Positions 1 to 64,000 of a DNA stretch of 64,000 nucleotides are shown one piece after another. The notes below the pieces were generated by a model, which did not search any database, had not been told where the DNA came from, and worked only from the letters and a program-made list of their open reading frames with translations. Position 1 is the stretch's first letter. Every line of letters starts with the position of its first letter. The position numbers and the translations under genes were made by a program. The stretch is from IMG/VR virus record IMGVR_UViG_3300048065_001187, positions 64,001 to 128,000 of that record; one strand, 5' to 3'. This DNA is from a virus.

Positions 1-1
1 T

Positions 2-700
2 ACTGCCGCAGTCATTAATTCATGCATCACTTATAATGTCAAAAGACTTGTATTTACTTCCTCATTAGCCGTATATGGCCATGGAGACGGAGGCATCTTT
101 AAAGAAGAGCAGACTCCAGCTCCAATTGATCCATATGGTGTTGCAAAATATGCTTGCGAAATGGATATTAAAATCGCTGGCGAACAGCATGGACTGGATT
201 GGTGTATTATCAGACCTCACAATGTATATGGCGCGAAGCAAAACATTTGGGACAGATACAGAAATGTTTTAGGTATTTGGATGTTTCAATATATACAAGG
301 ATTACCAATGTCTATTTTTGGAGATGGAAGCCAGACACGAGCATTTAGCTGTGTTGATGACATTTTATCTCCATTATATAAAGCTGCAATTAATCCAGAA
401 GCTTCAAAAGAAATAATTAATCTTGGTGGAGTAGAAGAGCATTCCATTAATGAAGCCAATAAAATTTTACTTGATATCATTAAAGATGGACAGTCTTCAT
501 ACAAAGAATCTCGCCACGAAGTTAAACACTCTATACCTACATATCAAAAATCTGTAGATATCTTAGGCTTTGAACATACCGTTTCCCTGCAAGAAGGTTT
601 ATCAAAAATGTGGGCATGGGCACAAACACAACCAGTGCGTGAAATTTTCAAATGGGAAAAATACGAGGTTGATAAAGGGATATATGATTTTTGGAAATGA
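2..700 (+). CDS. NAD-dependent epimerase/dehydratase (5' truncated by window edge)
   Basis: Frame open from base 2: ...FTSSLAVYG...DPYGVAKY (YxxxK), RPHNVYG, IFGDGSQTRAF; extended SDR motifs. Confidence 0.9.
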   Translation, partial: TAAVINSCITYNVKRLVFTSSLAVYGHGDGGIFKEEQTPAPIDPYGVAKYACEMDIKIAGEQHGLDWCIIRPHNVYGAKQNIWDRYRNVLGIWMFQYIQGLPMSIFGDGSQTRAFSCVDDILSPLYKAAINPEASKEIINLGGVEEHSINEANKILLDIIKDGQSSYKESRHEVKHSIPTYQKSVDILGFEHTVSLQEGLSKMWAWAQTQPVREIFKWEKYEVDKGIYDFWK

Positions 701-1314
701 AAAGATATGATATAATTAATAGCTTTATATTAAAGCATAATCTGGCAAGATACCTAGAAATTGGTGTTTTCAAAGGTGAATGTATAGAAAAAATCAACAT
801 TAAACATAAAGATGGTGTTGATCCTGGCCATGAAAACGAAATGCACCGCATGGTTAATCACAACACTACTTCTTGTTCGTTTTTCGCTGGTTTTTTTCAT
901 GGCATGTCAGTTGAAAAATATGACATAATTTTTATAGATGGCTTGCATGAATCAGATCAGGTAGATAAAGACATAAAGAATTCCTTATTGTCAACAGCAG
1001 ATAACGGTTTTGTATTAATGCATGACTGCAGTCCTCCTACTAAAAAACATGCTCAAGTTCCTCGTGGATCTCAAGTCGATTGGATGGGGGATGTTTATAA
1101 ATCATTCCTGCGTTCAAGACTCATCAATCCACAGCATAAACATTTCGTAATTGATACTGACTGGGGTGTAGGTGTAATTTTAAAAAACCAACAAGACGAA
1201 AAACTCGACAAAGATTTCATTCAAAAAGGTATCGACTCTTGGGATTTCTTTTGCAAAAACAGGACCGAGTTACTTTCATTGATTTCTGTAGATGATTTTA
1301 AAAAGCATTATTAA
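697..1314 (+). CDS. Class I SAM-dependent methyltransferase (Methyltransf_24-like)
   Basis: YLEIGV, YDIIFIDGLH, MHDC motifs; ATGA overlap with the upstream stop. Confidence 0.8.
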   Translation: MKRYDIINSFILKHNLARYLEIGVFKGECIEKINIKHKDGVDPGHENEMHRMVNHNTTSCSFFAGFFHGMSVEKYDIIFIDGLHESDQVDKDIKNSLLSTADNGFVLMHDCSPPTKKHAQVPRGSQVDWMGDVYKSFLRSRLINPQHKHFVIDTDWGVGVILKNQQDEKLDKDFIQKGIDSWDFFCKNRTELLSLISVDDFKKHY

Positions 1315-2095
1315 TGACAGTTGGTTCTTATCAAATGGCTATATAGATTCGGATTCTTCTATAGATTTACTTGAGCAAAAATACATTCAGCATAATTTAT
1401 CTGTCTTAAAACGATTTAAGCATATTGCTGTAGCCACGACTTATTCTGATTTTTGTGATTCCCTGATCAAAAAGAATGAGGCTTTATGGAAAAACTACTT
1501 CCCAGATTGTCATGTAATTAATGTAGAAAAGAATCGAGGTCATGGCTTTGGAATTGCTGATAGCGAAAATGCATTAATTAATTTATGCAAATCAAAAGGT
1601 GGGAAATGGGCATTAAAAAGCTCAAATGATGTTATATTTAACGAGTCAATATTAGGCATTAATGTCCCTGATGTAGATTTTATTTATTTAAATGGATTCA
1701 AGGTAGAAGATTTAAAAACCTATAATTTTAATCATACAAGACACTATAATAATTATTTTTACCCGCAGACAAATTTTTATTTTATTCGTGCCGACAAAAT
1801 CGATTATTTATACAATGAAGATTATATCAATGAAACATATGAATATATCAAAACAATCAAGGATTATAACAATTGTACATGGGATTATATTGATGGATGG
1901 TCTTGTGAAAATTTCCTAAAACAATGTGTTGAAAGAAATAATCTTAAAAAACATTACTTACTAGACCTAGAATATCATATAAAATTGTGTAAATTTGTAA
2001 GAGAAAGACGAATACTTGACCCAGCTCATAAAAATATGATGATATCAGGTATTTGTCATTTTCAATTTCCAGAACAAAAAATCCACCAGATATGA
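1292..2095 (+). CDS. Hypothetical protein, possibly GT-A fold glycosyltransferase
   Basis: 267 aa ORF in the glycan cluster; NRGHGFG and SNDV resemble degenerate GT-A elements. Confidence 0.4.
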   Translation: MILKSIINDSWFLSNGYIDSDSSIDLLEQKYIQHNLSVLKRFKHIAVATTYSDFCDSLIKKNEALWKNYFPDCHVINVEKNRGHGFGIADSENALINLCKSKGGKWALKSSNDVIFNESILGINVPDVDFIYLNGFKVEDLKTYNFNHTRHYNNYFYPQTNFYFIRADKIDYLYNEDYINETYEYIKTIKDYNNCTWDYIDGWSCENFLKQCVERNNLKKHYLLDLEYHIKLCKFVRERRILDPAHKNMMISGICHFQFPEQKIHQI

Positions 2096-2823
2096 AAGCC
2101 TCAGTAATATTATCATCTTTTAATAATTTGCCTGCATTAAAATTAAGCATTGAAACATTAAAGATTCAAACAGAAAAAGATTTTGAAATAATTATTTCCG
2201 ATGATGGTTCAACAGACGGAACTGTCGAATGGTTACAAGAAGAAAAAGTAAAGCACTTCACGAGACCGAACGAAGGTTATAGACTTGCATATATTTGGAA
2301 CAGGGGCGCAGATTTAGCGTCTGGGGATCGTTTTATATTTGGCAACTCTGATGTTATTTGGGGTCCTGATTTTGTGGCTGAGCATTTGAAATATGCTGAC
2401 AAATTAATTGCAGGGCTTTGCCTATCAATAGCAATTGATAATGTGCCACAAGTTACTCCTGAAAAAATACACCACGATTTCGACTTTATAGATTCACTTA
2501 AATATGGTGATCGCCGCCAAGACTTCATCGATAAACTTAAGCGCCCTTACTTGATTCACGAAAAACCAATACCACCTCGATATATGTATGGAGGCAATTG
2601 GTCTTGCCCTACTCATGTATTCAAACAGATTGAAGGGCTAGACGAAGGTTTCAAAGGTTGGGGTGGCGAAGATTTTGACTTTGCTAGGCGAGCAAAAAAT
2701 GCCGGCAATGAAATTATTATCAATACCAACTGTAAAGGTTATCACTTGGATCACGAAAAAGTCAATAGAGATAACACTCGATCAATAGGAAAAGGTTATT
2801 TTGATGAAAAGTGGAATTCTTAA
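2092..2823 (+). CDS. GT2 glycosyltransferase with GT7 C-terminal-like (GWGGED) domain
   Basis: ASVILSSFN, IIISDDGSTD, GGNWS, GFKGWGGEDFDF, YHLDH. Confidence 0.85.
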   Translation: MKASVILSSFNNLPALKLSIETLKIQTEKDFEIIISDDGSTDGTVEWLQEEKVKHFTRPNEGYRLAYIWNRGADLASGDRFIFGNSDVIWGPDFVAEHLKYADKLIAGLCLSIAIDNVPQVTPEKIHHDFDFIDSLKYGDRRQDFIDKLKRPYLIHEKPIPPRYMYGGNWSCPTHVFKQIEGLDEGFKGWGGEDFDFARRAKNAGNEIIINTNCKGYHLDHEKVNRDNTRSIGKGYFDEKWNS

Positions 2824-3457
2824 AGTTTTTGTATGCTGCCAAAAGTATATTCATCGAGTCGAAGACATAAAAGCTCGAGTTAAAAAATGGAACCTTGGGG
2901 ATTATTTAATATTTACTGGTGGAGAAGAAGAAAAAGGATTAGAAGAAAACGTTATTCAATTAAAGTGCCGCGATTTATATGAAGACCTTCCAGAAAAAAT
3001 GTTTGCTATTTATAAATATTTGGCGGACAATAATTATCCAGAAAAATATAATCATTTTTGGAAAATAGATGATGATGTTGATTGGTTAAGGTGGAACGAG
3101 GGAAGGGAAGTCGATCTTCTAAAATCTCTTGATGGTTACGATTACGCAGGCTTTCAGATCAAAACAAAAGAAGGTAAAAGAGGGTGGCATATAGGTAGGG
3201 TGCGAGAAGATTCCCCTTGGTGTAATAAAAGATACGATGGGATATATGTAGATTGGGCGGCAGGAGGATCAACTTATTTCTTGAGCGGTAAATCCATTGG
3301 CAAGTTTAAAGGACTCGAAGGTATTAATGAAATTAGAGAAAGTGAAATATACGAAGATTTAGCTATCGCAAAGTTTCTTAGGAAATTTGATATATTCCCG
3401 GCGGAAATCAACCCTTGGCCAGACAAGCGAGTACTAAGATTAGACATTAACAAATGA
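2801..3457 (+). CDS. GT31-like (galactosyltransferase/Fringe-like) glycosyltransferase
   Basis: YEDLPEKM, WKIDDD (DxD), AAGGSTYFLS, YEDLAIA. Confidence 0.7.
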   Translation: MMKSGILKVFVCCQKYIHRVEDIKARVKKWNLGDYLIFTGGEEEKGLEENVIQLKCRDLYEDLPEKMFAIYKYLADNNYPEKYNHFWKIDDDVDWLRWNEGREVDLLKSLDGYDYAGFQIKTKEGKRGWHIGRVREDSPWCNKRYDGIYVDWAAGGSTYFLSGKSIGKFKGLEGINEIRESEIYEDLAIAKFLRKFDIFPAEINPWPDKRVLRLDINK

Positions 3458-4026
3458 TCAACCATCAATATAAATGTATATTTATACATGTTGTTAAAAC
3501 AGGCGGGATTTCTGTTTGCAAGGCCTTAAACATGCAAGACAAACAGCTTCATATTTCAGCATCAGAAGCTAAATCTACCACAAAAAACAAATGGAATAAC
3601 TATTTTACTTTCTCGTTCACCAGAAACCCTTGGGACAAGATGGTTTCCCAATATTTTTACAACGGCCAATGTTACACAAGAGATTTTAACGAATATATCG
3701 AGCGTTGGTACAATGACAAAGAATTTATCACAAGTTACAGTTGTGTGCATAGTGACTATTTTGATATTGATCTTGATTTTATTGGTAGGTTTGAAAATCT
3801 TCAAGAAGATTTCGATTTTGTCTGCAAAAAGATTAAAAAGCCATCATGCACTTTACCTCATGAAAATTCTCAACCAATAACTTCTGGACCAAATGGAGAA
3901 AAAGTTTTCCCTAAACCAAAAGAGATACATTATTCTAAGCTTTATAATCAGGACTCAATAGATATGGTCGCTGAAAAATTCTCCAAAGATATTAAATTAT
4001 TTAATTATGAGTTTAATCAAAGTTAA
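3454..4026 (+). CDS. Sulfotransferase (Sulfotransfer_2 family)
   Basis: FIHVVKTGGIS (5'-PSB loop), FTRNPWDKMVSQY (3'-PB), DFIGRFENLQEDF. Confidence 0.85.
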   Translation: MINHQYKCIFIHVVKTGGISVCKALNMQDKQLHISASEAKSTTKNKWNNYFTFSFTRNPWDKMVSQYFYNGQCYTRDFNEYIERWYNDKEFITSYSCVHSDYFDIDLDFIGRFENLQEDFDFVCKKIKKPSCTLPHENSQPITSGPNGEKVFPKPKEIHYSKLYNQDSIDMVAEKFSKDIKLFNYEFNQS

Positions 4027-4798
4027 AAACAAAAGAAGGGGCGGCAATTTATTTCATTTTGCACATTTTATGTGTGATTGCGTTTTCCCTGAAGTTCTCT
4101 CTGGTATACCTGAGCATGACCATGTTTTTAGAATAAAAAATTTAGATCAAACATTGGGTAACTTTGAAAAAATGTATGAAAGCATATTCAATTCTAAAAA
4201 CATGGAAGTAGATCAAACAGCATTTGATAAAATTGAATGCGAAGAAAAAGTCATTGAAAGATTGCCCTCTCATAACAATATAGAAGATTTTAAAAAATTT
4301 ATTGATTTCGTTTTTAGCTCTTTGGATATTGACAAAGCCCCCGATCCTTCTTATCCCGAAGTACTTTTGATTAAAAGAGGAGAAAGAGTAGAGCTAATTT
4401 CTGATTCATATTTAAAAAAACAAAATAAAAATGCAACAAATGGTAAAGAGCGGCGTGAAATCAAAAACATTGATAAAGTAGAAAATATGTTGCATGAAAA
4501 ATATAAAGATAAATTTGGTTCTGTTGTTCTAGAAAATATGGATCTTAAAGATCAAATCATGCATTTTTATCATGCGAAAATTATCGTGTGCGCCCATGGA
4601 GCTTGCATGGCTAATTTATTTTTTTGTCAGCCTGAAACTCTGGTTATCGAAGTCAATGCGCGGACTCCACAAGACAAAAGAATCGGGGCGGGAGTTTATC
4701 CATTTTTTGATACGATTTGCGATGTATTAAATTTAAATCAACATAAGATTGATAGGCACAATGGTTTTAATTTATTGAAGTATATAAATTCTTTATAA
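4007..4798 (+). CDS. GT61 (DUF563) glycosyltransferase
   Basis: NLFHFAHF, RREIKN, QIMHFYHAKIIVCAHGACMANLFF...VIEV. Confidence 0.8.
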   Translation: MSLIKVKNKRRGGNLFHFAHFMCDCVFPEVLSGIPEHDHVFRIKNLDQTLGNFEKMYESIFNSKNMEVDQTAFDKIECEEKVIERLPSHNNIEDFKKFIDFVFSSLDIDKAPDPSYPEVLLIKRGERVELISDSYLKKQNKNATNGKERREIKNIDKVENMLHEKYKDKFGSVVLENMDLKDQIMHFYHAKIIVCAHGACMANLFFCQPETLVIEVNARTPQDKRIGAGVYPFFDTICDVLNLNQHKIDRHNGFNLLKYINSL

Positions 4799-4800
4799 TT

Positions 4801-6186
4801 ATGAGTCGAAAACCAAATGTAATAATTATTCATACCGATGAACATAATCTAAGAACTTTAGGTTGTTATCGAGACTTAATGACAGAAAATCAAGCGTTTC
4901 AGTTCGGTAAAGATGTCAAAGTCGATACCCCAAATATTGATTTTCTTGCTAAAAACGGATGTCTTTTTAATAATTTCATAACTCCATATCCTATATGCCA
5001 ACCTTCCCGTGCTACATTTTTTACTGGTCGCCATTATGACAATGTAATCAATGCTGGGACTGAATGGCAGTCGCAACATTTAAAAAGTAATATAAAAACC
5101 TTTGCTCATTTTTTCAAAAATGCTGGGTATTCAACAAATTACGTAGGGAAATGGCACTTAAATGGAATGAAATCGCCTGACTGGGGAACCTCTCCTAATT
5201 TCGGCTTCGACCATAATCGCTATATGTATAATCGAGGTCATTTTAAAATTGTTGAAGAAACTGGGGATAACATCAGCACTTTTAATTGGGATCCTGATTT
5301 AGCAAATAATAAAAATTACACGACAGATTGGCTTTCAAATAAAGCCATACAAATTATAGAATCTAATAAAACAAAACCATTTTTATTGACTTTATGTATC
5401 CCTGATCCTCATGATCCAAATGTAGTTCGAGAACCTTATAATTCAATGTTTAATAATCTTGTTTTTGATCTACCTCGTACAATGAGGAAATCAGTGAACA
5501 AACCTATGGATCAGCCTTTATGGGTAAAAAATGGCGAATGCGCCAATAAATGGCGTCCAGAATCCATCAAAAAATATTTTGGAATGGTTAAGTGTATTGA
5601 TGATAACGTAGGTAAGATAATTTCTTGCCTCAAAAATATTAATTTGCTTGATAATACAATTTTGGTTTTCACTTCGGATCATGGAGATTTGCTTTACGAA
5701 CATAGATGCCTCAACAAATCATTGCCTTATGATTGCTCTATTAGAGTTCCCATGATTATTTATTATCCCAATAAAATATCGAGCAAAGTGGTAAACACGC
5801 CACACTCAATGCCAGATTTCACTCCAACTGTTCTTGATTTATGCGGAGTAGATTATCAAAAACAATCATTTCACGGCTCAAGTTTTAGTAGTGATATTTT
5901 ATGTTCGGATAAAACCATAGAGAGAGATCGGATAGTTTACAGTAGAACCTGGAACTGGATTGCTATTATTAAAAATTCATTAAAATTAGTTATTTCCATA
6001 GATGATGACCCTTGGCTCTTTGATCAAAAAGTAGACCCTGATGAATTGATTAATTTCTATAATACGAACTCTTACAAAGAGCATATTAAAGAAATGATTA
6101 CAGAAGGTCATTTTCAGCTTAATAAGTATGAACTTAATTATGCTAAACACTCTGATCTTGCATATAAGCTTGAATCCTATCTGTAG
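4801..6186 (+). CDS. Formylglycine-dependent sulfatase without signal peptide
   Basis: KPNVIIIHTD, CQPSR (CxPxR), VGKWHL, FTSDHGD. Confidence 0.93.
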   Translation: MSRKPNVIIIHTDEHNLRTLGCYRDLMTENQAFQFGKDVKVDTPNIDFLAKNGCLFNNFITPYPICQPSRATFFTGRHYDNVINAGTEWQSQHLKSNIKTFAHFFKNAGYSTNYVGKWHLNGMKSPDWGTSPNFGFDHNRYMYNRGHFKIVEETGDNISTFNWDPDLANNKNYTTDWLSNKAIQIIESNKTKPFLLTLCIPDPHDPNVVREPYNSMFNNLVFDLPRTMRKSVNKPMDQPLWVKNGECANKWRPESIKKYFGMVKCIDDNVGKIISCLKNINLLDNTILVFTSDHGDLLYEHRCLNKSLPYDCSIRVPMIIYYPNKISSKVVNTPHSMPDFTPTVLDLCGVDYQKQSFHGSSFSSDILCSDKTIERDRIVYSRTWNWIAIIKNSLKLVISIDDDPWLFDQKVDPDELINFYNTNSYKEHIKEMITEGHFQLNKYELNYAKHSDLAYKLESYL

Positions 6187-6187
6187 A

Positions 6188-6955
6188 ATGAACTTTAAAT
6201 CCTACATGATAACATTCACGAAAGACCCTCGTCGTTTTTCCAATTTTAACGATGTTAAATCTAAATTAAATGGATTGGAATTATTTGAGGCCGCAAATGC
6301 TATTGATTATTATGATATTTTAGAATCAATGGATAGAAAATTTAAATTTCATACCAAAAAATATTTAGACGAATGGAATTGGCTTCCAGGAAAACTTGGC
6401 TGCAATTTATCTTGGTTATTATTATTTAAAAAGATACAATTAAATTACTCTTTTAATCCTGACTTCCCTAAATGGTTTTTAATAGTTGAAGATGATACCG
6501 AATTATTAGAGGAGAATATTGAGGATAAGATTTCGGGCATTATTGAACAAGCAGAAGCTTTGGATAGTTATTTTGTAAAATTTTTAGTTGGCACTGGGAA
6601 AGAAAAATTAAAAAATGGAATCGTTAAATTTTCTCCAGACATTCAGTTCTCAGAGCAGCATCATATAAAAGATAATTTTTATAAACTTATTCCGTCGTGG
6701 GGCAACTGGGCTCAGATATTTCGCATAGAAGCTGTCGAAGCTATTTTATCTGTGATTCCATGGGATGATCATTTAGATTTATTGTTGATGGATTCTCCAG
6801 TGTTTGAAAAGTTAAACGGGGTCGCTTACAAACAAAGCTTTTTCACATATAGTGGCGCAACAAGATTAGAGGAAGCAGACAAGAATTTCGGAAGCTTAAT
6901 ATACAAAAATTCAACTACAGGAAAGGTTGATTGGAGAAAGTTGACAAGATTATGA
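6188..6955 (+). CDS. GT25-like glycosyltransferase
   Basis: RR...FEAAN, GKLGCNLSW, FLIVEDD. Confidence 0.7.
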   Translation: MNFKSYMITFTKDPRRFSNFNDVKSKLNGLELFEAANAIDYYDILESMDRKFKFHTKKYLDEWNWLPGKLGCNLSWLLLFKKIQLNYSFNPDFPKWFLIVEDDTELLEENIEDKISGIIEQAEALDSYFVKFLVGTGKEKLKNGIVKFSPDIQFSEQHHIKDNFYKLIPSWGNWAQIFRIEAVEAILSVIPWDDHLDLLLMDSPVFEKLNGVAYKQSFFTYSGATRLEEADKNFGSLIYKNSTTGKVDWRKLTRL

Positions 6956-7560
6956 CTAAATTTATCTCCTTAGGCTCAAGTTGCTGTGTCAAGCACCATA
7001 TTGATCTTTTCTGCGGAAAAAGTGCAACTCTTCCATTTGACTGGGTAGTTATTGACTTTAAATCTGTGCTAGATCTAATCAGTTGCAGTAACCCTGAAAA
7101 TGTATTTAGCATAGACAATTTGGTTAATTCATCCAAAATTAATCCAGACCTTAAATATGTTTATAGCATTAAAAATTTAAGCCTCTATGAATTTTATCAT
7201 GACTTAAAAGAAGGATCGAGCAAAGAAGATATAATAAACTTTACTCAAAAATACCAAAGAAGATATCATAGATTGATCGATATTATTTCAACTGTTAATG
7301 ATATTTGCTTTATCCACCACGGAAGTTATAACCAAAATGATATTGATGAATTTTGCGAAAAGATTCGACTGATTAATCCTAAACTCGATTTTAAAGTTAT
7401 TATTATTGATAAAGAAAATTCAGTTAATAATTATTCTTGCGATCACACAATTTGTGTTCGAGAAAATTCATTTATAAAATCACAACCCAGCCAAGACGAA
7501 CACTGGTGGAAATTCAATCACATTGATTGGGTTAAAATATTTAATTTGTACTCAAAATGA
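6952..7560 (+). CDS. DUF1796-like putative papain-type peptidase/esterase
   Basis: FISLGSSC, LPFDW, FYHD, KYQRRYHR. Confidence 0.65.
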   Translation: MTKFISLGSSCCVKHHIDLFCGKSATLPFDWVVIDFKSVLDLISCSNPENVFSIDNLVNSSKINPDLKYVYSIKNLSLYEFYHDLKEGSSKEDIINFTQKYQRRYHRLIDIISTVNDICFIHHGSYNQNDIDEFCEKIRLINPKLDFKVIIIDKENSVNNYSCDHTICVRENSFIKSQPSQDEHWWKFNHIDWVKIFNLYSK

Positions 7561-8147
7561 TATCTCACGATTTAAAATGCGTTTTCGTTCATATACCGAA
7601 ATGTGCAGGCACTTCAGTTTATAAAAGTTTAAAATTAGACTTCTTAGGTTCAGGACATGCTCCAGCATCAAAACATTCTGAGTTTTTAAACCAAGGTTAT
7701 TTTTCTTTTTCTTTTGTTCGCAATCCATGGGATCGTATAGCTTCTTGCTATCGTTATTTTAAATCCATGAACCCTGGGGGCAGATGGTACAAAGGCAATC
7801 AAAAGCTTGCTGATTTAGCTAAGCAAATTTCTTTCGATGAATTCGTGAGAAGAGTTCCAGAGTTTCAGAAGATGATGATTAGAGAAGAAGGTTCTGTTCG
7901 TTCTGGAATTCACCTTCAGCCATTCTCCTATTTCCTGGATCAAGAAATTGATTATATTGGTAAAATGGAAAATATTAATCGTGACTATATTAAAATTTGC
8001 CGCCACTTAAATATCAGAATTAGACCCCTCAAAAGAGTCAACACTACTAATTCTTCGAATTATCAAGAATTATATATAGAAGAAACAAAGAATATCGTGT
8101 ATAATATATATCAAGAAGATATAAAAAAATACAATTACGAATTTTAA
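7557..8147 (+). CDS. Sulfotransferase (Sulfotransfer_2 family)
   Basis: FVHIPKCAGTS, FVRNPWDRIASCY, DYIGKME; paralogue of 3454-4026. Confidence 0.88.
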   Translation: MISHDLKCVFVHIPKCAGTSVYKSLKLDFLGSGHAPASKHSEFLNQGYFSFSFVRNPWDRIASCYRYFKSMNPGGRWYKGNQKLADLAKQISFDEFVRRVPEFQKMMIREEGSVRSGIHLQPFSYFLDQEIDYIGKMENINRDYIKICRHLNIRIRPLKRVNTTNSSNYQELYIEETKNIVYNIYQEDIKKYNYEF

Positions 8148-8149
8148 TT

Positions 8150-8713
8150 ATGGAACCATATCAATTTGACAAAGGGTCTGCAAGGTTATCATTACTTGAC
8201 AAAATTAATGAAGGTGATATTTGCGCAGAGATAGGAGTTTTAAAAGGCGACTATGCTAATCTAATTTCTTTACAGCCAATTTCAAAATTGTACCTTATAG
8301 ATCCTTGGGTTAGTATAGCAGATGTTCCTAATCGCTGGCATGCAGTTATGCAAGAAGAAATGGATAGTTACAAGACTAGCGTGGTTAACCGATTTTCAGA
8401 TAACGATAAAGTTCAAGTTATTGAAAAATATTCTGCGGATACGGTTTCTGATTTTGAAGATTATTACATGGATTGGATATACTTAGACGCTAATCATAGT
8501 TATGATTTTGTAAAACAAGATTTGAACAACTGGTGGGCTAAATTAAAATCAAATGGATATTTTTGCGGGAATGCATACACAGATAGCCCTATCGCAAGAA
8601 ATGTTTTAGACTTTGGTGTCATTCCTGCGGTTGATAATTTCCTGGAAGATAAATTTGAAGAAATAAATCATTTCGAAGTTATTGATTCTCAGTATATAAT
8701 TCAAAAAAAATAG
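8150..8713 (+). CDS. Class I SAM-dependent methyltransferase (Methyltransf_24-like)
   Basis: AEIGVLKG, LIDPW, DWIYLDANHSY. Confidence 0.82.
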   Translation: MEPYQFDKGSARLSLLDKINEGDICAEIGVLKGDYANLISLQPISKLYLIDPWVSIADVPNRWHAVMQEEMDSYKTSVVNRFSDNDKVQVIEKYSADTVSDFEDYYMDWIYLDANHSYDFVKQDLNNWWAKLKSNGYFCGNAYTDSPIARNVLDFGVIPAVDNFLEDKFEEINHFEVIDSQYIIQKK

Positions 8714-8719
8714 CTCTCA

Positions 8720-9553
8720 ATGAAAAGGATGGAGGACATTCTTCTTTTATTCAACGAAAGCTTTTTCAGTAATCAAGGCATCGTATCAGTTGCATGCGAA
8801 GACGATATTCCGGATAGAGATTCAATTCTCTTTATCGGTAGTCACAGGCACACATTTAATTTAAAACATTTAACGAAATACCTCGAAGTTATCGAATCAC
8901 GTCCTTTTACTTATTCAATAATTTGCGGAAAAACAGATGGCTGTTTAAATAAAAATATCGATATACCAAAAAACGTCAAAAGAATTTATTGCAATAATAT
9001 TAATTATGCTCACGATGTGATAAAATTTTTTCCTATGGGTAGAGATTTTAGAGCCAGAGACTCTTTCCATAAAAACGACAAACCAAGAAAGCGAGATATT
9101 TTAGTTTATGGTAATTTTTCATTAAATACAAGCTGGATAAGAAAAGCTATTTATTTGTTTACAAAAGACAATCCCATGTATACTCTTGAAAATATTGGCT
9201 CAAGAGGAACAAGAGGAGAAAAACGTTCTTGGTTTATGTCTAATGATCAATTTTTTAATAGATTGCGAAGCAGTAAATTTGTAATGTGTCCGCGAGGAAC
9301 GGCACCTGATTCTTTCAGGTTTTATGACACTCTTTATTGCGGTGCAATTCCTATTGTCGTTAAAGACTCGATGTACGATCAATTTGATCACTCAGAGTTA
9401 CCAATTCTTTTCCTGGATCATCAAAAAGATTATCAAAAAATTAGTGAAGATTTTTTAAATGAGCAATATAATATATTATCTCAAAAAATAAAACCTTATT
9501 ATAAAACATTAGATTTCAATCATTGGATAAAAAGAATTAAATTAGAATTATGA
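8720..9553 (+). CDS. Exostosin-family (GT47) glycosyltransferase
   Basis: SKFVMCPRGTAPDSFRFYDTLYCGAIPIV. Confidence 0.8.
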   Translation: MKRMEDILLLFNESFFSNQGIVSVACEDDIPDRDSILFIGSHRHTFNLKHLTKYLEVIESRPFTYSIICGKTDGCLNKNIDIPKNVKRIYCNNINYAHDVIKFFPMGRDFRARDSFHKNDKPRKRDILVYGNFSLNTSWIRKAIYLFTKDNPMYTLENIGSRGTRGEKRSWFMSNDQFFNRLRSSKFVMCPRGTAPDSFRFYDTLYCGAIPIVVKDSMYDQFDHSELPILFLDHQKDYQKISEDFLNEQYNILSQKIKPYYKTLDFNHWIKRIKLEL

Positions 9554-10542
9554 AAATATTAGTTGGAGGAGCAGGCGGCTTTATAGCCGGTTATTTAGTT
9601 AAAGATTTATTGGCACAAGGGCATGAAGTTATCGCCGCCGACATTAAGCCCGCAGATATGTGGTATCAGACGTTTGATGGTGCAGAAAATCATGCGGATT
9701 GTAATCTGCAAGAAAAAGATCATTGTTACAAATTAAGTGTCGGTGCTGATCGCATCTACAATCTTGCCTGCAATATGGGCGGCATGGGGTTTGTTGAAAA
9801 CAATCAAGCTCTTTGCATGGAGAACGTTCTTATTCAGACTCACATGATGATGGCTGCGAGAGACAATGGTGTCAAAGAAGTTTTATATAGCTCAACTGCT
9901 TGTGTTTATCCAGCCGCAATTCAATCTGAAATTAAAGACGAATCATCTCAGGCACTTAAAGAATCTGATGTATTTCCAGCTAATCCAGATGATGGATATG
10001 GTTGGGAAAAATTATTTAGTGAATTGATTACTTATTATTACGGAAAAGATTTTGGTATTGATTCACGCACTTGTCGCTACCATAATGTTTATGGGCCATT
10101 TGGAACATGGCGTGGTGGTCGTGAAAAAGCTCCTGCTGCAATTTGTCGCAAAGTTATAGAGGCTAAGATGAGCGGCAAGCATGAAATTGAAATCTGGGGT
10201 GATGGCGAACAAACTCGCTCGTTTATGTTTATTGACGACTGTATCACTGGCATGGAATTGATGTGGCAAAAGGGTGACTCTCGCCCACTCAACCTTGGAA
10301 GTGATCGTATGGTTTCCATCAATCAGCTTGTTAATATTGTAGAAAATATCGGCGGCATTAAATTAAAAAGAAACTACAATTTGAATGCCCCACAAGGTGT
10401 TCGTGGTCGTAACAGCGATAACACGATGATTAAAGAAGTGTTAGGCTGGGCACCATCGATCACTCTTGAAGATGGACTTGAAAAAACATACGAGTGGATT
10501 TATAATCAAATGCAGAACTGTAAAGATTCTGATGGATATTAA
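9550..10542 (+). CDS. GDP-mannose 3,5-epimerase-like NAD-dependent epimerase
   Basis: GGAGGFIA, NLACNMGGMGF, STACVYP, YGWEK, GGREKAPAAICRK, QGVRGRNSDN. Confidence 0.88.
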   Translation: MKILVGGAGGFIAGYLVKDLLAQGHEVIAADIKPADMWYQTFDGAENHADCNLQEKDHCYKLSVGADRIYNLACNMGGMGFVENNQALCMENVLIQTHMMMAARDNGVKEVLYSSTACVYPAAIQSEIKDESSQALKESDVFPANPDDGYGWEKLFSELITYYYGKDFGIDSRTCRYHNVYGPFGTWRGGREKAPAAICRKVIEAKMSGKHEIEIWGDGEQTRSFMFIDDCITGMELMWQKGDSRPLNLGSDRMVSINQLVNIVENIGGIKLKRNYNLNAPQGVRGRNSDNTMIKEVLGWAPSITLEDGLEKTYEWIYNQMQNCKDSDGY

Positions 10543-10556
10543 ACCCCGAACTTATC

Positions 10557-10751
10557 ATGATTGAATTTTATAATGTAAGAAAGAAGAAGAAGGTTCAAAT
10601 TGATGAATCCAAAGTGACAAAGTATGCTATGGAAAGAACCACAAAAACAGGCAAACTCTCCGTGCGTTATGCACTTCGTGCCGTTGATGATGACGGTATT
10701 AAGCTAACAAAATTTTGCAGCAAAGCAGATTACGACAAGATTGCTGATTAA
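10557..10751 (+). CDS. Small basic protein, DUF5679/CC1-like nucleic-acid binder
   Basis: 64 aa, Lys-rich; EFYNVRKKKKV...RYALRAVDDDGIKLTKF. Confidence 0.5.
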   Translation: MIEFYNVRKKKKVQIDESKVTKYAMERTTKTGKLSVRYALRAVDDDGIKLTKFCSKADYDKIAD

Positions 10752-11185
10752 TGGGCCCAATTCTGAATACGATTATAGGTGCAGGAATAAAACTGGCCTG
10801 TAATCTTATTAATGCTTGGCTTGAGCATCGTCGCCATAACCAAATTTTGCTGGCGGCCAGAGACAACGAAATGCTCAAGGCTTTAGTTTCAAACCAATCC
10901 GAACAAGCTAGCGATTCTTTTGTAAAAGTTACTAGGCGTGTGCTTTTTATGAGTATCACATTTACAATGTGCTATCTTATGGTTTACTATGCTCATAATC
11001 CTGGAATTACATACGATTTAATTGTGCCAAAGGGCGAAAATACTAGATGGGGATTTTTCAGTTATTTGTTTGGCGCGAAGGAATGGGAAGTTGTTCAGAT
11101 GACAGGTGGCCTTATGTTATCATCATTTATGGACTTGTGTTTTATGGTGATAGGGTTTTATGCAATCCCAAGCAAGAGGAGATAA
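10751..11185 (+). CDS. Membrane protein (holin-like candidate)
   Basis: Two to three hydrophobic segments and a basic C-terminus KRR. Confidence 0.5.
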   Translation: MGPILNTIIGAGIKLACNLINAWLEHRRHNQILLAARDNEMLKALVSNQSEQASDSFVKVTRRVLFMSITFTMCYLMVYYAHNPGITYDLIVPKGENTRWGFFSYLFGAKEWEVVQMTGGLMLSSFMDLCFMVIGFYAIPSKRR

Positions 11186-11188
11186 GCC

Positions 11189-11217
11189 TTGACAATATTT
11201 TCATTTCATTGTATGAT
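11189..11217 (+). promoter_or_regulatory. Sigma70-type promoter, leaderless
   Basis: TTGACA-17 nt-TATGAT; in-frame GTG 6 nt downstream at 11224. Confidence 0.75.
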
Positions 11218-11223
11218 GTTAAT

Positions 11224-11556
11224 GTGACACATACTGAAAAGAAAAACATTTTAGAAAAGTTAGTAGTCATACCTGACAAAGGAAAAAGAAACTTTTGGGG
11301 GAGAGAGATGCAATCCCTTAATATTTTAATCGAAAAGTATCCGGAAGATTTTTTCTGGAAAGGCTTGACATTCGATAAAAAATTTGATAGTATTATAGTT
11401 CTTCGATCTGGATATTACTCAGAAGAACTTGAAAAAAAGTACAAACGATTTATATATGTTATACCTAAATCCAATAATATTAAAATTGGAGAAAAACAAG
11501 GAGAAGATTATGTTCAAAAAAATAAACGCAAAACCCTTAGAGATTTTTTATCATGA
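11224..11556 (+). CDS. Hypothetical protein
   Basis: ORF; GTG start inferred from the promoter; ATGA-coupled to recA. Confidence 0.6.
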   Translation: MTHTEKKNILEKLVVIPDKGKRNFWGREMQSLNILIEKYPEDFFWKGLTFDKKFDSIIVLRSGYYSEELEKKYKRFIYVIPKSNNIKIGEKQGEDYVQKNKRKTLRDFLS

Positions 11557-12674
11557 GTAAAACAGCAGAAGTAGCAACAAAAGATTCGCTTAAAAGTTTT
11601 TTAAAGCAAAACGAAGATCATCATTATAATTTTGAGGAAGAGATTACTTATAAAGTTTCGTGTGGCAGCCTCAAGGTTGACTTTGAGCTTGATGGAGGGC
11701 TAGGCCCGGGCTTACATCGCTTCACAGGTATGAATGAAGGCGGTAAGAGTTCGGAAGCTCTTGAAGTTATGAAAAACTTCTTAAAAATGGAGAACTCTAA
11801 AGGCGTTTATATAAAAGCAGAAGGCCGGCTTTCTGAAGAAATGAAGCAAAGATGTGGAATTGACTTTACATACGATGAAGATTCTTGGGATGAAGGAAAG
11901 TGTTTTATATTTGACTGCAACATTTATGAGACAGTTCTAGATTTAATGAGAATCTTGGTAGCTAAAAACCCAGAAGGAACCAAGTACTGTTTCATACTAG
12001 ACTCCCTCGATGGCTTGATCATGAAAGATGATCTAAGTAAAGGTTTTGAAGACGCTCATAAAGTAGCTGGAGGAGCATTACTTGGGGCAAAATTTATGCA
12101 AAAGATGAGTATTGCTTTAGCCAAGCGAGGTCATATGGCTATTTTTATCTCTCAAGTCCGTGCTGATATCAAGCTAGATCCTTATAGCAAAGCTCCTGTG
12201 CGTCAAACGACAGCTACAGGAGGCAATGCATTACTCCATTTTGCAAATTACATTCTTGAATTTGAGCCCCGATTTAAAAAAGATTTGATTCTAGAGAATC
12301 CAACTCAGCCAATTGATCAACAGAAGAATAAAATTCTTGGTCACATAGCTAAAATTACTGTAAAAAAGTCTCCAAACGAGAAAACAAACTATACGCTAGA
12401 ATACCCAATCAAGTACGGAAGGATCAATGGCACATCTATTTGGGTTGAAAAAGAAGTAATAGATATGCTATACCTTTGGGGGTATATAAATAAAAAAGGG
12501 GCATGGATTTCAGTAGAACAAGATTTCCTAGATATTCTAAAGGAAAAAAATCTAGAGTTTCCAGAAAAGATACAAGGTGAACCCAAGTTAAATAGCCTAC
12601 TAGAATCAGATCCAGCCTTAACAGACTTTTTAATTTCTCATTTTAAAGAATTGATTTACAGGGAAAGTAAATAA
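11553..12674 (+). CDS. recA: RecA/UvsX-like recombinase
   Basis: Walker A GMNEGGKS, Walker B FILDSL, IFISQVR, TGGNALLHFA. Confidence 0.88.
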   Translation: MSKTAEVATKDSLKSFLKQNEDHHYNFEEEITYKVSCGSLKVDFELDGGLGPGLHRFTGMNEGGKSSEALEVMKNFLKMENSKGVYIKAEGRLSEEMKQRCGIDFTYDEDSWDEGKCFIFDCNIYETVLDLMRILVAKNPEGTKYCFILDSLDGLIMKDDLSKGFEDAHKVAGGALLGAKFMQKMSIALAKRGHMAIFISQVRADIKLDPYSKAPVRQTTATGGNALLHFANYILEFEPRFKKDLILENPTQPIDQQKNKILGHIAKITVKKSPNEKTNYTLEYPIKYGRINGTSIWVEKEVIDMLYLWGYINKKGAWISVEQDFLDILKEKNLEFPEKIQGEPKLNSLLESDPALTDFLISHFKELIYRESK

Positions 12675-13084
12675 TGGTATTCAAAACACTAACTGGTTCA
12701 TCTAAAAGAGTAAAAAAACCTAAAAATTATTTAATAAAATGGGACGGACAAAGCCTTAGTAAATTACAATTTTCGACAAAGCAGTTCCTGAAACCATTTT
12801 GGCACACAGATATTGTTTTTGAGGAATTCCCCATTGTCGGAACAAAAATGCGTTTCGATTTCTATAACTCCAACCAAAACATTGCAGTAGAAGTTCAAGG
12901 AGGGCAACACTTAAAATATACTCCTTTCTTTCATGGCAAATCAAAGTCTACTTTTCTCAGTCAAATAAGAAGAGACAATGACAAGCAAAAATTTTGCGAA
13001 TTAAACAATATAAAATTAGTAGAAATTTACCCAAATGACAAATTATCTGCTGATTTATTCAAATCTTTCGGCGTTATCCTATAA
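12674..13084 (+). CDS. Vsr/DUF559-like PD-(D/E)XK endonuclease
   Basis: EEFP, RFDFY, AVEVQGGQH, RDNDK. Confidence 0.7.
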   Translation: MVFKTLTGSSKRVKKPKNYLIKWDGQSLSKLQFSTKQFLKPFWHTDIVFEEFPIVGTKMRFDFYNSNQNIAVEVQGGQHLKYTPFFHGKSKSTFLSQIRRDNDKQKFCELNNIKLVEIYPNDKLSADLFKSFGVIL

Positions 13085-13089
13085 CCTAA

Positions 13090-13094
13090 GTGTA
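13090..13094 (+). promoter_or_regulatory. GTGTA phage promoter-like motif
   Basis: AAGTGTAATATA, 10 nt before GTG 13105; recurs upstream of about 12 genes. Confidence 0.6.
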
Positions 13095-13104
13095 ATATAA
13101 AACA

Positions 13105-13392
13105 GTGAGCAATAATATTGATCCAGAAAACTTAAATATTTTTTCCATACCCGAGGCTATGCTTGAGAAGCTCTTCGAATTTACAGGAGATGCAGATCAC
13201 AGCAAAGGATTTATTCTAGCTTATGTTGACCAGCAGGGTAAGCCTATGGTATATACGAGAAGCCAAAATCAAATCATTGAAATGGGTCTCAGAAAAGCAT
13301 TGGAAAAGTATTTAATTAGTTTAGAAGAGGCCGAAAGTATGTACGGGGCAGAAAATAATGATGACCCCGACAACAATAAAGGACTTGACTAA
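13105..13392 (+). CDS. Hypothetical protein
   Basis: 95 aa ORF, GTG start. Confidence 0.65.
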   Translation: MSNNIDPENLNIFSIPEAMLEKLFEFTGDADHSKGFILAYVDQQGKPMVYTRSQNQIIEMGLRKALEKYLISLEEAESMYGAENNDDPDNNKGLD

Positions 13393-13413
13393 AACTTTTA
13401 TTTCTGTTATAGA
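13385..13413 (+). promoter_or_regulatory. Sigma70-type promoter of dnaB, leaderless
   Basis: TTGACT-17-TATAGA with TGn extension; ATG 6 nt downstream. Confidence 0.65.
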
Positions 13414-13419
13414 TATTAT

Positions 13420-14916
13420 ATGATTTATTCCTCGGAGGTTGAAAAGCAACTGCTTGCTGGGCTATTGAATTATCCCGATAAGTATGTTGAAATTGCTGGT
13501 TTCATGTCGTCTAAAGATTTTTTCTTTGAACCGCATCAGATTATTTATAGTTTTCTAAAATCTGATTACGAGTCAGGAAATTCCATAGATGATATCATTC
13601 TAGCTGAACGCATAAAGTTATCAGGTATTTCTTTTGAAGACAATATTAATGTCTCTGACTATATTAGGGCATTAAAACTCAAAAAGTCTTCTAAAGATTC
13701 TGTAACAGAAGCAGCGAAAGAAGTCAAAAAACTTTCTGTTAGGCGTGATATATCAGGTAATGCACAAAAGATACAGAAAGAGATGAAACACATTGATTCA
13801 TCTAAAAATTTATCTGAAATTATCAACAAAGCGGATGATATATACTCATCCAACATGAACTTATATGAAAATGGGGAGTTCTTTCCCCAAAATATTTTTA
13901 CTGACATGGAAGATTTAGTAGAATTAAAAGGAAACAACCCAACAACGCATTTTGGTCCCACGGGACCTCACTCTAGATTACACGAGCTATACGGCTCTCT
14001 GTTGAGGCCAGGAAATATCACAACGATAGTCGCCAGGACTGGTGTTGGCAAGACTCAGTTTGTTATGGATTTTTGCACAAAAGTTTCTCAAGAAACAGGT
14101 ATACCCATTCTACATTTAGATAATGGAGAAATGAGTAAAGAAGAATTGATTATGCGTCAATGCGCATCTTTATCAGGAGTACCACTGTCCTTGCTTGAAA
14201 CAGGCCAATGGAGACAGGCCGGAGAAGAAATTGTAAATAAAGTTCGTGCTGTATGGAAAATTGTACAGAATTACAAATTCTACTATCAAAATGTTGGCGG
14301 CATGGAAGTTGATGCTATTATGCAGCTATGCAAGCACTTTTATTATGGACAAATCAAGCGAGGCAACCCAATGATTTTAAGCTTCGATTATATTAAGACT
14401 ACCTCCGAAAAGATGGGTAATAAAAATGAATACCAGGTTGTTGGAGAGATGGTGGATAAATTTAAAAAACTAATACAAAGAGACATTTTATTCGACAATG
14501 AGCCTAAGGTTGCAATGATTACTTCCGTTCAAAGTAATCGGACAGGTATCACAAACAACAGAAGCTCAGACAATATAGTGGAAGATGAAAGTATAGTTTC
14601 ACTGTCTGATAGGATTACCCAATTTAGTTCACACTTACTTTCTCTGCGTCAAAAAACAATGGACGAGCTTGCCGAAGAGCAAAATTTATTTGGCACCCAT
14701 AGGCTGACATGCTTCAAGTATAGACACTTAGGTGACAATGTACATAGAGCTATACAGCCAGTCAGAATGCCTAATGGAGACTTGAGAAGAAATTTTATTA
14801 ATTTAGATTTTGATAATTTCAATATCACTGAAGTCGGAGACTTGCAAGATATGGTTGATTCGCAAGTTGATGTTGGTTTTGCTGAAGAAACAGGCGGCTC
14901 AAGCATTGATATATGA
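13420..14916 (+). CDS. dnaB: Replicative DNA helicase
   Basis: N-domain (EKQLLAGLL, DFFFEPHQIIY), ARTGVGKT, DNGEM, SFDYIK, SVQSNR. Confidence 0.93.
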   Translation: MIYSSEVEKQLLAGLLNYPDKYVEIAGFMSSKDFFFEPHQIIYSFLKSDYESGNSIDDIILAERIKLSGISFEDNINVSDYIRALKLKKSSKDSVTEAAKEVKKLSVRRDISGNAQKIQKEMKHIDSSKNLSEIINKADDIYSSNMNLYENGEFFPQNIFTDMEDLVELKGNNPTTHFGPTGPHSRLHELYGSLLRPGNITTIVARTGVGKTQFVMDFCTKVSQETGIPILHLDNGEMSKEELIMRQCASLSGVPLSLLETGQWRQAGEEIVNKVRAVWKIVQNYKFYYQNVGGMEVDAIMQLCKHFYYGQIKRGNPMILSFDYIKTTSEKMGNKNEYQVVGEMVDKFKKLIQRDILFDNEPKVAMITSVQSNRTGITNNRSSDNIVEDESIVSLSDRITQFSSHLLSLRQKTMDELAEEQNLFGTHRLTCFKYRHLGDNVHRAIQPVRMPNGDLRRNFINLDFDNFNITEVGDLQDMVDSQVDVGFAEETGGSSIDI

Positions 14917-15962
14917 CATCCGACAAGATAAAGGATATTCTCACTAATTTGGGCTACAAGCTGACTGATTGCGGGAATCATTGGCGTACAAATGCCCTTT
15001 ACAGGGGAGGCAAAAACCCAACTGCAGTCCAAGTTTACAAAGATTCTGGTGTCTGGGTTGATTATGTTAAAGATTCAAAAGCTTTACCTCTTGAGTATCT
15101 AGTCCAAGCCACTCTTCAAACCAATGATAAAGAAGAAATCAAAAAGGTCATTGGTGGTTATGACTTATCAATTAGCAGAACAGAGATTATAGAAAGACCA
15201 AAGCTAACTATGGAAAAGACTTATCCTGATTCTATTTTAAATAAATTACTACCTCATTATAAATTTTATAACAAAAGAGGCGTATCAGATGAAACCTTGA
15301 TGTTCTTTAAGGGCGGTCTTGCTACAGAAGGAGCTATGTATCAAAGGTTTGTGTTCCCTATTTACAATGATGAGCAGCAAATTTGCGGCTTTAGCGGTAG
15401 AGACATGACTACATCTAACCCCAATCGTCCAAAATGGAAGCATGTAGGAAAAAAATCTGAATGGATATATCCATTTTACTTACCTCAATCTCAAAGAAAT
15501 TTAGTTGAGTATTCAATTTTAGAGGAAGACGAAGTAATTTTGGTTGAAAGCATTGGGGATTTACTTCAGCTACACGAACAGGGAATTAAAAATGTCTTAG
15601 TAACTTTTGGTGTATCATTATCCTCTAAACTTCTTTGTTTTTTAGTGTCGCTCGGATGCTCCAGAATTATTTTGTCCTTAAATAACGATTTTGATAAAGA
15701 TCATAACAGAGGATTAATTGGTTCATTTAAATGTTACTTAAAGTTATTGAATTATTTCAGCCGAGATAATATTATAATACATCCCCCTAACTCAAAAGAT
15801 TTTGGCGAAATGAATCCAGAAGATTTTAATCCCTGGAAGCAATATTTATCTGATAAAATGTATACTAACGATCAGCCTAAATACAAAGATCAGATTTTAG
15901 ATTTAATAAAAAGCAAAGAGATTCCTGCTTCTTTGTATAAAAAAAAATTCTTCCATGAGTGA
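14913..15962 (+). CDS. DNA primase (Toprim)
   Basis: RFVFPI, GFSGR, PKW, ILVESIGD, LNND, KDFGEM. Confidence 0.85.
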   Translation: MTSDKIKDILTNLGYKLTDCGNHWRTNALYRGGKNPTAVQVYKDSGVWVDYVKDSKALPLEYLVQATLQTNDKEEIKKVIGGYDLSISRTEIIERPKLTMEKTYPDSILNKLLPHYKFYNKRGVSDETLMFFKGGLATEGAMYQRFVFPIYNDEQQICGFSGRDMTTSNPNRPKWKHVGKKSEWIYPFYLPQSQRNLVEYSILEEDEVILVESIGDLLQLHEQGIKNVLVTFGVSLSSKLLCFLVSLGCSRIILSLNNDFDKDHNRGLIGSFKCYLKLLNYFSRDNIIIHPPNSKDFGEMNPEDFNPWKQYLSDKMYTNDQPKYKDQILDLIKSKEIPASLYKKKFFHE

Positions 15963-17019
15963 ACTAACCCCATTATCTGCTAGTAGAATAAAAAAAGCTC
16001 AAAGTTGCTCTTGGAGCTACTGGGCTACATATCATCTAAAAGTCCCTGACAGAAGTAACGATGGGGCTAGTCGAGGATGGATATGTCACCTAATATTTGA
16101 ATTACTGGGAAACCCAAGGCACAGACCTGTTTATGACGAAGTTATATTAAAAGATAATATTTTTGCTTGCGAGCCAATCAGGCGTCTAGTTGCTTATCAT
16201 GCCAAAAAACTCAACGTTAATGATGAAGAAAATCTGGAGTTAATTAATAACATGACCCTGGCTGGCTTGCACTTTGATTTCTTTGGTGATGCACGAGGCG
16301 AACCCGATGAGGCTATCTCAGAGCAAGAGTTTAATATCACTATTGATGAAGTTGATAAACTTTACAGGTTGCGTGGGTTCATTGATAAACTATTTTTTTA
16401 CGAAGATAAAAATTTAGCAGTCATTAGAGATTTTAAAAGTAGCAAAGCAGTCTTCAAAGGCAAAGAAGTAACGGATAACATGCAGGATTTGCTTTATACA
16501 TTAGCTGTTAAAAAACTATTTCCTCACTTCAAAAATACAGAAGTTGAATTTTTATTTTTAAAATTTGACTTACATGCTTCAGGTAATGTAAAAATGGAGG
16601 ACATAAGCGACGAAGAACTTGAAGGTTTAGAATATTTTTTAACAGAAGTGCAGGAGTTTATAGATAATTTCGACGAAGAAGATGCTACTAGTAATTTCGC
16701 AGGAGCACAATCTTATCCTTCTGATGGAACTTTTGGCGGCCCTCTAATGTGCGGTAAAGATGGGTACAAGATATCAAAAGGCGAACCTTTGCTTGATAAA
16801 GAAGGAAATCCTATCGTTGCGTATATTTGCCCGTACAGAAAGCCAATGGATTTTTATGTTATAAAAAATTCTAAAGGAAAAATTATCAAATCTGTATTTG
16901 AAGAAGATAAAGATAGCCTTAGCCCTAATGATTTTGAGGGTGAATTTATAGAAAAAGTAGAGTATAAAGGCTGCCCTTACTGGAATAGACCAAAATCAGA
17001 AATTGACGACTTTCTTTAA
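15955..17019 (+). CDS. PD-(D/E)XK nuclease (PDDEXK_1/RecB-like)
   Basis: LSASRI...C, GWICH, LRGFIDKL, IRDFKS, C-terminal Cys residues. Confidence 0.85.
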   Translation: MSELTPLSASRIKKAQSCSWSYWATYHLKVPDRSNDGASRGWICHLIFELLGNPRHRPVYDEVILKDNIFACEPIRRLVAYHAKKLNVNDEENLELINNMTLAGLHFDFFGDARGEPDEAISEQEFNITIDEVDKLYRLRGFIDKLFFYEDKNLAVIRDFKSSKAVFKGKEVTDNMQDLLYTLAVKKLFPHFKNTEVEFLFLKFDLHASGNVKMEDISDEELEGLEYFLTEVQEFIDNFDEEDATSNFAGAQSYPSDGTFGGPLMCGKDGYKISKGEPLLDKEGNPIVAYICPYRKPMDFYVIKNSKGKIIKSVFEEDKDSLSPNDFEGEFIEKVEYKGCPYWNRPKSEIDDFL

Positions 17020-17041
17020 TTATTTGTGTACTCTGTTATAA

Positions 17042-17311
17042 ATGACAGATACAATAGAAAGCATTTGCTACGAATACGCAGAAAACTCTCTTTTCTCAAA
17101 AGATAGTGCCGCTTGCGGAGCTCCTCTAAAAATTATTGTTTACTTACAATATAAGTATATTGCAGAGCTCTCCAAATTCTTATCTAATTATGGATATGAA
17201 ATTTCCAATCAAAAAAATACAGGTAAGCATTTTGGAATCATTCACTTCACACTAAAAAACTTAAGTGCTTTAGATTGTTTTAACGACAACAATAATCAGG
17301 GGGAAATTTAA
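17042..17311 (+). CDS. Hypothetical protein
   Basis: 89 aa ORF preceded by GTGTA at 17026. Confidence 0.55.
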   Translation: MTDTIESICYEYAENSLFSKDSAACGAPLKIIVYLQYKYIAELSKFLSNYGYEISNQKNTGKHFGIIHFTLKNLSALDCFNDNNNQGEI

Positions 17312-17312
17312 A

Positions 17313-18476
17313 ATGTTTTTGGCGGGGATCATCTTTTTATCGGGGATTTCTATATCCTTAGTTGCTGCATACTTTAGTATTGTAGGTTTAGCTACAATGT
17401 TTCCAGGTTCTATGGAAGCTATTATTATAATGGGTGCAGTATTAGAGGTAGGTAAGTTGGTGGCAGCTGTCTGGCTGCACAAGAATTGGCATGAAGCATT
17501 TGGATTCCTTAAATATTATTTGCTTTTAGCGGTTGTAGTCTTGAGTGCGATCACCAGCATGGGTATCTTTGGATTCTTATCCAAATCTCATGTTGAGCAC
17601 GGAGCTTCTATAGAAAAAGAGCAAGCTATTATATCTCAAATAGAAAGCAAAATAGAAAGAAAGCAGCAATTTATAGATCAAAGAAAAGATTTATTATCTC
17701 AGTTCGAAAAACAAACTACTTCAAATGACGCAGGATCCGAGGCTATTATAAAAAGACTTGATGATAGAATAAAATCAATTAAAGAAGAAGAAGCCTCACT
17801 ACTTGAAACACAGCAAGAATTATTGAATAAATATAATAATCAAGAATCCTTATTAAATCAAGAGCTTGAAGACTCAAAGAAAAGTACTGGATTTTTTGGC
17901 GCCAATAACTTTGAAGCAGTCAATAATTCACAGAAACTAAAAAGAGAAGCCATTCAACGAGATAGAAGTCTAGCTTTATCCGCAATAGATTCCATCAAAA
18001 AAGATACATTAGATAAAATCTCTGCCATCAGGCAACAAATTGATTCGGTCCAATTTAAAGAGACTAGCAATGCAGTTGATGACCCCAAGGTCAATCAATA
18101 TAGAAGTGAAATTGAGACTGCGTATAATGAGATTAGTGATTTTGAAAATCAAAAGTTTGAGTATGGAGCTGCCCTTAGAGCATTAGAAACAGAAATTGGC
18201 CCAATAAAATATATTGTTGGTGCAATGGACGAATGGATAGGTTTGGATGTAGACACAGAGCAAGCGATTAGAATCATCATTGTTGTTTTAATTTTTGTAT
18301 TTGACCCGTTGGCAATTCTATTACTTATATCAGCCACTATTACTTATGCTAAAAACAAAGAAGAAGATTTACCGCCCGATGTAAAAGAAATCCGGAATAA
18401 GCTTCTTGAAGAGCTAGAGGAATATTTAAATGATGGTGGCTTGGCTGATCATTTCATAGAAAGAACCAAAAAATAA
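17313..18476 (+). CDS. Membrane-anchored coiled-coil protein
   Basis: Three N-terminal TM segments (AAYFSIVGL, LEVGKLV, TSMGIFGFLSK), long coiled coil, EIGPIKY, FVFDPLA TM. Confidence 0.75.
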   Translation: MFLAGIIFLSGISISLVAAYFSIVGLATMFPGSMEAIIIMGAVLEVGKLVAAVWLHKNWHEAFGFLKYYLLLAVVVLSAITSMGIFGFLSKSHVEHGASIEKEQAIISQIESKIERKQQFIDQRKDLLSQFEKQTTSNDAGSEAIIKRLDDRIKSIKEEEASLLETQQELLNKYNNQESLLNQELEDSKKSTGFFGANNFEAVNNSQKLKREAIQRDRSLALSAIDSIKKDTLDKISAIRQQIDSVQFKETSNAVDDPKVNQYRSEIETAYNEISDFENQKFEYGAALRALETEIGPIKYIVGAMDEWIGLDVDTEQAIRIIIVVLIFVFDPLAILLLISATITYAKNKEEDLPPDVKEIRNKLLEELEEYLNDGGLADHFIERTKK

Positions 18477-18477
18477 C

Positions 18478-18506
18478 TTGACTTCGACGGGTGTTTGTGT
18501 TACATT
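18478..18506 (+). promoter_or_regulatory. Sigma70-type promoter of the polymerase operon, leaderless
   Basis: TTGACT-17-TACATT with TGn; GTG 6 nt downstream at 18513. Confidence 0.7.
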
Positions 18507-18512
18507 GTATTT

Positions 18513-19289
18513 GTGACGCTACCAATATTCAAAAGTCATTTTTCTATCGGCAAATCAATCCTTACTCTTAATGAGCCAAAGGATTCTTCAGACGATTCTT
18601 CGGATTCTGTTTTTGATATTGCTCAACAAAATAATTTAGATAAAGTTGTTCTTGTCGAAGACTCTTTTATGGGCTTCCTGCAAGCCCGCAAAGTTTGCTC
18701 GCTTCTTTCTAAGCAGTTGATCTTTGGTATACGGCTCGATTGTTGTGAAGATATTAAGAAGCTTGATGATAAATCAGATTCAAAATGCAATCATAAGATT
18801 ATTTTATTTCCTAAAAATTCTGAAGGCTGCAAAGATCTAAACAGAATTTATACCCTCGTCAAGACACAGCATAATGGCTGGCTTGATTTAAATATTTTAA
18901 AAAATAATTGGAATGAAGATAATCTTTCTCTTGCTATACCTTTTTATGATTCTTTTTTATTTAAAAACCTGACTAGCTTTCAATCTTGTTTTGTAAATTT
19001 TTCTTTTACCAATCCAACATTTTTTGTAGAAGATAATTCGTTGCCCTTTGACTCCATGATAAAAGACGCGGTAATTAAATATTGCGAGACAAATGACTAT
19101 AGTATGCAGCAGACTCAATCAATATATTATAAGGACAAAAAAGACTTCCCTGCATATTTAACCTATAAATTAATATGTGGCAGAAATTCGTTTGGCGGAA
19201 GAGAGCTCTCACTAGAGAAGCCTAACTTTGACCACCTTGGGAGTGATCAATTTTGCTGGGAAAGCTATATGGAAAAGGCTAAAATATGA
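18513..19289 (+). CDS. Stand-alone PHP domain (N-terminal part of split Pol III alpha)
   Basis: KSHFSIGKS, VLVED, LIFG, ILFPKNSEGCKDLNRI (cf. DnaE LLAKNxxGYxNL). Confidence 0.8.
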   Translation: MTLPIFKSHFSIGKSILTLNEPKDSSDDSSDSVFDIAQQNNLDKVVLVEDSFMGFLQARKVCSLLSKQLIFGIRLDCCEDIKKLDDKSDSKCNHKIILFPKNSEGCKDLNRIYTLVKTQHNGWLDLNILKNNWNEDNLSLAIPFYDSFLFKNLTSFQSCFVNFSFTNPTFFVEDNSLPFDSMIKDAVIKYCETNDYSMQQTQSIYYKDKKDFPAYLTYKLICGRNSFGGRELSLEKPNFDHLGSDQFCWESYMEKAKI

Positions 19290-19924
19290 TGGAAGACTTA
19301 CTAAGATTTAAGAAAGACCAAAAATATGTTGTTTTTGATTTTGAAACCTGTAATCTAAATTTAGTTTCAGAGCATAACAAGCCTTGGCAGCTCGCATTCC
19401 TTGTTTACCATGGTGACAAACTTATTGAATCTAATGATTACCATATTTTTTGGGAAGATTTAAGAATGTCTGAGGGTGCTAGAAAAGTCACTGGCTTTAA
19501 AGATTCCAAGTATAAAAAGCTAGCTCAACCTGCAGAAGAAGTTCTTGATCATTTCGAGAAGTATCTTTACGATGATTCTTATATCAAATTGGGCCACAAT
19601 ATCTTAGGTTTTGATATTTATATTCATAATATTTTTAGAAAGTTGCTTGGCAGAAAAACAGATTATTCTTATCTTGCTCATTCTATTGACACATTATGTT
19701 TAGCTAAAGCTATTTATAAAGAAGTCGAGCTGAATGGGGGCGATTTCCTGTCTTGGCAATTTAAACTAAATTCTTTTCACGAAAGAGGTATGCGTTTAAA
19801 TCTAGGGGCATGCTGCAAAAGGTATGAGGTTGATTTTGATCCAACAAAACTACATGATGCACTATATGATATTAAAAAAAATTATGAAGTCTTTAAGAAA
19901 ATGCTATGGAAAGTAAAAATATGA
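19286..19924 (+). CDS. DEDDh 3'-5' exonuclease (DnaQ-like)
   Basis: VFDFET (ExoI), GHNILGFD (ExoII), HDALYD (ExoIII). Confidence 0.9.
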   Translation: MMEDLLRFKKDQKYVVFDFETCNLNLVSEHNKPWQLAFLVYHGDKLIESNDYHIFWEDLRMSEGARKVTGFKDSKYKKLAQPAEEVLDHFEKYLYDDSYIKLGHNILGFDIYIHNIFRKLLGRKTDYSYLAHSIDTLCLAKAIYKEVELNGGDFLSWQFKLNSFHERGMRLNLGACCKRYEVDFDPTKLHDALYDIKKNYEVFKKMLWKVKI

Positions 19925-20142
19925 AAAATGATATTGATTGTTATCTTGAATTATACTCTGAACAGATTAATAATCTTATAGAGGAAGCCTCCGATTTGTA
20001 TAAACAATTATATTCTAAGCCAAAAAAGTATTGGAGCATTCATAAAGAAGCTTATTATAATATATTAAACCAAATAGATGACATTGAAATCGAAAGCAAA
20101 GCATTACTTGATTGCAAAAAAGATTGCATTGCTAACTTATGA
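19921..20142 (+). CDS. Small helical hypothetical protein
   Basis: ATGA-coupled at both ends, between the exonuclease and dnaE. Confidence 0.6.
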   Translation: MKNDIDCYLELYSEQINNLIEEASDLYKQLYSKPKKYWSIHKEAYYNILNQIDDIEIESKALLDCKKDCIANL

Positions 20143-22715
20143 CAAGTTTCATTGATCAATTTGAAGAGTATGCAGATTGCATACCCCCAGGCGTTCGACT
20201 ACCAAAGATTGAAATCACTGATAAGCAGTATAAATCTATAAATGCTGATAGCGGTATATCAAATTATGATTTCCTGAGAAAACTTTGTTTAGCCGGTGTT
20301 AAATCAAAAGGTATTGATAAGCAAAAAAACGCACAAGAGTATTATGATAGAGCAAAAGAAGAGCTTTCGATACTAAAAGAGTTAGGCTTTATAGATTATA
20401 TTTTATTAAATTGGGATATTCTTAATTTTTGCCACGAAAATGAAATACCAACAGGCCCAGGTCGTGGTAGTGCTGCGGGATGCTTAGTTCTTTATTTAAT
20501 TGATGTTACAAAGATTGATCCTATCAAGTATGATTTATTTTTTGAGAGATTTGTCAGCAAGAGTAGAGCTAAAAAAATCGAGAAAGATGGAGTTACATAT
20601 TTAGATGGTAGTTTGCTTGCTGATGTTGATAACGATATTGCATATGAACATCGATATAAAGTTATTGATTATATCGAATCAAAATACCCAGGCAGAACAG
20701 CTAAAATTTTAACATTAAATACTTTAAGTAGCAAGCTTTGCATTCGAGAGTGTGGTAAAATTGTAGGCGGATATACAGAGTCGGATATCAATGCCATAAC
20801 AGCACTAATTCCAAAGAACTTTGGTAAGGTTGCGTCTATATCAGACTCAATAGATGAGGTTGATAAGCTTCAAGAGTGGGTTGTCAGCAATGAAGAAGTT
20901 GTTAGAATTGCAAAGAAGCTAGAGAATTTAAATAAAAATAGTGGAGTCCACCCATCTGGAATAGCTATCTCGCATGACGAAATTTCAAACTTGTCTCCAT
21001 TGCAGTCAACAAACGAAGGTGCATTAGTTACAGCCTATGATATGAATTGGGTTGCTGAACTTATGGTAAAGTTCGATATCCTAGGATTAAGAACTCTTAG
21101 TGTCGTTTATGATGCATGCAATAGTCTTGACATAGATCCTCTTACTATTCCTCTAGACGATAAAAAAACTTATCTACCACTGCAAGAACTTGAGCATGCT
21201 CATGGTTTATTTCAGATTGAGGCCCATACTAATTTTAGCGTTTGCAAAAAGATTAAGCCAGAAAACCTAGAACAGCTTAGTGCTGTAGTTGCAATAGCTA
21301 GACCAGGAGCATTAGACTTTACAGATCAATATTCTGATTATGTTAGAACGGGAGAATTTCAAAGTCAGCATGAACTGTACGATGATGTTTTATCGTACAC
21401 AGGTGGCATACCTTTATATCAAGAACAGTTAATGAAAATGGCTGTGCAGGTTGGCTTTACCCTTGACGAAGCTGAACAACTTCGACGTATTGTTGGCAAG
21501 AAAAAGGTTGATCAGATGCCAGCTTGGAAGGCGAAGATTGAATCAAAGATTATTGAAAACAGATTGCCTATCGAAGCTGCAGATATATTATGGCGTGTTG
21601 CTGAGGATAGCGCCAATTACTCGTTCAATAAAAGCCACTCAATAGCATACAGCACTCTTGCTGCATGGACTACTTATCTCAAGTTTAATTACCCAAAAGA
21701 GTTCTTTTTGTCTTTATTAAAAATGACCAAGTTTGAGCCAACACCTCAGGCTGAAGTCGCAAGGATCAGCCAAGAGCTTCCATTTTTTGGGATTAAATTA
21801 TTGCCGCCAAGTATATTAAAATCTAAGATGGATTTCAGTATTGAAGGCGACAACATAAGATATGGGTTGAGTAGCATCAAAGGTATTAGTGAGAAGTCTT
21901 TAAATTCTCTACGCAAGTTTCGTGATGAGGAAAATAAAACTAAGTTTGATTTATTCTTGGCGGCTAAATCTGCGGGATTGAACATTGGTGTTTTATCTGC
22001 ATTAATTCAGGCGGGTGCATTAACTGATGATCCCACAGAAGACAGATCTAAGCTCGTATTAGAAGCTCAATTGTTCAACATTCTGACGGACAGAGAAAAA
22101 AGAAACTTCATTGCTATATCGGAAGCAGACAATGTTGATTTATTTGCTATATTCAAAAGAGTAACTGATTCTGAATTTAAAGTAGTTGGTGATGATGGTA
22201 GGCCATTAATAAAAGAGTCAAGATATCAAACACTAAAAAAGAAGTACGATCCTTATAAAAAGATTTACTATAAAAATAGTAAGAGTCAAAAATTTGCTAA
22301 TTGGTATTTCGAAAAACAGTTATTAGGCTTCAGCTATTCAGCAGAACTAGCTAAGGTATTTGACCATGCAAAAGATAAACCTCGCAATTCTATTTACTTT
22401 AAATCCCTTGAGCCTAGAGAGTCCTCTAAGTATATATTTTCTGTTTCATTCGCAAAAAAAGATAAGTCTAGGAATGGTAATATGTACATCAAATTAGAAC
22501 TAGAAGACGAATTTGGTATGGTTAACGCTATACTTTGCGATACAGCTAGAGAAAAAAAATGCAGCAACTATATCGAGAACCACACTATACCCAAGGAAGG
22601 AAACATTATCACTTTATATGGTGAAAAAACTAGGGAAGGTGATGCTATTTTTGTAAATAACATGAAGATAGTTGATGAAATGATATATATGAATTTAAAA
22701 GATTTAAAGGTATAA
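20139..22715 (+). CDS. dnaE: DNA polymerase III alpha, catalytic part lacking PHP
   Basis: GPGRGSAAG, LFFERF, ADVDND, GVHPSG, KFDILGLRTL, YQEQLM, YSFNKSHS, C-terminal OB fold. Confidence 0.95.
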   Translation: MTSFIDQFEEYADCIPPGVRLPKIEITDKQYKSINADSGISNYDFLRKLCLAGVKSKGIDKQKNAQEYYDRAKEELSILKELGFIDYILLNWDILNFCHENEIPTGPGRGSAAGCLVLYLIDVTKIDPIKYDLFFERFVSKSRAKKIEKDGVTYLDGSLLADVDNDIAYEHRYKVIDYIESKYPGRTAKILTLNTLSSKLCIRECGKIVGGYTESDINAITALIPKNFGKVASISDSIDEVDKLQEWVVSNEEVVRIAKKLENLNKNSGVHPSGIAISHDEISNLSPLQSTNEGALVTAYDMNWVAELMVKFDILGLRTLSVVYDACNSLDIDPLTIPLDDKKTYLPLQELEHAHGLFQIEAHTNFSVCKKIKPENLEQLSAVVAIARPGALDFTDQYSDYVRTGEFQSQHELYDDVLSYTGGIPLYQEQLMKMAVQVGFTLDEAEQLRRIVGKKKVDQMPAWKAKIESKIIENRLPIEAADILWRVAEDSANYSFNKSHSIAYSTLAAWTTYLKFNYPKEFFLSLLKMTKFEPTPQAEVARISQELPFFGIKLLPPSILKSKMDFSIEGDNIRYGLSSIKGISEKSLNSLRKFRDEENKTKFDLFLAAKSAGLNIGVLSALIQAGALTDDPTEDRSKLVLEAQLFNILTDREKRNFIAISEADNVDLFAIFKRVTDSEFKVVGDDGRPLIKESRYQTLKKKYDPYKKIYYKNSKSQKFANWYFEKQLLGFSYSAELAKVFDHAKDKPRNSIYFKSLEPRESSKYIFSVSFAKKDKSRNGNMYIKLELEDEFGMVNAILCDTAREKKCSNYIENHTIPKEGNIITLYGEKTREGDAIFVNNMKIVDEMIYMNLKDLKV

Positions 22716-22730
22716 GTGTACATTATGGGA

Positions 22731-25127
22731 ATGGATCTATCACCAAATTTTACTCCAAAAGCTCAGCAGATGATCTCACAAGCTAAGTCTTTTGCGACAT
22801 CCTTGAACGACGAAGAAGTAGAGCCTGCTCACTTACTATTGGTTATATTAAATTCAGGAGATGCTTTAGTTGATGATTTCCTTGCTAGCTTTGGGTTTAC
22901 TGCTGATGAAGTCAAGGCATTTGTCACTACTTTTTGTGGCTTAAAAAAGAATGAAGACAATGACGAGCAAGCTAAATTTTCAGAAGATTTTGCTATTGTT
23001 CTTTCTAAGGCTCATGAATTTTCTCAAGAAATCAATGATGACTATGTTGGTATAGAGCATTTCTTTTTTATATTTTTAAATTCTTTTGATGGAGCATTGC
23101 ATAGCTTTTTTAAAGCTTACGATGTTGATGTTCAAAATTTAGTTAAAACATTTATTCTTTTAATAAAAAGTAGCGATCTCAATTTCCCTCAGACGGCAGT
23201 TAGTAATAAAACAACTCGCCCGCATGTTGCTCCTCAAAACAACAAAGAAAGTACATTAGAATCTTTTTCAGTAAATTTAAACAGGCTTTCTACCGAAGGA
23301 AAGATAGGAAAAATTATAGGAAAAGATTATGAAATTGAAAGAGTGTGCGAAATTCTTTCAAGAAAAACCAAAAACAATGCTCTACTTATAGGGGATCCTG
23401 GCGTTGGTAAAACGGCTATAGTAGAAGGCTTAGCACACAAAATAGTATCAGGCAAAGTGCCTCCATATCTTTTAGATAAAGAAGTTTATGCTGTAGACTT
23501 AGCCTCAATGATTGCGGGCACAAAGTATAGAGGTCAATTTGAGCAGAGAATTAAATCTCTTCTCTCTGAGTGCAAAGACAAATCTAATGTTATTTTATTT
23601 ATTGATGAAACGCATACCATTGTTGGGGCAGGAGGAGCAGAAGGGGCAATGGATGCGGCTAACATATTAAAACCTGCGCTTGCAAGAGGAGAAGTCACAC
23701 TTATTGGAGCTACCACCTTCCCTGAGTTCAAAAAAAATATCGAAAAAGATGTTGCCTTGACTAGAAGATTTGAACCAATACATGTACAAGAGCCAAGTGT
23801 TGAAGAAACTTACTTGATATTAAAAGGATTAAAGAAGTCTTATGAAGAATTTCATGATGTAAAATATCCAGTAAAAGTACTAAACCAAATCGTCCAGCTT
23901 TGCGATCTATATCTTCCTAATAAAAAATTCCCAGATAAAGCTATTGATGTACTAGATGAAGTTGGCGCTAAAGTAAAGATCAGAAACTTGACGCCTCCGA
24001 AAGAAATTCTTAATCTAGAAGATAAAATCTATGGAGCGATTGACGCTGATCCTAAGAATAGTGCAATAGAAGAAGGGTTAATGAAGACATACGAAGACCT
24101 TTTGAATAATTGGAAGGCCGAACCTATTGAGCCTATCTCTTCTGATGATATTCTTTCTGTTATTTCTCAAAAAGCAAAAGTTCCTAAGGAAAATTTGGTG
24201 CATGAAAAAGATGATAGAACAAAGTCTATTCAAAAATCTCTTTCTAAATGCATAATCAATCAGCCAGACGCGGTTTCCTGCATGAGTAGATCTATACTTA
24301 GATCTAAAATAGGCTTAAAAGATAATAAAAAACCAATTGGTTCTTTCTTATTTTTAGGGGCCACGGGAGTTGGAAAAACTTGGAGTGCTAAGATGTTAGC
24401 TAAACATTACTTCGGCTCAGAAAAGAATATATTTCGTTTTGATATGTCAGAATATTCTGAAAAAGTATCCTCATCTAAATTAATCGGTGCATCACCAGGA
24501 TATGTTGGCTATGAAGAAGGCGGCCTGTTGATAGAGAACTTAAAAAAGAAGCCTCATTGTGTTCTTCTTTTTGATGAAATTGAAAAATCTCACCCAGAAG
24601 TTCAACAACTACTACTACAAGCTCTTGAAGAAGGAGAGATTGAAGATAACAGTGGTAATAAAGCCCACTTTAAAGATACCATAATTATCTTAACAAGTAA
24701 CATTGGGTCAGAGTTAACCACAAAATCTACCTTAGGCTTCGGACCTTCTGCAGAATCTAACACATCGAAGATACATGACGCCGCAAAGAAGATACTTAGC
24801 CCCGAATTAATAAATAGGCTAGATGAAATTGTAGTATTTAATCACTTGGAAGAAAAAGATTTACATAAAATATTTAAAAATCAAATAAGAAATCTACAAA
24901 CCAAGTTAAAATCAAAAAATATTAAAATAAATTATTCAGATGAAGTACTGGAGTTTATGTGTCACCAAGCTGCGTCCGAAAAAATGGGAGCAAGACCTCT
25001 AAAACGACTAATACAGCAGAATATAGAGGATCAAATTGTAGATTATTATTATAATAACGATATTATTTCCAGTGCTTTGTTTAATTTTACAGTCGTAGGA
25101 GAAGAAATTAGATACAATATATCATAA
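22731..25127 (+). CDS. clpC: ClpC/ClpA-type AAA+ unfoldase
   Basis: Clp N-domain, GDPGVGKT, AGTKYRGQFE, FIDETH, GATGVGKT, LFDEIEK, LGF ClpP-docking loop, GARPL; start at 22725 or 22731. Confidence 0.92.
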   Translation: MDLSPNFTPKAQQMISQAKSFATSLNDEEVEPAHLLLVILNSGDALVDDFLASFGFTADEVKAFVTTFCGLKKNEDNDEQAKFSEDFAIVLSKAHEFSQEINDDYVGIEHFFFIFLNSFDGALHSFFKAYDVDVQNLVKTFILLIKSSDLNFPQTAVSNKTTRPHVAPQNNKESTLESFSVNLNRLSTEGKIGKIIGKDYEIERVCEILSRKTKNNALLIGDPGVGKTAIVEGLAHKIVSGKVPPYLLDKEVYAVDLASMIAGTKYRGQFEQRIKSLLSECKDKSNVILFIDETHTIVGAGGAEGAMDAANILKPALARGEVTLIGATTFPEFKKNIEKDVALTRRFEPIHVQEPSVEETYLILKGLKKSYEEFHDVKYPVKVLNQIVQLCDLYLPNKKFPDKAIDVLDEVGAKVKIRNLTPPKEILNLEDKIYGAIDADPKNSAIEEGLMKTYEDLLNNWKAEPIEPISSDDILSVISQKAKVPKENLVHEKDDRTKSIQKSLSKCIINQPDAVSCMSRSILRSKIGLKDNKKPIGSFLFLGATGVGKTWSAKMLAKHYFGSEKNIFRFDMSEYSEKVSSSKLIGASPGYVGYEEGGLLIENLKKKPHCVLLFDEIEKSHPEVQQLLLQALEEGEIEDNSGNKAHFKDTIIILTSNIGSELTTKSTLGFGPSAESNTSKIHDAAKKILSPELINRLDEIVVFNHLEEKDLHKIFKNQIRNLQTKLKSKNIKINYSDEVLEFMCHQAASEKMGARPLKRLIQQNIEDQIVDYYYNNDIISSALFNFTVVGEEIRYNIS

Positions 25128-25170
25128 TTTATTGTTCAAGTGAGCCATATTATAGTGTATAATACTTATT

Positions 25171-28100
25171 ATGGCTGACAAAAAAATTTCTGAATTTCCT
25201 ATATTTAGCGGCAAGCAAGACGACGATACATTTTACATTATAGCTAGTGGTGATGCCGAAAATAATAAGGCACAAAATTATAAAATTAGTTTTACAGGGC
25301 TTGCAGACGAAGTATTTAAGACTTACCCAGAATACATAAGTGGGGCAACAGGAGCTTTTGCTGAGTCATTAACAATCAGCGGGCTCCCAGTTCTTACTGG
25401 GTTTGATATTGATGGAGGTAGCTCGATTATTGCTGGCACTACAGAAGAAATATCATTTGGAGGAACAGATCCTAGTGATACTCGCGAAGTTTCTTTTCAG
25501 CAAGGTGGCGAAACCAAGCTAGCTATCAACGAAGATGGAGATGTTGAAATATCTCAATCTTTAAACATTACAGAGTCCGCTAATATTGCTGGAGGCTTAA
25601 CGGTCCAGGAAGGTTCAACTACGATTTTAAATGGTCCAACCAAGATTAATGATACATTAACAGTTGATGATGGAGTGTCAACGCTATTAGGGGGAGCTTT
25701 GACTGTCACTGATATAACCAGAATCGACGGTGCTACAACAATTAATAACACATTAACAGTTGAAGACGGATCAAGCACAACTCTTGGCGGCACACTTACA
25801 GTCAAAGATGGAGCAACTTTAAGTAAAACATTAAGCGTTGCTGATGCTACCACTCTTAAGAGCACTTTGACGGTTGAGGACGGAAACAAAACAACCCTTG
25901 GCGGTGAGCTTACTGTTAAAGAAAAAGGTAGTTTTGCGAAGAATGTTAGTGTTGGCACAGATTTATCTGTTGGCGGAGAATTGACGGTTGGCGGCACAAC
26001 CTTAACGAATCTTTTAGCAGGGGTCAGCATTGATTCGCTGGAAGATATAGAAGATGTTACTCTCACAAGCATAGCTGATGGTGATATTTTGAAATGGGAT
26101 GGCTCTAAATGGGTAAATGTAGATGCTCTTGGAGATATTACCACGGCTCTTGCTGGGAAAGCTAACTCAAGCCATGCATTATCTTCTCATTCGGATGTTA
26201 GCACAACAAGTGCTTCTAGTGGTCAAGTTTTAAAATGGAATGGCAGCGAATGGGCTCCTGCTGCTGATGATGCTGGTTTATCTTCGGTAGAGTGGAGTCA
26301 AGTCAGCAACAAGCCTGCCACTTTTGATCCAGTAAGCCATACTCATGCGATATCTGACATTACGAATCTAAGCACTCAATTGGATTCTAAAGCTAGCTCA
26401 AGCCATACTCATGCGATATCTGAGATTACGGATCTAAGCACTCAATTGGATTCTAAAGCTAGCTCAAGCCATACTCATGCGATATCTGAGATTACGGATC
26501 TAAGCACTCAATTGGCCGCTAAAGCTAACTCAAGCCATACTCATTCTTGGGGCGATATTTCAGGTGGAGATTTCAATTCTTTAAGCAATTTTAATACAAC
26601 TATAAAATTTGATATCTCTGATTATCTTGCGGTTTCTGATTCGGGCGGAAACAATGTAAGAAAAATTACCGTAGAAGATTTGATACAGCTCCACAATGCT
26701 GAAAAAACTAAAGAGCAGCTTGATGCCAGTGATACTGATGAGCAAACCCTACTTGATCCTACTGAAGCTATTGAAGTCGACCCTGATGAAGGAGGAGGGG
26801 TACAGGTAGAATTTGATGCTGTAGAAGGTCGATGTGTTTTAGCAAATGATCCACCCCTTACATTAAGTAATTTCAAACAATTAATCGATCCATTTGGTGG
26901 GTTAAAATTGAATCCTACATATGGCACACCTGATGGAAATGGTTGCAGATCCTATAGTTATACTATCGCTGTTGATGATAGTGGTTCGGCGGCAACAGAA
27001 TATACTTTACTTTTAGGTAAGCATGATGATATAGATATCAAAGGATCATCGACACCTGTTAGTGTTCGTGGCCATGCTTTGCATGGAAGAGATCCTAGTG
27101 ATAATGATGGAGGATTTGGTACTGAAGGAAAAGTCTTTGATGCCAGTGCCACTGATACTTCATTTGTTACTAATCTTGTGTCTGCTGAGAATGATATCTA
27201 CAAAGATAGACCTTTAGAAATCAATGGGCAAGTACGTACTATATCTTCTTACAATGGAACCACAAAAGTCGTAACATTAAGCAGTGCATTAACTAGTGCT
27301 CCATCAAATGATACTGCTTTTACGATAAAAAATACAATGAGTTATCATGGATTACTAGATCCTAATGTTAACACCAACTTTATCTTTATGGGTTATAAGC
27401 CGCAAAATGATACCGGCCTTGGCACAGCCATTACTAGTTTTGATGACAATAGTTGGAAGCCTAGCGGTACTCAGACAAATGTGTATGTTGACAATGGATA
27501 TGTTGAACGAGACACAATCAAGGCTAAAGAGTTTTTTGAATATAGCCCAACACCCGTAAAAAGAAGGTCGGATGACGGAGAGTTTGCTCCGTGGATGGTT
27601 GCTCAAGCACACAATAGCTCAACAGCTTACAAAAGATTAAGTTTAGTGACTAGTGGTGGAGTATGGTATCTAGCAACTAGATATGTTCCTGCGAATACAT
27701 CTATTTCAAATACAATTTATTGGCAGGTAAGAGATGGAAATAGGCCTTGGGATTTTAATAGAATAGTAAAACATAATGGCAATTATTATATTGCAAAAAA
27801 TCCAGGCGGTGCAGGAACTGATCATACAAATACTACTGATTGGCATCAATTGACTACAGATCAATTAAACAATCCAGTATTAGATGTGCCTTGTAACAAT
27901 AGGGCTGAAGCTGTTTTTTATAATAGACATAACAGTGGTTTTGCTTTTAAATCCAGCCCAGACTCTAATGTTGTCGCTCAACCTTTTATTAGCTGGCAAG
28001 GTATTCGTACCTATATCAATGTTTTTCTTTCGAATGCCAGTAAAATAACGGTACTCGTACGAGACCCTAACTTACCAACTGATCATTATGCCGATTATAG

Positions 28101-29484
28101 TTATGTGGATCAAAAAAACGGCGGAGGGTCGTTGATGATCCATGGTGGTGTTTATATTGGAAATCCTCAATGTATTTTTTCTTTTTGTAGTCCAATTATT
28201 AAAAAACCAAGAAAATATAAAATAGATCTTTCTGCACAAACATCAACAGGCATACAAACACCGGGATTTAGCCGTGGTAATATGCATATTTTTCTTTGGT
28301 TTACAGGACCAGGTCATTCACATACTACATTGTCGAATATATATTTTAAGATTTACGGCCAAAATGAGGGTGCAAGTGATGGACATGGTTCTTTTAATTT
28401 TATGCGTGTTGATACTGGTACATCAGGTGATATTTCTGGAGTGACTTATGATTTAACCGAGGCTGCAACTTCTGCATCTAATTATTTTACAGCTATTACT
28501 CTTTATGGCGGCACTACAGGCATGTGGAATTTGAACAACAGTAGTGCATACACTGCATACAGAACACTTGGCCCTGACGGCACATTTTCATGGCAAAAAA
28601 CCATGACCTTTGATACAGCTGCAGGAGCGGATGCAGGAACCACATCATCTTATGCCTTGGCGGAACTAGAAGGCGCTTGCGGATTTAGTTCAGAAGTTCA
28701 TGGCAATCAATATATTAGATTTAGATTTCTGGAGCTAACCAATGGGTGTGAAGGATTCAGGATTTTTCACTGGAACACTGCGAATTATTCGCACTTTACA
28801 TCTAATGGTTTTAGATTTTCTCCGATAACCGCTAATTCAAGCACTCGATTGTTTGGAGACTTTGGTTCTTACGTATTTGCTGTTAATGCCAGCAATGGTA
28901 CAACTCTATATCATGCCACCCCAGCGGCGGTTTTATCTAGTACAACTCAAGCATTAGATGAAATAGGAGATGGTAGCCAATATTTTATATGGCTTGCGGC
29001 AAATAAAACTTGGGCATATCTGCCAGTGATGGATGGACCTAATACTTCTGCAAATTATTATAATAATAATATGGGTGAAATGTCGGGAACAAGTAAAGCT
29101 TATTGGCCATCTGCCCCTACACGCACAGGTACCAGTTATGCGGCATTTACAACAGATGTTACTTTATATAAAGATTCAGCCACCACAACAAGCACTACCT
29201 TAACTACTTATTTCACGGGTGCGCCAATGTTAACTAACCAAACATTAATAAATATAGGCGCCAAGGCTTTTGCTATAGGCAACGACGGATTGTTCCTGGG
29301 TGATGCAGGAGGTGCTGCTGCTGGCAACATAACTAATGTGGTTAGCGGAACCTCAATAGTACCAACCGTAAGCAGTAACTTTCTTGATAATTCAGCAATT
29401 GTAGCTCAATCTTTATCTGATAACATAGTGATTGCAACAACTAATGTAACCGCATTGTCAAGTAAATCTTATACTGTATCTTAA
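25171..29484 (+). CDS. Large tail fibre / virion structural protein (1437 aa)
   Basis: MADKKISE N-terminus, TLTV/TTLGG repeats, LKWDGSKW motifs, HTH-ISEIT repeats, Ser/Thr/Gly-rich distal domains. Confidence 0.8.
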   Translation: MADKKISEFPIFSGKQDDDTFYIIASGDAENNKAQNYKISFTGLADEVFKTYPEYISGATGAFAESLTISGLPVLTGFDIDGGSSIIAGTTEEISFGGTDPSDTREVSFQQGGETKLAINEDGDVEISQSLNITESANIAGGLTVQEGSTTILNGPTKINDTLTVDDGVSTLLGGALTVTDITRIDGATTINNTLTVEDGSSTTLGGTLTVKDGATLSKTLSVADATTLKSTLTVEDGNKTTLGGELTVKEKGSFAKNVSVGTDLSVGGELTVGGTTLTNLLAGVSIDSLEDIEDVTLTSIADGDILKWDGSKWVNVDALGDITTALAGKANSSHALSSHSDVSTTSASSGQVLKWNGSEWAPAADDAGLSSVEWSQVSNKPATFDPVSHTHAISDITNLSTQLDSKASSSHTHAISEITDLSTQLDSKASSSHTHAISEITDLSTQLAAKANSSHTHSWGDISGGDFNSLSNFNTTIKFDISDYLAVSDSGGNNVRKITVEDLIQLHNAEKTKEQLDASDTDEQTLLDPTEAIEVDPDEGGGVQVEFDAVEGRCVLANDPPLTLSNFKQLIDPFGGLKLNPTYGTPDGNGCRSYSYTIAVDDSGSAATEYTLLLGKHDDIDIKGSSTPVSVRGHALHGRDPSDNDGGFGTEGKVFDASATDTSFVTNLVSAENDIYKDRPLEINGQVRTISSYNGTTKVVTLSSALTSAPSNDTAFTIKNTMSYHGLLDPNVNTNFIFMGYKPQNDTGLGTAITSFDDNSWKPSGTQTNVYVDNGYVERDTIKAKEFFEYSPTPVKRRSDDGEFAPWMVAQAHNSSTAYKRLSLVTSGGVWYLATRYVPANTSISNTIYWQVRDGNRPWDFNRIVKHNGNYYIAKNPGGAGTDHTNTTDWHQLTTDQLNNPVLDVPCNNRAEAVFYNRHNSGFAFKSSPDSNVVAQPFISWQGIRTYINVFLSNASKITVLVRDPNLPTDHYADYSYVDQKNGGGSLMIHGGVYIGNPQCIFSFCSPIIKKPRKYKIDLSAQTSTGIQTPGFSRGNMHIFLWFTGPGHSHTTLSNIYFKIYGQNEGASDGHGSFNFMRVDTGTSGDISGVTYDLTEAATSASNYFTAITLYGGTTGMWNLNNSSAYTAYRTLGPDGTFSWQKTMTFDTAAGADAGTTSSYALAELEGACGFSSEVHGNQYIRFRFLELTNGCEGFRIFHWNTANYSHFTSNGFRFSPITANSSTRLFGDFGSYVFAVNASNGTTLYHATPAAVLSSTTQALDEIGDGSQYFIWLAANKTWAYLPVMDGPNTSANYYNNNMGEMSGTSKAYWPSAPTRTGTSYAAFTTDVTLYKDSATTTSTTLTTYFTGAPMLTNQTLINIGAKAFAIGNDGLFLGDAGGAAAGNITNVVSGTSIVPTVSSNFLDNSAIVAQSLSDNIVIATTNVTALSSKSYTVS
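26335..26544 (+). repeat. 66-bp tandem repeat x3.2 encoding SHTHAISEITDLSTQLDSKASS
   Basis: Near-identical units start at 26335, 26401 and 26467, with a partial unit at 26533. Confidence 0.95.
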
Positions 29485-29487
29485 TTT

Positions 29488-41500: not shown

Positions 41501-41929
41501 ATCTGTTTAAGAAATGGTGGTGCTTTTACTCCGAAGTTCCTTGTGAAATCAAACAGTTTTTCACAAACAAATTATCGAGACAATATCACAAACTATGTGA
41601 AGCCAATTTTCATTACTAGCACATACATTGCTTCTAATGGAATCGTTGAAAATAATTCTTTTTACTACAACCACAATTTAGATGCTGCGGGTTATATCCA
41701 TCTTGGCGGGACACAACCCGAATCTTTCAAAAATAATTTATTTGTTTACGTTAACTCTGAAAACCCAAATCAAACCAGCACCCAGAGTTATGACATAAAT
41801 AATATTAATGGGAATTATTTTTATAACGCTCCCAACATTGCAGCAAACTCTTTAAATGTTATGCCTTTTATTGATCCTGAAGGTGGAGATTTTAGAATCA
41901 GGCCAAATTCTAATATTATAGGTGCTTAA
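38561..41929 (+). CDS. Tailspike/depolymerase-like protein with three pectin-lyase-like beta-helix modules
   Basis: N-terminal WVSGTSYVVGDRV (CBM5/12-like); three modules each ending in a (D)PxFV...DxRL...SxLIG-type motif. Confidence 0.72.
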   Translation: MATVYLKKVSSSSRSEWVSGTSYVVGDRVWIEDSSLVVSYTNVYGDQNKNAIRTYVCIKDTSSATSPLSNTTDWTEAGTKEYPYHSVGGNLTDSSISPESYLESTNDRAHSDLHYGSLFHHLKRGESGYSLGKLIILADEENPLFIATTALTFNQFEVEPDHSIKRVRIHMNDASIGSNVGHNDPDSTFGRAKKCDFYYSGNLPANNFIGGIYNNLNKIEFDECYFGEATRIGLSPINNPQINMGTRNFLGLNRCTIDFPNFNTDYITWDAQNHSNGVSSYIKNSTIRFKSVTSSYNILVYTSVIDIENSIFYASELQQDIFGFSSTQAYAATSVKNFVAYFRDEGAFTFDENAGAFTGTVTKIDPLFVDDSGDYRLRPNSPLIGGFETSARSKLESQYPDGKWFDSNAAAGGDGSWETPYHSLFDTIDSFSGVNTATVLVKEGDHPMYQGWDNSISGTPAQVHSKIEIIGINSNVRFTSENNLNSYVQFFTGGGTFNDTEFFYKNIDFHINNTSSYLNRGVIFNPKRNKLSLHQCKVSQSSTGEIMSDSVFYQAGTDAGNPAEIELIGLEYIAVTWRPSHVEGSAIFNTDCKVIAKNCTFLEPERSMLRTNHSVVKSIFLGKPHNQSIFENCIFRSDIEYGTGGYGSRQFFSPQANFYSGINSNLGLFKNCSISSKYGSFTDNANFDFRLYNHQENCSYEDPKFVNAALGSEDIRLQSSSPLIGGIAGNSSEEKLIKQAEGENKSYIFFDPNASGTGDGLSLVNACTDLLRAVDLSDSGGYVFVADMDFSFNGTFTVLKPIIFQALNPGKATWRQVASNGIFYLYPAASQQSIWRSAVVDEGNSYTSDTFKIHTSNLPNREGSVLGFKILDSFNDPVEIINHTYVDSWHYITLEREADLSAHMVGNQYMHIHNASSSDYGFRDMNLIDFNTDNNANGSGITVMTLSYGFGPLPLGTFIFERNKLLQNSNSSIVSNSKTGICLRNGGAFTPKFLVKSNSFSQTNYRDNITNYVKPIFITSTYIASNGIVENNSFYYNHNLDAAGYIHLGGTQPESFKNNLFVYVNSENPNQTSTQSYDINNINGNYFYNAPNIAANSLNVMPFIDPEGGDFRIRPNSNIIGA

Positions 41930-41953
41930 AGTTAAGTCTATTAATATTTTTTA

Positions 41954-41982
41954 TTGACAAACTATTTTTTTTGTGCTATATT
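41954..41982 (+). promoter_or_regulatory. Sigma70-type promoter, leaderless
   Basis: TTGACA-17-TATATT with TGn; ATG 7 nt downstream at 41990. Confidence 0.78.
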
Positions 41983-41989
41983 TTATAGC

Positions 41990-42529
41990 ATGTCAAATTT
42001 ATTATACAAAACTAGAACTTATTTAGTTGGCCATATGCAATATCTTAGTGGTCGAGATTGGCGTAAAGAAGTCACAGATAAACTTAATCGCCTTGAAATA
42101 ACCTGCTTCAATCCATACGAAAAACCATTCATAAAAGATGTCGAAGAAGATGAAGCTTCGCGTCAAGAAATGGAAACATGGATGAAAACTAAGCAGTATG
42201 ATCGCGTAACTGAAAAAATGAAAACAGTACGATCTTACGATCTGAATCTCGTTGATCGTAGTGATTTTATTGTAGCTCATTTAGTTCCTGATGTTGCTAG
42301 CTGGGGGAGTGCCGAAGAAATCGTTACTGCTGTACGCATGAAAAAACCTATTTTTATCAGCATGGAAGGCGGTAAATCAAAAACACCTCTTTGGATGCTA
42401 GGAATGTTGCCCCATAAATTTATTTATAATAATCTTGACGAAGTCATAGAAATGTTGTATGCTATAGATAATGGCAGTAAACCAATTGATTCAGATAGAT
42501 GGAGACTCTTAAGAAAGGAATATAGATAA
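41990..42529 (+). CDS. Nucleoside 2-deoxyribosyltransferase-like protein
   Basis: TYLVGHM..DWR, FNP, DLNLVDRSDFIV, SWGSAEE. Confidence 0.75.
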   Translation: MSNLLYKTRTYLVGHMQYLSGRDWRKEVTDKLNRLEITCFNPYEKPFIKDVEEDEASRQEMETWMKTKQYDRVTEKMKTVRSYDLNLVDRSDFIVAHLVPDVASWGSAEEIVTAVRMKKPIFISMEGGKSKTPLWMLGMLPHKFIYNNLDEVIEMLYAIDNGSKPIDSDRWRLLRKEYR

Positions 42530-42606
42530 TGGAAATGACTTTATTTTTAATTTTTGTGTTCGGATATATACTTTGCAAAAAAGGTGGAGACCTAAGAAAG
42601 TTTTAA
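42529..42606 (+). CDS. 25-aa hydrophobic peptide
   Basis: MEMTLFLIFVFGYILCKKGGDLRKF; TAATG-coupled. Confidence 0.45.
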   Translation: MEMTLFLIFVFGYILCKKGGDLRKF

Positions 42607-42642
42607 TTTAAATTTTAGTAACTAACATTAACATATAATATT

Positions 42643-42894
42643 ATGTCAGATAAAAAAGAAAATACAGAGTGGAATGATCGCGAGATCGGTGCATTATGGG
42701 TAAACGTAAAGCAAGGCAGTAATGACAAGTACCTAACGGGGCAAGTCAATGGAGAAAAGGTCATCATGTTTAAAAACAAGTACAAGGATGATAATCCTAA
42801 GGCTCCAGATTTCCGTATGTACAAGCAAAAAGATCAAGAAGGAGCTACCAAGTCTGCTCAAAAACAAGAAGAACCTGAAGTAGATCTTATCTAA
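42643..42894 (+). CDS. DUF736-like small ssDNA-binding protein
   Basis: EIGALW, YLTG, KAPDFR, acidic C-terminal tail. Confidence 0.65.
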   Translation: MSDKKENTEWNDREIGALWVNVKQGSNDKYLTGQVNGEKVIMFKNKYKDDNPKAPDFRMYKQKDQEGATKSAQKQEEPEVDLI

Positions 42895-44015
42895 TGAACA
42901 ATAAGTACGGATTAGTTTGTGTTTCTAAAATCCTACAAGAAGAAGATAAATCAAATTCTTTTGTAGGCATCACTAGAAAAGCTTATGCTGAGCTTGCGTC
43001 AGAAAAAGGCGATCAAGAAGCAAAGAAAAAACTGAAAGATGAAATCCTTCATAATCTAAACTTAACTGTAAAGATTATAGATTTCTGCCGTACTAATAAT
43101 ATTGATCACTATAGATTAAATACTTCTATCTTTGGCATCATAGCAGATCCTTCCTTTGATTTATCTGTCAATGATTTACCTCAGCGTGAAGATGTTCTTG
43201 ATGCAATCAAAGAGATAGGAAGAACTTCTATTACAAAAGGGGTATCTTTATCCATTCAGCCTGATAAATTTTGTAAGCTGATAGACGATGACGATGGTGT
43301 TGTAGAGAAATCAATCAAGGAGTTAAATTTCTACTCTTGGTTTCTTGATGAAATCGGAACGCAGGAGAATATTTCTGCTCCGATCCATCTGCATCTAAAC
43401 TCTCAGCCTGAAAAACAAGATCATGATTCTTACTGTGATTTCACTGATAGGTTTTATGAGAATTTTAAGGAACTTGATTCAGGAGCTCAGCGGCGTTTAG
43501 TTTTAAAGAATGCTGACCATGGTGTTTGGAGTGCGTTTAATTTATTTAAATATTTGCATGTCTATTGTTTTGAAGAACACGATTTTGGATTTCCTTTGGC
43601 ATACAATAATTTATTTGATTCCTTAAACCCATCTAAAATAGATAACTCAGTTGTCGATCAACAGATAAATGTAGGAGCATTTCACGAAACATGGAGCGGT
43701 GTTGTTCCTGTTTTTACTTGGACTGAATCTAAAAGTGCAGATCAACCAAGGGCATTTGCCCCTGAGCTTTCTGCTCATATTCCTGACTTTGGTTATCAAA
43801 TCAAATGGGAAGTAGATGTCACTGACAAGGACATAGCTATACTAAAATTATTCTCTGAAGAAGGTCCAAGCAGAATTTCTGAAGAGGCTCTTCGTAAGAT
43901 TACTCGTGGAAGATATCAAAAAGTAACCAACAACTATAATGCACTATATGAAGCGGCGAGACAAGTCAACATTGTTGCTGAAAACAATGACGATCAAATA
44001 GTTGGCGGACAATAA
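42894..44015 (+). CDS. UV-damage endonuclease (UvdE)-fold protein, probably inactive
   Basis: YGLVC, HNL, YRLNTSIF, VVEKSIKEL match UvdE; metal-ligand positions appear substituted. Confidence 0.7.
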   Translation: MNNKYGLVCVSKILQEEDKSNSFVGITRKAYAELASEKGDQEAKKKLKDEILHNLNLTVKIIDFCRTNNIDHYRLNTSIFGIIADPSFDLSVNDLPQREDVLDAIKEIGRTSITKGVSLSIQPDKFCKLIDDDDGVVEKSIKELNFYSWFLDEIGTQENISAPIHLHLNSQPEKQDHDSYCDFTDRFYENFKELDSGAQRRLVLKNADHGVWSAFNLFKYLHVYCFEEHDFGFPLAYNNLFDSLNPSKIDNSVVDQQINVGAFHETWSGVVPVFTWTESKSADQPRAFAPELSAHIPDFGYQIKWEVDVTDKDIAILKLFSEEGPSRISEEALRKITRGRYQKVTNNYNALYEAARQVNIVAENNDDQIVGGQ

Positions 44016-44067
44016 GTGTAATATATTTCGGTTTTTTGGTATAAAAAATAGTTCTTTAACATTTTAT

Positions 44068-44435
44068 GGGCGTGTACTGGATTCGATTTAAATTGGATTA
44101 GTATACTGCAAGTAGGAGTTGCATCTGGCTCCTTAAAAAGGTGCAAAAGTTTACATGGCAATAAAGCACGTGTTAAGACCTTTGGTTTTCGTAAGACTGC
44201 CAAGGTCGCAATGGCAGCATAAAGTCTGTCACCTCGTAACTTTTGACGCAGATAAAAAGATTGCGGGGTTATCAATCTGCAAAACAGATAAAAGTTTTCT
44301 TGTATAATAAACTGTAAATAATTGAAACAAGAAGTTGGATGTTAATATCATAACTTTAAAAAAAATTAACTAAACTTGTAGATGTATATTCTTAAAGGTT
44401 TAAAGACGGGAGTTCGACTCTCCCCACGTCCACCA
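44068..44435 (+). ncRNA. ssrA: tmRNA
   Basis: Acceptor GGGCGTG/CACGTCC-ACCA with G3.U70, GGATTCGA motif, T-arm GGGAG-TTCGACT-CTCCC, pk1, tag ORF 44157-44222 ending AA-stop. Confidence 0.95.
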
Positions 44436-44442
44436 TTTTACT

Positions 44443-45723
44443 ATGAATACAAACGAATTAAACAGAAGAGAATTTATTGCTAGAGCCGCCAAATCTTATT
44501 TGGGGGTAGGGCTAATGCCTTTGGTTGGGTCTTACATTCACGATAACGCATATGCCCTCACCCCGGGCACTCGCCCTGCAAAAGCACGGCATGTCATTTA
44601 CTTGAATATGGCTGGAGCAATGTCGCATCTAGACACCCTTGACCCCAAGCCTCAAAGCCCCGATGTTCAAGGTCCAGTTGAAGCTATACAAACAAGTGTT
44701 GATGATTTATTTCTTTCTGAAAACTTACCTACAGTTGCTAGGCATATGCATAATGCCGCCATTGTTCGTTCAGTAACCAGTAATCAAGGTGCACATGAAC
44801 AGGCTAGCTATCTTATGCATACAAGCTATCAAAAACGCGGCACAATTGTACATCCAACCTTTGGTAGCTGGGTTTCAAAACTTTCCGGCTCTATCAACAG
44901 AACTATTCCTGCGAATGTAAAGATCGGTGGGGGAGGAGGCGGAGCTGGCTTCTTAGAATCTCGCTACGGAGCTTTACCTCTTAGAAATCCTAAAGCAGGG
45001 TTAGCTAACAGCTCAATGGCTGACTATTTAGACAGCACACAATTTAATGATAGAATAAAAGCTGCGGAACAATTAAATGCAGTATTTAGCGAGCAATATA
45101 ATCAAAAACAAATTCGTGCTTATACTGATTTATATAAAGATGCAGTTAAATTAATGCAGAGTGAAGATTTAAAGGCATTTGATATTTCTGCTGAGCCAGA
45201 AGCTGTGACTGAATTATACGGAGACAGTAACTTTGGTCAGGGATGCTTGCTTGCAAGAAGATTGATTGAGAATAAAGTTCGGTATGTTGAAGTAACTCGC
45301 GGGGGATGGGATACACATGATAACAATTTTGATCGCGTGGCTGCTAATTGTGCAGATATTGATAAAGCATTAGGTGCATTACTTTTTGATTTAGAAATTC
45401 GTGGACTACTTAATGAAACCTTAGTTGTTCTTACATCTGAATTTGGGCGCACTCCTAAAATCAATCCAAGAGATGGTAGAGATCATTGGCCAAAAGCTTT
45501 CTCTGCTTTCTTTGCTGGTGGAGCAGTAAAAGGCGGCACAATATATGGTCAGAGCGATGATAAAGGTATGGAAGTTGCGGAAAACCCTGTAAAACCTGAG
45601 GATTTAAATGCAACAATAGCTTATGCATTAGGGTTATCGCTTAACGACATTCATTACTCTCCCTCTGGAAGACCTTTTCAAATTGCACACAAAGGTCAAC
45701 CAATTCTAGATATATTAGCATAA
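44443..45723 (+). CDS. DUF1501 family protein with Tat signal
   Basis: LNRREF twin-arginine, VIYLNMAGAMSHLDTLDPKP, GCLLARRLIE, GWDTH, SEFGRTP, GRDHW. Confidence 0.92.
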   Translation: MNTNELNRREFIARAAKSYLGVGLMPLVGSYIHDNAYALTPGTRPAKARHVIYLNMAGAMSHLDTLDPKPQSPDVQGPVEAIQTSVDDLFLSENLPTVARHMHNAAIVRSVTSNQGAHEQASYLMHTSYQKRGTIVHPTFGSWVSKLSGSINRTIPANVKIGGGGGGAGFLESRYGALPLRNPKAGLANSSMADYLDSTQFNDRIKAAEQLNAVFSEQYNQKQIRAYTDLYKDAVKLMQSEDLKAFDISAEPEAVTELYGDSNFGQGCLLARRLIENKVRYVEVTRGGWDTHDNNFDRVAANCADIDKALGALLFDLEIRGLLNETLVVLTSEFGRTPKINPRDGRDHWPKAFSAFFAGGAVKGGTIYGQSDDKGMEVAENPVKPEDLNATIAYALGLSLNDIHYSPSGRPFQIAHKGQPILDILA

Positions 45724-45749
45724 AAAACCCCCTATTTCTAGGGGGCTTT
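45722..45749. terminator. Probable bidirectional intrinsic terminator
   Basis: AAAAAA-CCCCCTA-TTTC-TAGGGGG-CTTT between convergent genes. Confidence 0.7.
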
Positions 45750-45792
45750 ACTTTTGGAAAGCTAGCTTTCGCTAACGGTATTAAATAATTAA

Positions 45793-46599
45793 TTATTCAG
45801 GGCGTTTACCTAAAGGTTTTCCGTCTTGACCAATTTCACCAGCTCTAATTTTAGTCGCCGATACCTCTTGAAGCTCTTTACTTAACTCAAGTTGCTCAAT
45901 ATTGTAGCCTACGCCCCTTCCATAAAACACATCTGTAATATTAGGAAGTTCAACTACTTTTATTTTATTCCCAAATTCAGAACATGCTGCATGTATTTCT
46001 GCTTTTACTTTTTCAAAATCATAAGGATTCTTTTCGTCTATACCAGCAACATCTCTTAATGCTATACAGCATTGCCCTGTTCTTTTGATTGATTCTGCTA
46101 CCAAAGTTTTGTGTCCAATATGAAACGGTTGATATCTACCTATGAGTAGTGCTGTTGGTGCTTGATTATCCCATGCTTCTGTCTCATTTAATTTATCCAT
46201 AACTTTATCTGCCCAATCGTCTGCATTGCCATCAGTCAATCTAATATCGTAGTTCAGGGGACGTTCAAACATTTTATTAGTATCTTCGTATCTACCTTCC
46301 ATGATTCTATCAACCCATATTGTGAAGTCAGCCCCAAAAGCTTGCCTTGTTTCTTGCGTCGGGCAAACGAAGTCGGCAATTACATATCCTCCACCTAATT
46401 TAGCCCAATCGCAAAGCTTTCCCATTCTTGTGGCATGCTTTATTCTATCTTCTGAGGAAAACCCTAGCTCAGAATATATGTCCTGCCTAACAGCATCTGC
46501 ATTAAACCATGCGGCGTTTAACTTGTGAACCAATATTTCGGCAAGTGTTGTTTTGCCGGAACCAGGTAGACCCATAATTAAAATTTTTCTCTTAGTCAT
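45793..46599 (-). CDS. cysC: Adenylylsulfate kinase fused to a HIGH nucleotidyltransferase domain
   Basis: GLPGSGKTT, ADAVRQ..ELGFSSEDR, DFVCP; C-domain GRYQPFHIGH and SATKIR. Confidence 0.8.
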   Translation of the reverse strand: MTKRKILIMGLPGSGKTTLAEILVHKLNAAWFNADAVRQDIYSELGFSSEDRIKHATRMGKLCDWAKLGGGYVIADFVCPTQETRQAFGADFTIWVDRIMEGRYEDTNKMFERPLNYDIRLTDGNADDWADKVMDKLNETEAWDNQAPTALLIGRYQPFHIGHKTLVAESIKRTGQCCIALRDVAGIDEKNPYDFEKVKAEIHAACSEFGNKIKVVELPNITDVFYGRGVGYNIEQLELSKELQEVSATKIRAGEIGQDGKPLGKRPE

Positions 46600-46640
46600 G
46601 ATTTATATTACATCCAAATCATAAAAGTTAGAAAAAAAAC

Positions 46641-46669
46641 TTGACTTTAAAATGAATCTTTAGTATACT
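46641..46669 (+). promoter_or_regulatory. Sigma70-type promoter
   Basis: TTGACT-17-TATACT, 14 nt before ATG 46684. Confidence 0.75.
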
Positions 46670-46683
46670 CTGTATATTCAATT

Positions 46684-46896
46684 ATGAAAATTATTCGAAA
46701 AAATGTTATTAAAGGCTCAGATACCGTTTATGTAGTAACTCGTAACGGTAGAAGAGTTGAGGATACTAATTATAAAACAAAGCATGAAGCGGAATATCGA
46801 GCAGATTGCTTACATGAAATGGTTAAACAGTATGACCACACATCTGTTGGAAAAATTGATATTGTTTACACATCAAGGCCTCATAAAATTTATTAA
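46684..46896 (+). CDS. Hypothetical protein
   Basis: 70 aa ORF coupled to dut. Confidence 0.6.
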   Translation: MKIIRKNVIKGSDTVYVVTRNGRRVEDTNYKTKHEAEYRADCLHEMVKQYDHTSVGKIDIVYTSRPHKIY

Positions 46897-47324
46897 TGAA
46901 AGTAAAATTTAAAAAATTAGTACCGCATGCCCAGCCTCCTTCTCAGGCTAATTCTGGTGACGCTGGTTACGATCTAACGGCTACAGCAGTAAACTATCCT
47001 ACTGTAAGCGAAGGTGTATTTACTGAAATTTGCACAGGATTATCTTTTGAGATACCAAAAGGTTATGTAGGTCTTGTTTTTCCTAGGTCTAGCATCAGCA
47101 AGACTAAGCATTTTTTAAGAAATTCTGTTGGTGTTATTGATAGTGGGTATCGTGGCGAAGTAAAACTTAGATTTTCTACAGACGAATCCAATACATCTTA
47201 CAAGATAGGTGATAGGGTTGGTCAAATTGTATTTATTAAATTACCTAAAATAGAATTAATAGAATCTGATGCTTTATCTGATTCACAAAGAAGCAAAGGA
47301 GGCTTTGGTAGCAGTGGCTCTTAA
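46896..47324 (+). CDS. dut: dUTPase
   Basis: DAGYDL, PRSS, GVIDSGYRGE, GDRVGQ, RSKGGFGSSG. Confidence 0.96.
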   Translation: MKVKFKKLVPHAQPPSQANSGDAGYDLTATAVNYPTVSEGVFTEICTGLSFEIPKGYVGLVFPRSSISKTKHFLRNSVGVIDSGYRGEVKLRFSTDESNTSYKIGDRVGQIVFIKLPKIELIESDALSDSQRSKGGFGSSGS

Positions 47325-47532
47325 TTACAATATAATAAATTATTGCTTAAATAAGTTTTGTCCTTATTTAATTATCTCTTTCTTATTATTTTATAATTCT
47401 GGACTCGACTTATGGAAAGGTGGTATCATTTTTTTGGCCTGTTGTTTTGCTGACAAGTTTTCTTTTCGTGCAGGTTACAGTCTAGCGTATTGTCAAGCTA
47501 AAGGTATAGATTTAAATAAAGATGCTGAATAA
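47269..47532 (+). CDS. Small membrane protein (start uncertain)
   Basis: Two hydrophobic segments. Confidence 0.45.
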   Translation: MLYLIHKEAKEALVAVALNYNIINYCLNKFCPYLIISFLLFYNSGLDLWKGGIIFLACCFADKFSFRAGYSLAYCQAKGIDLNKDAE

Positions 47533-47782
47533 TTTATTAACTAAGATGCAATCGTTCTCTCGTAGGCTTAAAAGAGCTATGTCAGGGCAAAGATACTACC
47601 TTATTTATCGTTGTGCCGATGGAAAAACAAAAACATATCTGATAGGAGATATTGATTTATATAAATCTTTTGGTAATAAAAATGAAAGCAGGGACAACGC
47701 TGGATTCAGAGCCTATTGTTTTGCTAGAAAGCAAATCAGATCCTTCAGGCATGACAGAATAGTTTCCCTTACGAAGAAATAA
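47522..47782 (+). CDS. Stand-alone WYL-like domain protein
   Basis: RAYCFARKQIRSFRHDRI matches the WYL C-terminal signature. Confidence 0.65.
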   Translation: MLNNLLTKMQSFSRRLKRAMSGQRYYLIYRCADGKTKTYLIGDIDLYKSFGNKNESRDNAGFRAYCFARKQIRSFRHDRIVSLTKK

Positions 47783-47784
47783 TT

Positions 47785-48363
47785 TTGGATGCTTTTTTTA
47801 GTATTTGTTTCATTGTAGGTATATTTATATATCTATATGTTCAATATTTTAATACCCCGAAAGAAGATAATTCATCCGAAATTGACACAATTTTAGAGCG
47901 AGAAAGGGATAAAGAAATATTTTATACCCAACAAATCAATAAATTAGGTGATGAAATAAATTTATTGAAAAACAAGTCAGCCGAACTTAATATCTTAAAT
48001 ACTAATCTTGAAAAATCATATAGCGAATTAGAAACAGACTATATAAAAAATAAAAACGACTTAGAAAATCAAATTTTTGAAATTTCTGAACAAAAAAAGA
48101 AAGTAACATCCCAAAAGAAAAGTAGTGAAGTACGACTTGGACATATTGCCGAAACTCTGGCACCTTTTCTCGATCAATTTGAATTTGATCCTGAAACTTG
48201 TGTCTTTCTAGGAAAACCTATTGACTATATATCTTTTGGAGACGATGAAATCACACTTATTGAAGTTAAAAGTGGCAAAAGCCAGCTTAATTCTAGGCAA
48301 CGCCATATTAGAGATCAAGTAAAAGCTAAACTTGTATCTTGGAAAGAAGTAAGAATTAAATAA
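47785..48363 (+). CDS. Membrane-anchored Holliday-junction-resolvase-like endonuclease
   Basis: N-terminal TM and coiled coil; GHIAETLAPF, FLGKPIDYI, IEVKSG. Confidence 0.78.
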   Translation: MDAFFSICFIVGIFIYLYVQYFNTPKEDNSSEIDTILERERDKEIFYTQQINKLGDEINLLKNKSAELNILNTNLEKSYSELETDYIKNKNDLENQIFEISEQKKKVTSQKKSSEVRLGHIAETLAPFLDQFEFDPETCVFLGKPIDYISFGDDEITLIEVKSGKSQLNSRQRHIRDQVKAKLVSWKEVRIK

Positions 48364-48386
48364 TTTTTATTAACACAAACATAGTT

Positions 48387-49040
48387 ATGAATACTACTAA
48401 AATCATTGTGACTGCCCTTCTAGGGTTTTTTATTAACGCCGCTTCTGCTCAGCAGAATTCAGCTAACATCGGATATACTTCTGATTATTTTTATAGAGGT
48501 GCCGCAGTTGCTGAAGAATCAGTTCAAAGTTCGATTGGTGCAAGCTACGAACTTTCTTCTGTTACCCTGTCAGCAGGAGCCTTTACTAATCAGGCTGTAG
48601 AAAACGGATCAGATGTTTATATTCTTACTGCAGGAGCTTCAACAAGCTTTGCGGATGATTTAGTCTCTCTTTACGGTGGACTGAATCATTTTGAGGATGT
48701 AGATGGAGTTTCTTTGTTTGAGTTTGCTCTTTCTGCTGGCTTAAGCACCCCTCTTTCTCCAACTGTGAATCTTTATCGTTCATTTGATGATGATTTATTT
48801 ACTTGGGAAATTGGCATTAGCCATAAGTTTGACCTTGAAGTTGTCGGTCTTTGCCTCCATGCCTTGTATGGTGAATCTGAATTGACTGAAGCACTTGAGT
48901 CAGACTATTTCACTGCGGGAGCTAACTTATCCAAAGGTATAAGTGATAATGCAGAAGTCGTTTTGTCTGCCGATTATGTTGATTCTGATATCACTCAAGA
49001 TGAGTGGGTTTTTGGTGGTGCAGTTTCAATCAAGTTCTAA
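48387..49040 (+). CDS. Outer-membrane beta-barrel protein (TIGR02001/Gcw_chp-like)
   Basis: Sec signal (ASA/QQ), YTSDYFYRG, alternating beta strands, C-terminal Phe. Confidence 0.78.
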   Translation: MNTTKIIVTALLGFFINAASAQQNSANIGYTSDYFYRGAAVAEESVQSSIGASYELSSVTLSAGAFTNQAVENGSDVYILTAGASTSFADDLVSLYGGLNHFEDVDGVSLFEFALSAGLSTPLSPTVNLYRSFDDDLFTWEIGISHKFDLEVVGLCLHALYGESELTEALESDYFTAGANLSKGISDNAEVVLSADYVDSDITQDEWVFGGAVSIKF

Positions 49041-49059
49041 TTTAACCCTAATATAAAAC

Positions 49060-49311
49060 ATGAAAAATACTATTGATCTAATCAAGTCCTTCGCAGGAGG
49101 TATTACTAGCGTATTGCTTTCCATTATTGGATTGCTTGTTGTTGCCCAAGTCGTATTCGGTGCAGGTGCACCTATCGATATCATCAGCAATCTTCAGCAA
49201 GTCGTAACCGGCTTTGTTGGTGAAGGAGCAAGTCTTGCAGGTATCATTACATTACTTCTTCTTGTTGCCCTTTTCCAAAAAGGAAATTGCTGCGACTCTG
49301 GTAAAAAGTAA
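49060..49311 (+). CDS. Small two-TM membrane protein
   Basis: Two hydrophobic helices; follows the OMP gene. Confidence 0.7.
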   Translation: MKNTIDLIKSFAGGITSVLLSIIGLLVVAQVVFGAGAPIDIISNLQQVVTGFVGEGASLAGIITLLLLVALFQKGNCCDSGKK

Positions 49312-49320
49312 TTTTTATCC

Positions 49321-49349
49321 TTGACTTATTAGAGGGAGGCGGCTATAAT
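49321..49349 (+). promoter_or_regulatory. Sigma70 promoter of the methyltransferase, overlapping a hairpin
   Basis: TTGACT-17-TATAAT. Confidence 0.7.
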
Positions 49350-49367
49350 AGTCGTCTCCCTCTTTTA
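49331..49367 (+). terminator. Intrinsic terminator
   Basis: AGAGGGAGGCGGCTA-TAA-TAGTCGTCTCCCTCT followed by TTTA; two G.U pairs. Confidence 0.75.
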
Positions 49368-49382
49368 TTATATACCATAAAT

Positions 49383-50930
49383 ATGAATTACAAAGTTTTA
49401 TCTCTTTTCTCGAATGTAGGTTTTGGTGAATTTTACTTGAACGATTTACCGCTTGATGTAGTTGTCGCAAATGAACTAGAGCAAGATCGTGCAAACTTTT
49501 ATAATGTCCTGCATCCATCCACAAAGATGATTAACGGCGACATTACAGATAGTTCTATTAGATCTGAGATAATTTCTGAATGCAAGAAACGCGGGCCAAT
49601 TGACATTGTGATGGCTACACCTCCATGCCAAGGTATGAGTCTAGCAAATGCAACAAAAAGCCCTAACGATGAGAGAAACACCTTAATAATTCATGCTATG
49701 GATTTATTTAAAGAGGTTGGGGCTAAGTATATGTTAATAGAAAATGTGCCCAATATGCCAAATACATATATTTCGCACAAAGACTATGATGAACCTGTAA
49801 AAATTTTAGATTTCATTAATGATTCTATTCCTGAGGGTGCATATTGTGTTTCAAAAGTTTTGAATGGTAAAAATTTTGGGACTGCACAAGAGAGAAAGAG
49901 GTCTATTACTCTAATTTCCACAGAATACAAGTGGGATCATCCTAAACCTGATGACAATATTTTGTGCCTAGACGATGTTATTCGTGATGAAGTCAAATTT
50001 CCTAGCTTAGACGAAGATTCTTCGGATATTCCTTGGCATTTTTTATCCAAACAAAACCCTCGACACATTGATTGGATGAAATATGCACCTTCAGGCAAGA
50101 GTGCTTATTTTAATGAGAAAGATCACTACCCTTGTCACGAAGAAGAAAACAAGAAAGGAAGCGGGACTACAATAATTGAATATGTCAAAAAAACGAATGG
50201 AGAAAATGGTTGGCACACTAATCCTCCTGTTTTAATTGATGAACACGGAGTCGTTACTGACGCACCTTTTACAGAAGAGACTATAGACGGCAAAGAACTT
50301 TTAGCCATTGAGATACCCGAAGGATACAAACTAAAAAGAGAAATTTATGGATTTACTACTGCTTATAAAAGAATGGATTGGCATAAGCCTTCTACAACAG
50401 TGACAATGACCAATGGCTCCATCTCAAGCCAAAACAATGTTCATCCAGGCAAGGAAAATGGTGATGGAACTTATTCTGACGCAAGAGTATTCTCGATTAG
50501 AGAGCTGCTTGCAGTTTGCGGCTTGCCGATTAATTTACTTGACGAATTTTGCGAAAAAAAGAAACCAAACACAAAGTATAAATATTGCTCAGGTAGTTGG
50601 GGATACCAATACCATCCTACTTTTATCAGGAAAGTTCTTGGTGAAATGTTTTTACCTAAAATGTCTTTAGAAATTATGAAAACCCTACCTTTATTCCAAG
50701 AAAATAAAATTATGCCTGAATTAAAAGAAGAAACGCTTAAAGATTTTGCACCTGCAAACTCGGAAACTATCATTAAAGCCCAAGGCAATAGCCATGTAGA
50801 ACTGATGCAGAAAGTGAAGAACTGCCGTCAAGAAAATATATTATTAAGATCTGAAAATAAAGAACTGAAACTTAAACTAGAGCAATTTGAAATTGAAAAG
50901 GCTGAATTAAATAGTATATTTGATGATTGA
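49383..50930 (+). CDS. DNA (cytosine-5) methyltransferase
   Basis: LSLFSNVG (I), TPPCQGMS (IV), IENV (VI), QERKR (VIII), RVFSIREL (IX), LGEMF (X). Confidence 0.92.
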   Translation: MNYKVLSLFSNVGFGEFYLNDLPLDVVVANELEQDRANFYNVLHPSTKMINGDITDSSIRSEIISECKKRGPIDIVMATPPCQGMSLANATKSPNDERNTLIIHAMDLFKEVGAKYMLIENVPNMPNTYISHKDYDEPVKILDFINDSIPEGAYCVSKVLNGKNFGTAQERKRSITLISTEYKWDHPKPDDNILCLDDVIRDEVKFPSLDEDSSDIPWHFLSKQNPRHIDWMKYAPSGKSAYFNEKDHYPCHEEENKKGSGTTIIEYVKKTNGENGWHTNPPVLIDEHGVVTDAPFTEETIDGKELLAIEIPEGYKLKREIYGFTTAYKRMDWHKPSTTVTMTNGSISSQNNVHPGKENGDGTYSDARVFSIRELLAVCGLPINLLDEFCEKKKPNTKYKYCSGSWGYQYHPTFIRKVLGEMFLPKMSLEIMKTLPLFQENKIMPELKEETLKDFAPANSETIIKAQGNSHVELMQKVKNCRQENILLRSENKELKLKLEQFEIEKAELNSIFDD

Positions 50931-51801
50931 AGATTTTATACAAAATGTAAAGCATTTAAACCACTCTAATCAGCGAGACGGGGAATCTTACTACCATGCC
51001 TACTTGTGCGACAGTCAAAAAGAGCACATTGAAACAATAAGAAGATGTTTGAATAAACAAAAAAATCTTTTTATTCCAACCGTCAAAAAGACTGAGGGCA
51101 AATTTAATAATAATAAATTCCGACAAGTTTTTAGTCTTGCTAAGTATTTAGATGATGACAAATTAACTAGCCTAAGAACATTTCTTAGTCTTGGGGGCGA
51201 TAATCAATCTGTGCCTTATTTGTTTGCGTCTATATTATTTAATTGTCATACCGAAAAGACTATTGATTTTATTGTTAAAGCTGTTGGCTCCAATAATAAT
51301 TTGCAAAAGCGTCACCCAATTCAGTTTGCATACGATTTAGTTACAGGATGGATTCCAGAACATTTCTTAGCTAATTGTTTTGATTTAGAAAAATCTGGCT
51401 GCGATAGTGATTACAAATTAGCCAAAGGTTCATCGATAAATGGCTCTCAGGATTTTATTTTCAAGGGAGAGAAGATTGAATTATCAATGGATTATACGGG
51501 CACTATAAAATATAAAAATAAATTCCACCTAAGATATAATAAATGGAATAAAATCCAAAAAGATAAAAGCAACCTATTGATTATATGTACTAAATCTTGG
51601 AAGTATTATTTTTATTCAGCAGATACTTATTTAAATAATATAAGACATAAATACTTAGATAGAATTGAATCGTGGAGTGATCGCCAATCTGTTGCTGGCT
51701 ATGAACTCACAGACTGGGAAAAGCTAGAACCTATAGCATTAAACCCTTCAAACCTGTCGAACTCTTTTAATAATATACTTTCCTTAAAAAATGAAAACTA
51801 A
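50920..51801 (+). CDS. Hypothetical protein, candidate restriction-type endonuclease
   Basis: Overlaps the MTase; QDF...IELSMD could be a divergent PD-(D/E)XK core. Confidence 0.4.
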   Translation: MMIEDFIQNVKHLNHSNQRDGESYYHAYLCDSQKEHIETIRRCLNKQKNLFIPTVKKTEGKFNNNKFRQVFSLAKYLDDDKLTSLRTFLSLGGDNQSVPYLFASILFNCHTEKTIDFIVKAVGSNNNLQKRHPIQFAYDLVTGWIPEHFLANCFDLEKSGCDSDYKLAKGSSINGSQDFIFKGEKIELSMDYTGTIKYKNKFHLRYNKWNKIQKDKSNLLIICTKSWKYYFYSADTYLNNIRHKYLDRIESWSDRQSVAGYELTDWEKLEPIALNPSNLSNSFNNILSLKNEN

Positions 51802-51858
51802 AAAAATTTTCCAAAGGCAAAGTTGAATTATAGTGGACTATATATTATAATAAAATGT

Positions 51859-52065
51859 ATGGACGACGATTTTGAAGAACCTAGCGGACCAAAAGATTAC
51901 GATGAGCAGACTGATGCTTTTCGTTTTGATCTTGATGATTTAGTGGAAAGGTATCTTCATGAGTTTGATATTAATACAATAACAATGATAGGAGCATTAC
52001 AAGAAAAAATTCAAGAGCTAGTAAATGATGGTGGCTTTGAAGCTGATTTAGATATAGATGAATAA
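51859..52065 (+). CDS. Small acidic hypothetical protein
   Basis: Strongly acidic 68 aa ORF. Confidence 0.6.
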   Translation: MDDDFEEPSGPKDYDEQTDAFRFDLDDLVERYLHEFDINTITMIGALQEKIQELVNDGGFEADLDIDE

Positions 52066-52627
52066 TATAATTGGAGTTACAGGTTTTGCTCGTTCCGGCA
52101 AAGACACTTTTTACAAAGAGAGCTCAAAACTTTTGTCGCGTGCAAATTGTTTTCGTTATGCATTTGCGGATGCTCTAAAAGAAGAGTCTGATGATTTCTT
52201 AAAAAAGAATGTAGGTATTTCTGCTTTTACAGAAGACTCTGAAGATAAAGAATTGATTCGTCCCTTTCTTGTTACATACGGAACAGAGCTAAGACGGAAG
52301 CTAAATCCTAACTGCTGGATATCCAAGGTTGAAGAGATGATTGAGAAAAATCATCAACCTTCAGATAAAAATTTTATATTCGTTACTGATGTGCGTTTTG
52401 AAAATGAAGCTCAGTGGGTAAAATCCATTGGGGGTATAATAACTAAGGTTAGCAGGGAAGGAGTGAAGGCCGCCAATCAGGATGAACATATACAATCTGC
52501 ATTGATTGAAAAATATGTTGACCTGCATATTATGTGGCCCACTTATAAGCCTGGGGATATTTCACAAAGTCATACTTTGCTAAAGCCAGTTCTTAAAAAA
52601 AATTTCCGCAACTATGTTGAGTACTAG
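52058..52627 (+). CDS. Deoxynucleoside monophosphate kinase
   Basis: IIGVTGFARSGKDT, AFADALK, YGTELRR, VTDVRFENE. Confidence 0.88.
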   Translation: MNNIIGVTGFARSGKDTFYKESSKLLSRANCFRYAFADALKEESDDFLKKNVGISAFTEDSEDKELIRPFLVTYGTELRRKLNPNCWISKVEEMIEKNHQPSDKNFIFVTDVRFENEAQWVKSIGGIITKVSREGVKAANQDEHIQSALIEKYVDLHIMWPTYKPGDISQSHTLLKPVLKKNFRNYVEY

Positions 52628-52637
52628 TGGACTATAT

Positions 52638-52808
52638 ATGAAATACAAATCACAGAAAAAGTATCATAAAACAGACAAAGGAAAAGAAGCTTTATCAAAA
52701 GCACAAAAAAAATACGATGAAGAAAATGCTGAAAAGCGCCGAGAACAAAAACGTGAGTATATGCGCAGAAAAAGAGCCGAAAACCCAAACTATTGTAAGT
52801 GGAAATGA
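52638..52808 (+). CDS. Small basic hypothetical protein
   Basis: K/R-rich ORF. Confidence 0.55.
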   Translation: MKYKSQKKYHKTDKGKEALSKAQKKYDEENAEKRREQKREYMRRKRAENPNYCKWK

Positions 52809-52945
52809 GTAAATCCAAAAAATGTGGTAATAAGTGTGGCGTTTCTGGAAGAAATGGCAAAGGAGATTCTCCAAGAAACAATCATTCTAAAAAATTTAAA
52901 TCGAATTACGAAAAAATCAATTGGTCTAAAAAAACAAAAAAGTAA
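52805..52945 (+). CDS. 46-aa basic phage protein
   Basis: GKGDSPRN...FKSNYEKINW; ATGA-coupled. Confidence 0.55.
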   Translation: MSKSKKCGNKCGVSGRNGKGDSPRNNHSKKFKSNYEKINWSKKTKK

Positions 52946-52954
52946 ATTTAATTC

Positions 52955-52983
52955 TTGATCGAATATTATTCTTGTGGTATAGT
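52955..52983 (+). promoter_or_regulatory. Sigma70-type promoter, leaderless
   Basis: TTGATC-17-TATAGT with TGn; ATG 7 nt downstream. Confidence 0.65.
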
Positions 52984-52990
52984 GTCATCC

Positions 52991-53305
52991 ATGAAAGCCT
53001 TAAAAAAAGAACCTGAAATTTATGATTTTGCACATTACTGGAAAGTTCAATATAAAGAAAACAGATTAAATGGAGAAAAATTTAATTTCAGAACAATTAT
53101 TTATTGTAGATCAAAAGCTTTTGCTTTTAATATCCTAAAAAAGAAAACTAGTGAAGATAATCCTGGTGCCACTGTTTCTTGCGTTGAGATATCAAGAATA
53201 GGCTCCCATTCTCGTTTTAATAACAAAAAACTATCAGTCGATGATTGGTTTCATATTAGAAATGCATCTTTCCCTAATGAGGTAAATATTTTATTTAAAA
53301 AATGA
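52991..53305 (+). CDS. Hypothetical protein
   Basis: ORF, start set by the promoter. Confidence 0.6.
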   Translation: MKALKKEPEIYDFAHYWKVQYKENRLNGEKFNFRTIIYCRSKAFAFNILKKKTSEDNPGATVSCVEISRIGSHSRFNNKKLSVDDWFHIRNASFPNEVNILFKK

Positions 53306-53979
53306 GTGTTACCAAACAAGAAATAGATCGGTATGATGAATTACTTGCTAATTTCCAGCCTGATATCAGATATATAATCAGAAGATTCAGAAGAAATTTC
53401 CATATACTTTCAGAAGAAGAAATTGCCTCGGAAGTCAATAAAAGACTCTCTATGTATAAGTCAAAATATATCCAGAATGATAGAGCTTGTCTCACCAAAG
53501 AAGGTTTCAGTCGTTTTGTTTATGCTTGTGCGAGAAATGCTGTTTTTTGGACAATGAGAGGAACTACCGGCAAAGATGAACGCTATAGAAAAACTTTTAC
53601 TACTTGCAGCTTCATGAATCCTGATGAATCTGATGAATCTGGATCTGAATGGATTTTTAAAGTTATGCTTTTAGCTAAAGAAGATAGTTTTCTACAGCAA
53701 ATAGACGAACCTAATAACGTCGAGGTTATTTTAAAATGGATCAGGGATTATAGTGATTTCCTAAGCGACAAGGAAATGATTGTTTTTAACGACTATGTTT
53801 CAGGGAAGCCTCAAAGAGAAACTGCACTCACTATAAAAGAAACTAGACAATCAGTCGCAATTATACAAAAAACTGTCGCAGAAAAGATTAGATCTCATAT
53901 TAAAGTAAACATTAATCAAGATAATTCGGCGGCTAGAATTAAAAAAGGCTACGAATCAATAAATCATTTGTTTGGATAG
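53302..53979 (+). CDS. Sigma70-family-like factor
   Basis: Region 2-like FSRFVYACARNA; region 4-like LSDKEMIVF...GKPQRETA...TRQSV HTH. Confidence 0.65.
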   Translation: MSVTKQEIDRYDELLANFQPDIRYIIRRFRRNFHILSEEEIASEVNKRLSMYKSKYIQNDRACLTKEGFSRFVYACARNAVFWTMRGTTGKDERYRKTFTTCSFMNPDESDESGSEWIFKVMLLAKEDSFLQQIDEPNNVEVILKWIRDYSDFLSDKEMIVFNDYVSGKPQRETALTIKETRQSVAIIQKTVAEKIRSHIKVNINQDNSAARIKKGYESINHLFG

Positions 53980-54003
53980 ATAATAAATTGTGTATATACT
54001 TAT

Positions 54004-54234
54004 GTGAAGTTTTCTTTTGGTGAAGTTGTAATGTTAATCGGGCTAGCCCTACTAGCTATCATCGCATACAATCAATATAATCAGCTCGAATACGCAAAAG
54101 ATACAATACAGATTCAACATGAGGCTATTAATAAGCAACAAGAGCTGATCAACCATCAGATAAGATATATTGGAATAATGGAGTCTCAGGCTGTCAATTC
54201 ACGCCAAAACCCTATCTATAGAGGCCCATCATGA
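54004..54234 (+). CDS. Small TM plus coiled-coil protein
   Basis: N-terminal TM; GTGTA 9 nt upstream. Confidence 0.6.
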   Translation: MKFSFGEVVMLIGLALLAIIAYNQYNQLEYAKDTIQIQHEAINKQQELINHQIRYIGIMESQAVNSRQNPIYRGPS

Positions 54235-54608
54235 CCTTAAGAGAGCTGATAGAGTCCAACAATTACAAAAAAGTCTTCAATTACCTCTATCAAACTTATT
54301 TTAAAGGTAAAAAAAGCAGCATAGTAATAGAATTAGATTTAAAATTTTATAAATTATGGTCTGATCTGAAAAAGCTTAAAAAATCAAATCAAGATTTAAT
54401 AAAAATTTACATAACTAAAACTCCAGGCGAAGACGGTTTTATAGATGTTTGTTTATTTGATGAAATAAAAGATGAAATTTTACCTCTTGATTTTCTAGGC
54501 TCTCAAGATATAATAGATACAGAGGTTTATAAAGCATTGAATATTAATGATTACGAAACTTTGGCGCATATATTATATTATTTAAATAGTTTAGAAGATA
54601 TTACATGA
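54231..54608 (+). CDS. Hypothetical protein
   Basis: 125 aa ORF, ATGA-coupled. Confidence 0.6.
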   Translation: MTLRELIESNNYKKVFNYLYQTYFKGKKSSIVIELDLKFYKLWSDLKKLKKSNQDLIKIYITKTPGEDGFIDVCLFDEIKDEILPLDFLGSQDIIDTEVYKALNINDYETLAHILYYLNSLEDIT

Positions 54609-55003
54609 AAAAAGTAGCAATTAGTGGTTATTTTGATCCAATTCACATTGGGCATTTAGAATATATCAGGCTTGCGCGTGAGCTTGGAGATTATTTAATT
54701 GTAATTGTGAATAACGACAAACAAGCAGTCCTTAAGAAGGGCAAGTCTTTTATGTGTGAAGATGATCGTCTGGCGATAGTCGCTCAAATCAAAGGGGTGG
54801 ACGAAGCAGTTATGTCTATTGATGATGATGAAACTGTATGCAAGACACTTGATTTAATCAAGCCAGACATCTTTGCTAACGGCGGAGATCGCAGTAATTC
54901 AGAAATTCCAGAATTTAAAATATGTAAAGAAAATGGCACTCAAGTCGTGGATGGATTAGGTAACAAGATCCGATCATCCTCAGAACTTACGGGCATCAAA
55001 TGA
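54605..55003 (+). CDS. Cytidylyltransferase-family (TagD/RfaE-like) nucleotidyltransferase
   Basis: SGYFDPIHIGH, VNND, ANGGDR, KIRSSS. Confidence 0.88.
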   Translation: MKKVAISGYFDPIHIGHLEYIRLARELGDYLIVIVNNDKQAVLKKGKSFMCEDDRLAIVAQIKGVDEAVMSIDDDETVCKTLDLIKPDIFANGGDRSNSEIPEFKICKENGTQVVDGLGNKIRSSSELTGIK

Positions 55004-55509
55004 ATTTATACAATCTACCTACTCATGCTAAAAGTCCTCGAATCGTTAACGCAGTCATTGAAATTGAAGAGGGTTCAAAAAACAAATATGAATATGATGG
55101 AGATTTGGGGGTATTCATGTATGATAGATGTCTCAATTCTGCTATGGTTTATCCCGCAAGTTATGGTTTCATTCCTGGGACTTTATGCGAAGATGGCGAT
55201 CCTTTAGATATAATGGTGATCAGCCCCGAACCTATCAAAAGAGCAACAGTTCTTGAGGCAAAAGTTCTTGGCGTTTTGGATATGGAGGACGAAGGAGAAA
55301 AAGATTACAAAGTTATAGCTGTGCCAAATTTTTATACCAGAAAATATAGCAATATCAAAGATGTAGAAGATAGTTTTCTTAAAATTGCAAAGAATTTTTT
55401 TGCTCACTATAAAGATTTGAGCATGAGTGGGGATCGAGTTAAAGTATTTGAGTGGCATCATAAACAATATGCCTATGATATCATCGATAATAGGCTTACT
55501 AATAAATAA
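55000..55509 (+). CDS. ppa: Inorganic pyrophosphatase (family I)
   Basis: NKYEYD, YPASYGFIP, DGDPLD, DEGEKDYK, FFAHYK. Confidence 0.95.
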   Translation: MNLYNLPTHAKSPRIVNAVIEIEEGSKNKYEYDGDLGVFMYDRCLNSAMVYPASYGFIPGTLCEDGDPLDIMVISPEPIKRATVLEAKVLGVLDMEDEGEKDYKVIAVPNFYTRKYSNIKDVEDSFLKIAKNFFAHYKDLSMSGDRVKVFEWHHKQYAYDIIDNRLTNK

Positions 55510-55604
55510 TATGGAAACATTAATTGTAATTGGGGTACTAGCAATCCTTTACGGGGCCTGCGCTAAAGAAGCATATAAATGGTAAATAATGTGTAACTCT
55601 CTAT

Positions 55605-55799
55605 GTGAGAGGAGTCTTTGTATTACTAATTGTTATTTTATGTAGCAGTTGTATGGTCAAAAAAGCGCCACCCGAAGAAAAAGATTGGCTCAAAATTTAC
55701 GAAAAAGAGCTACAAATCGCAAGAGAAAACAATGATATAGAGGCTTGGACTTATTTTTGGGGCGAATATATAAAAGAGTTACAAAATAAGAATAAATGA
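55605..55799 (+). CDS. Small lipoprotein-like protein
   Basis: Hydrophobic N-terminus with CSSC; GTGTA upstream. Confidence 0.55.
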   Translation: MRGVFVLLIVILCSSCMVKKAPPEEKDWLKIYEKELQIARENNDIEAWTYFWGEYIKELQNKNK

Positions 55800-56587
55800 A
55801 AATAACTAAAGAATTTATCGATAAGCTATTAATTTTTGGCGCCGAACTTTCTAAAGAAGTTTGCCAAATACAAGAGCTCGGCTTCGAAACTTTACAAAAA
55901 GACGATAAAAGTCCATTAACAGAAGCCGACCTTCATTCAAACAAAAGAATTTGTGAATTTTTGGCGGCGAATACAGATACTTCAAATATCATATCCGAAG
56001 AAAATAAAGAGGTTCAATATGAAGACCGCGCCAAATGGGATTATTATTGGCTCATAGACCCCATAGACGGCACAAAAGAGTTCGTAAAGGGAGGGGATGA
56101 CTTCTGCATTAATATTGCCCTATGCAAGGGCTCAGAGCCTATATTTGGCTATGTAGCTTGTCCAAAGAAGCAAGACCAATACTTCGCTATAAAAGATCGG
56201 GGTGCTTTTAAAAACGGCGAACCAATTTACGCCAAATATTCTTACAATCCTCAAGGCGAACCAATCAAAGTAGTTGCAAGTAAATCCCATTTGAATAAAG
56301 AGACAGAGGAATTTATTAATAATTTAAAAAAGAATCACGAGGTTGAGACCTTAAACATAGGTAGTTCATTAAAATTTTGCTTAGTAGCAGAGGGCGAAGC
56401 CCACATATATCCTAGGTTTGGGCCTACTATGGAGTGGGATACTTGTGCGCCGCAAATCATTGCAGAAGAGAGTGGCGCAGATGTCTGTATTGCAGAAAAT
56501 AGTCAGCCATTAGAATATAATAAAAAGAATTTACTTAACCCTTTTTTTATTGTTTCTTGTAAAATTTTAAAATATTTCTTGACTTGA
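55796..56587 (+). CDS. cysQ: 3'(2'),5'-bisphosphate nucleotidase
   Basis: SPLTEAD, ISEE, WLIDPIDGTKEF, GSSLKFC, TMEWDT. Confidence 0.94.
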   Translation: MKITKEFIDKLLIFGAELSKEVCQIQELGFETLQKDDKSPLTEADLHSNKRICEFLAANTDTSNIISEENKEVQYEDRAKWDYYWLIDPIDGTKEFVKGGDDFCINIALCKGSEPIFGYVACPKKQDQYFAIKDRGAFKNGEPIYAKYSYNPQGEPIKVVASKSHLNKETEEFINNLKKNHEVETLNIGSSLKFCLVAEGEAHIYPRFGPTMEWDTCAPQIIAEESGADVCIAENSQPLEYNKKNLLNPFFIVSCKILKYFLT

Positions 56588-56607
56588 CTATTTATTTTTG
56601 CTATATT
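56579..56607 (+). promoter_or_regulatory. Sigma70-type promoter
   Basis: TTGACT-17-TATATT with TGn; ATG 9 nt downstream. Confidence 0.65.
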
Positions 56608-56616
56608 GTATAGCAA

Positions 56617-56865
56617 ATGATAATCAAAAAAGAATTAAAGAATGCAACCTTTGAGTATGATGAAGAGACTAAGTCGTTTACATTATCTAATAAAGATGCA
56701 ACAATTCAATTAAATAAGGTTTATGCGTTTGCTTTTATGCGTTTCGTTGTTCGCATGGCACAAAGAAATTGGCTGCGCACAAAAAAAAGTATTGACAAAA
56801 CAGTAGAAGATATAGTAGAATCAGAACACATTGATCATCCCGATCAAATGAAAATTTTTGAATAA
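56617..56865 (+). CDS. Hypothetical protein
   Basis: 82 aa ORF. Confidence 0.6.
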   Translation: MIIKKELKNATFEYDEETKSFTLSNKDATIQLNKVYAFAFMRFVVRMAQRNWLRTKKSIDKTVEDIVESEHIDHPDQMKIFE

Positions 56866-56867
56866 TT

Positions 56868-57047
56868 ATGAATCAGTTAGAAGTAGTATTAGCTAGTGAT
56901 CACGCCGAGTTTTTTTATACAGACTCCGATGAAGTTGTCCCTGAGGGTGAACCTGTAGGAGTAGATTGGACACACAACAATGTGGTCGATCTTTATTTAT
57001 TTAATAACATCTACCATGAGTTCAAATATGAAGAAGGAGAATACTGA
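56868..57047 (+). CDS. 59-aa acidic hypothetical protein
   Basis: Manually read ORF MNQLEVV...EEGEY filling the gap. Confidence 0.5.
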   Translation: MNQLEVVLASDHAEFFYTDSDEVVPEGEPVGVDWTHNNVVDLYLFNNIYHEFKYEEGEY

Positions 57048-57276
57048 CAACCCAAAACTATTCGAATACAGAATTAAATATAATGCGGGGCAATATCATT
57101 CGATGCAAGATAGCTACCACTATTATAATGCAGAGAATGCCGAAGATGCTTTAAACTTTCATCTAGCTATGCTAGAAAAGCATAACCTACAGGTACAAAC
57201 ACTGTCTGTTGAGAAATATAATCCTTATGCAGACAAATGGGAAGATGAAAGTACTATTCTGAGTCAAGAGGCTTAA
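57028..57276 (+). CDS. Hypothetical protein
   Basis: ORF; start uncertain. Confidence 0.55.
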   Translation: MKKENTDNPKLFEYRIKYNAGQYHSMQDSYHYYNAENAEDALNFHLAMLEKHNLQVQTLSVEKYNPYADKWEDESTILSQEA

Positions 57277-57424
57277 CTATATACTCACCGATATGCTGAC
57301 TCAGTATTCTAATTTGCTTTAATAAAGCCGCTTTTTTCTCTTTACTTTTTAATTTTTTAGCCTTATCATATAAATATATTATATACTCAGGGCTAACTTT
57401 TTGTTTTATCTCTCCTTTTTTCAT
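57254..57424 (-). CDS. Small basic hypothetical protein
   Basis: MKKGEIK...; GTGTA 11 nt upstream on the minus strand. Confidence 0.55.
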   Translation of the reverse strand: MKKGEIKQKVSPEYIIYLYDKAKKLKSKEKKAALLKQIRILSQHIGEYIVKPLDSE

Positions 57425-57447
57425 AATAAATATAATACACTCAAATA

Positions 57448-57879
57448 ATGAATAATAAAGAACGCTTAATTTGGTTTTTAGCCGCAATCCTCGGTGGATT
57501 TTTATACAATACGCAGAGCAATAAGCTCAATGATTTCGAAATGATGGAGACGCAATATAGACTCAATTCTTCAATCAAATCAGACCAAATATTAGATTTA
57601 ATGCATGAGGTAAGCAATGCGAGAGATGGGTATTATCAACAAGGTTTCGAAGACGGCAAAAGTCATGCAATGATTTCAGCGGTTAAAGGAGAACATCTTT
57701 ATGATTATTCTGACGGATATCATGCTGCATTATCACAATTCGATATGAATCAAAAACTCGGAAATAAAGATGATGAAATTCATAAATTATTTATGGACGC
57801 ACTAGACCAAATATCTGACTTAGAAGATGGTTATAATGATTTACTTGATTCTGTAGGTTCGGTTAAGGATGGAGATTAA
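57448..57879 (+). CDS. TM-anchored hypothetical protein
   Basis: N-terminal TM; GYxxG repeats. Confidence 0.6.
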   Translation: MNNKERLIWFLAAILGGFLYNTQSNKLNDFEMMETQYRLNSSIKSDQILDLMHEVSNARDGYYQQGFEDGKSHAMISAVKGEHLYDYSDGYHAALSQFDMNQKLGNKDDEIHKLFMDALDQISDLEDGYNDLLDSVGSVKDGD

Positions 57880-58099
57880 ATCATCCCAAATTGTTTACTC
57901 TGAACATGGTTATGACGAATGTTTTGAATACAAAGATGGGGGCGGAAGAGTTCCCGATGGGAATGCGATTGGATATGAGTCCGATGATTCTTGTGCAAAA
58001 CTTGTCCTTTTTGAAGATATTAAATATAGTAAATATAGCCACGATTATTGGGATAATATTGAGCTTGAACATGATATAGAAAGAGTAATAATACCATGA
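57869..58099 (+). CDS. Hypothetical protein
   Basis: 76 aa ORF. Confidence 0.5.
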   Translation: MEIKSSQIVYSEHGYDECFEYKDGGGRVPDGNAIGYESDDSCAKLVLFEDIKYSKYSHDYWDNIELEHDIERVIIP

Positions 58100-58353
58100 T
58101 AAATTTTAGAAAAGGGTACGAGCCAAATAACCCAAAAGATGATTTAGTAAAAAAATTACAAAAAATTTTAGATTTAGTTTATAACGAAGACTCAGAATAT
58201 TACCCCGGATCATTTCACCCAGAGACAGATTTAGCGGAAGTTACCGATGCTATTTTTCAAATTTTATTTAATCAAAATAACGAATCAGTTCATATTATAA
58301 TTGATAAAAACCCAAATAATAGTCTTGATATGACCATTGACAAAATCGAATGA
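58096..58353 (+). CDS. Hypothetical protein
   Basis: 85 aa ORF, ATGA-coupled. Confidence 0.55.
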   Translation: MINFRKGYEPNNPKDDLVKKLQKILDLVYNEDSEYYPGSFHPETDLAEVTDAIFQILFNQNNESVHIIIDKNPNNSLDMTIDKIE

Positions 58354-58895
58354 CTAATCGCCAAATAATAGATGATTCAAAAGACTACTACAAAAAAATA
58401 GAGTTAGTCCGCCGCCCACTTCTAAATTATGCGAGATCAAAAATATATGGCGCGCAGAATGCTGAAGATATTGTTCAAAATACAATACTAATACTTTGTC
58501 AAAAAATAAATGATTTCGACGCAAATAAAAGTTTTCATGGTTGGGCATTCAAAATATTAAAATTTCAAATGAATAATTATTTTAGAAAAGTAAAAAGAAA
58601 TAAAGAAGATTGCGTTGAATACATCAGTGACATATGCACTGAAGAATCAAATTCTGCTTTAGATAAAATTATATCGAAAGAAAAATTTGATGAAAAAATG
58701 ATTAAGATTCAATCATTAAAATACAGACTGCCCCCAAGGCAATCAAAACTCTTTCGCTATATTTCAGATGGACTCTCAAGATTGGAGGCGAGAAAAAGTT
58801 TAGGTATGACAGAAATTAATTTTAATACAACCTATAGCCGTACAATAAAAAATGCCATAAAAATCTTAAAAAACGAAAGTGCGCAAGTTAAATAA
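58350..58895 (+). CDS. ECF-type RNA polymerase sigma factor
   Basis: LLNYA, AEDIVQNT, FHGWAFKI, LPPRQ...GLS..EA..LG. Confidence 0.85.
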   Translation: MTNRQIIDDSKDYYKKIELVRRPLLNYARSKIYGAQNAEDIVQNTILILCQKINDFDANKSFHGWAFKILKFQMNNYFRKVKRNKEDCVEYISDICTEESNSALDKIISKEKFDEKMIKIQSLKYRLPPRQSKLFRYISDGLSRLEARKSLGMTEINFNTTYSRTIKNAIKILKNESAQVK

Positions 58896-59451
58896 TACCG
58901 CTCGAAAAGAAAAGATCTTAAAGCTTAGATCAGAGGGAAAAAGCTACAAAGAAATAGAATCTATTCTTGGTTGTTCAAAATCTACAATTTCTTATCATTG
59001 CGGAAATGGTAATGAAAAAAAGCGGGTTAAAAACGACATAAAGAAAAGGAAGCCAATTTGCAAAAAAGTTTCTAGTTTTAAAACAAGATGCTCTCGTGCA
59101 AATTATAAATTATTTCGATCTAAAGTAAAAACATTTAAAAGGCGCTCGCAATCAAAAGGTAACAAAACAAATACTATAGTGAATAGTATATCAAAAAACT
59201 ATACCTGTCAGGATGTAATTGAAAAATTCGGAAATAATCCAGTCTGCTACTTGACAGGCAAACCTATAGATTTAGAAAAGCCCGAAACTTACAATTTAGA
59301 TCATATAATTCCTGCGTCAAGAGGGGGTACGAATGATTTAAATAACCTAGGTCTTTGCATCAAAGAAGCTAATCAAGCAAAGGGTGATCTATTGATCAAC
59401 GAATTGCATGATTTGTGTGAGCAAATATTACTTTGGAAATCTAAAAGTTAA
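58879..59451 (+). CDS. HTH plus HNH endonuclease
   Basis: GKSYKEIESILGCSKSTISYH; CYLTG..LDHIIPASRGGTNDLNNL..C...N..K. Confidence 0.85.
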   Translation: MRKLNNTARKEKILKLRSEGKSYKEIESILGCSKSTISYHCGNGNEKKRVKNDIKKRKPICKKVSSFKTRCSRANYKLFRSKVKTFKRRSQSKGNKTNTIVNSISKNYTCQDVIEKFGNNPVCYLTGKPIDLEKPETYNLDHIIPASRGGTNDLNNLGLCIKEANQAKGDLLINELHDLCEQILLWKSKS

Positions 59452-60074
59452 AATATTATATACTGAACATATTCTTGGTTTGGATAGTTCTCTAATAATA
59501 TAAACTTATTTGTTTGCGGTTCAAATATAAACCATCCTTGGCTCGTAAGCACTAAGTTAACGGCATGAAGACCGCCTGTTGCAGGGATTCTCCCAAATTC
59601 ATTAACTTGTCTTACTACTACAATGCCTACTGCAAGTTCGTTTTTTGTGCCACTTTTAAAACTAGCTAAACTAATTGTTGATTTGTAAAGCATTGCATAG
59701 TTCTCGCAATCAAGAGATTCGCCTCCCTCTCCTAGTGACATTAAACCATTTTCAAATAATAATTTATTAAACCAATTATTGAATTTCCTAAAGAAAAAAT
59801 AGTCAACTTGATCGTATTTACTATCCCAAAGTAATAATTTAATATTCGTTGGAACTTTCATTGGTACAGAGTTAAACGCTCTTTGCGTAGTGAAATGATA
59901 TGCAAAATCTTTTTTAAATATTTTACTCGCTTTAGGGTCTTCTATTTTTGGAATATTTTTTAATTCACTTAAATCTACTTTGTTGCAAGCTACCATCGAA
60001 AGACTCATGATCGCTACTAAGCATAACGATAAAATCCAAGATAATCTACTATTCTTCTTTATTATATCTTTCAT
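59448..60074 (-). CDS. Lipoprotein with papain/transglutaminase-like (Agglutinin_C-like) domain
   Basis: Lipobox MVAC; DCENYA, HAVN, FEPQ. Confidence 0.65.
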   Translation of the reverse strand: MKDIIKKNSRLSWILSLCLVAIMSLSMVACNKVDLSELKNIPKIEDPKASKIFKKDFAYHFTTQRAFNSVPMKVPTNIKLLLWDSKYDQVDYFFFRKFNNWFNKLLFENGLMSLGEGGESLDCENYAMLYKSTISLASFKSGTKNELAVGIVVVRQVNEFGRIPATGGLHAVNLVLTSQGWFIFEPQTNKFILLENYPNQEYVQYIIF

Positions 60075-60246
60075 TTTCTCTCTCCTCTAGTTCTCTTTTA
60101 ATTTGTGTTATTTCAGCCGCCGACATTTTTAAATATTGTTTCTTTGCAAGTATATACGCAGTCCTTACTCTCAAATGAGGGTGAGCCATAAAATCCTTGT
60201 CCTCCAAGTGTTTTATTATTAAATAATTAATAACTTTCTCATCCAT
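60049..60246 (-). CDS. Hypothetical protein
   Basis: MDEKVINY...; GTGTA 9 nt upstream on the minus strand. Confidence 0.55.
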   Translation of the reverse strand: MDEKVINYLIIKHLEDKDFMAHPHLRVRTAYILAKKQYLKMSAAEITQIKRELEERENERYNKEE

Positions 60247-60333
60247 ATATATGGGTACACACAAAAAAAGTATTGACATTCTTTTGGTTATTTGACAGAC
60301 TACAATTTTATCAATCATAAATATATATACAAA

Positions 60334-60507
60334 ATGAATACTAAATATGTAAAATTAACTGATCTATGGAATAACGGAGAATATGCCGAGCTTGGACATA
60401 TTATAAATAAAGAGGAATGGAAGCCTAGCGAAGTCGCTAAATTTTGTTCTTATTTCGCTAAATATTGCGGTCTTAATCAATTAAATATTCTTTATAAGTT
60501 TCTTTAA
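60334..60507 (+). CDS. Hypothetical protein
   Basis: 57 aa ORF downstream of TTGACA elements. Confidence 0.5.
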   Translation: MNTKYVKLTDLWNNGEYAELGHIINKEEWKPSEVAKFCSYFAKYCGLNQLNILYKFL

Positions 60508-60875
60508 TGGATAAGTTTGAATTAGCTTGGGATACATATGATTTCCATACTGCGATTGCTTGCGAGCTAGAAGGCAAGCATAGGTTGCTAGTAGATTCTT
60601 ACCATAGATTTTTAGAAAATAATCTAAATCCTAGCCAAGCAAAGAAAACATATATTCGTAATAAATTAAATAAATCCTTCAATTCGATACTTAGCACTTA
60701 TAAAAAGCAACTAGATTCTATTGATGATTTAATTAAATATTATAAGACCGATAAAGATATTAGTAATGTAAGAGAGTTGAATCCACAACTTTTATTTGAT
60801 CTCAAGAATACTACCTCTACTTTAGTAGAAGAGTTGAAAGTATTCAGAAGAGAGATAAATGAAGTTTTGCGTTGA
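60507..60875 (+). CDS. Hypothetical protein
   Basis: 122 aa ORF. Confidence 0.6.
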   Translation: MDKFELAWDTYDFHTAIACELEGKHRLLVDSYHRFLENNLNPSQAKKTYIRNKLNKSFNSILSTYKKQLDSIDDLIKYYKTDKDISNVRELNPQLLFDLKNTTSTLVEELKVFRREINEVLR

Positions 60876-60900
60876 CAATGATTATTTTATTATATAGAGT
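60872..60900 (+). promoter_or_regulatory. Sigma70-type promoter
   Basis: TTGACA-17-TAGAGT; ATG 9 nt downstream. Confidence 0.6.
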
Positions 60901-60909
60901 GCTGTTATT

Positions 60910-61137
60910 ATGAAAAGAGGAAGACCAAAAGGATATAGTCCATATGTTGAAATTAAATACGAAGACCTCGCTGATTGGGTCGGGCGCAAGACAAAAGTGC
61001 CCGTCCCAAGAAAGTGGCTTCAAGCTCTGATGGGTGAAGAAATAGAAGAGGATGAAAATACTCTTGACAATACTCCCAAAAATGAGCATACTGAAGAGAT
61101 TGTGCCGAAGATTGAATATACATTAACAAAATTCTAA
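60910..61137 (+). CDS. Small protein with AT-hook-like N-terminus
   Basis: KRGRPKG. Confidence 0.6.
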   Translation: MKRGRPKGYSPYVEIKYEDLADWVGRKTKVPVPRKWLQALMGEEIEEDENTLDNTPKNEHTEEIVPKIEYTLTKF

Positions 61138-61138
61138 T

Positions 61139-62065
61139 ATGAGTAATTATTTTTCAGATTTAGTTGGTCAAGATGCAGTTAAAAGAAAGCTGACATTTTA
61201 CCTTAATGCTTTCCATAAAACATCGCAAGCTCCATTTCTCTTGATGGCGGGTGCTAAAGGTTTAGGCAAAACAGAGTTCGCTAAAAACTTTGCCAAGAAT
61301 CTCCACAATCAAGATGGTGAGAAGAGAGCATTTCTTGAATTAAATTGTTCAACCATAAAAAACAATGAGCAATTCTTTGAGCAAATATTTTTGCCCTTGA
61401 TTTGTGATAATGAGATAACTATTCTTTTTGATGAGTGTCACGAATTACCACAAGATTTGACAATGGCTTTCTTGAGTATTTTTAATACTGAATCAAATAG
61501 TCGTAAGAATTTTGAATGGAATGGAATGAATTTTGAATTTAATTTCATGAAGCAAACTTTTATCTTTGCCACTACTGAAACTGATAAAATATTTCCACCA
61601 CTCAAAGATCGTCTTACCATAGTTGATTTTGAACCTTATAGTAAAAAAGAACTTGCAGAAATAGTTAAGCTTTGTGCCCCCGATATTTTCATAACCGATG
61701 AATGCATTCAAGAAGTCGCGACTACTATTCGGAGCAATGCTCGTAGTGCAGTAAAGCGTGCAAAGGAAATAAATCTTTATTGCGGGGCGAATGATAGTAA
61801 TACTTTTGATGTTGATGATTTCAAAGAATTATCTGATACTATTGGTATTCTTCCTTTTGGATTGACAAATACAGAGAAACAAGTATTAGAAATATTAAAT
61901 GAGTGCGGTTCTGTGTCCTTAACAAGTCTCTCTGCGAAGCTAGGTCTTAGCCCTACCGCTGTTCGCAGGGATCATGAACTTTATCTCCTTAACAAAAACC
62001 TTATTGAAATAGATGGTAAACGTAAAATAACTTTTAATGGTAGAAAAATTTGCTCACAATTATGA
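61139..62065 (+). CDS. ruvB: RuvB-like AAA+ ATPase
   Basis: LVGQ, GAKGLGKT, LFDECH, FATT, PLKDRL, FEPYS, C-terminal winged helix (HELYLL). Confidence 0.8.
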   Translation: MSNYFSDLVGQDAVKRKLTFYLNAFHKTSQAPFLLMAGAKGLGKTEFAKNFAKNLHNQDGEKRAFLELNCSTIKNNEQFFEQIFLPLICDNEITILFDECHELPQDLTMAFLSIFNTESNSRKNFEWNGMNFEFNFMKQTFIFATTETDKIFPPLKDRLTIVDFEPYSKKELAEIVKLCAPDIFITDECIQEVATTIRSNARSAVKRAKEINLYCGANDSNTFDVDDFKELSDTIGILPFGLTNTEKQVLEILNECGSVSLTSLSAKLGLSPTAVRRDHELYLLNKNLIEIDGKRKITFNGRKICSQL

Positions 62066-62235
62066 ATAAAGACGAAAGAGAAAAGCTACGACAAGAAGTT
62101 TATGAGCTTTGGTATAACGAAAAAGATGTGAATAAGAAAGAAACCTTGCAAAGAGTTTTAGATTTAATTGATTTTACAAACCAATCCATGAAAAAACTCA
62201 GAGAAGTTTCTAGCATATTTTCATCAATGTTATGA
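62062..62235 (+). CDS. Hypothetical protein
   Basis: ATGA-coupled ORF. Confidence 0.5.
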   Translation: MNKDEREKLRQEVYELWYNEKDVNKKETLQRVLDLIDFTNQSMKKLREVSSIFSSML

Positions 62236-62399
62236 AAGAACAAGAAAAAATTTATTTAAAATGTGCAGAAGAGCTAAATGAATTAGCTACTAGATTATTG
62301 CAACAAGTCAATAAAAATAAAGACTATACTCAGCAAATAAAGCAAGAATTAGAAGATGTAGAAAAACAAATAAAATTGCTAAAAAAAATTTTAGAGTAA
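62232..62399 (+). CDS. 55-aa helical protein (MazG-like fragment?)
   Basis: Manually read: KCAEELNEL...QELEDV. Confidence 0.45.
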   Translation: MKEQEKIYLKCAEELNELATRLLQQVNKNKDYTQQIKQELEDVEKQIKLLKKILE

Positions 62400-63227
62400 A
62401 GCGATATCAAAGTCAGCATTAACTGATCCATTATTACCATTAGCACTAATAACATTAAATATTATATCTGATTTCGGCTCTAATTTTAATGGAAATGGGT
62501 AATCTTCTTGAATCGAATAATCTGTTCCTGCTGATGTTCTAGCAAGCACTCTAAATACTTTGTCTTTTTCTCTCACGTGTATGTCTATTGTGAATCCGAT
62601 TGCCGATGAACTACCTGTGTTTTGTGCAGTAATTGTGTGCTTCAGTAAGTAACCTGTGCAGTCAGCAGGAATTGTGTATAAAGCCATTAATGTTTGATTG
62701 TTACCTGCTAAAATTTTAGCATACGTATTTACTGACCCTTTGATAGATATATCTCCAACCAAGTCATCTACACCATTATTATATGCTCTAAAAACTCTTG
62801 ACCATTTGCCCGAAAGAGCCAAAGGGGTAGTTCCTGTCAAAGTAATTTCTTCTTCTTTTTCTTCAAAATTCTCATTTAAACCTATGACAACAATTTTTTC
62901 GGTATCCGCGTTTTCTGATGAAACTATCGTTAAAGATTCCCCTGCATCGTTTGGAAATATATATTTCCCATTAGCTACTGATACTTCTGATGATTGATCG
63001 CAAATTGTATATGGTTGATCTTGGCTTACAGAGCCTGAGATTCGTTTAACACTTCCAAATTTATGTACAAAGTTTTTCGCATTACTTAAAATGTAGCTTG
63101 ACGTAATACTAGACTCTGATTGAGGAATCCAATTTGAGTCACTTTCATCCCACACATAATTAAAATTTATATTTGTATTTCTTTCGTGTGCAAACGGATT
63201 TGTATTTGGATATTTTTGATTTGACAT
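62391..63227 (-). CDS. Putative virion structural protein
   Basis: VHKFG, EEITLTGTT, RVFRAY, NQTLMALYTIPA; GTGTA motif upstream. Confidence 0.6.
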   Translation of the reverse strand: MSNQKYPNTNPFAHERNTNINFNYVWDESDSNWIPQSESSITSSYILSNAKNFVHKFGSVKRISGSVSQDQPYTICDQSSEVSVANGKYIFPNDAGESLTIVSSENADTEKIVVIGLNENFEEKEEEITLTGTTPLALSGKWSRVFRAYNNGVDDLVGDISIKGSVNTYAKILAGNNQTLMALYTIPADCTGYLLKHTITAQNTGSSSAIGFTIDIHVREKDKVFRVLARTSAGTDYSIQEDYPFPLKLEPKSDIIFNVISANGNNGSVNADFDIALL

Positions 63228-63291
63228 ATTGCTTAATATATATTACACTTCTTTTTTTATGTTTAAATATTTCAAATATTACAATTGGGGG

Positions 63292-63320
63292 TTGACATTA
63301 ATCATTTTATTAGTTATTAT
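63292..63320 (+). promoter_or_regulatory. Sigma70-type promoter
   Basis: TTGACA-17-TATTAT. Confidence 0.65.
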
Positions 63321-63338
63321 GATATTTTTATGGGTTAA

Positions 63339-63488
63339 ATGAAATATGAAATAGATATATCAGAAGAAGATTTGGCAAATTGCTATACAAATCAATGGGT
63401 ACTAGAATGGTGCAAGAAATATCACCCCGAAGCATTTGAAAAAGCAAAAGAGTTTATAAAAAAATACATGGAAGAAGATGAAGAATAA
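63339..63488 (+). CDS. 49-aa hypothetical protein
   Basis: Manually read ORF MKYEIDIS...EEDEE. Confidence 0.5.
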   Translation: MKYEIDISEEDLANCYTNQWVLEWCKKYHPEAFEKAKEFIKKYMEEDEE

Positions 63489-63831
63489 ATGGTGGATATT
63501 ATTATTGTTTACATTTGGTTGTCAATCGAGTAAGGTTGAAGAAGAAATTGATTTACCTCCACCTCCGCCATTACCTACGCATTTTCTCATTCCAAATGCT
63601 CCACCAAATTTTATACCCGATATAAGAGAAATCCAAATAAACTCTGTACCTCATCCATTTCGTATTTCGGGGACATATGTCGTTTGGGTTAATAAAAAAA
63701 AGTTGAACTTAAATAAGCACCAAGTCGATCAATTAGTAAAGCATTTAGATTTGTCAATGGAAATACCAAAGAATACAGCCCAAATACATAGCGGAGAAGG
63801 ATGGTTATTTCCTTTTGATATAGATGAGTGA
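63478..63831 (+). CDS. Proline-rich lipoprotein
   Basis: Lipobox TFGC; PPPPP tract. Confidence 0.6.
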   Translation: MKNKWWILLLFTFGCQSSKVEEEIDLPPPPPLPTHFLIPNAPPNFIPDIREIQINSVPHPFRISGTYVVWVNKKKLNLNKHQVDQLVKHLDLSMEIPKNTAQIHSGEGWLFPFDIDE

Positions 63832-64000
63832 AAAAGATTTACCCGATAATGTCGCACCAAATCCTCACTCATTACCTTATGCAAGTAATTTAGGCGCTCC
63901 TGTCATTCGCCCCGATCATAGTCTTGGTGGATGGAAATTAGGTGCAGTACATACTGCAAATAAACACTACGAAGAGCGATTTAATAAATTAAAACAAGAG
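63824..64000 (+). CDS. DUF2452-like protein (3' truncated)
   Basis: PDNVA...LPYASNLGAPVI...WK... Confidence 0.5.
   Translation, partial: MSEKDLPDNVAPNPHSLPYASNLGAPVIRPDHSLGGWKLGAVHTANKHYEERFNKLKQE

Follow-up and report, generated by a model that had tools for sequence, protein, structure and literature searches.

An uncultured marine phage with a 150-kb genome very probably makes a sulfated glycan, and the fuller reading, in which the phage-built glycan is served by a phage module for the sulfate donor PAPS, has in our estimate a probability of about 0.55. The window analysed here, 64,000 nucleotides in length, comprises bases 64001-128000 of the 150,766-bp virus record IMGVR_UViG_3300048065_001187. 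A first-pass annotation had proposed a phage-encoded route from PAPS to a sulfated glycan; its interpretation is partly supported, and the underlying observation proved to be real and understated, because the gene cluster is 44 kb long and holds seven sulfotransferase genes. Family assignments, PAPS-binding motifs, gene order and domain fusions are established here at the level of sequence, with domains called from Pfam and NCBIfam profiles at their own cut-offs.

The glycan gene cluster

The co-oriented glycan cluster (genome 30242-74542) takes up ~29% of the genome and contains ~40 genes, seven of which are Sulfotransfer_2 genes. It reaches 34 kb upstream of the window start, and its 10.5-kb tail (window 2-10542, plus strand throughout) encodes epimerases, methyltransferases, glycosyltransferases, sulfotransferases, and a sulfatase, with stops overlapping the next starts. 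Sulfotransfer_2 matches were found in none of 14 control genomes, indicating that this is not a chance pattern.

Most of the families named in the first pass held up against the profiles, the exceptions being the glycosyltransferase count and the full APS kinase. The two sugar epimerases are Pfam-confirmed NAD-dependent epimerases/dehydratases, one at 9550-10542 (130 bits) and one at 2-700, the latter being the C-terminal part of an ORF cut by the window start (full ORF, genome 63711-64700). Both methyltransferases (691-1314 and 8150-8713) belong to the Pfam family Methyltransf_24. Instead of five recognisable glycosyltransferases there are three firm ones, namely GT2 (2053-2823; 72 bits, above the Pfam cut-off), GT61 (4007-4798; 64.8 bits, above the Pfam cut-off), and GT47/exostosin-like (8720-9553; 39.8 bits vs a cut-off of 33.4), and a weak one, possibly GT25-like (6128-6955; 20 bits, below the cut-off of 24).

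Pfam confirmed the two Sulfotransfer_2 enzymes of the window: ST6 (3454-4026; 40.5 bits vs a cut-off of 22), with the 5'-PSB-like motif VKTGGIS and the 3'-PB motif RNPWDKMVS, and ST7 (7557-8147; 47.4 bits), with IPKCAGTS and RNPWDRIAS. Both PAPS-binding motifs, the 5'-PSB lysine motif and the 3'-PB motif RxPxx(R/K)xxS, are intact in all seven sulfotransferases of the phage, suggesting that their donor bears a 3'-phosphate. The sulfatase of the operon (4801-6186; 171 bits) was also confirmed, as a Cys-type enzyme with SGSH_C and a CxPSR motif. It has no signal peptide, whereas its Opitutales counterpart has one, and it seems to derive from an exported Opitutales sulfatase that became cytoplasmic. 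With the donor-binding motifs intact in every sulfotransferase, the proposal of phage-encoded transfer and editing steps in the making of a sulfated, methylated glycan is upheld.

The fusion protein P0001

P0001 (45793-46599, minus strand; 268 aa) had been described as an APS kinase fused to a HIGH nucleotidyltransferase. The fusion, the HIGH motif and the likeness to APS kinases stand, but the kinase matches only part of the profile and has an altered DGDN motif and lid. The trimmed APS-kinase-like domain spans residues 1-140, and the truncated NadM-like HIGH nucleotidyltransferase residues 148-255. The APS_kinase match (47.7 bits) covers only the first half (residues 6-87; profile positions 5-91 of 152), and the NCBIfam apsK score of 43 lies below the cut-off of 138.7. 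When the PDB was searched with a profile of the kinase domain, APS kinases took every one of the top 23 places (E 6e-14 to 5e-9), and they also ranked first in Foldseek. In VIA-align, APS kinases scored Z 16.8-17.9, gluconate kinase 16.1, dephospho-CoA kinase 10-11, and NR kinase 10.3; with the GntK model, only the P-loop matched. APS kinases bind APS through the motifs DGDNxR, LGF, EDR, and FISP, with which the invariant R38, F47, R52, and F77/P80 of P0001 align. N-A-D replaces D-G-D in P0001, which thus lacks the first Asp of DGDN, and the lid is shortened from ~32 to ~12 residues. This Asp is essential in human PAPSS1, where D87A abolishes activity (PMC8528679).

The C-terminal domain bears the HIGH/CTP_transf_like motif, and its closest sequence matches are NadM NMN adenylyltransferases (E 4e-9). 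Fold comparison did not separate the candidates (Z 9.4 for PPAT, 8.1-8.6 for NadM, and 7.4 for ATP sulfurylase). About 25 residues of archaeal NMNAT 1F9A, lying between two aligned blocks, have no counterpart in P0001. In another protein, P0204, a nucleotidyltransferase domain of the P0001 family, 44% identical to that of P0001 and retaining every family motif, is joined to an APS kinase of canonical type and full length (211.9 bits). This NTase-CysC form constitutes a large, widespread marine family, and a 1.2-Mb genome carrying it gave no Sat and no CysD matches. The family member P0254 has the kinase fused to a PF00483 sugar-1-phosphate nucleotidyltransferase. P0001 is a candidate for a miniature PAPS synthase of undescribed type, and we lean slightly toward PAPS as its product.

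CysQ, pyrophosphatase, and neighbouring genes

The claim of a CysQ was borne out by an equivalog-level NCBIfam match to 3'(2'),5'-bisphosphate nucleotidase (PAP phosphatase; 55796-56587, plus strand), which clears the TIGR01331 cut-off only narrowly (229.7 vs 228.8). This enzyme most likely clears PAP. The annotated family-I inorganic pyrophosphatase (PPase; 55000-55509, plus strand) is a clear match at 162.8 bits. Its start is overlapped by the stop of a second HIGH nucleotidyltransferase gene missed in the first reading (54605-55003, plus strand; RfaE domain II-like, 77 bits, below the cut-off), to which the PPase is translationally coupled; P0001 is encoded 8 kb from the PPase, on the opposite strand. 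Also missed was a DUF1501 gene (44443-45723, plus strand), which stands tail to tail with the fusion gene and encodes a sulfatase-like member of the alkaline-phosphatase superfamily with a twin-arginine signal. A C5 cytosine methyltransferase is encoded at 49383-50930.

PF01747 (Sat-type ATP sulfurylase) had no match in the phage or in 30 relatives, and CysD-type PF01507 had none in the phage, the sulfurylase search covering these two families; no CysH/CysD-type gene was found in the phage. The earlier suggestion that the PPase pulls the sulfurylase step was not sustained, since there is no recognisable ATP sulfurylase and the partner to which the PPase is coupled is a different enzyme, the RfaE-II-like nucleotidyltransferase. 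Both the sulfurylase step and the pull on it therefore hang on a putative activity of the NadM-like domain.

Gene order and co-occurrence in relatives

Gene order around the fusion was surveyed in 80 related viral loci, where the fusion directly adjoins sulfotransferases, PPase, or CysQ in several arrangements. PPase lies within ~1 kb of the fusion at six loci, in at least four different arrangements, CysQ lies 5 nt downstream of it at one locus (G020), and a sulfotransferase-like (ST-like) ORF lies within 3 kb at 22. The syntenic block that ends in PPase and then CysQ here ends in PPase and then the fusion in G006, and in L014 the fusion heads a GT/ST operon. Sulfotransferases cover about one fifth of such genomes, so finding one near the fusion in a close relative is about what chance would give. 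The 22 loci include distant fusion subgroups (41-48% identity), in which the ST-like ORF immediately neighbours the fusion; in G016 and G017 it is the sole sulfotransferase on the contig.

The co-occurrence expected across relatives was found only in part: the gene-order link is present and the fusion accompanies CysQ in each of the five phage records that have CysQ (this phage and four relatives), but the presence/absence pattern is weak. Among complete genomes, 11 of the 13 that have the fusion and all four relatives that lack it encode sulfotransferases; PPase is found in 11/20 records with the fusion vs 2/10 without, and CysQ in 4/20 vs 0/10. The association of the fusion with sulfotransferases, PPase, and CysQ was not significant. 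Sulfotransfer_2 is absent from the fusion-bearing complete phages G012 and G019 and from Salvovirus isolates, in which the fusion is translationally coupled to a COG3236/NADAR-like gene. The fusion is also present in 56-kb siphoviruses, with no annotated glycan genes in the surrounding 9-13 kb. The link among fusion, PPase, CysQ, and sulfotransferases comes from gene order in relatives and from the domain fusion with canonical APS kinase.

Host

The nearest cellular homologues of the DUF1501 protein (67-74% identical) come only from marine Opitutia, and four of five marine Opitutia genomes encode a counterpart of the phage sulfatase with 45-47% identity, which fits the conditional guess of a PVC host made in the first pass. 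These host-like genes point to marine Opitutales (PVC), and the host probably belongs to sulfatase-rich Verrucomicrobia. Canonical CysC is present in four of the five candidate-host genomes.

Proposed pathway and alternatives

During infection, the phage would assemble a sulfated, O-methylated glycan in the host cytoplasm with its ~40 clustered genes, and the upstream genes suggest that the glycan is probably also pyruvylated and fucosylated. The host, whose likely lineage has CysC, would supply part of the sulfate donor, and the three-part phage module (fusion, PPase, and CysQ) probably boosts and recycles PAPS. The NadM-like HIGH domain of P0001 would adenylylate sulfate to APS, and the APS-kinase-like domain would phosphorylate APS, its presumed substrate, to PAPS. 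The PPase would take away the pyrophosphate released on sulfate adenylylation, and CysQ would hydrolyse the inhibitory by-product PAP. Trimming of sulfate esters would fall to the sulfatase, which, having lost its signal peptide, would act in the cytoplasm.

A PAPS role for the fusion is favoured by its adjacencies in relatives and by the joining of its nucleotidyltransferase domain to canonical APS kinase, and is weakened by the null co-occurrence, by sulfotransferase-bearing relatives without the fusion, and by CysC in candidate hosts. Relatives and hosts of this kind would suit sulfotransferases that use host PAPS alone, with P0001 acting as a NadR-/NadM-like adenine-dinucleotide enzyme (e.g., NMN adenylyltransferase plus nucleotide kinase for NAD(P) supply or counter-defence), the PPase serving many NDP-sugar-forming steps, and CysQ merely relieving PAP inhibition. 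The C-terminal domain has significant sequence matches only to NadM/NMNAT, including GRFQPFHxGH-type and ISxTxIR motifs, and the lost Asp of DGDN, the RfaE-II-like partner of the PPase, the phages that bear the fusion without sulfotransferases, and the NADAR-like coupling in Salvoviruses all agree with such an enzyme. We nevertheless consider it unlikely, because the kinase is specifically APS-kinase-like, unlike NR kinase or NAD kinase, the ~25 residues of 1F9A are missing, a large family joins the same domain to canonical APS kinase, and the fusion repeatedly adjoins sulfotransferases and CysQ. It is very unlikely that the fusion is a sugar- or sugar-acid-activating enzyme comparable to HldE or FKP, its P-loop kinase phosphorylating a sugar and its HIGH domain forming an NDP-sugar for the glycan cluster. 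The close fold match of gluconate kinase (Z 16.1 vs 17.9), the domain composition of P0254, the frequent position of the fusion amid glycan genes, as at the operon head in L014, and a PPase adjacency that would suit any nucleotidyltransferase are consistent with sugar activation, but the sequence likeness is to APS kinases only, the siphoviruses carry the fusion away from annotated glycan genes, and both the CysQ adjacency and the fusion to canonical APS kinase would be left unexplained.

The acceptor is a separate question from the donor. Since neither lipid-carrier nor export genes were found, our guess is virion proteins, and the virion as target is a tentative choice, somewhat short of even odds. 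No phage ORF was predicted to have more than four membrane segments, and the genome has no Wzx-, Wzy-, WecA-, or ligase-like polytopic membrane protein, which also argues against remodelling of the infected-cell envelope via host export, for superinfection exclusion or receptor masking. To our knowledge, DNA sugar modifications are mono- to oligosaccharides, and 40 genes with seven sulfotransferases are far above these, arguing against hypermodification of phage DNA by part of the glycosyltransferase set; Tet/JBP dioxygenases gave no matches, in a search whose control also gave none. Phage seroconversion and phage DNA glycosylation are both known (bioRxiv 10.1101/2023.12.21.572611), the phage has the C5 cytosine methyltransferase, and the sequence identifies no acceptor protein, but we regard a glycan placed elsewhere than on the virion as rather doubtful. 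The choice between virion and cell, and a sulfated coat acting as bait or shield, are speculation.

Comparison with known systems

Metazoan PAPSS1/2 (1x6v, 2ofx) resemble P0001 in uniting an N-terminal APS-kinase fold, superposable on that of P0001 with Z 17.3, and a C-terminal HIGH-superfamily nucleotidyltransferase in a single polypeptide. They have ~620 aa, in contrast to 268 aa, and P0001 differs in its NadM-like C-terminal domain, which has no PF01747 match, in the lack of a PUA-like domain, and in its shortened lid and NAD(x) for DGDN. Sat-CysC and CysN-CysC proteins (Aquifex 2gks, Thiobacillus 3cr8, and M. tuberculosis CysNC) likewise combine a sulfate-activating enzyme with APS kinase, and the marine NTase-CysC family has the same domain order as Sat-CysC, but its adenylyltransferase partner is ~115 aa long and unrelated at family level to Sat or CysD/N. 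NadM/NadR (2qjt, 1f9a, 1lw7) are the best sequence match of the C-terminal domain and have in common with it the motifs GR(F/Y/W)QP(F/W)HxGH, NPF, and IS(G/A)TxIR. NadR also pairs NMNAT with a P-loop kinase, in the opposite domain order; the kinase of P0001 is APS-kinase-like, not RNK-like, and its neighbours are sulfation genes.

Giant viruses (chloroviruses and mimiviruses) glycosylate virion components autonomously in the cytoplasm with a large sugar-nucleotide and glycosyltransferase gene set, which this phage has in common with them, although they infect eukaryotes; we know of no sulfation or PAPS module described for them. Mycobacteriophages with glycosylated virions reportedly have just a few glycosyltransferases each, compared with ~40 genes here, including nucleotide-sugar synthesis, seven sulfotransferases, a sulfatase, and PAPS-cycle enzymes. 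In the account relayed by a later paper, mycobacteriophages glycosylate their structural proteins with enzymes of their own and have no dedicated export genes for this (Freeman et al. 2023, PMC10527164, via PMC12619734). Phage-encoded glycosyltransferases without dedicated export genes are the likeness to our phage. Viral sulfur auxiliary metabolic genes (cysH and others) are also phage genes acting on activated sulfate; those of the cysH type feed assimilatory reduction, whereas in this phage transferases would consume PAPS.

A 44-kb glycan cluster with seven sulfotransferase genes

The virus record of 150,766 bp (32-39% GC), of which the window covers bases 64001-128000, is complete by CheckV. 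It is a tailed phage, with a tail-sheath homologue (phrog_15433, E 1e-54) and a virion structural protein. It encodes a DnaE-type polymerase, DnaB, a primase, a RecA-like protein and nucleases, and the polymerase gene is directly followed by that of an 803-aa Lon-like ATP-dependent protease (window 22716-25127; phrog_4871, E 3.9e-227). No tRNA genes were found in the phage. The phage isolate collection held no close relative, the best polymerase matches being DnaE-type and about 30% identical.

Nearly all the genes named in the first-pass annotation were recovered with Pfam and NCBIfam. In the operon at 2-10542, these were two Sulfotransfer_2 enzymes, a type I sulfatase with an SGSH_C tail, two epimerases and two Methyltransf_24 proteins. 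The glycosyltransferases were upheld for GT2, GT61 and a GT47-like enzyme, whereas the GT25 assignment remained below threshold. The extent of the glycan genes had been undercounted: this operon forms the last part of a co-oriented 44-kb cluster (genome 30242-74542), which occupies about 29% of the genome and whose only interruptions are ribonucleotide reductase and a few small genes. Among the 41 ORFs upstream within the cluster, a Pfam census detected five further Sulfotransfer_2 genes and six epimerase/dehydratases. It also detected a GDP-mannose dehydratase, a UDP-galactopyranose mutase, a UDP-sugar dehydrogenase, a pyruvyl transferase, two GT90 enzymes, NodZ-like and GT77-like enzymes, a CMP-sugar synthetase and another HIGH nucleotidyltransferase. 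The inventory is real and richer than first stated, and the phage very likely synthesizes a sulfated glycan.

All seven sulfotransferase ORFs exceeded the cut-off of Sulfotransfer_2 (PF03567). Their alignment showed a 5'-PSB motif with a conserved Lys in every copy (e.g. IPKSGGT, IPKAAGTS) and the 3'-PB motif RxPxx(R/K)xxS, present as RNPxDRxxS with K for R in one copy. Retention of both the 5'-phosphosulfate and the 3'-phosphate motifs indicates that the donor is a 3'-phosphorylated nucleotide, PAPS. In some related phages, one open frame of 412-620 aa encodes two or three Sulfotransfer_2 domains (G001:C1:184293-186140, G002:C1:73573-74763 and G014:C1:64986-66197).

The two auxiliary enzymes proposed from the sequence, a family-I PPase and CysQ, were also confirmed. 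The PPase (55000-55509, plus strand) scored 162.8 bits against PF00719 (cut-off 23.5) and 154 bits against NCBIfam PRK01250 (equivalog cut-off 200). CysQ (55796-56587, plus strand) passed TIGR01331 marginally, with 229.7 bits against an equivalog cut-off of 228.8, and scored 168.7 bits against Pfam Inositol_P.

The N-terminal domain of the fusion is APS-kinase-like

The fusion protein (window 45793-46599, minus strand; 268 aa) matches APS kinase over its first 87 residues and carries a HIGH motif in its C-terminal part. It was the sole match in the PF01583 search, with 47.7 bits (cut-off 21.1) over positions 5-91 of the 152-position profile, and scored 43.1 bits against NCBIfam apsK TIGR00455 (cut-off 138.7). 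A profile built from 21 family members ranked 23 PDB APS kinases first (E 6e-14 to 5e-9); HMM and PDB alignments of the domain end at residue 85-91. The P-loop GLPGSGKT and residues R38, F47, R52 and F77-x-x-P80 are invariant across the 21 members. R38, F47, R52 and F77/P80 align with the DGDNxR, LGF, EDR and FISP positions of PAPSS1 and APE1195, which we take to be the APS-binding motifs. The AlphaFold model (pLDDT 83.7) gave APS kinases as the top Foldseek ranks. VIA-align Z-scores were 16.8-17.9 against APS kinases (128-142 residues aligned, rmsd 2.1-2.6), compared with 16.1 for gluconate kinase, about 13 for shikimate kinases and 10-11 for NR and dephospho-CoA kinase. These results show that the N-terminal domain is specifically APS-kinase-like.

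Two defining APS-kinase features nevertheless fail in the fusion, DGDN and the full lid. The DGDN position reads N33-A34-D35, with Asn in place of the first Asp in at least 90% of members, and the lid KGLYKKAR ... FTGI (about 32 residues) is replaced by an invariant stretch of about 12 residues, GR(Y/F)xDTNKMF. Both DGDN aspartates are essential in human PAPSS1, where D87A abolishes activity (PMC8528679). A related phage encodes a stand-alone kinase domain of 145 aa (G030:C1:21906-22313).

The C-terminal domain and its candidate role in sulfate adenylylation

The C-terminal domain carries the NadM signatures GRYQPFHIGH, NPY/NPF and SATKIR (compared with GRFQPFHxGH, NPF and ISGTxIR), including H160xGH163 and S247-A-T-K-I-R252 as HxxH- and SxTxxR-type motifs. 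Profile matches in the PDB were 2qjt (E 4e-9) and the archaeal NMNAT 1f9a (E 4.7e-6), and NadM-type NCBIfam scores were 20-33 bits, below the cut-offs of 127-409. The segment separating the two blocks aligned to 1f9a has about 21 residues, compared with about 46 in the NMNAT, so that about 25 are absent. The model of this domain (pLDDT 84) resembled PPAT (Z 9.4), NadR (8.8), NadM (8.1-8.6) and Thermus thermophilus Sat (1v47, 7.4 over 116 residues). Because this is the generic HIGH nucleotidyltransferase fold, structure cannot decide the substrate, and a ranking of Sat, NMNAT and PPAT by fold comparison of this domain alone was abandoned. An equation of the stretch YGRDVGY with the 'GRD' loop of Sat was also rejected, as HMMER places it on the 'GYEV' segment of 1f9a.

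Canonical sulfate activation was rejected, since neither PF01747 (Sat-type ATP sulfurylase) nor PF01507 had a match in the phage. PF01747 was likewise without a match in 30 relatives, whereas controls matched in five genomes.

A representative search of the fusion family returned stand-alone kinase forms, stand-alone nucleotidyltransferase forms and a marine protein, P0204, that joins the same nucleotidyltransferase domain to a different kinase partner. Its nucleotidyltransferase domain shares 44% identity with the phage copy and has all the family motifs; its partner is a full-length canonical APS kinase (211.9 bits) in which DGDN, FISP and the complete lid are present. Proteins of this type (NTase-CysC; about 310 aa, NadM-like domain plus canonical APS kinase) form a large family that is widespread in marine metagenomes. 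The P0204 form is cellular, being encoded on a 98.8-kb contig of a 1.2-Mb genome of 33% GC (L266:10001-10933; GCA_003209955.1). This genome, which may be incomplete, had no Sat or CysD match. The gene occurs in only two of the 16 genomes of the carrier's family.

That the small domain supplies APS is argued most strongly by its two independent unions with an APS-kinase-type domain. Sulfate adenylylation, a candidate activity of the NadM-like domain, has indirect support from the fusion of this domain to canonical CysC in a genome without a Sat or CysD match. A counter-hint to APS supply comes from another variant, P0254, in which the family kinase has a PF00483 sugar-1-phosphate nucleotidyltransferase as its fusion partner.

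Around the bacterial NTase-CysC gene lie genes for an MFS/PTR2 transporter, an RTX-like giant protein, TPR/2OG-Fe(II) oxygenase proteins and a 660-aa protein without a family match; an HMM made from the phage sulfotransferases had no match among these neighbours. 2OG-Fe(II) oxygenases flank this gene as well as the fusion in distant phages, where radical-SAM protein and 2OG-Fe(II) oxygenase or Asp/Asn-hydroxylase-like genes were seen (L070:24-1304 and 5128-5745; L056:2416-2997; L055:1780-2349).

Gene order and co-occurrence in related viruses

The fusion family is very large: at 90% clustering it numbers more than 7,500 homologues, and among the 50% representatives 476 clusters have E <1e-30. 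Co-occurrence across related phages, which the first-pass annotation had offered as a check, gave a weak result. Of the 20 records with the fusion, 16 had sulfotransferases, as did nine of 10 related records without it, including all four complete fusion-less genomes; sulfotransferases are near-universal in this phage clade. The trends for PPase (11/20 with the fusion vs 2/10 without) and CysQ (4/20 vs 0/10) were not significant. We therefore relied on gene order and domain fusions instead.

In a survey of gene order in 80 related viral loci, six had a PPase no more than about 1 kb from the fusion, with at least four different arrangements among them, and 22 had a sulfotransferase-like ORF within 3 kb. 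In close relatives this sulfotransferase proximity is near chance, because the glycan cluster makes up about one fifth of their genomes. It is not near chance in distant subgroups (41-48% identity): there the gene next to the fusion encodes a sulfotransferase, which in two records (G016, G017) is the sole one on the contig. In L014 the fusion heads an operon in the order fusion, glycosyltransferase, sulfotransferase, glycosyltransferase, sulfotransferase. CysQ is directly downstream of the fusion in G020. A syntenic block of three small ORFs followed by a PPase is closed by CysQ in our phage and by the fusion in G006. Together, CysQ, PPase and the fusion are probably the parts of a PAPS module.

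Sulfotransfer_2 is missing from two complete genomes that have the fusion (G012 and G019) and from the cultured Salvoviruses, which have it too, and the likely hosts carry canonical CysC. Given sulfotransferases without the fusion, the fusion without sulfotransferases and a host CysC, PAPS supply by the phage is an accessory function at most and no requirement. In the Salvoviruses (56 kb; L007, L089 and L090, comprising Xylella phages Salvo and Bacata and Clavibacter phage 33) the annotation of the fusion is simply 'kinase'. A COG3236/NADAR-like gene overlaps the start of the fusion with its stop, and MazG and 'cysteine dioxygenase' genes are nearby. No clear Sulfotransfer_2 was found in these genomes, Bacata having one sub-threshold match of 13.6 bits.

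Likely host and a presumably relocated sulfatase

The gene that adjoins the fusion tail to tail encodes a DUF1501 protein (44443-45723; 373 bits) with a twin-arginine signal. Among the 80 viral loci, this adjacency recurred in six, and one PPase lay between the two genes in two more. Its nearest cellular homologues (67-74% identity) were all from marine Opitutia, Opitutales or Puniceicoccaceae, followed by Planctomycetes at 50% or less, and the candidate host genomes had 46-84 sulfatase-family matches each. Both observations support the earlier, conditional guess that the host is a PVC bacterium degrading sulfated polysaccharides. Periplasmic desulfation could be considered as a role for the DUF1501 protein, which is sulfatase-like and has an export signal. 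A gene 93% identical to it lies on L183, a contig of phage-like length (210,818 bp) labelled as part of a Cellvibrionales MAG (JAYQMT010000004.1), which is probably a relative of our phage mis-binned into a bacterial MAG.

The sulfatase (4801-6186; PF00884, 171.2 bits) has the formylglycine motif C-Q-P-S-R-A-T-F-F-T-G. No FGE gene was found in the phage, so maturation would depend on the host. Counterparts that are 45-47% identical are present in four of five marine Opitutales genomes and have a hydrophobic signal peptide followed by a near-identical PNVIIIxTDEHNLRTLGCYR stretch. The phage protein begins directly with the first beta-strand, its start coinciding with that of the mature part of the counterparts (L269:159-1598, L270:137-1549). 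The missing signal peptide suggests a derivative that was presumably relocated to the cytoplasm.

Target of the glycan

No ORF with more than four predicted membrane segments was present in the genome, which leaves no candidate for Wzx, Wzy, WecA or a ligase. By analogy with mycobacteriophages, we favor a cytoplasmic transfer in which the glycan would be attached to proteins. The only ORF of at least 100 aa outside other genes with about four membrane segments lies at window 17313-18476 (387 aa) and has weak tetraspanin and spore-photoproduct-lyase matches. It is possible that the glycan is instead handled by host export machinery or placed on DNA. For DNA as the target there is a C5 cytosine methyltransferase gene (49383-50930), while a Tet/JBP search had no match in the phage, but none in the control genomes either. 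The 515-aa methyltransferase overlaps a 293-aa ORF without a family match (together window 49383-51801); the pair is syntenic in G006 and may be a DNA-modification module.

Discussion

We consider that the fusion makes PAPS with a probability of roughly 0.55. A wider reading that joins all parts is more tentative, falling somewhat short of even odds. The 115-aa NadM-like domain would be an unrecognised minimal class of ATP sulfurylase and, when fused to a trimmed or canonical APS kinase, would constitute a PAPS synthase of 268-311 aa encoded by one gene. This enzyme would be widespread among marine phages and among those streamlined SAR11-like bacteria that have neither Sat nor CysDN. With PPase and CysQ, it would run a private PAPS cycle sulfating a virion-borne glycan, aimed at a Verrucomicrobial host that degrades sulfated polysaccharides.

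Should the fusion have the proposed activity, it would define a new family of very small enzymes for sulfate activation, with marine homologues in the thousands, and offer a compact biocatalyst for PAPS regeneration. PAPS synthesis would also extend to a wider range of organisms, including streamlined marine bacteria regarded as lacking sulfate activation.

Virus-encoded glycosylation is already known. In our searches, the literature on phage sulfotransferases, PAPS and APS kinase contained no account of a phage sulfating its own glycan or carrying enzymes for making and recycling PAPS, and that on Verrucomicrobia phages no description of such a system. A phage making sulfated glycans, paired with a likely host specialised in degrading them, would provide a testable example of how viruses and hosts interact through glycans within the carbon and sulfur cycles of the ocean.
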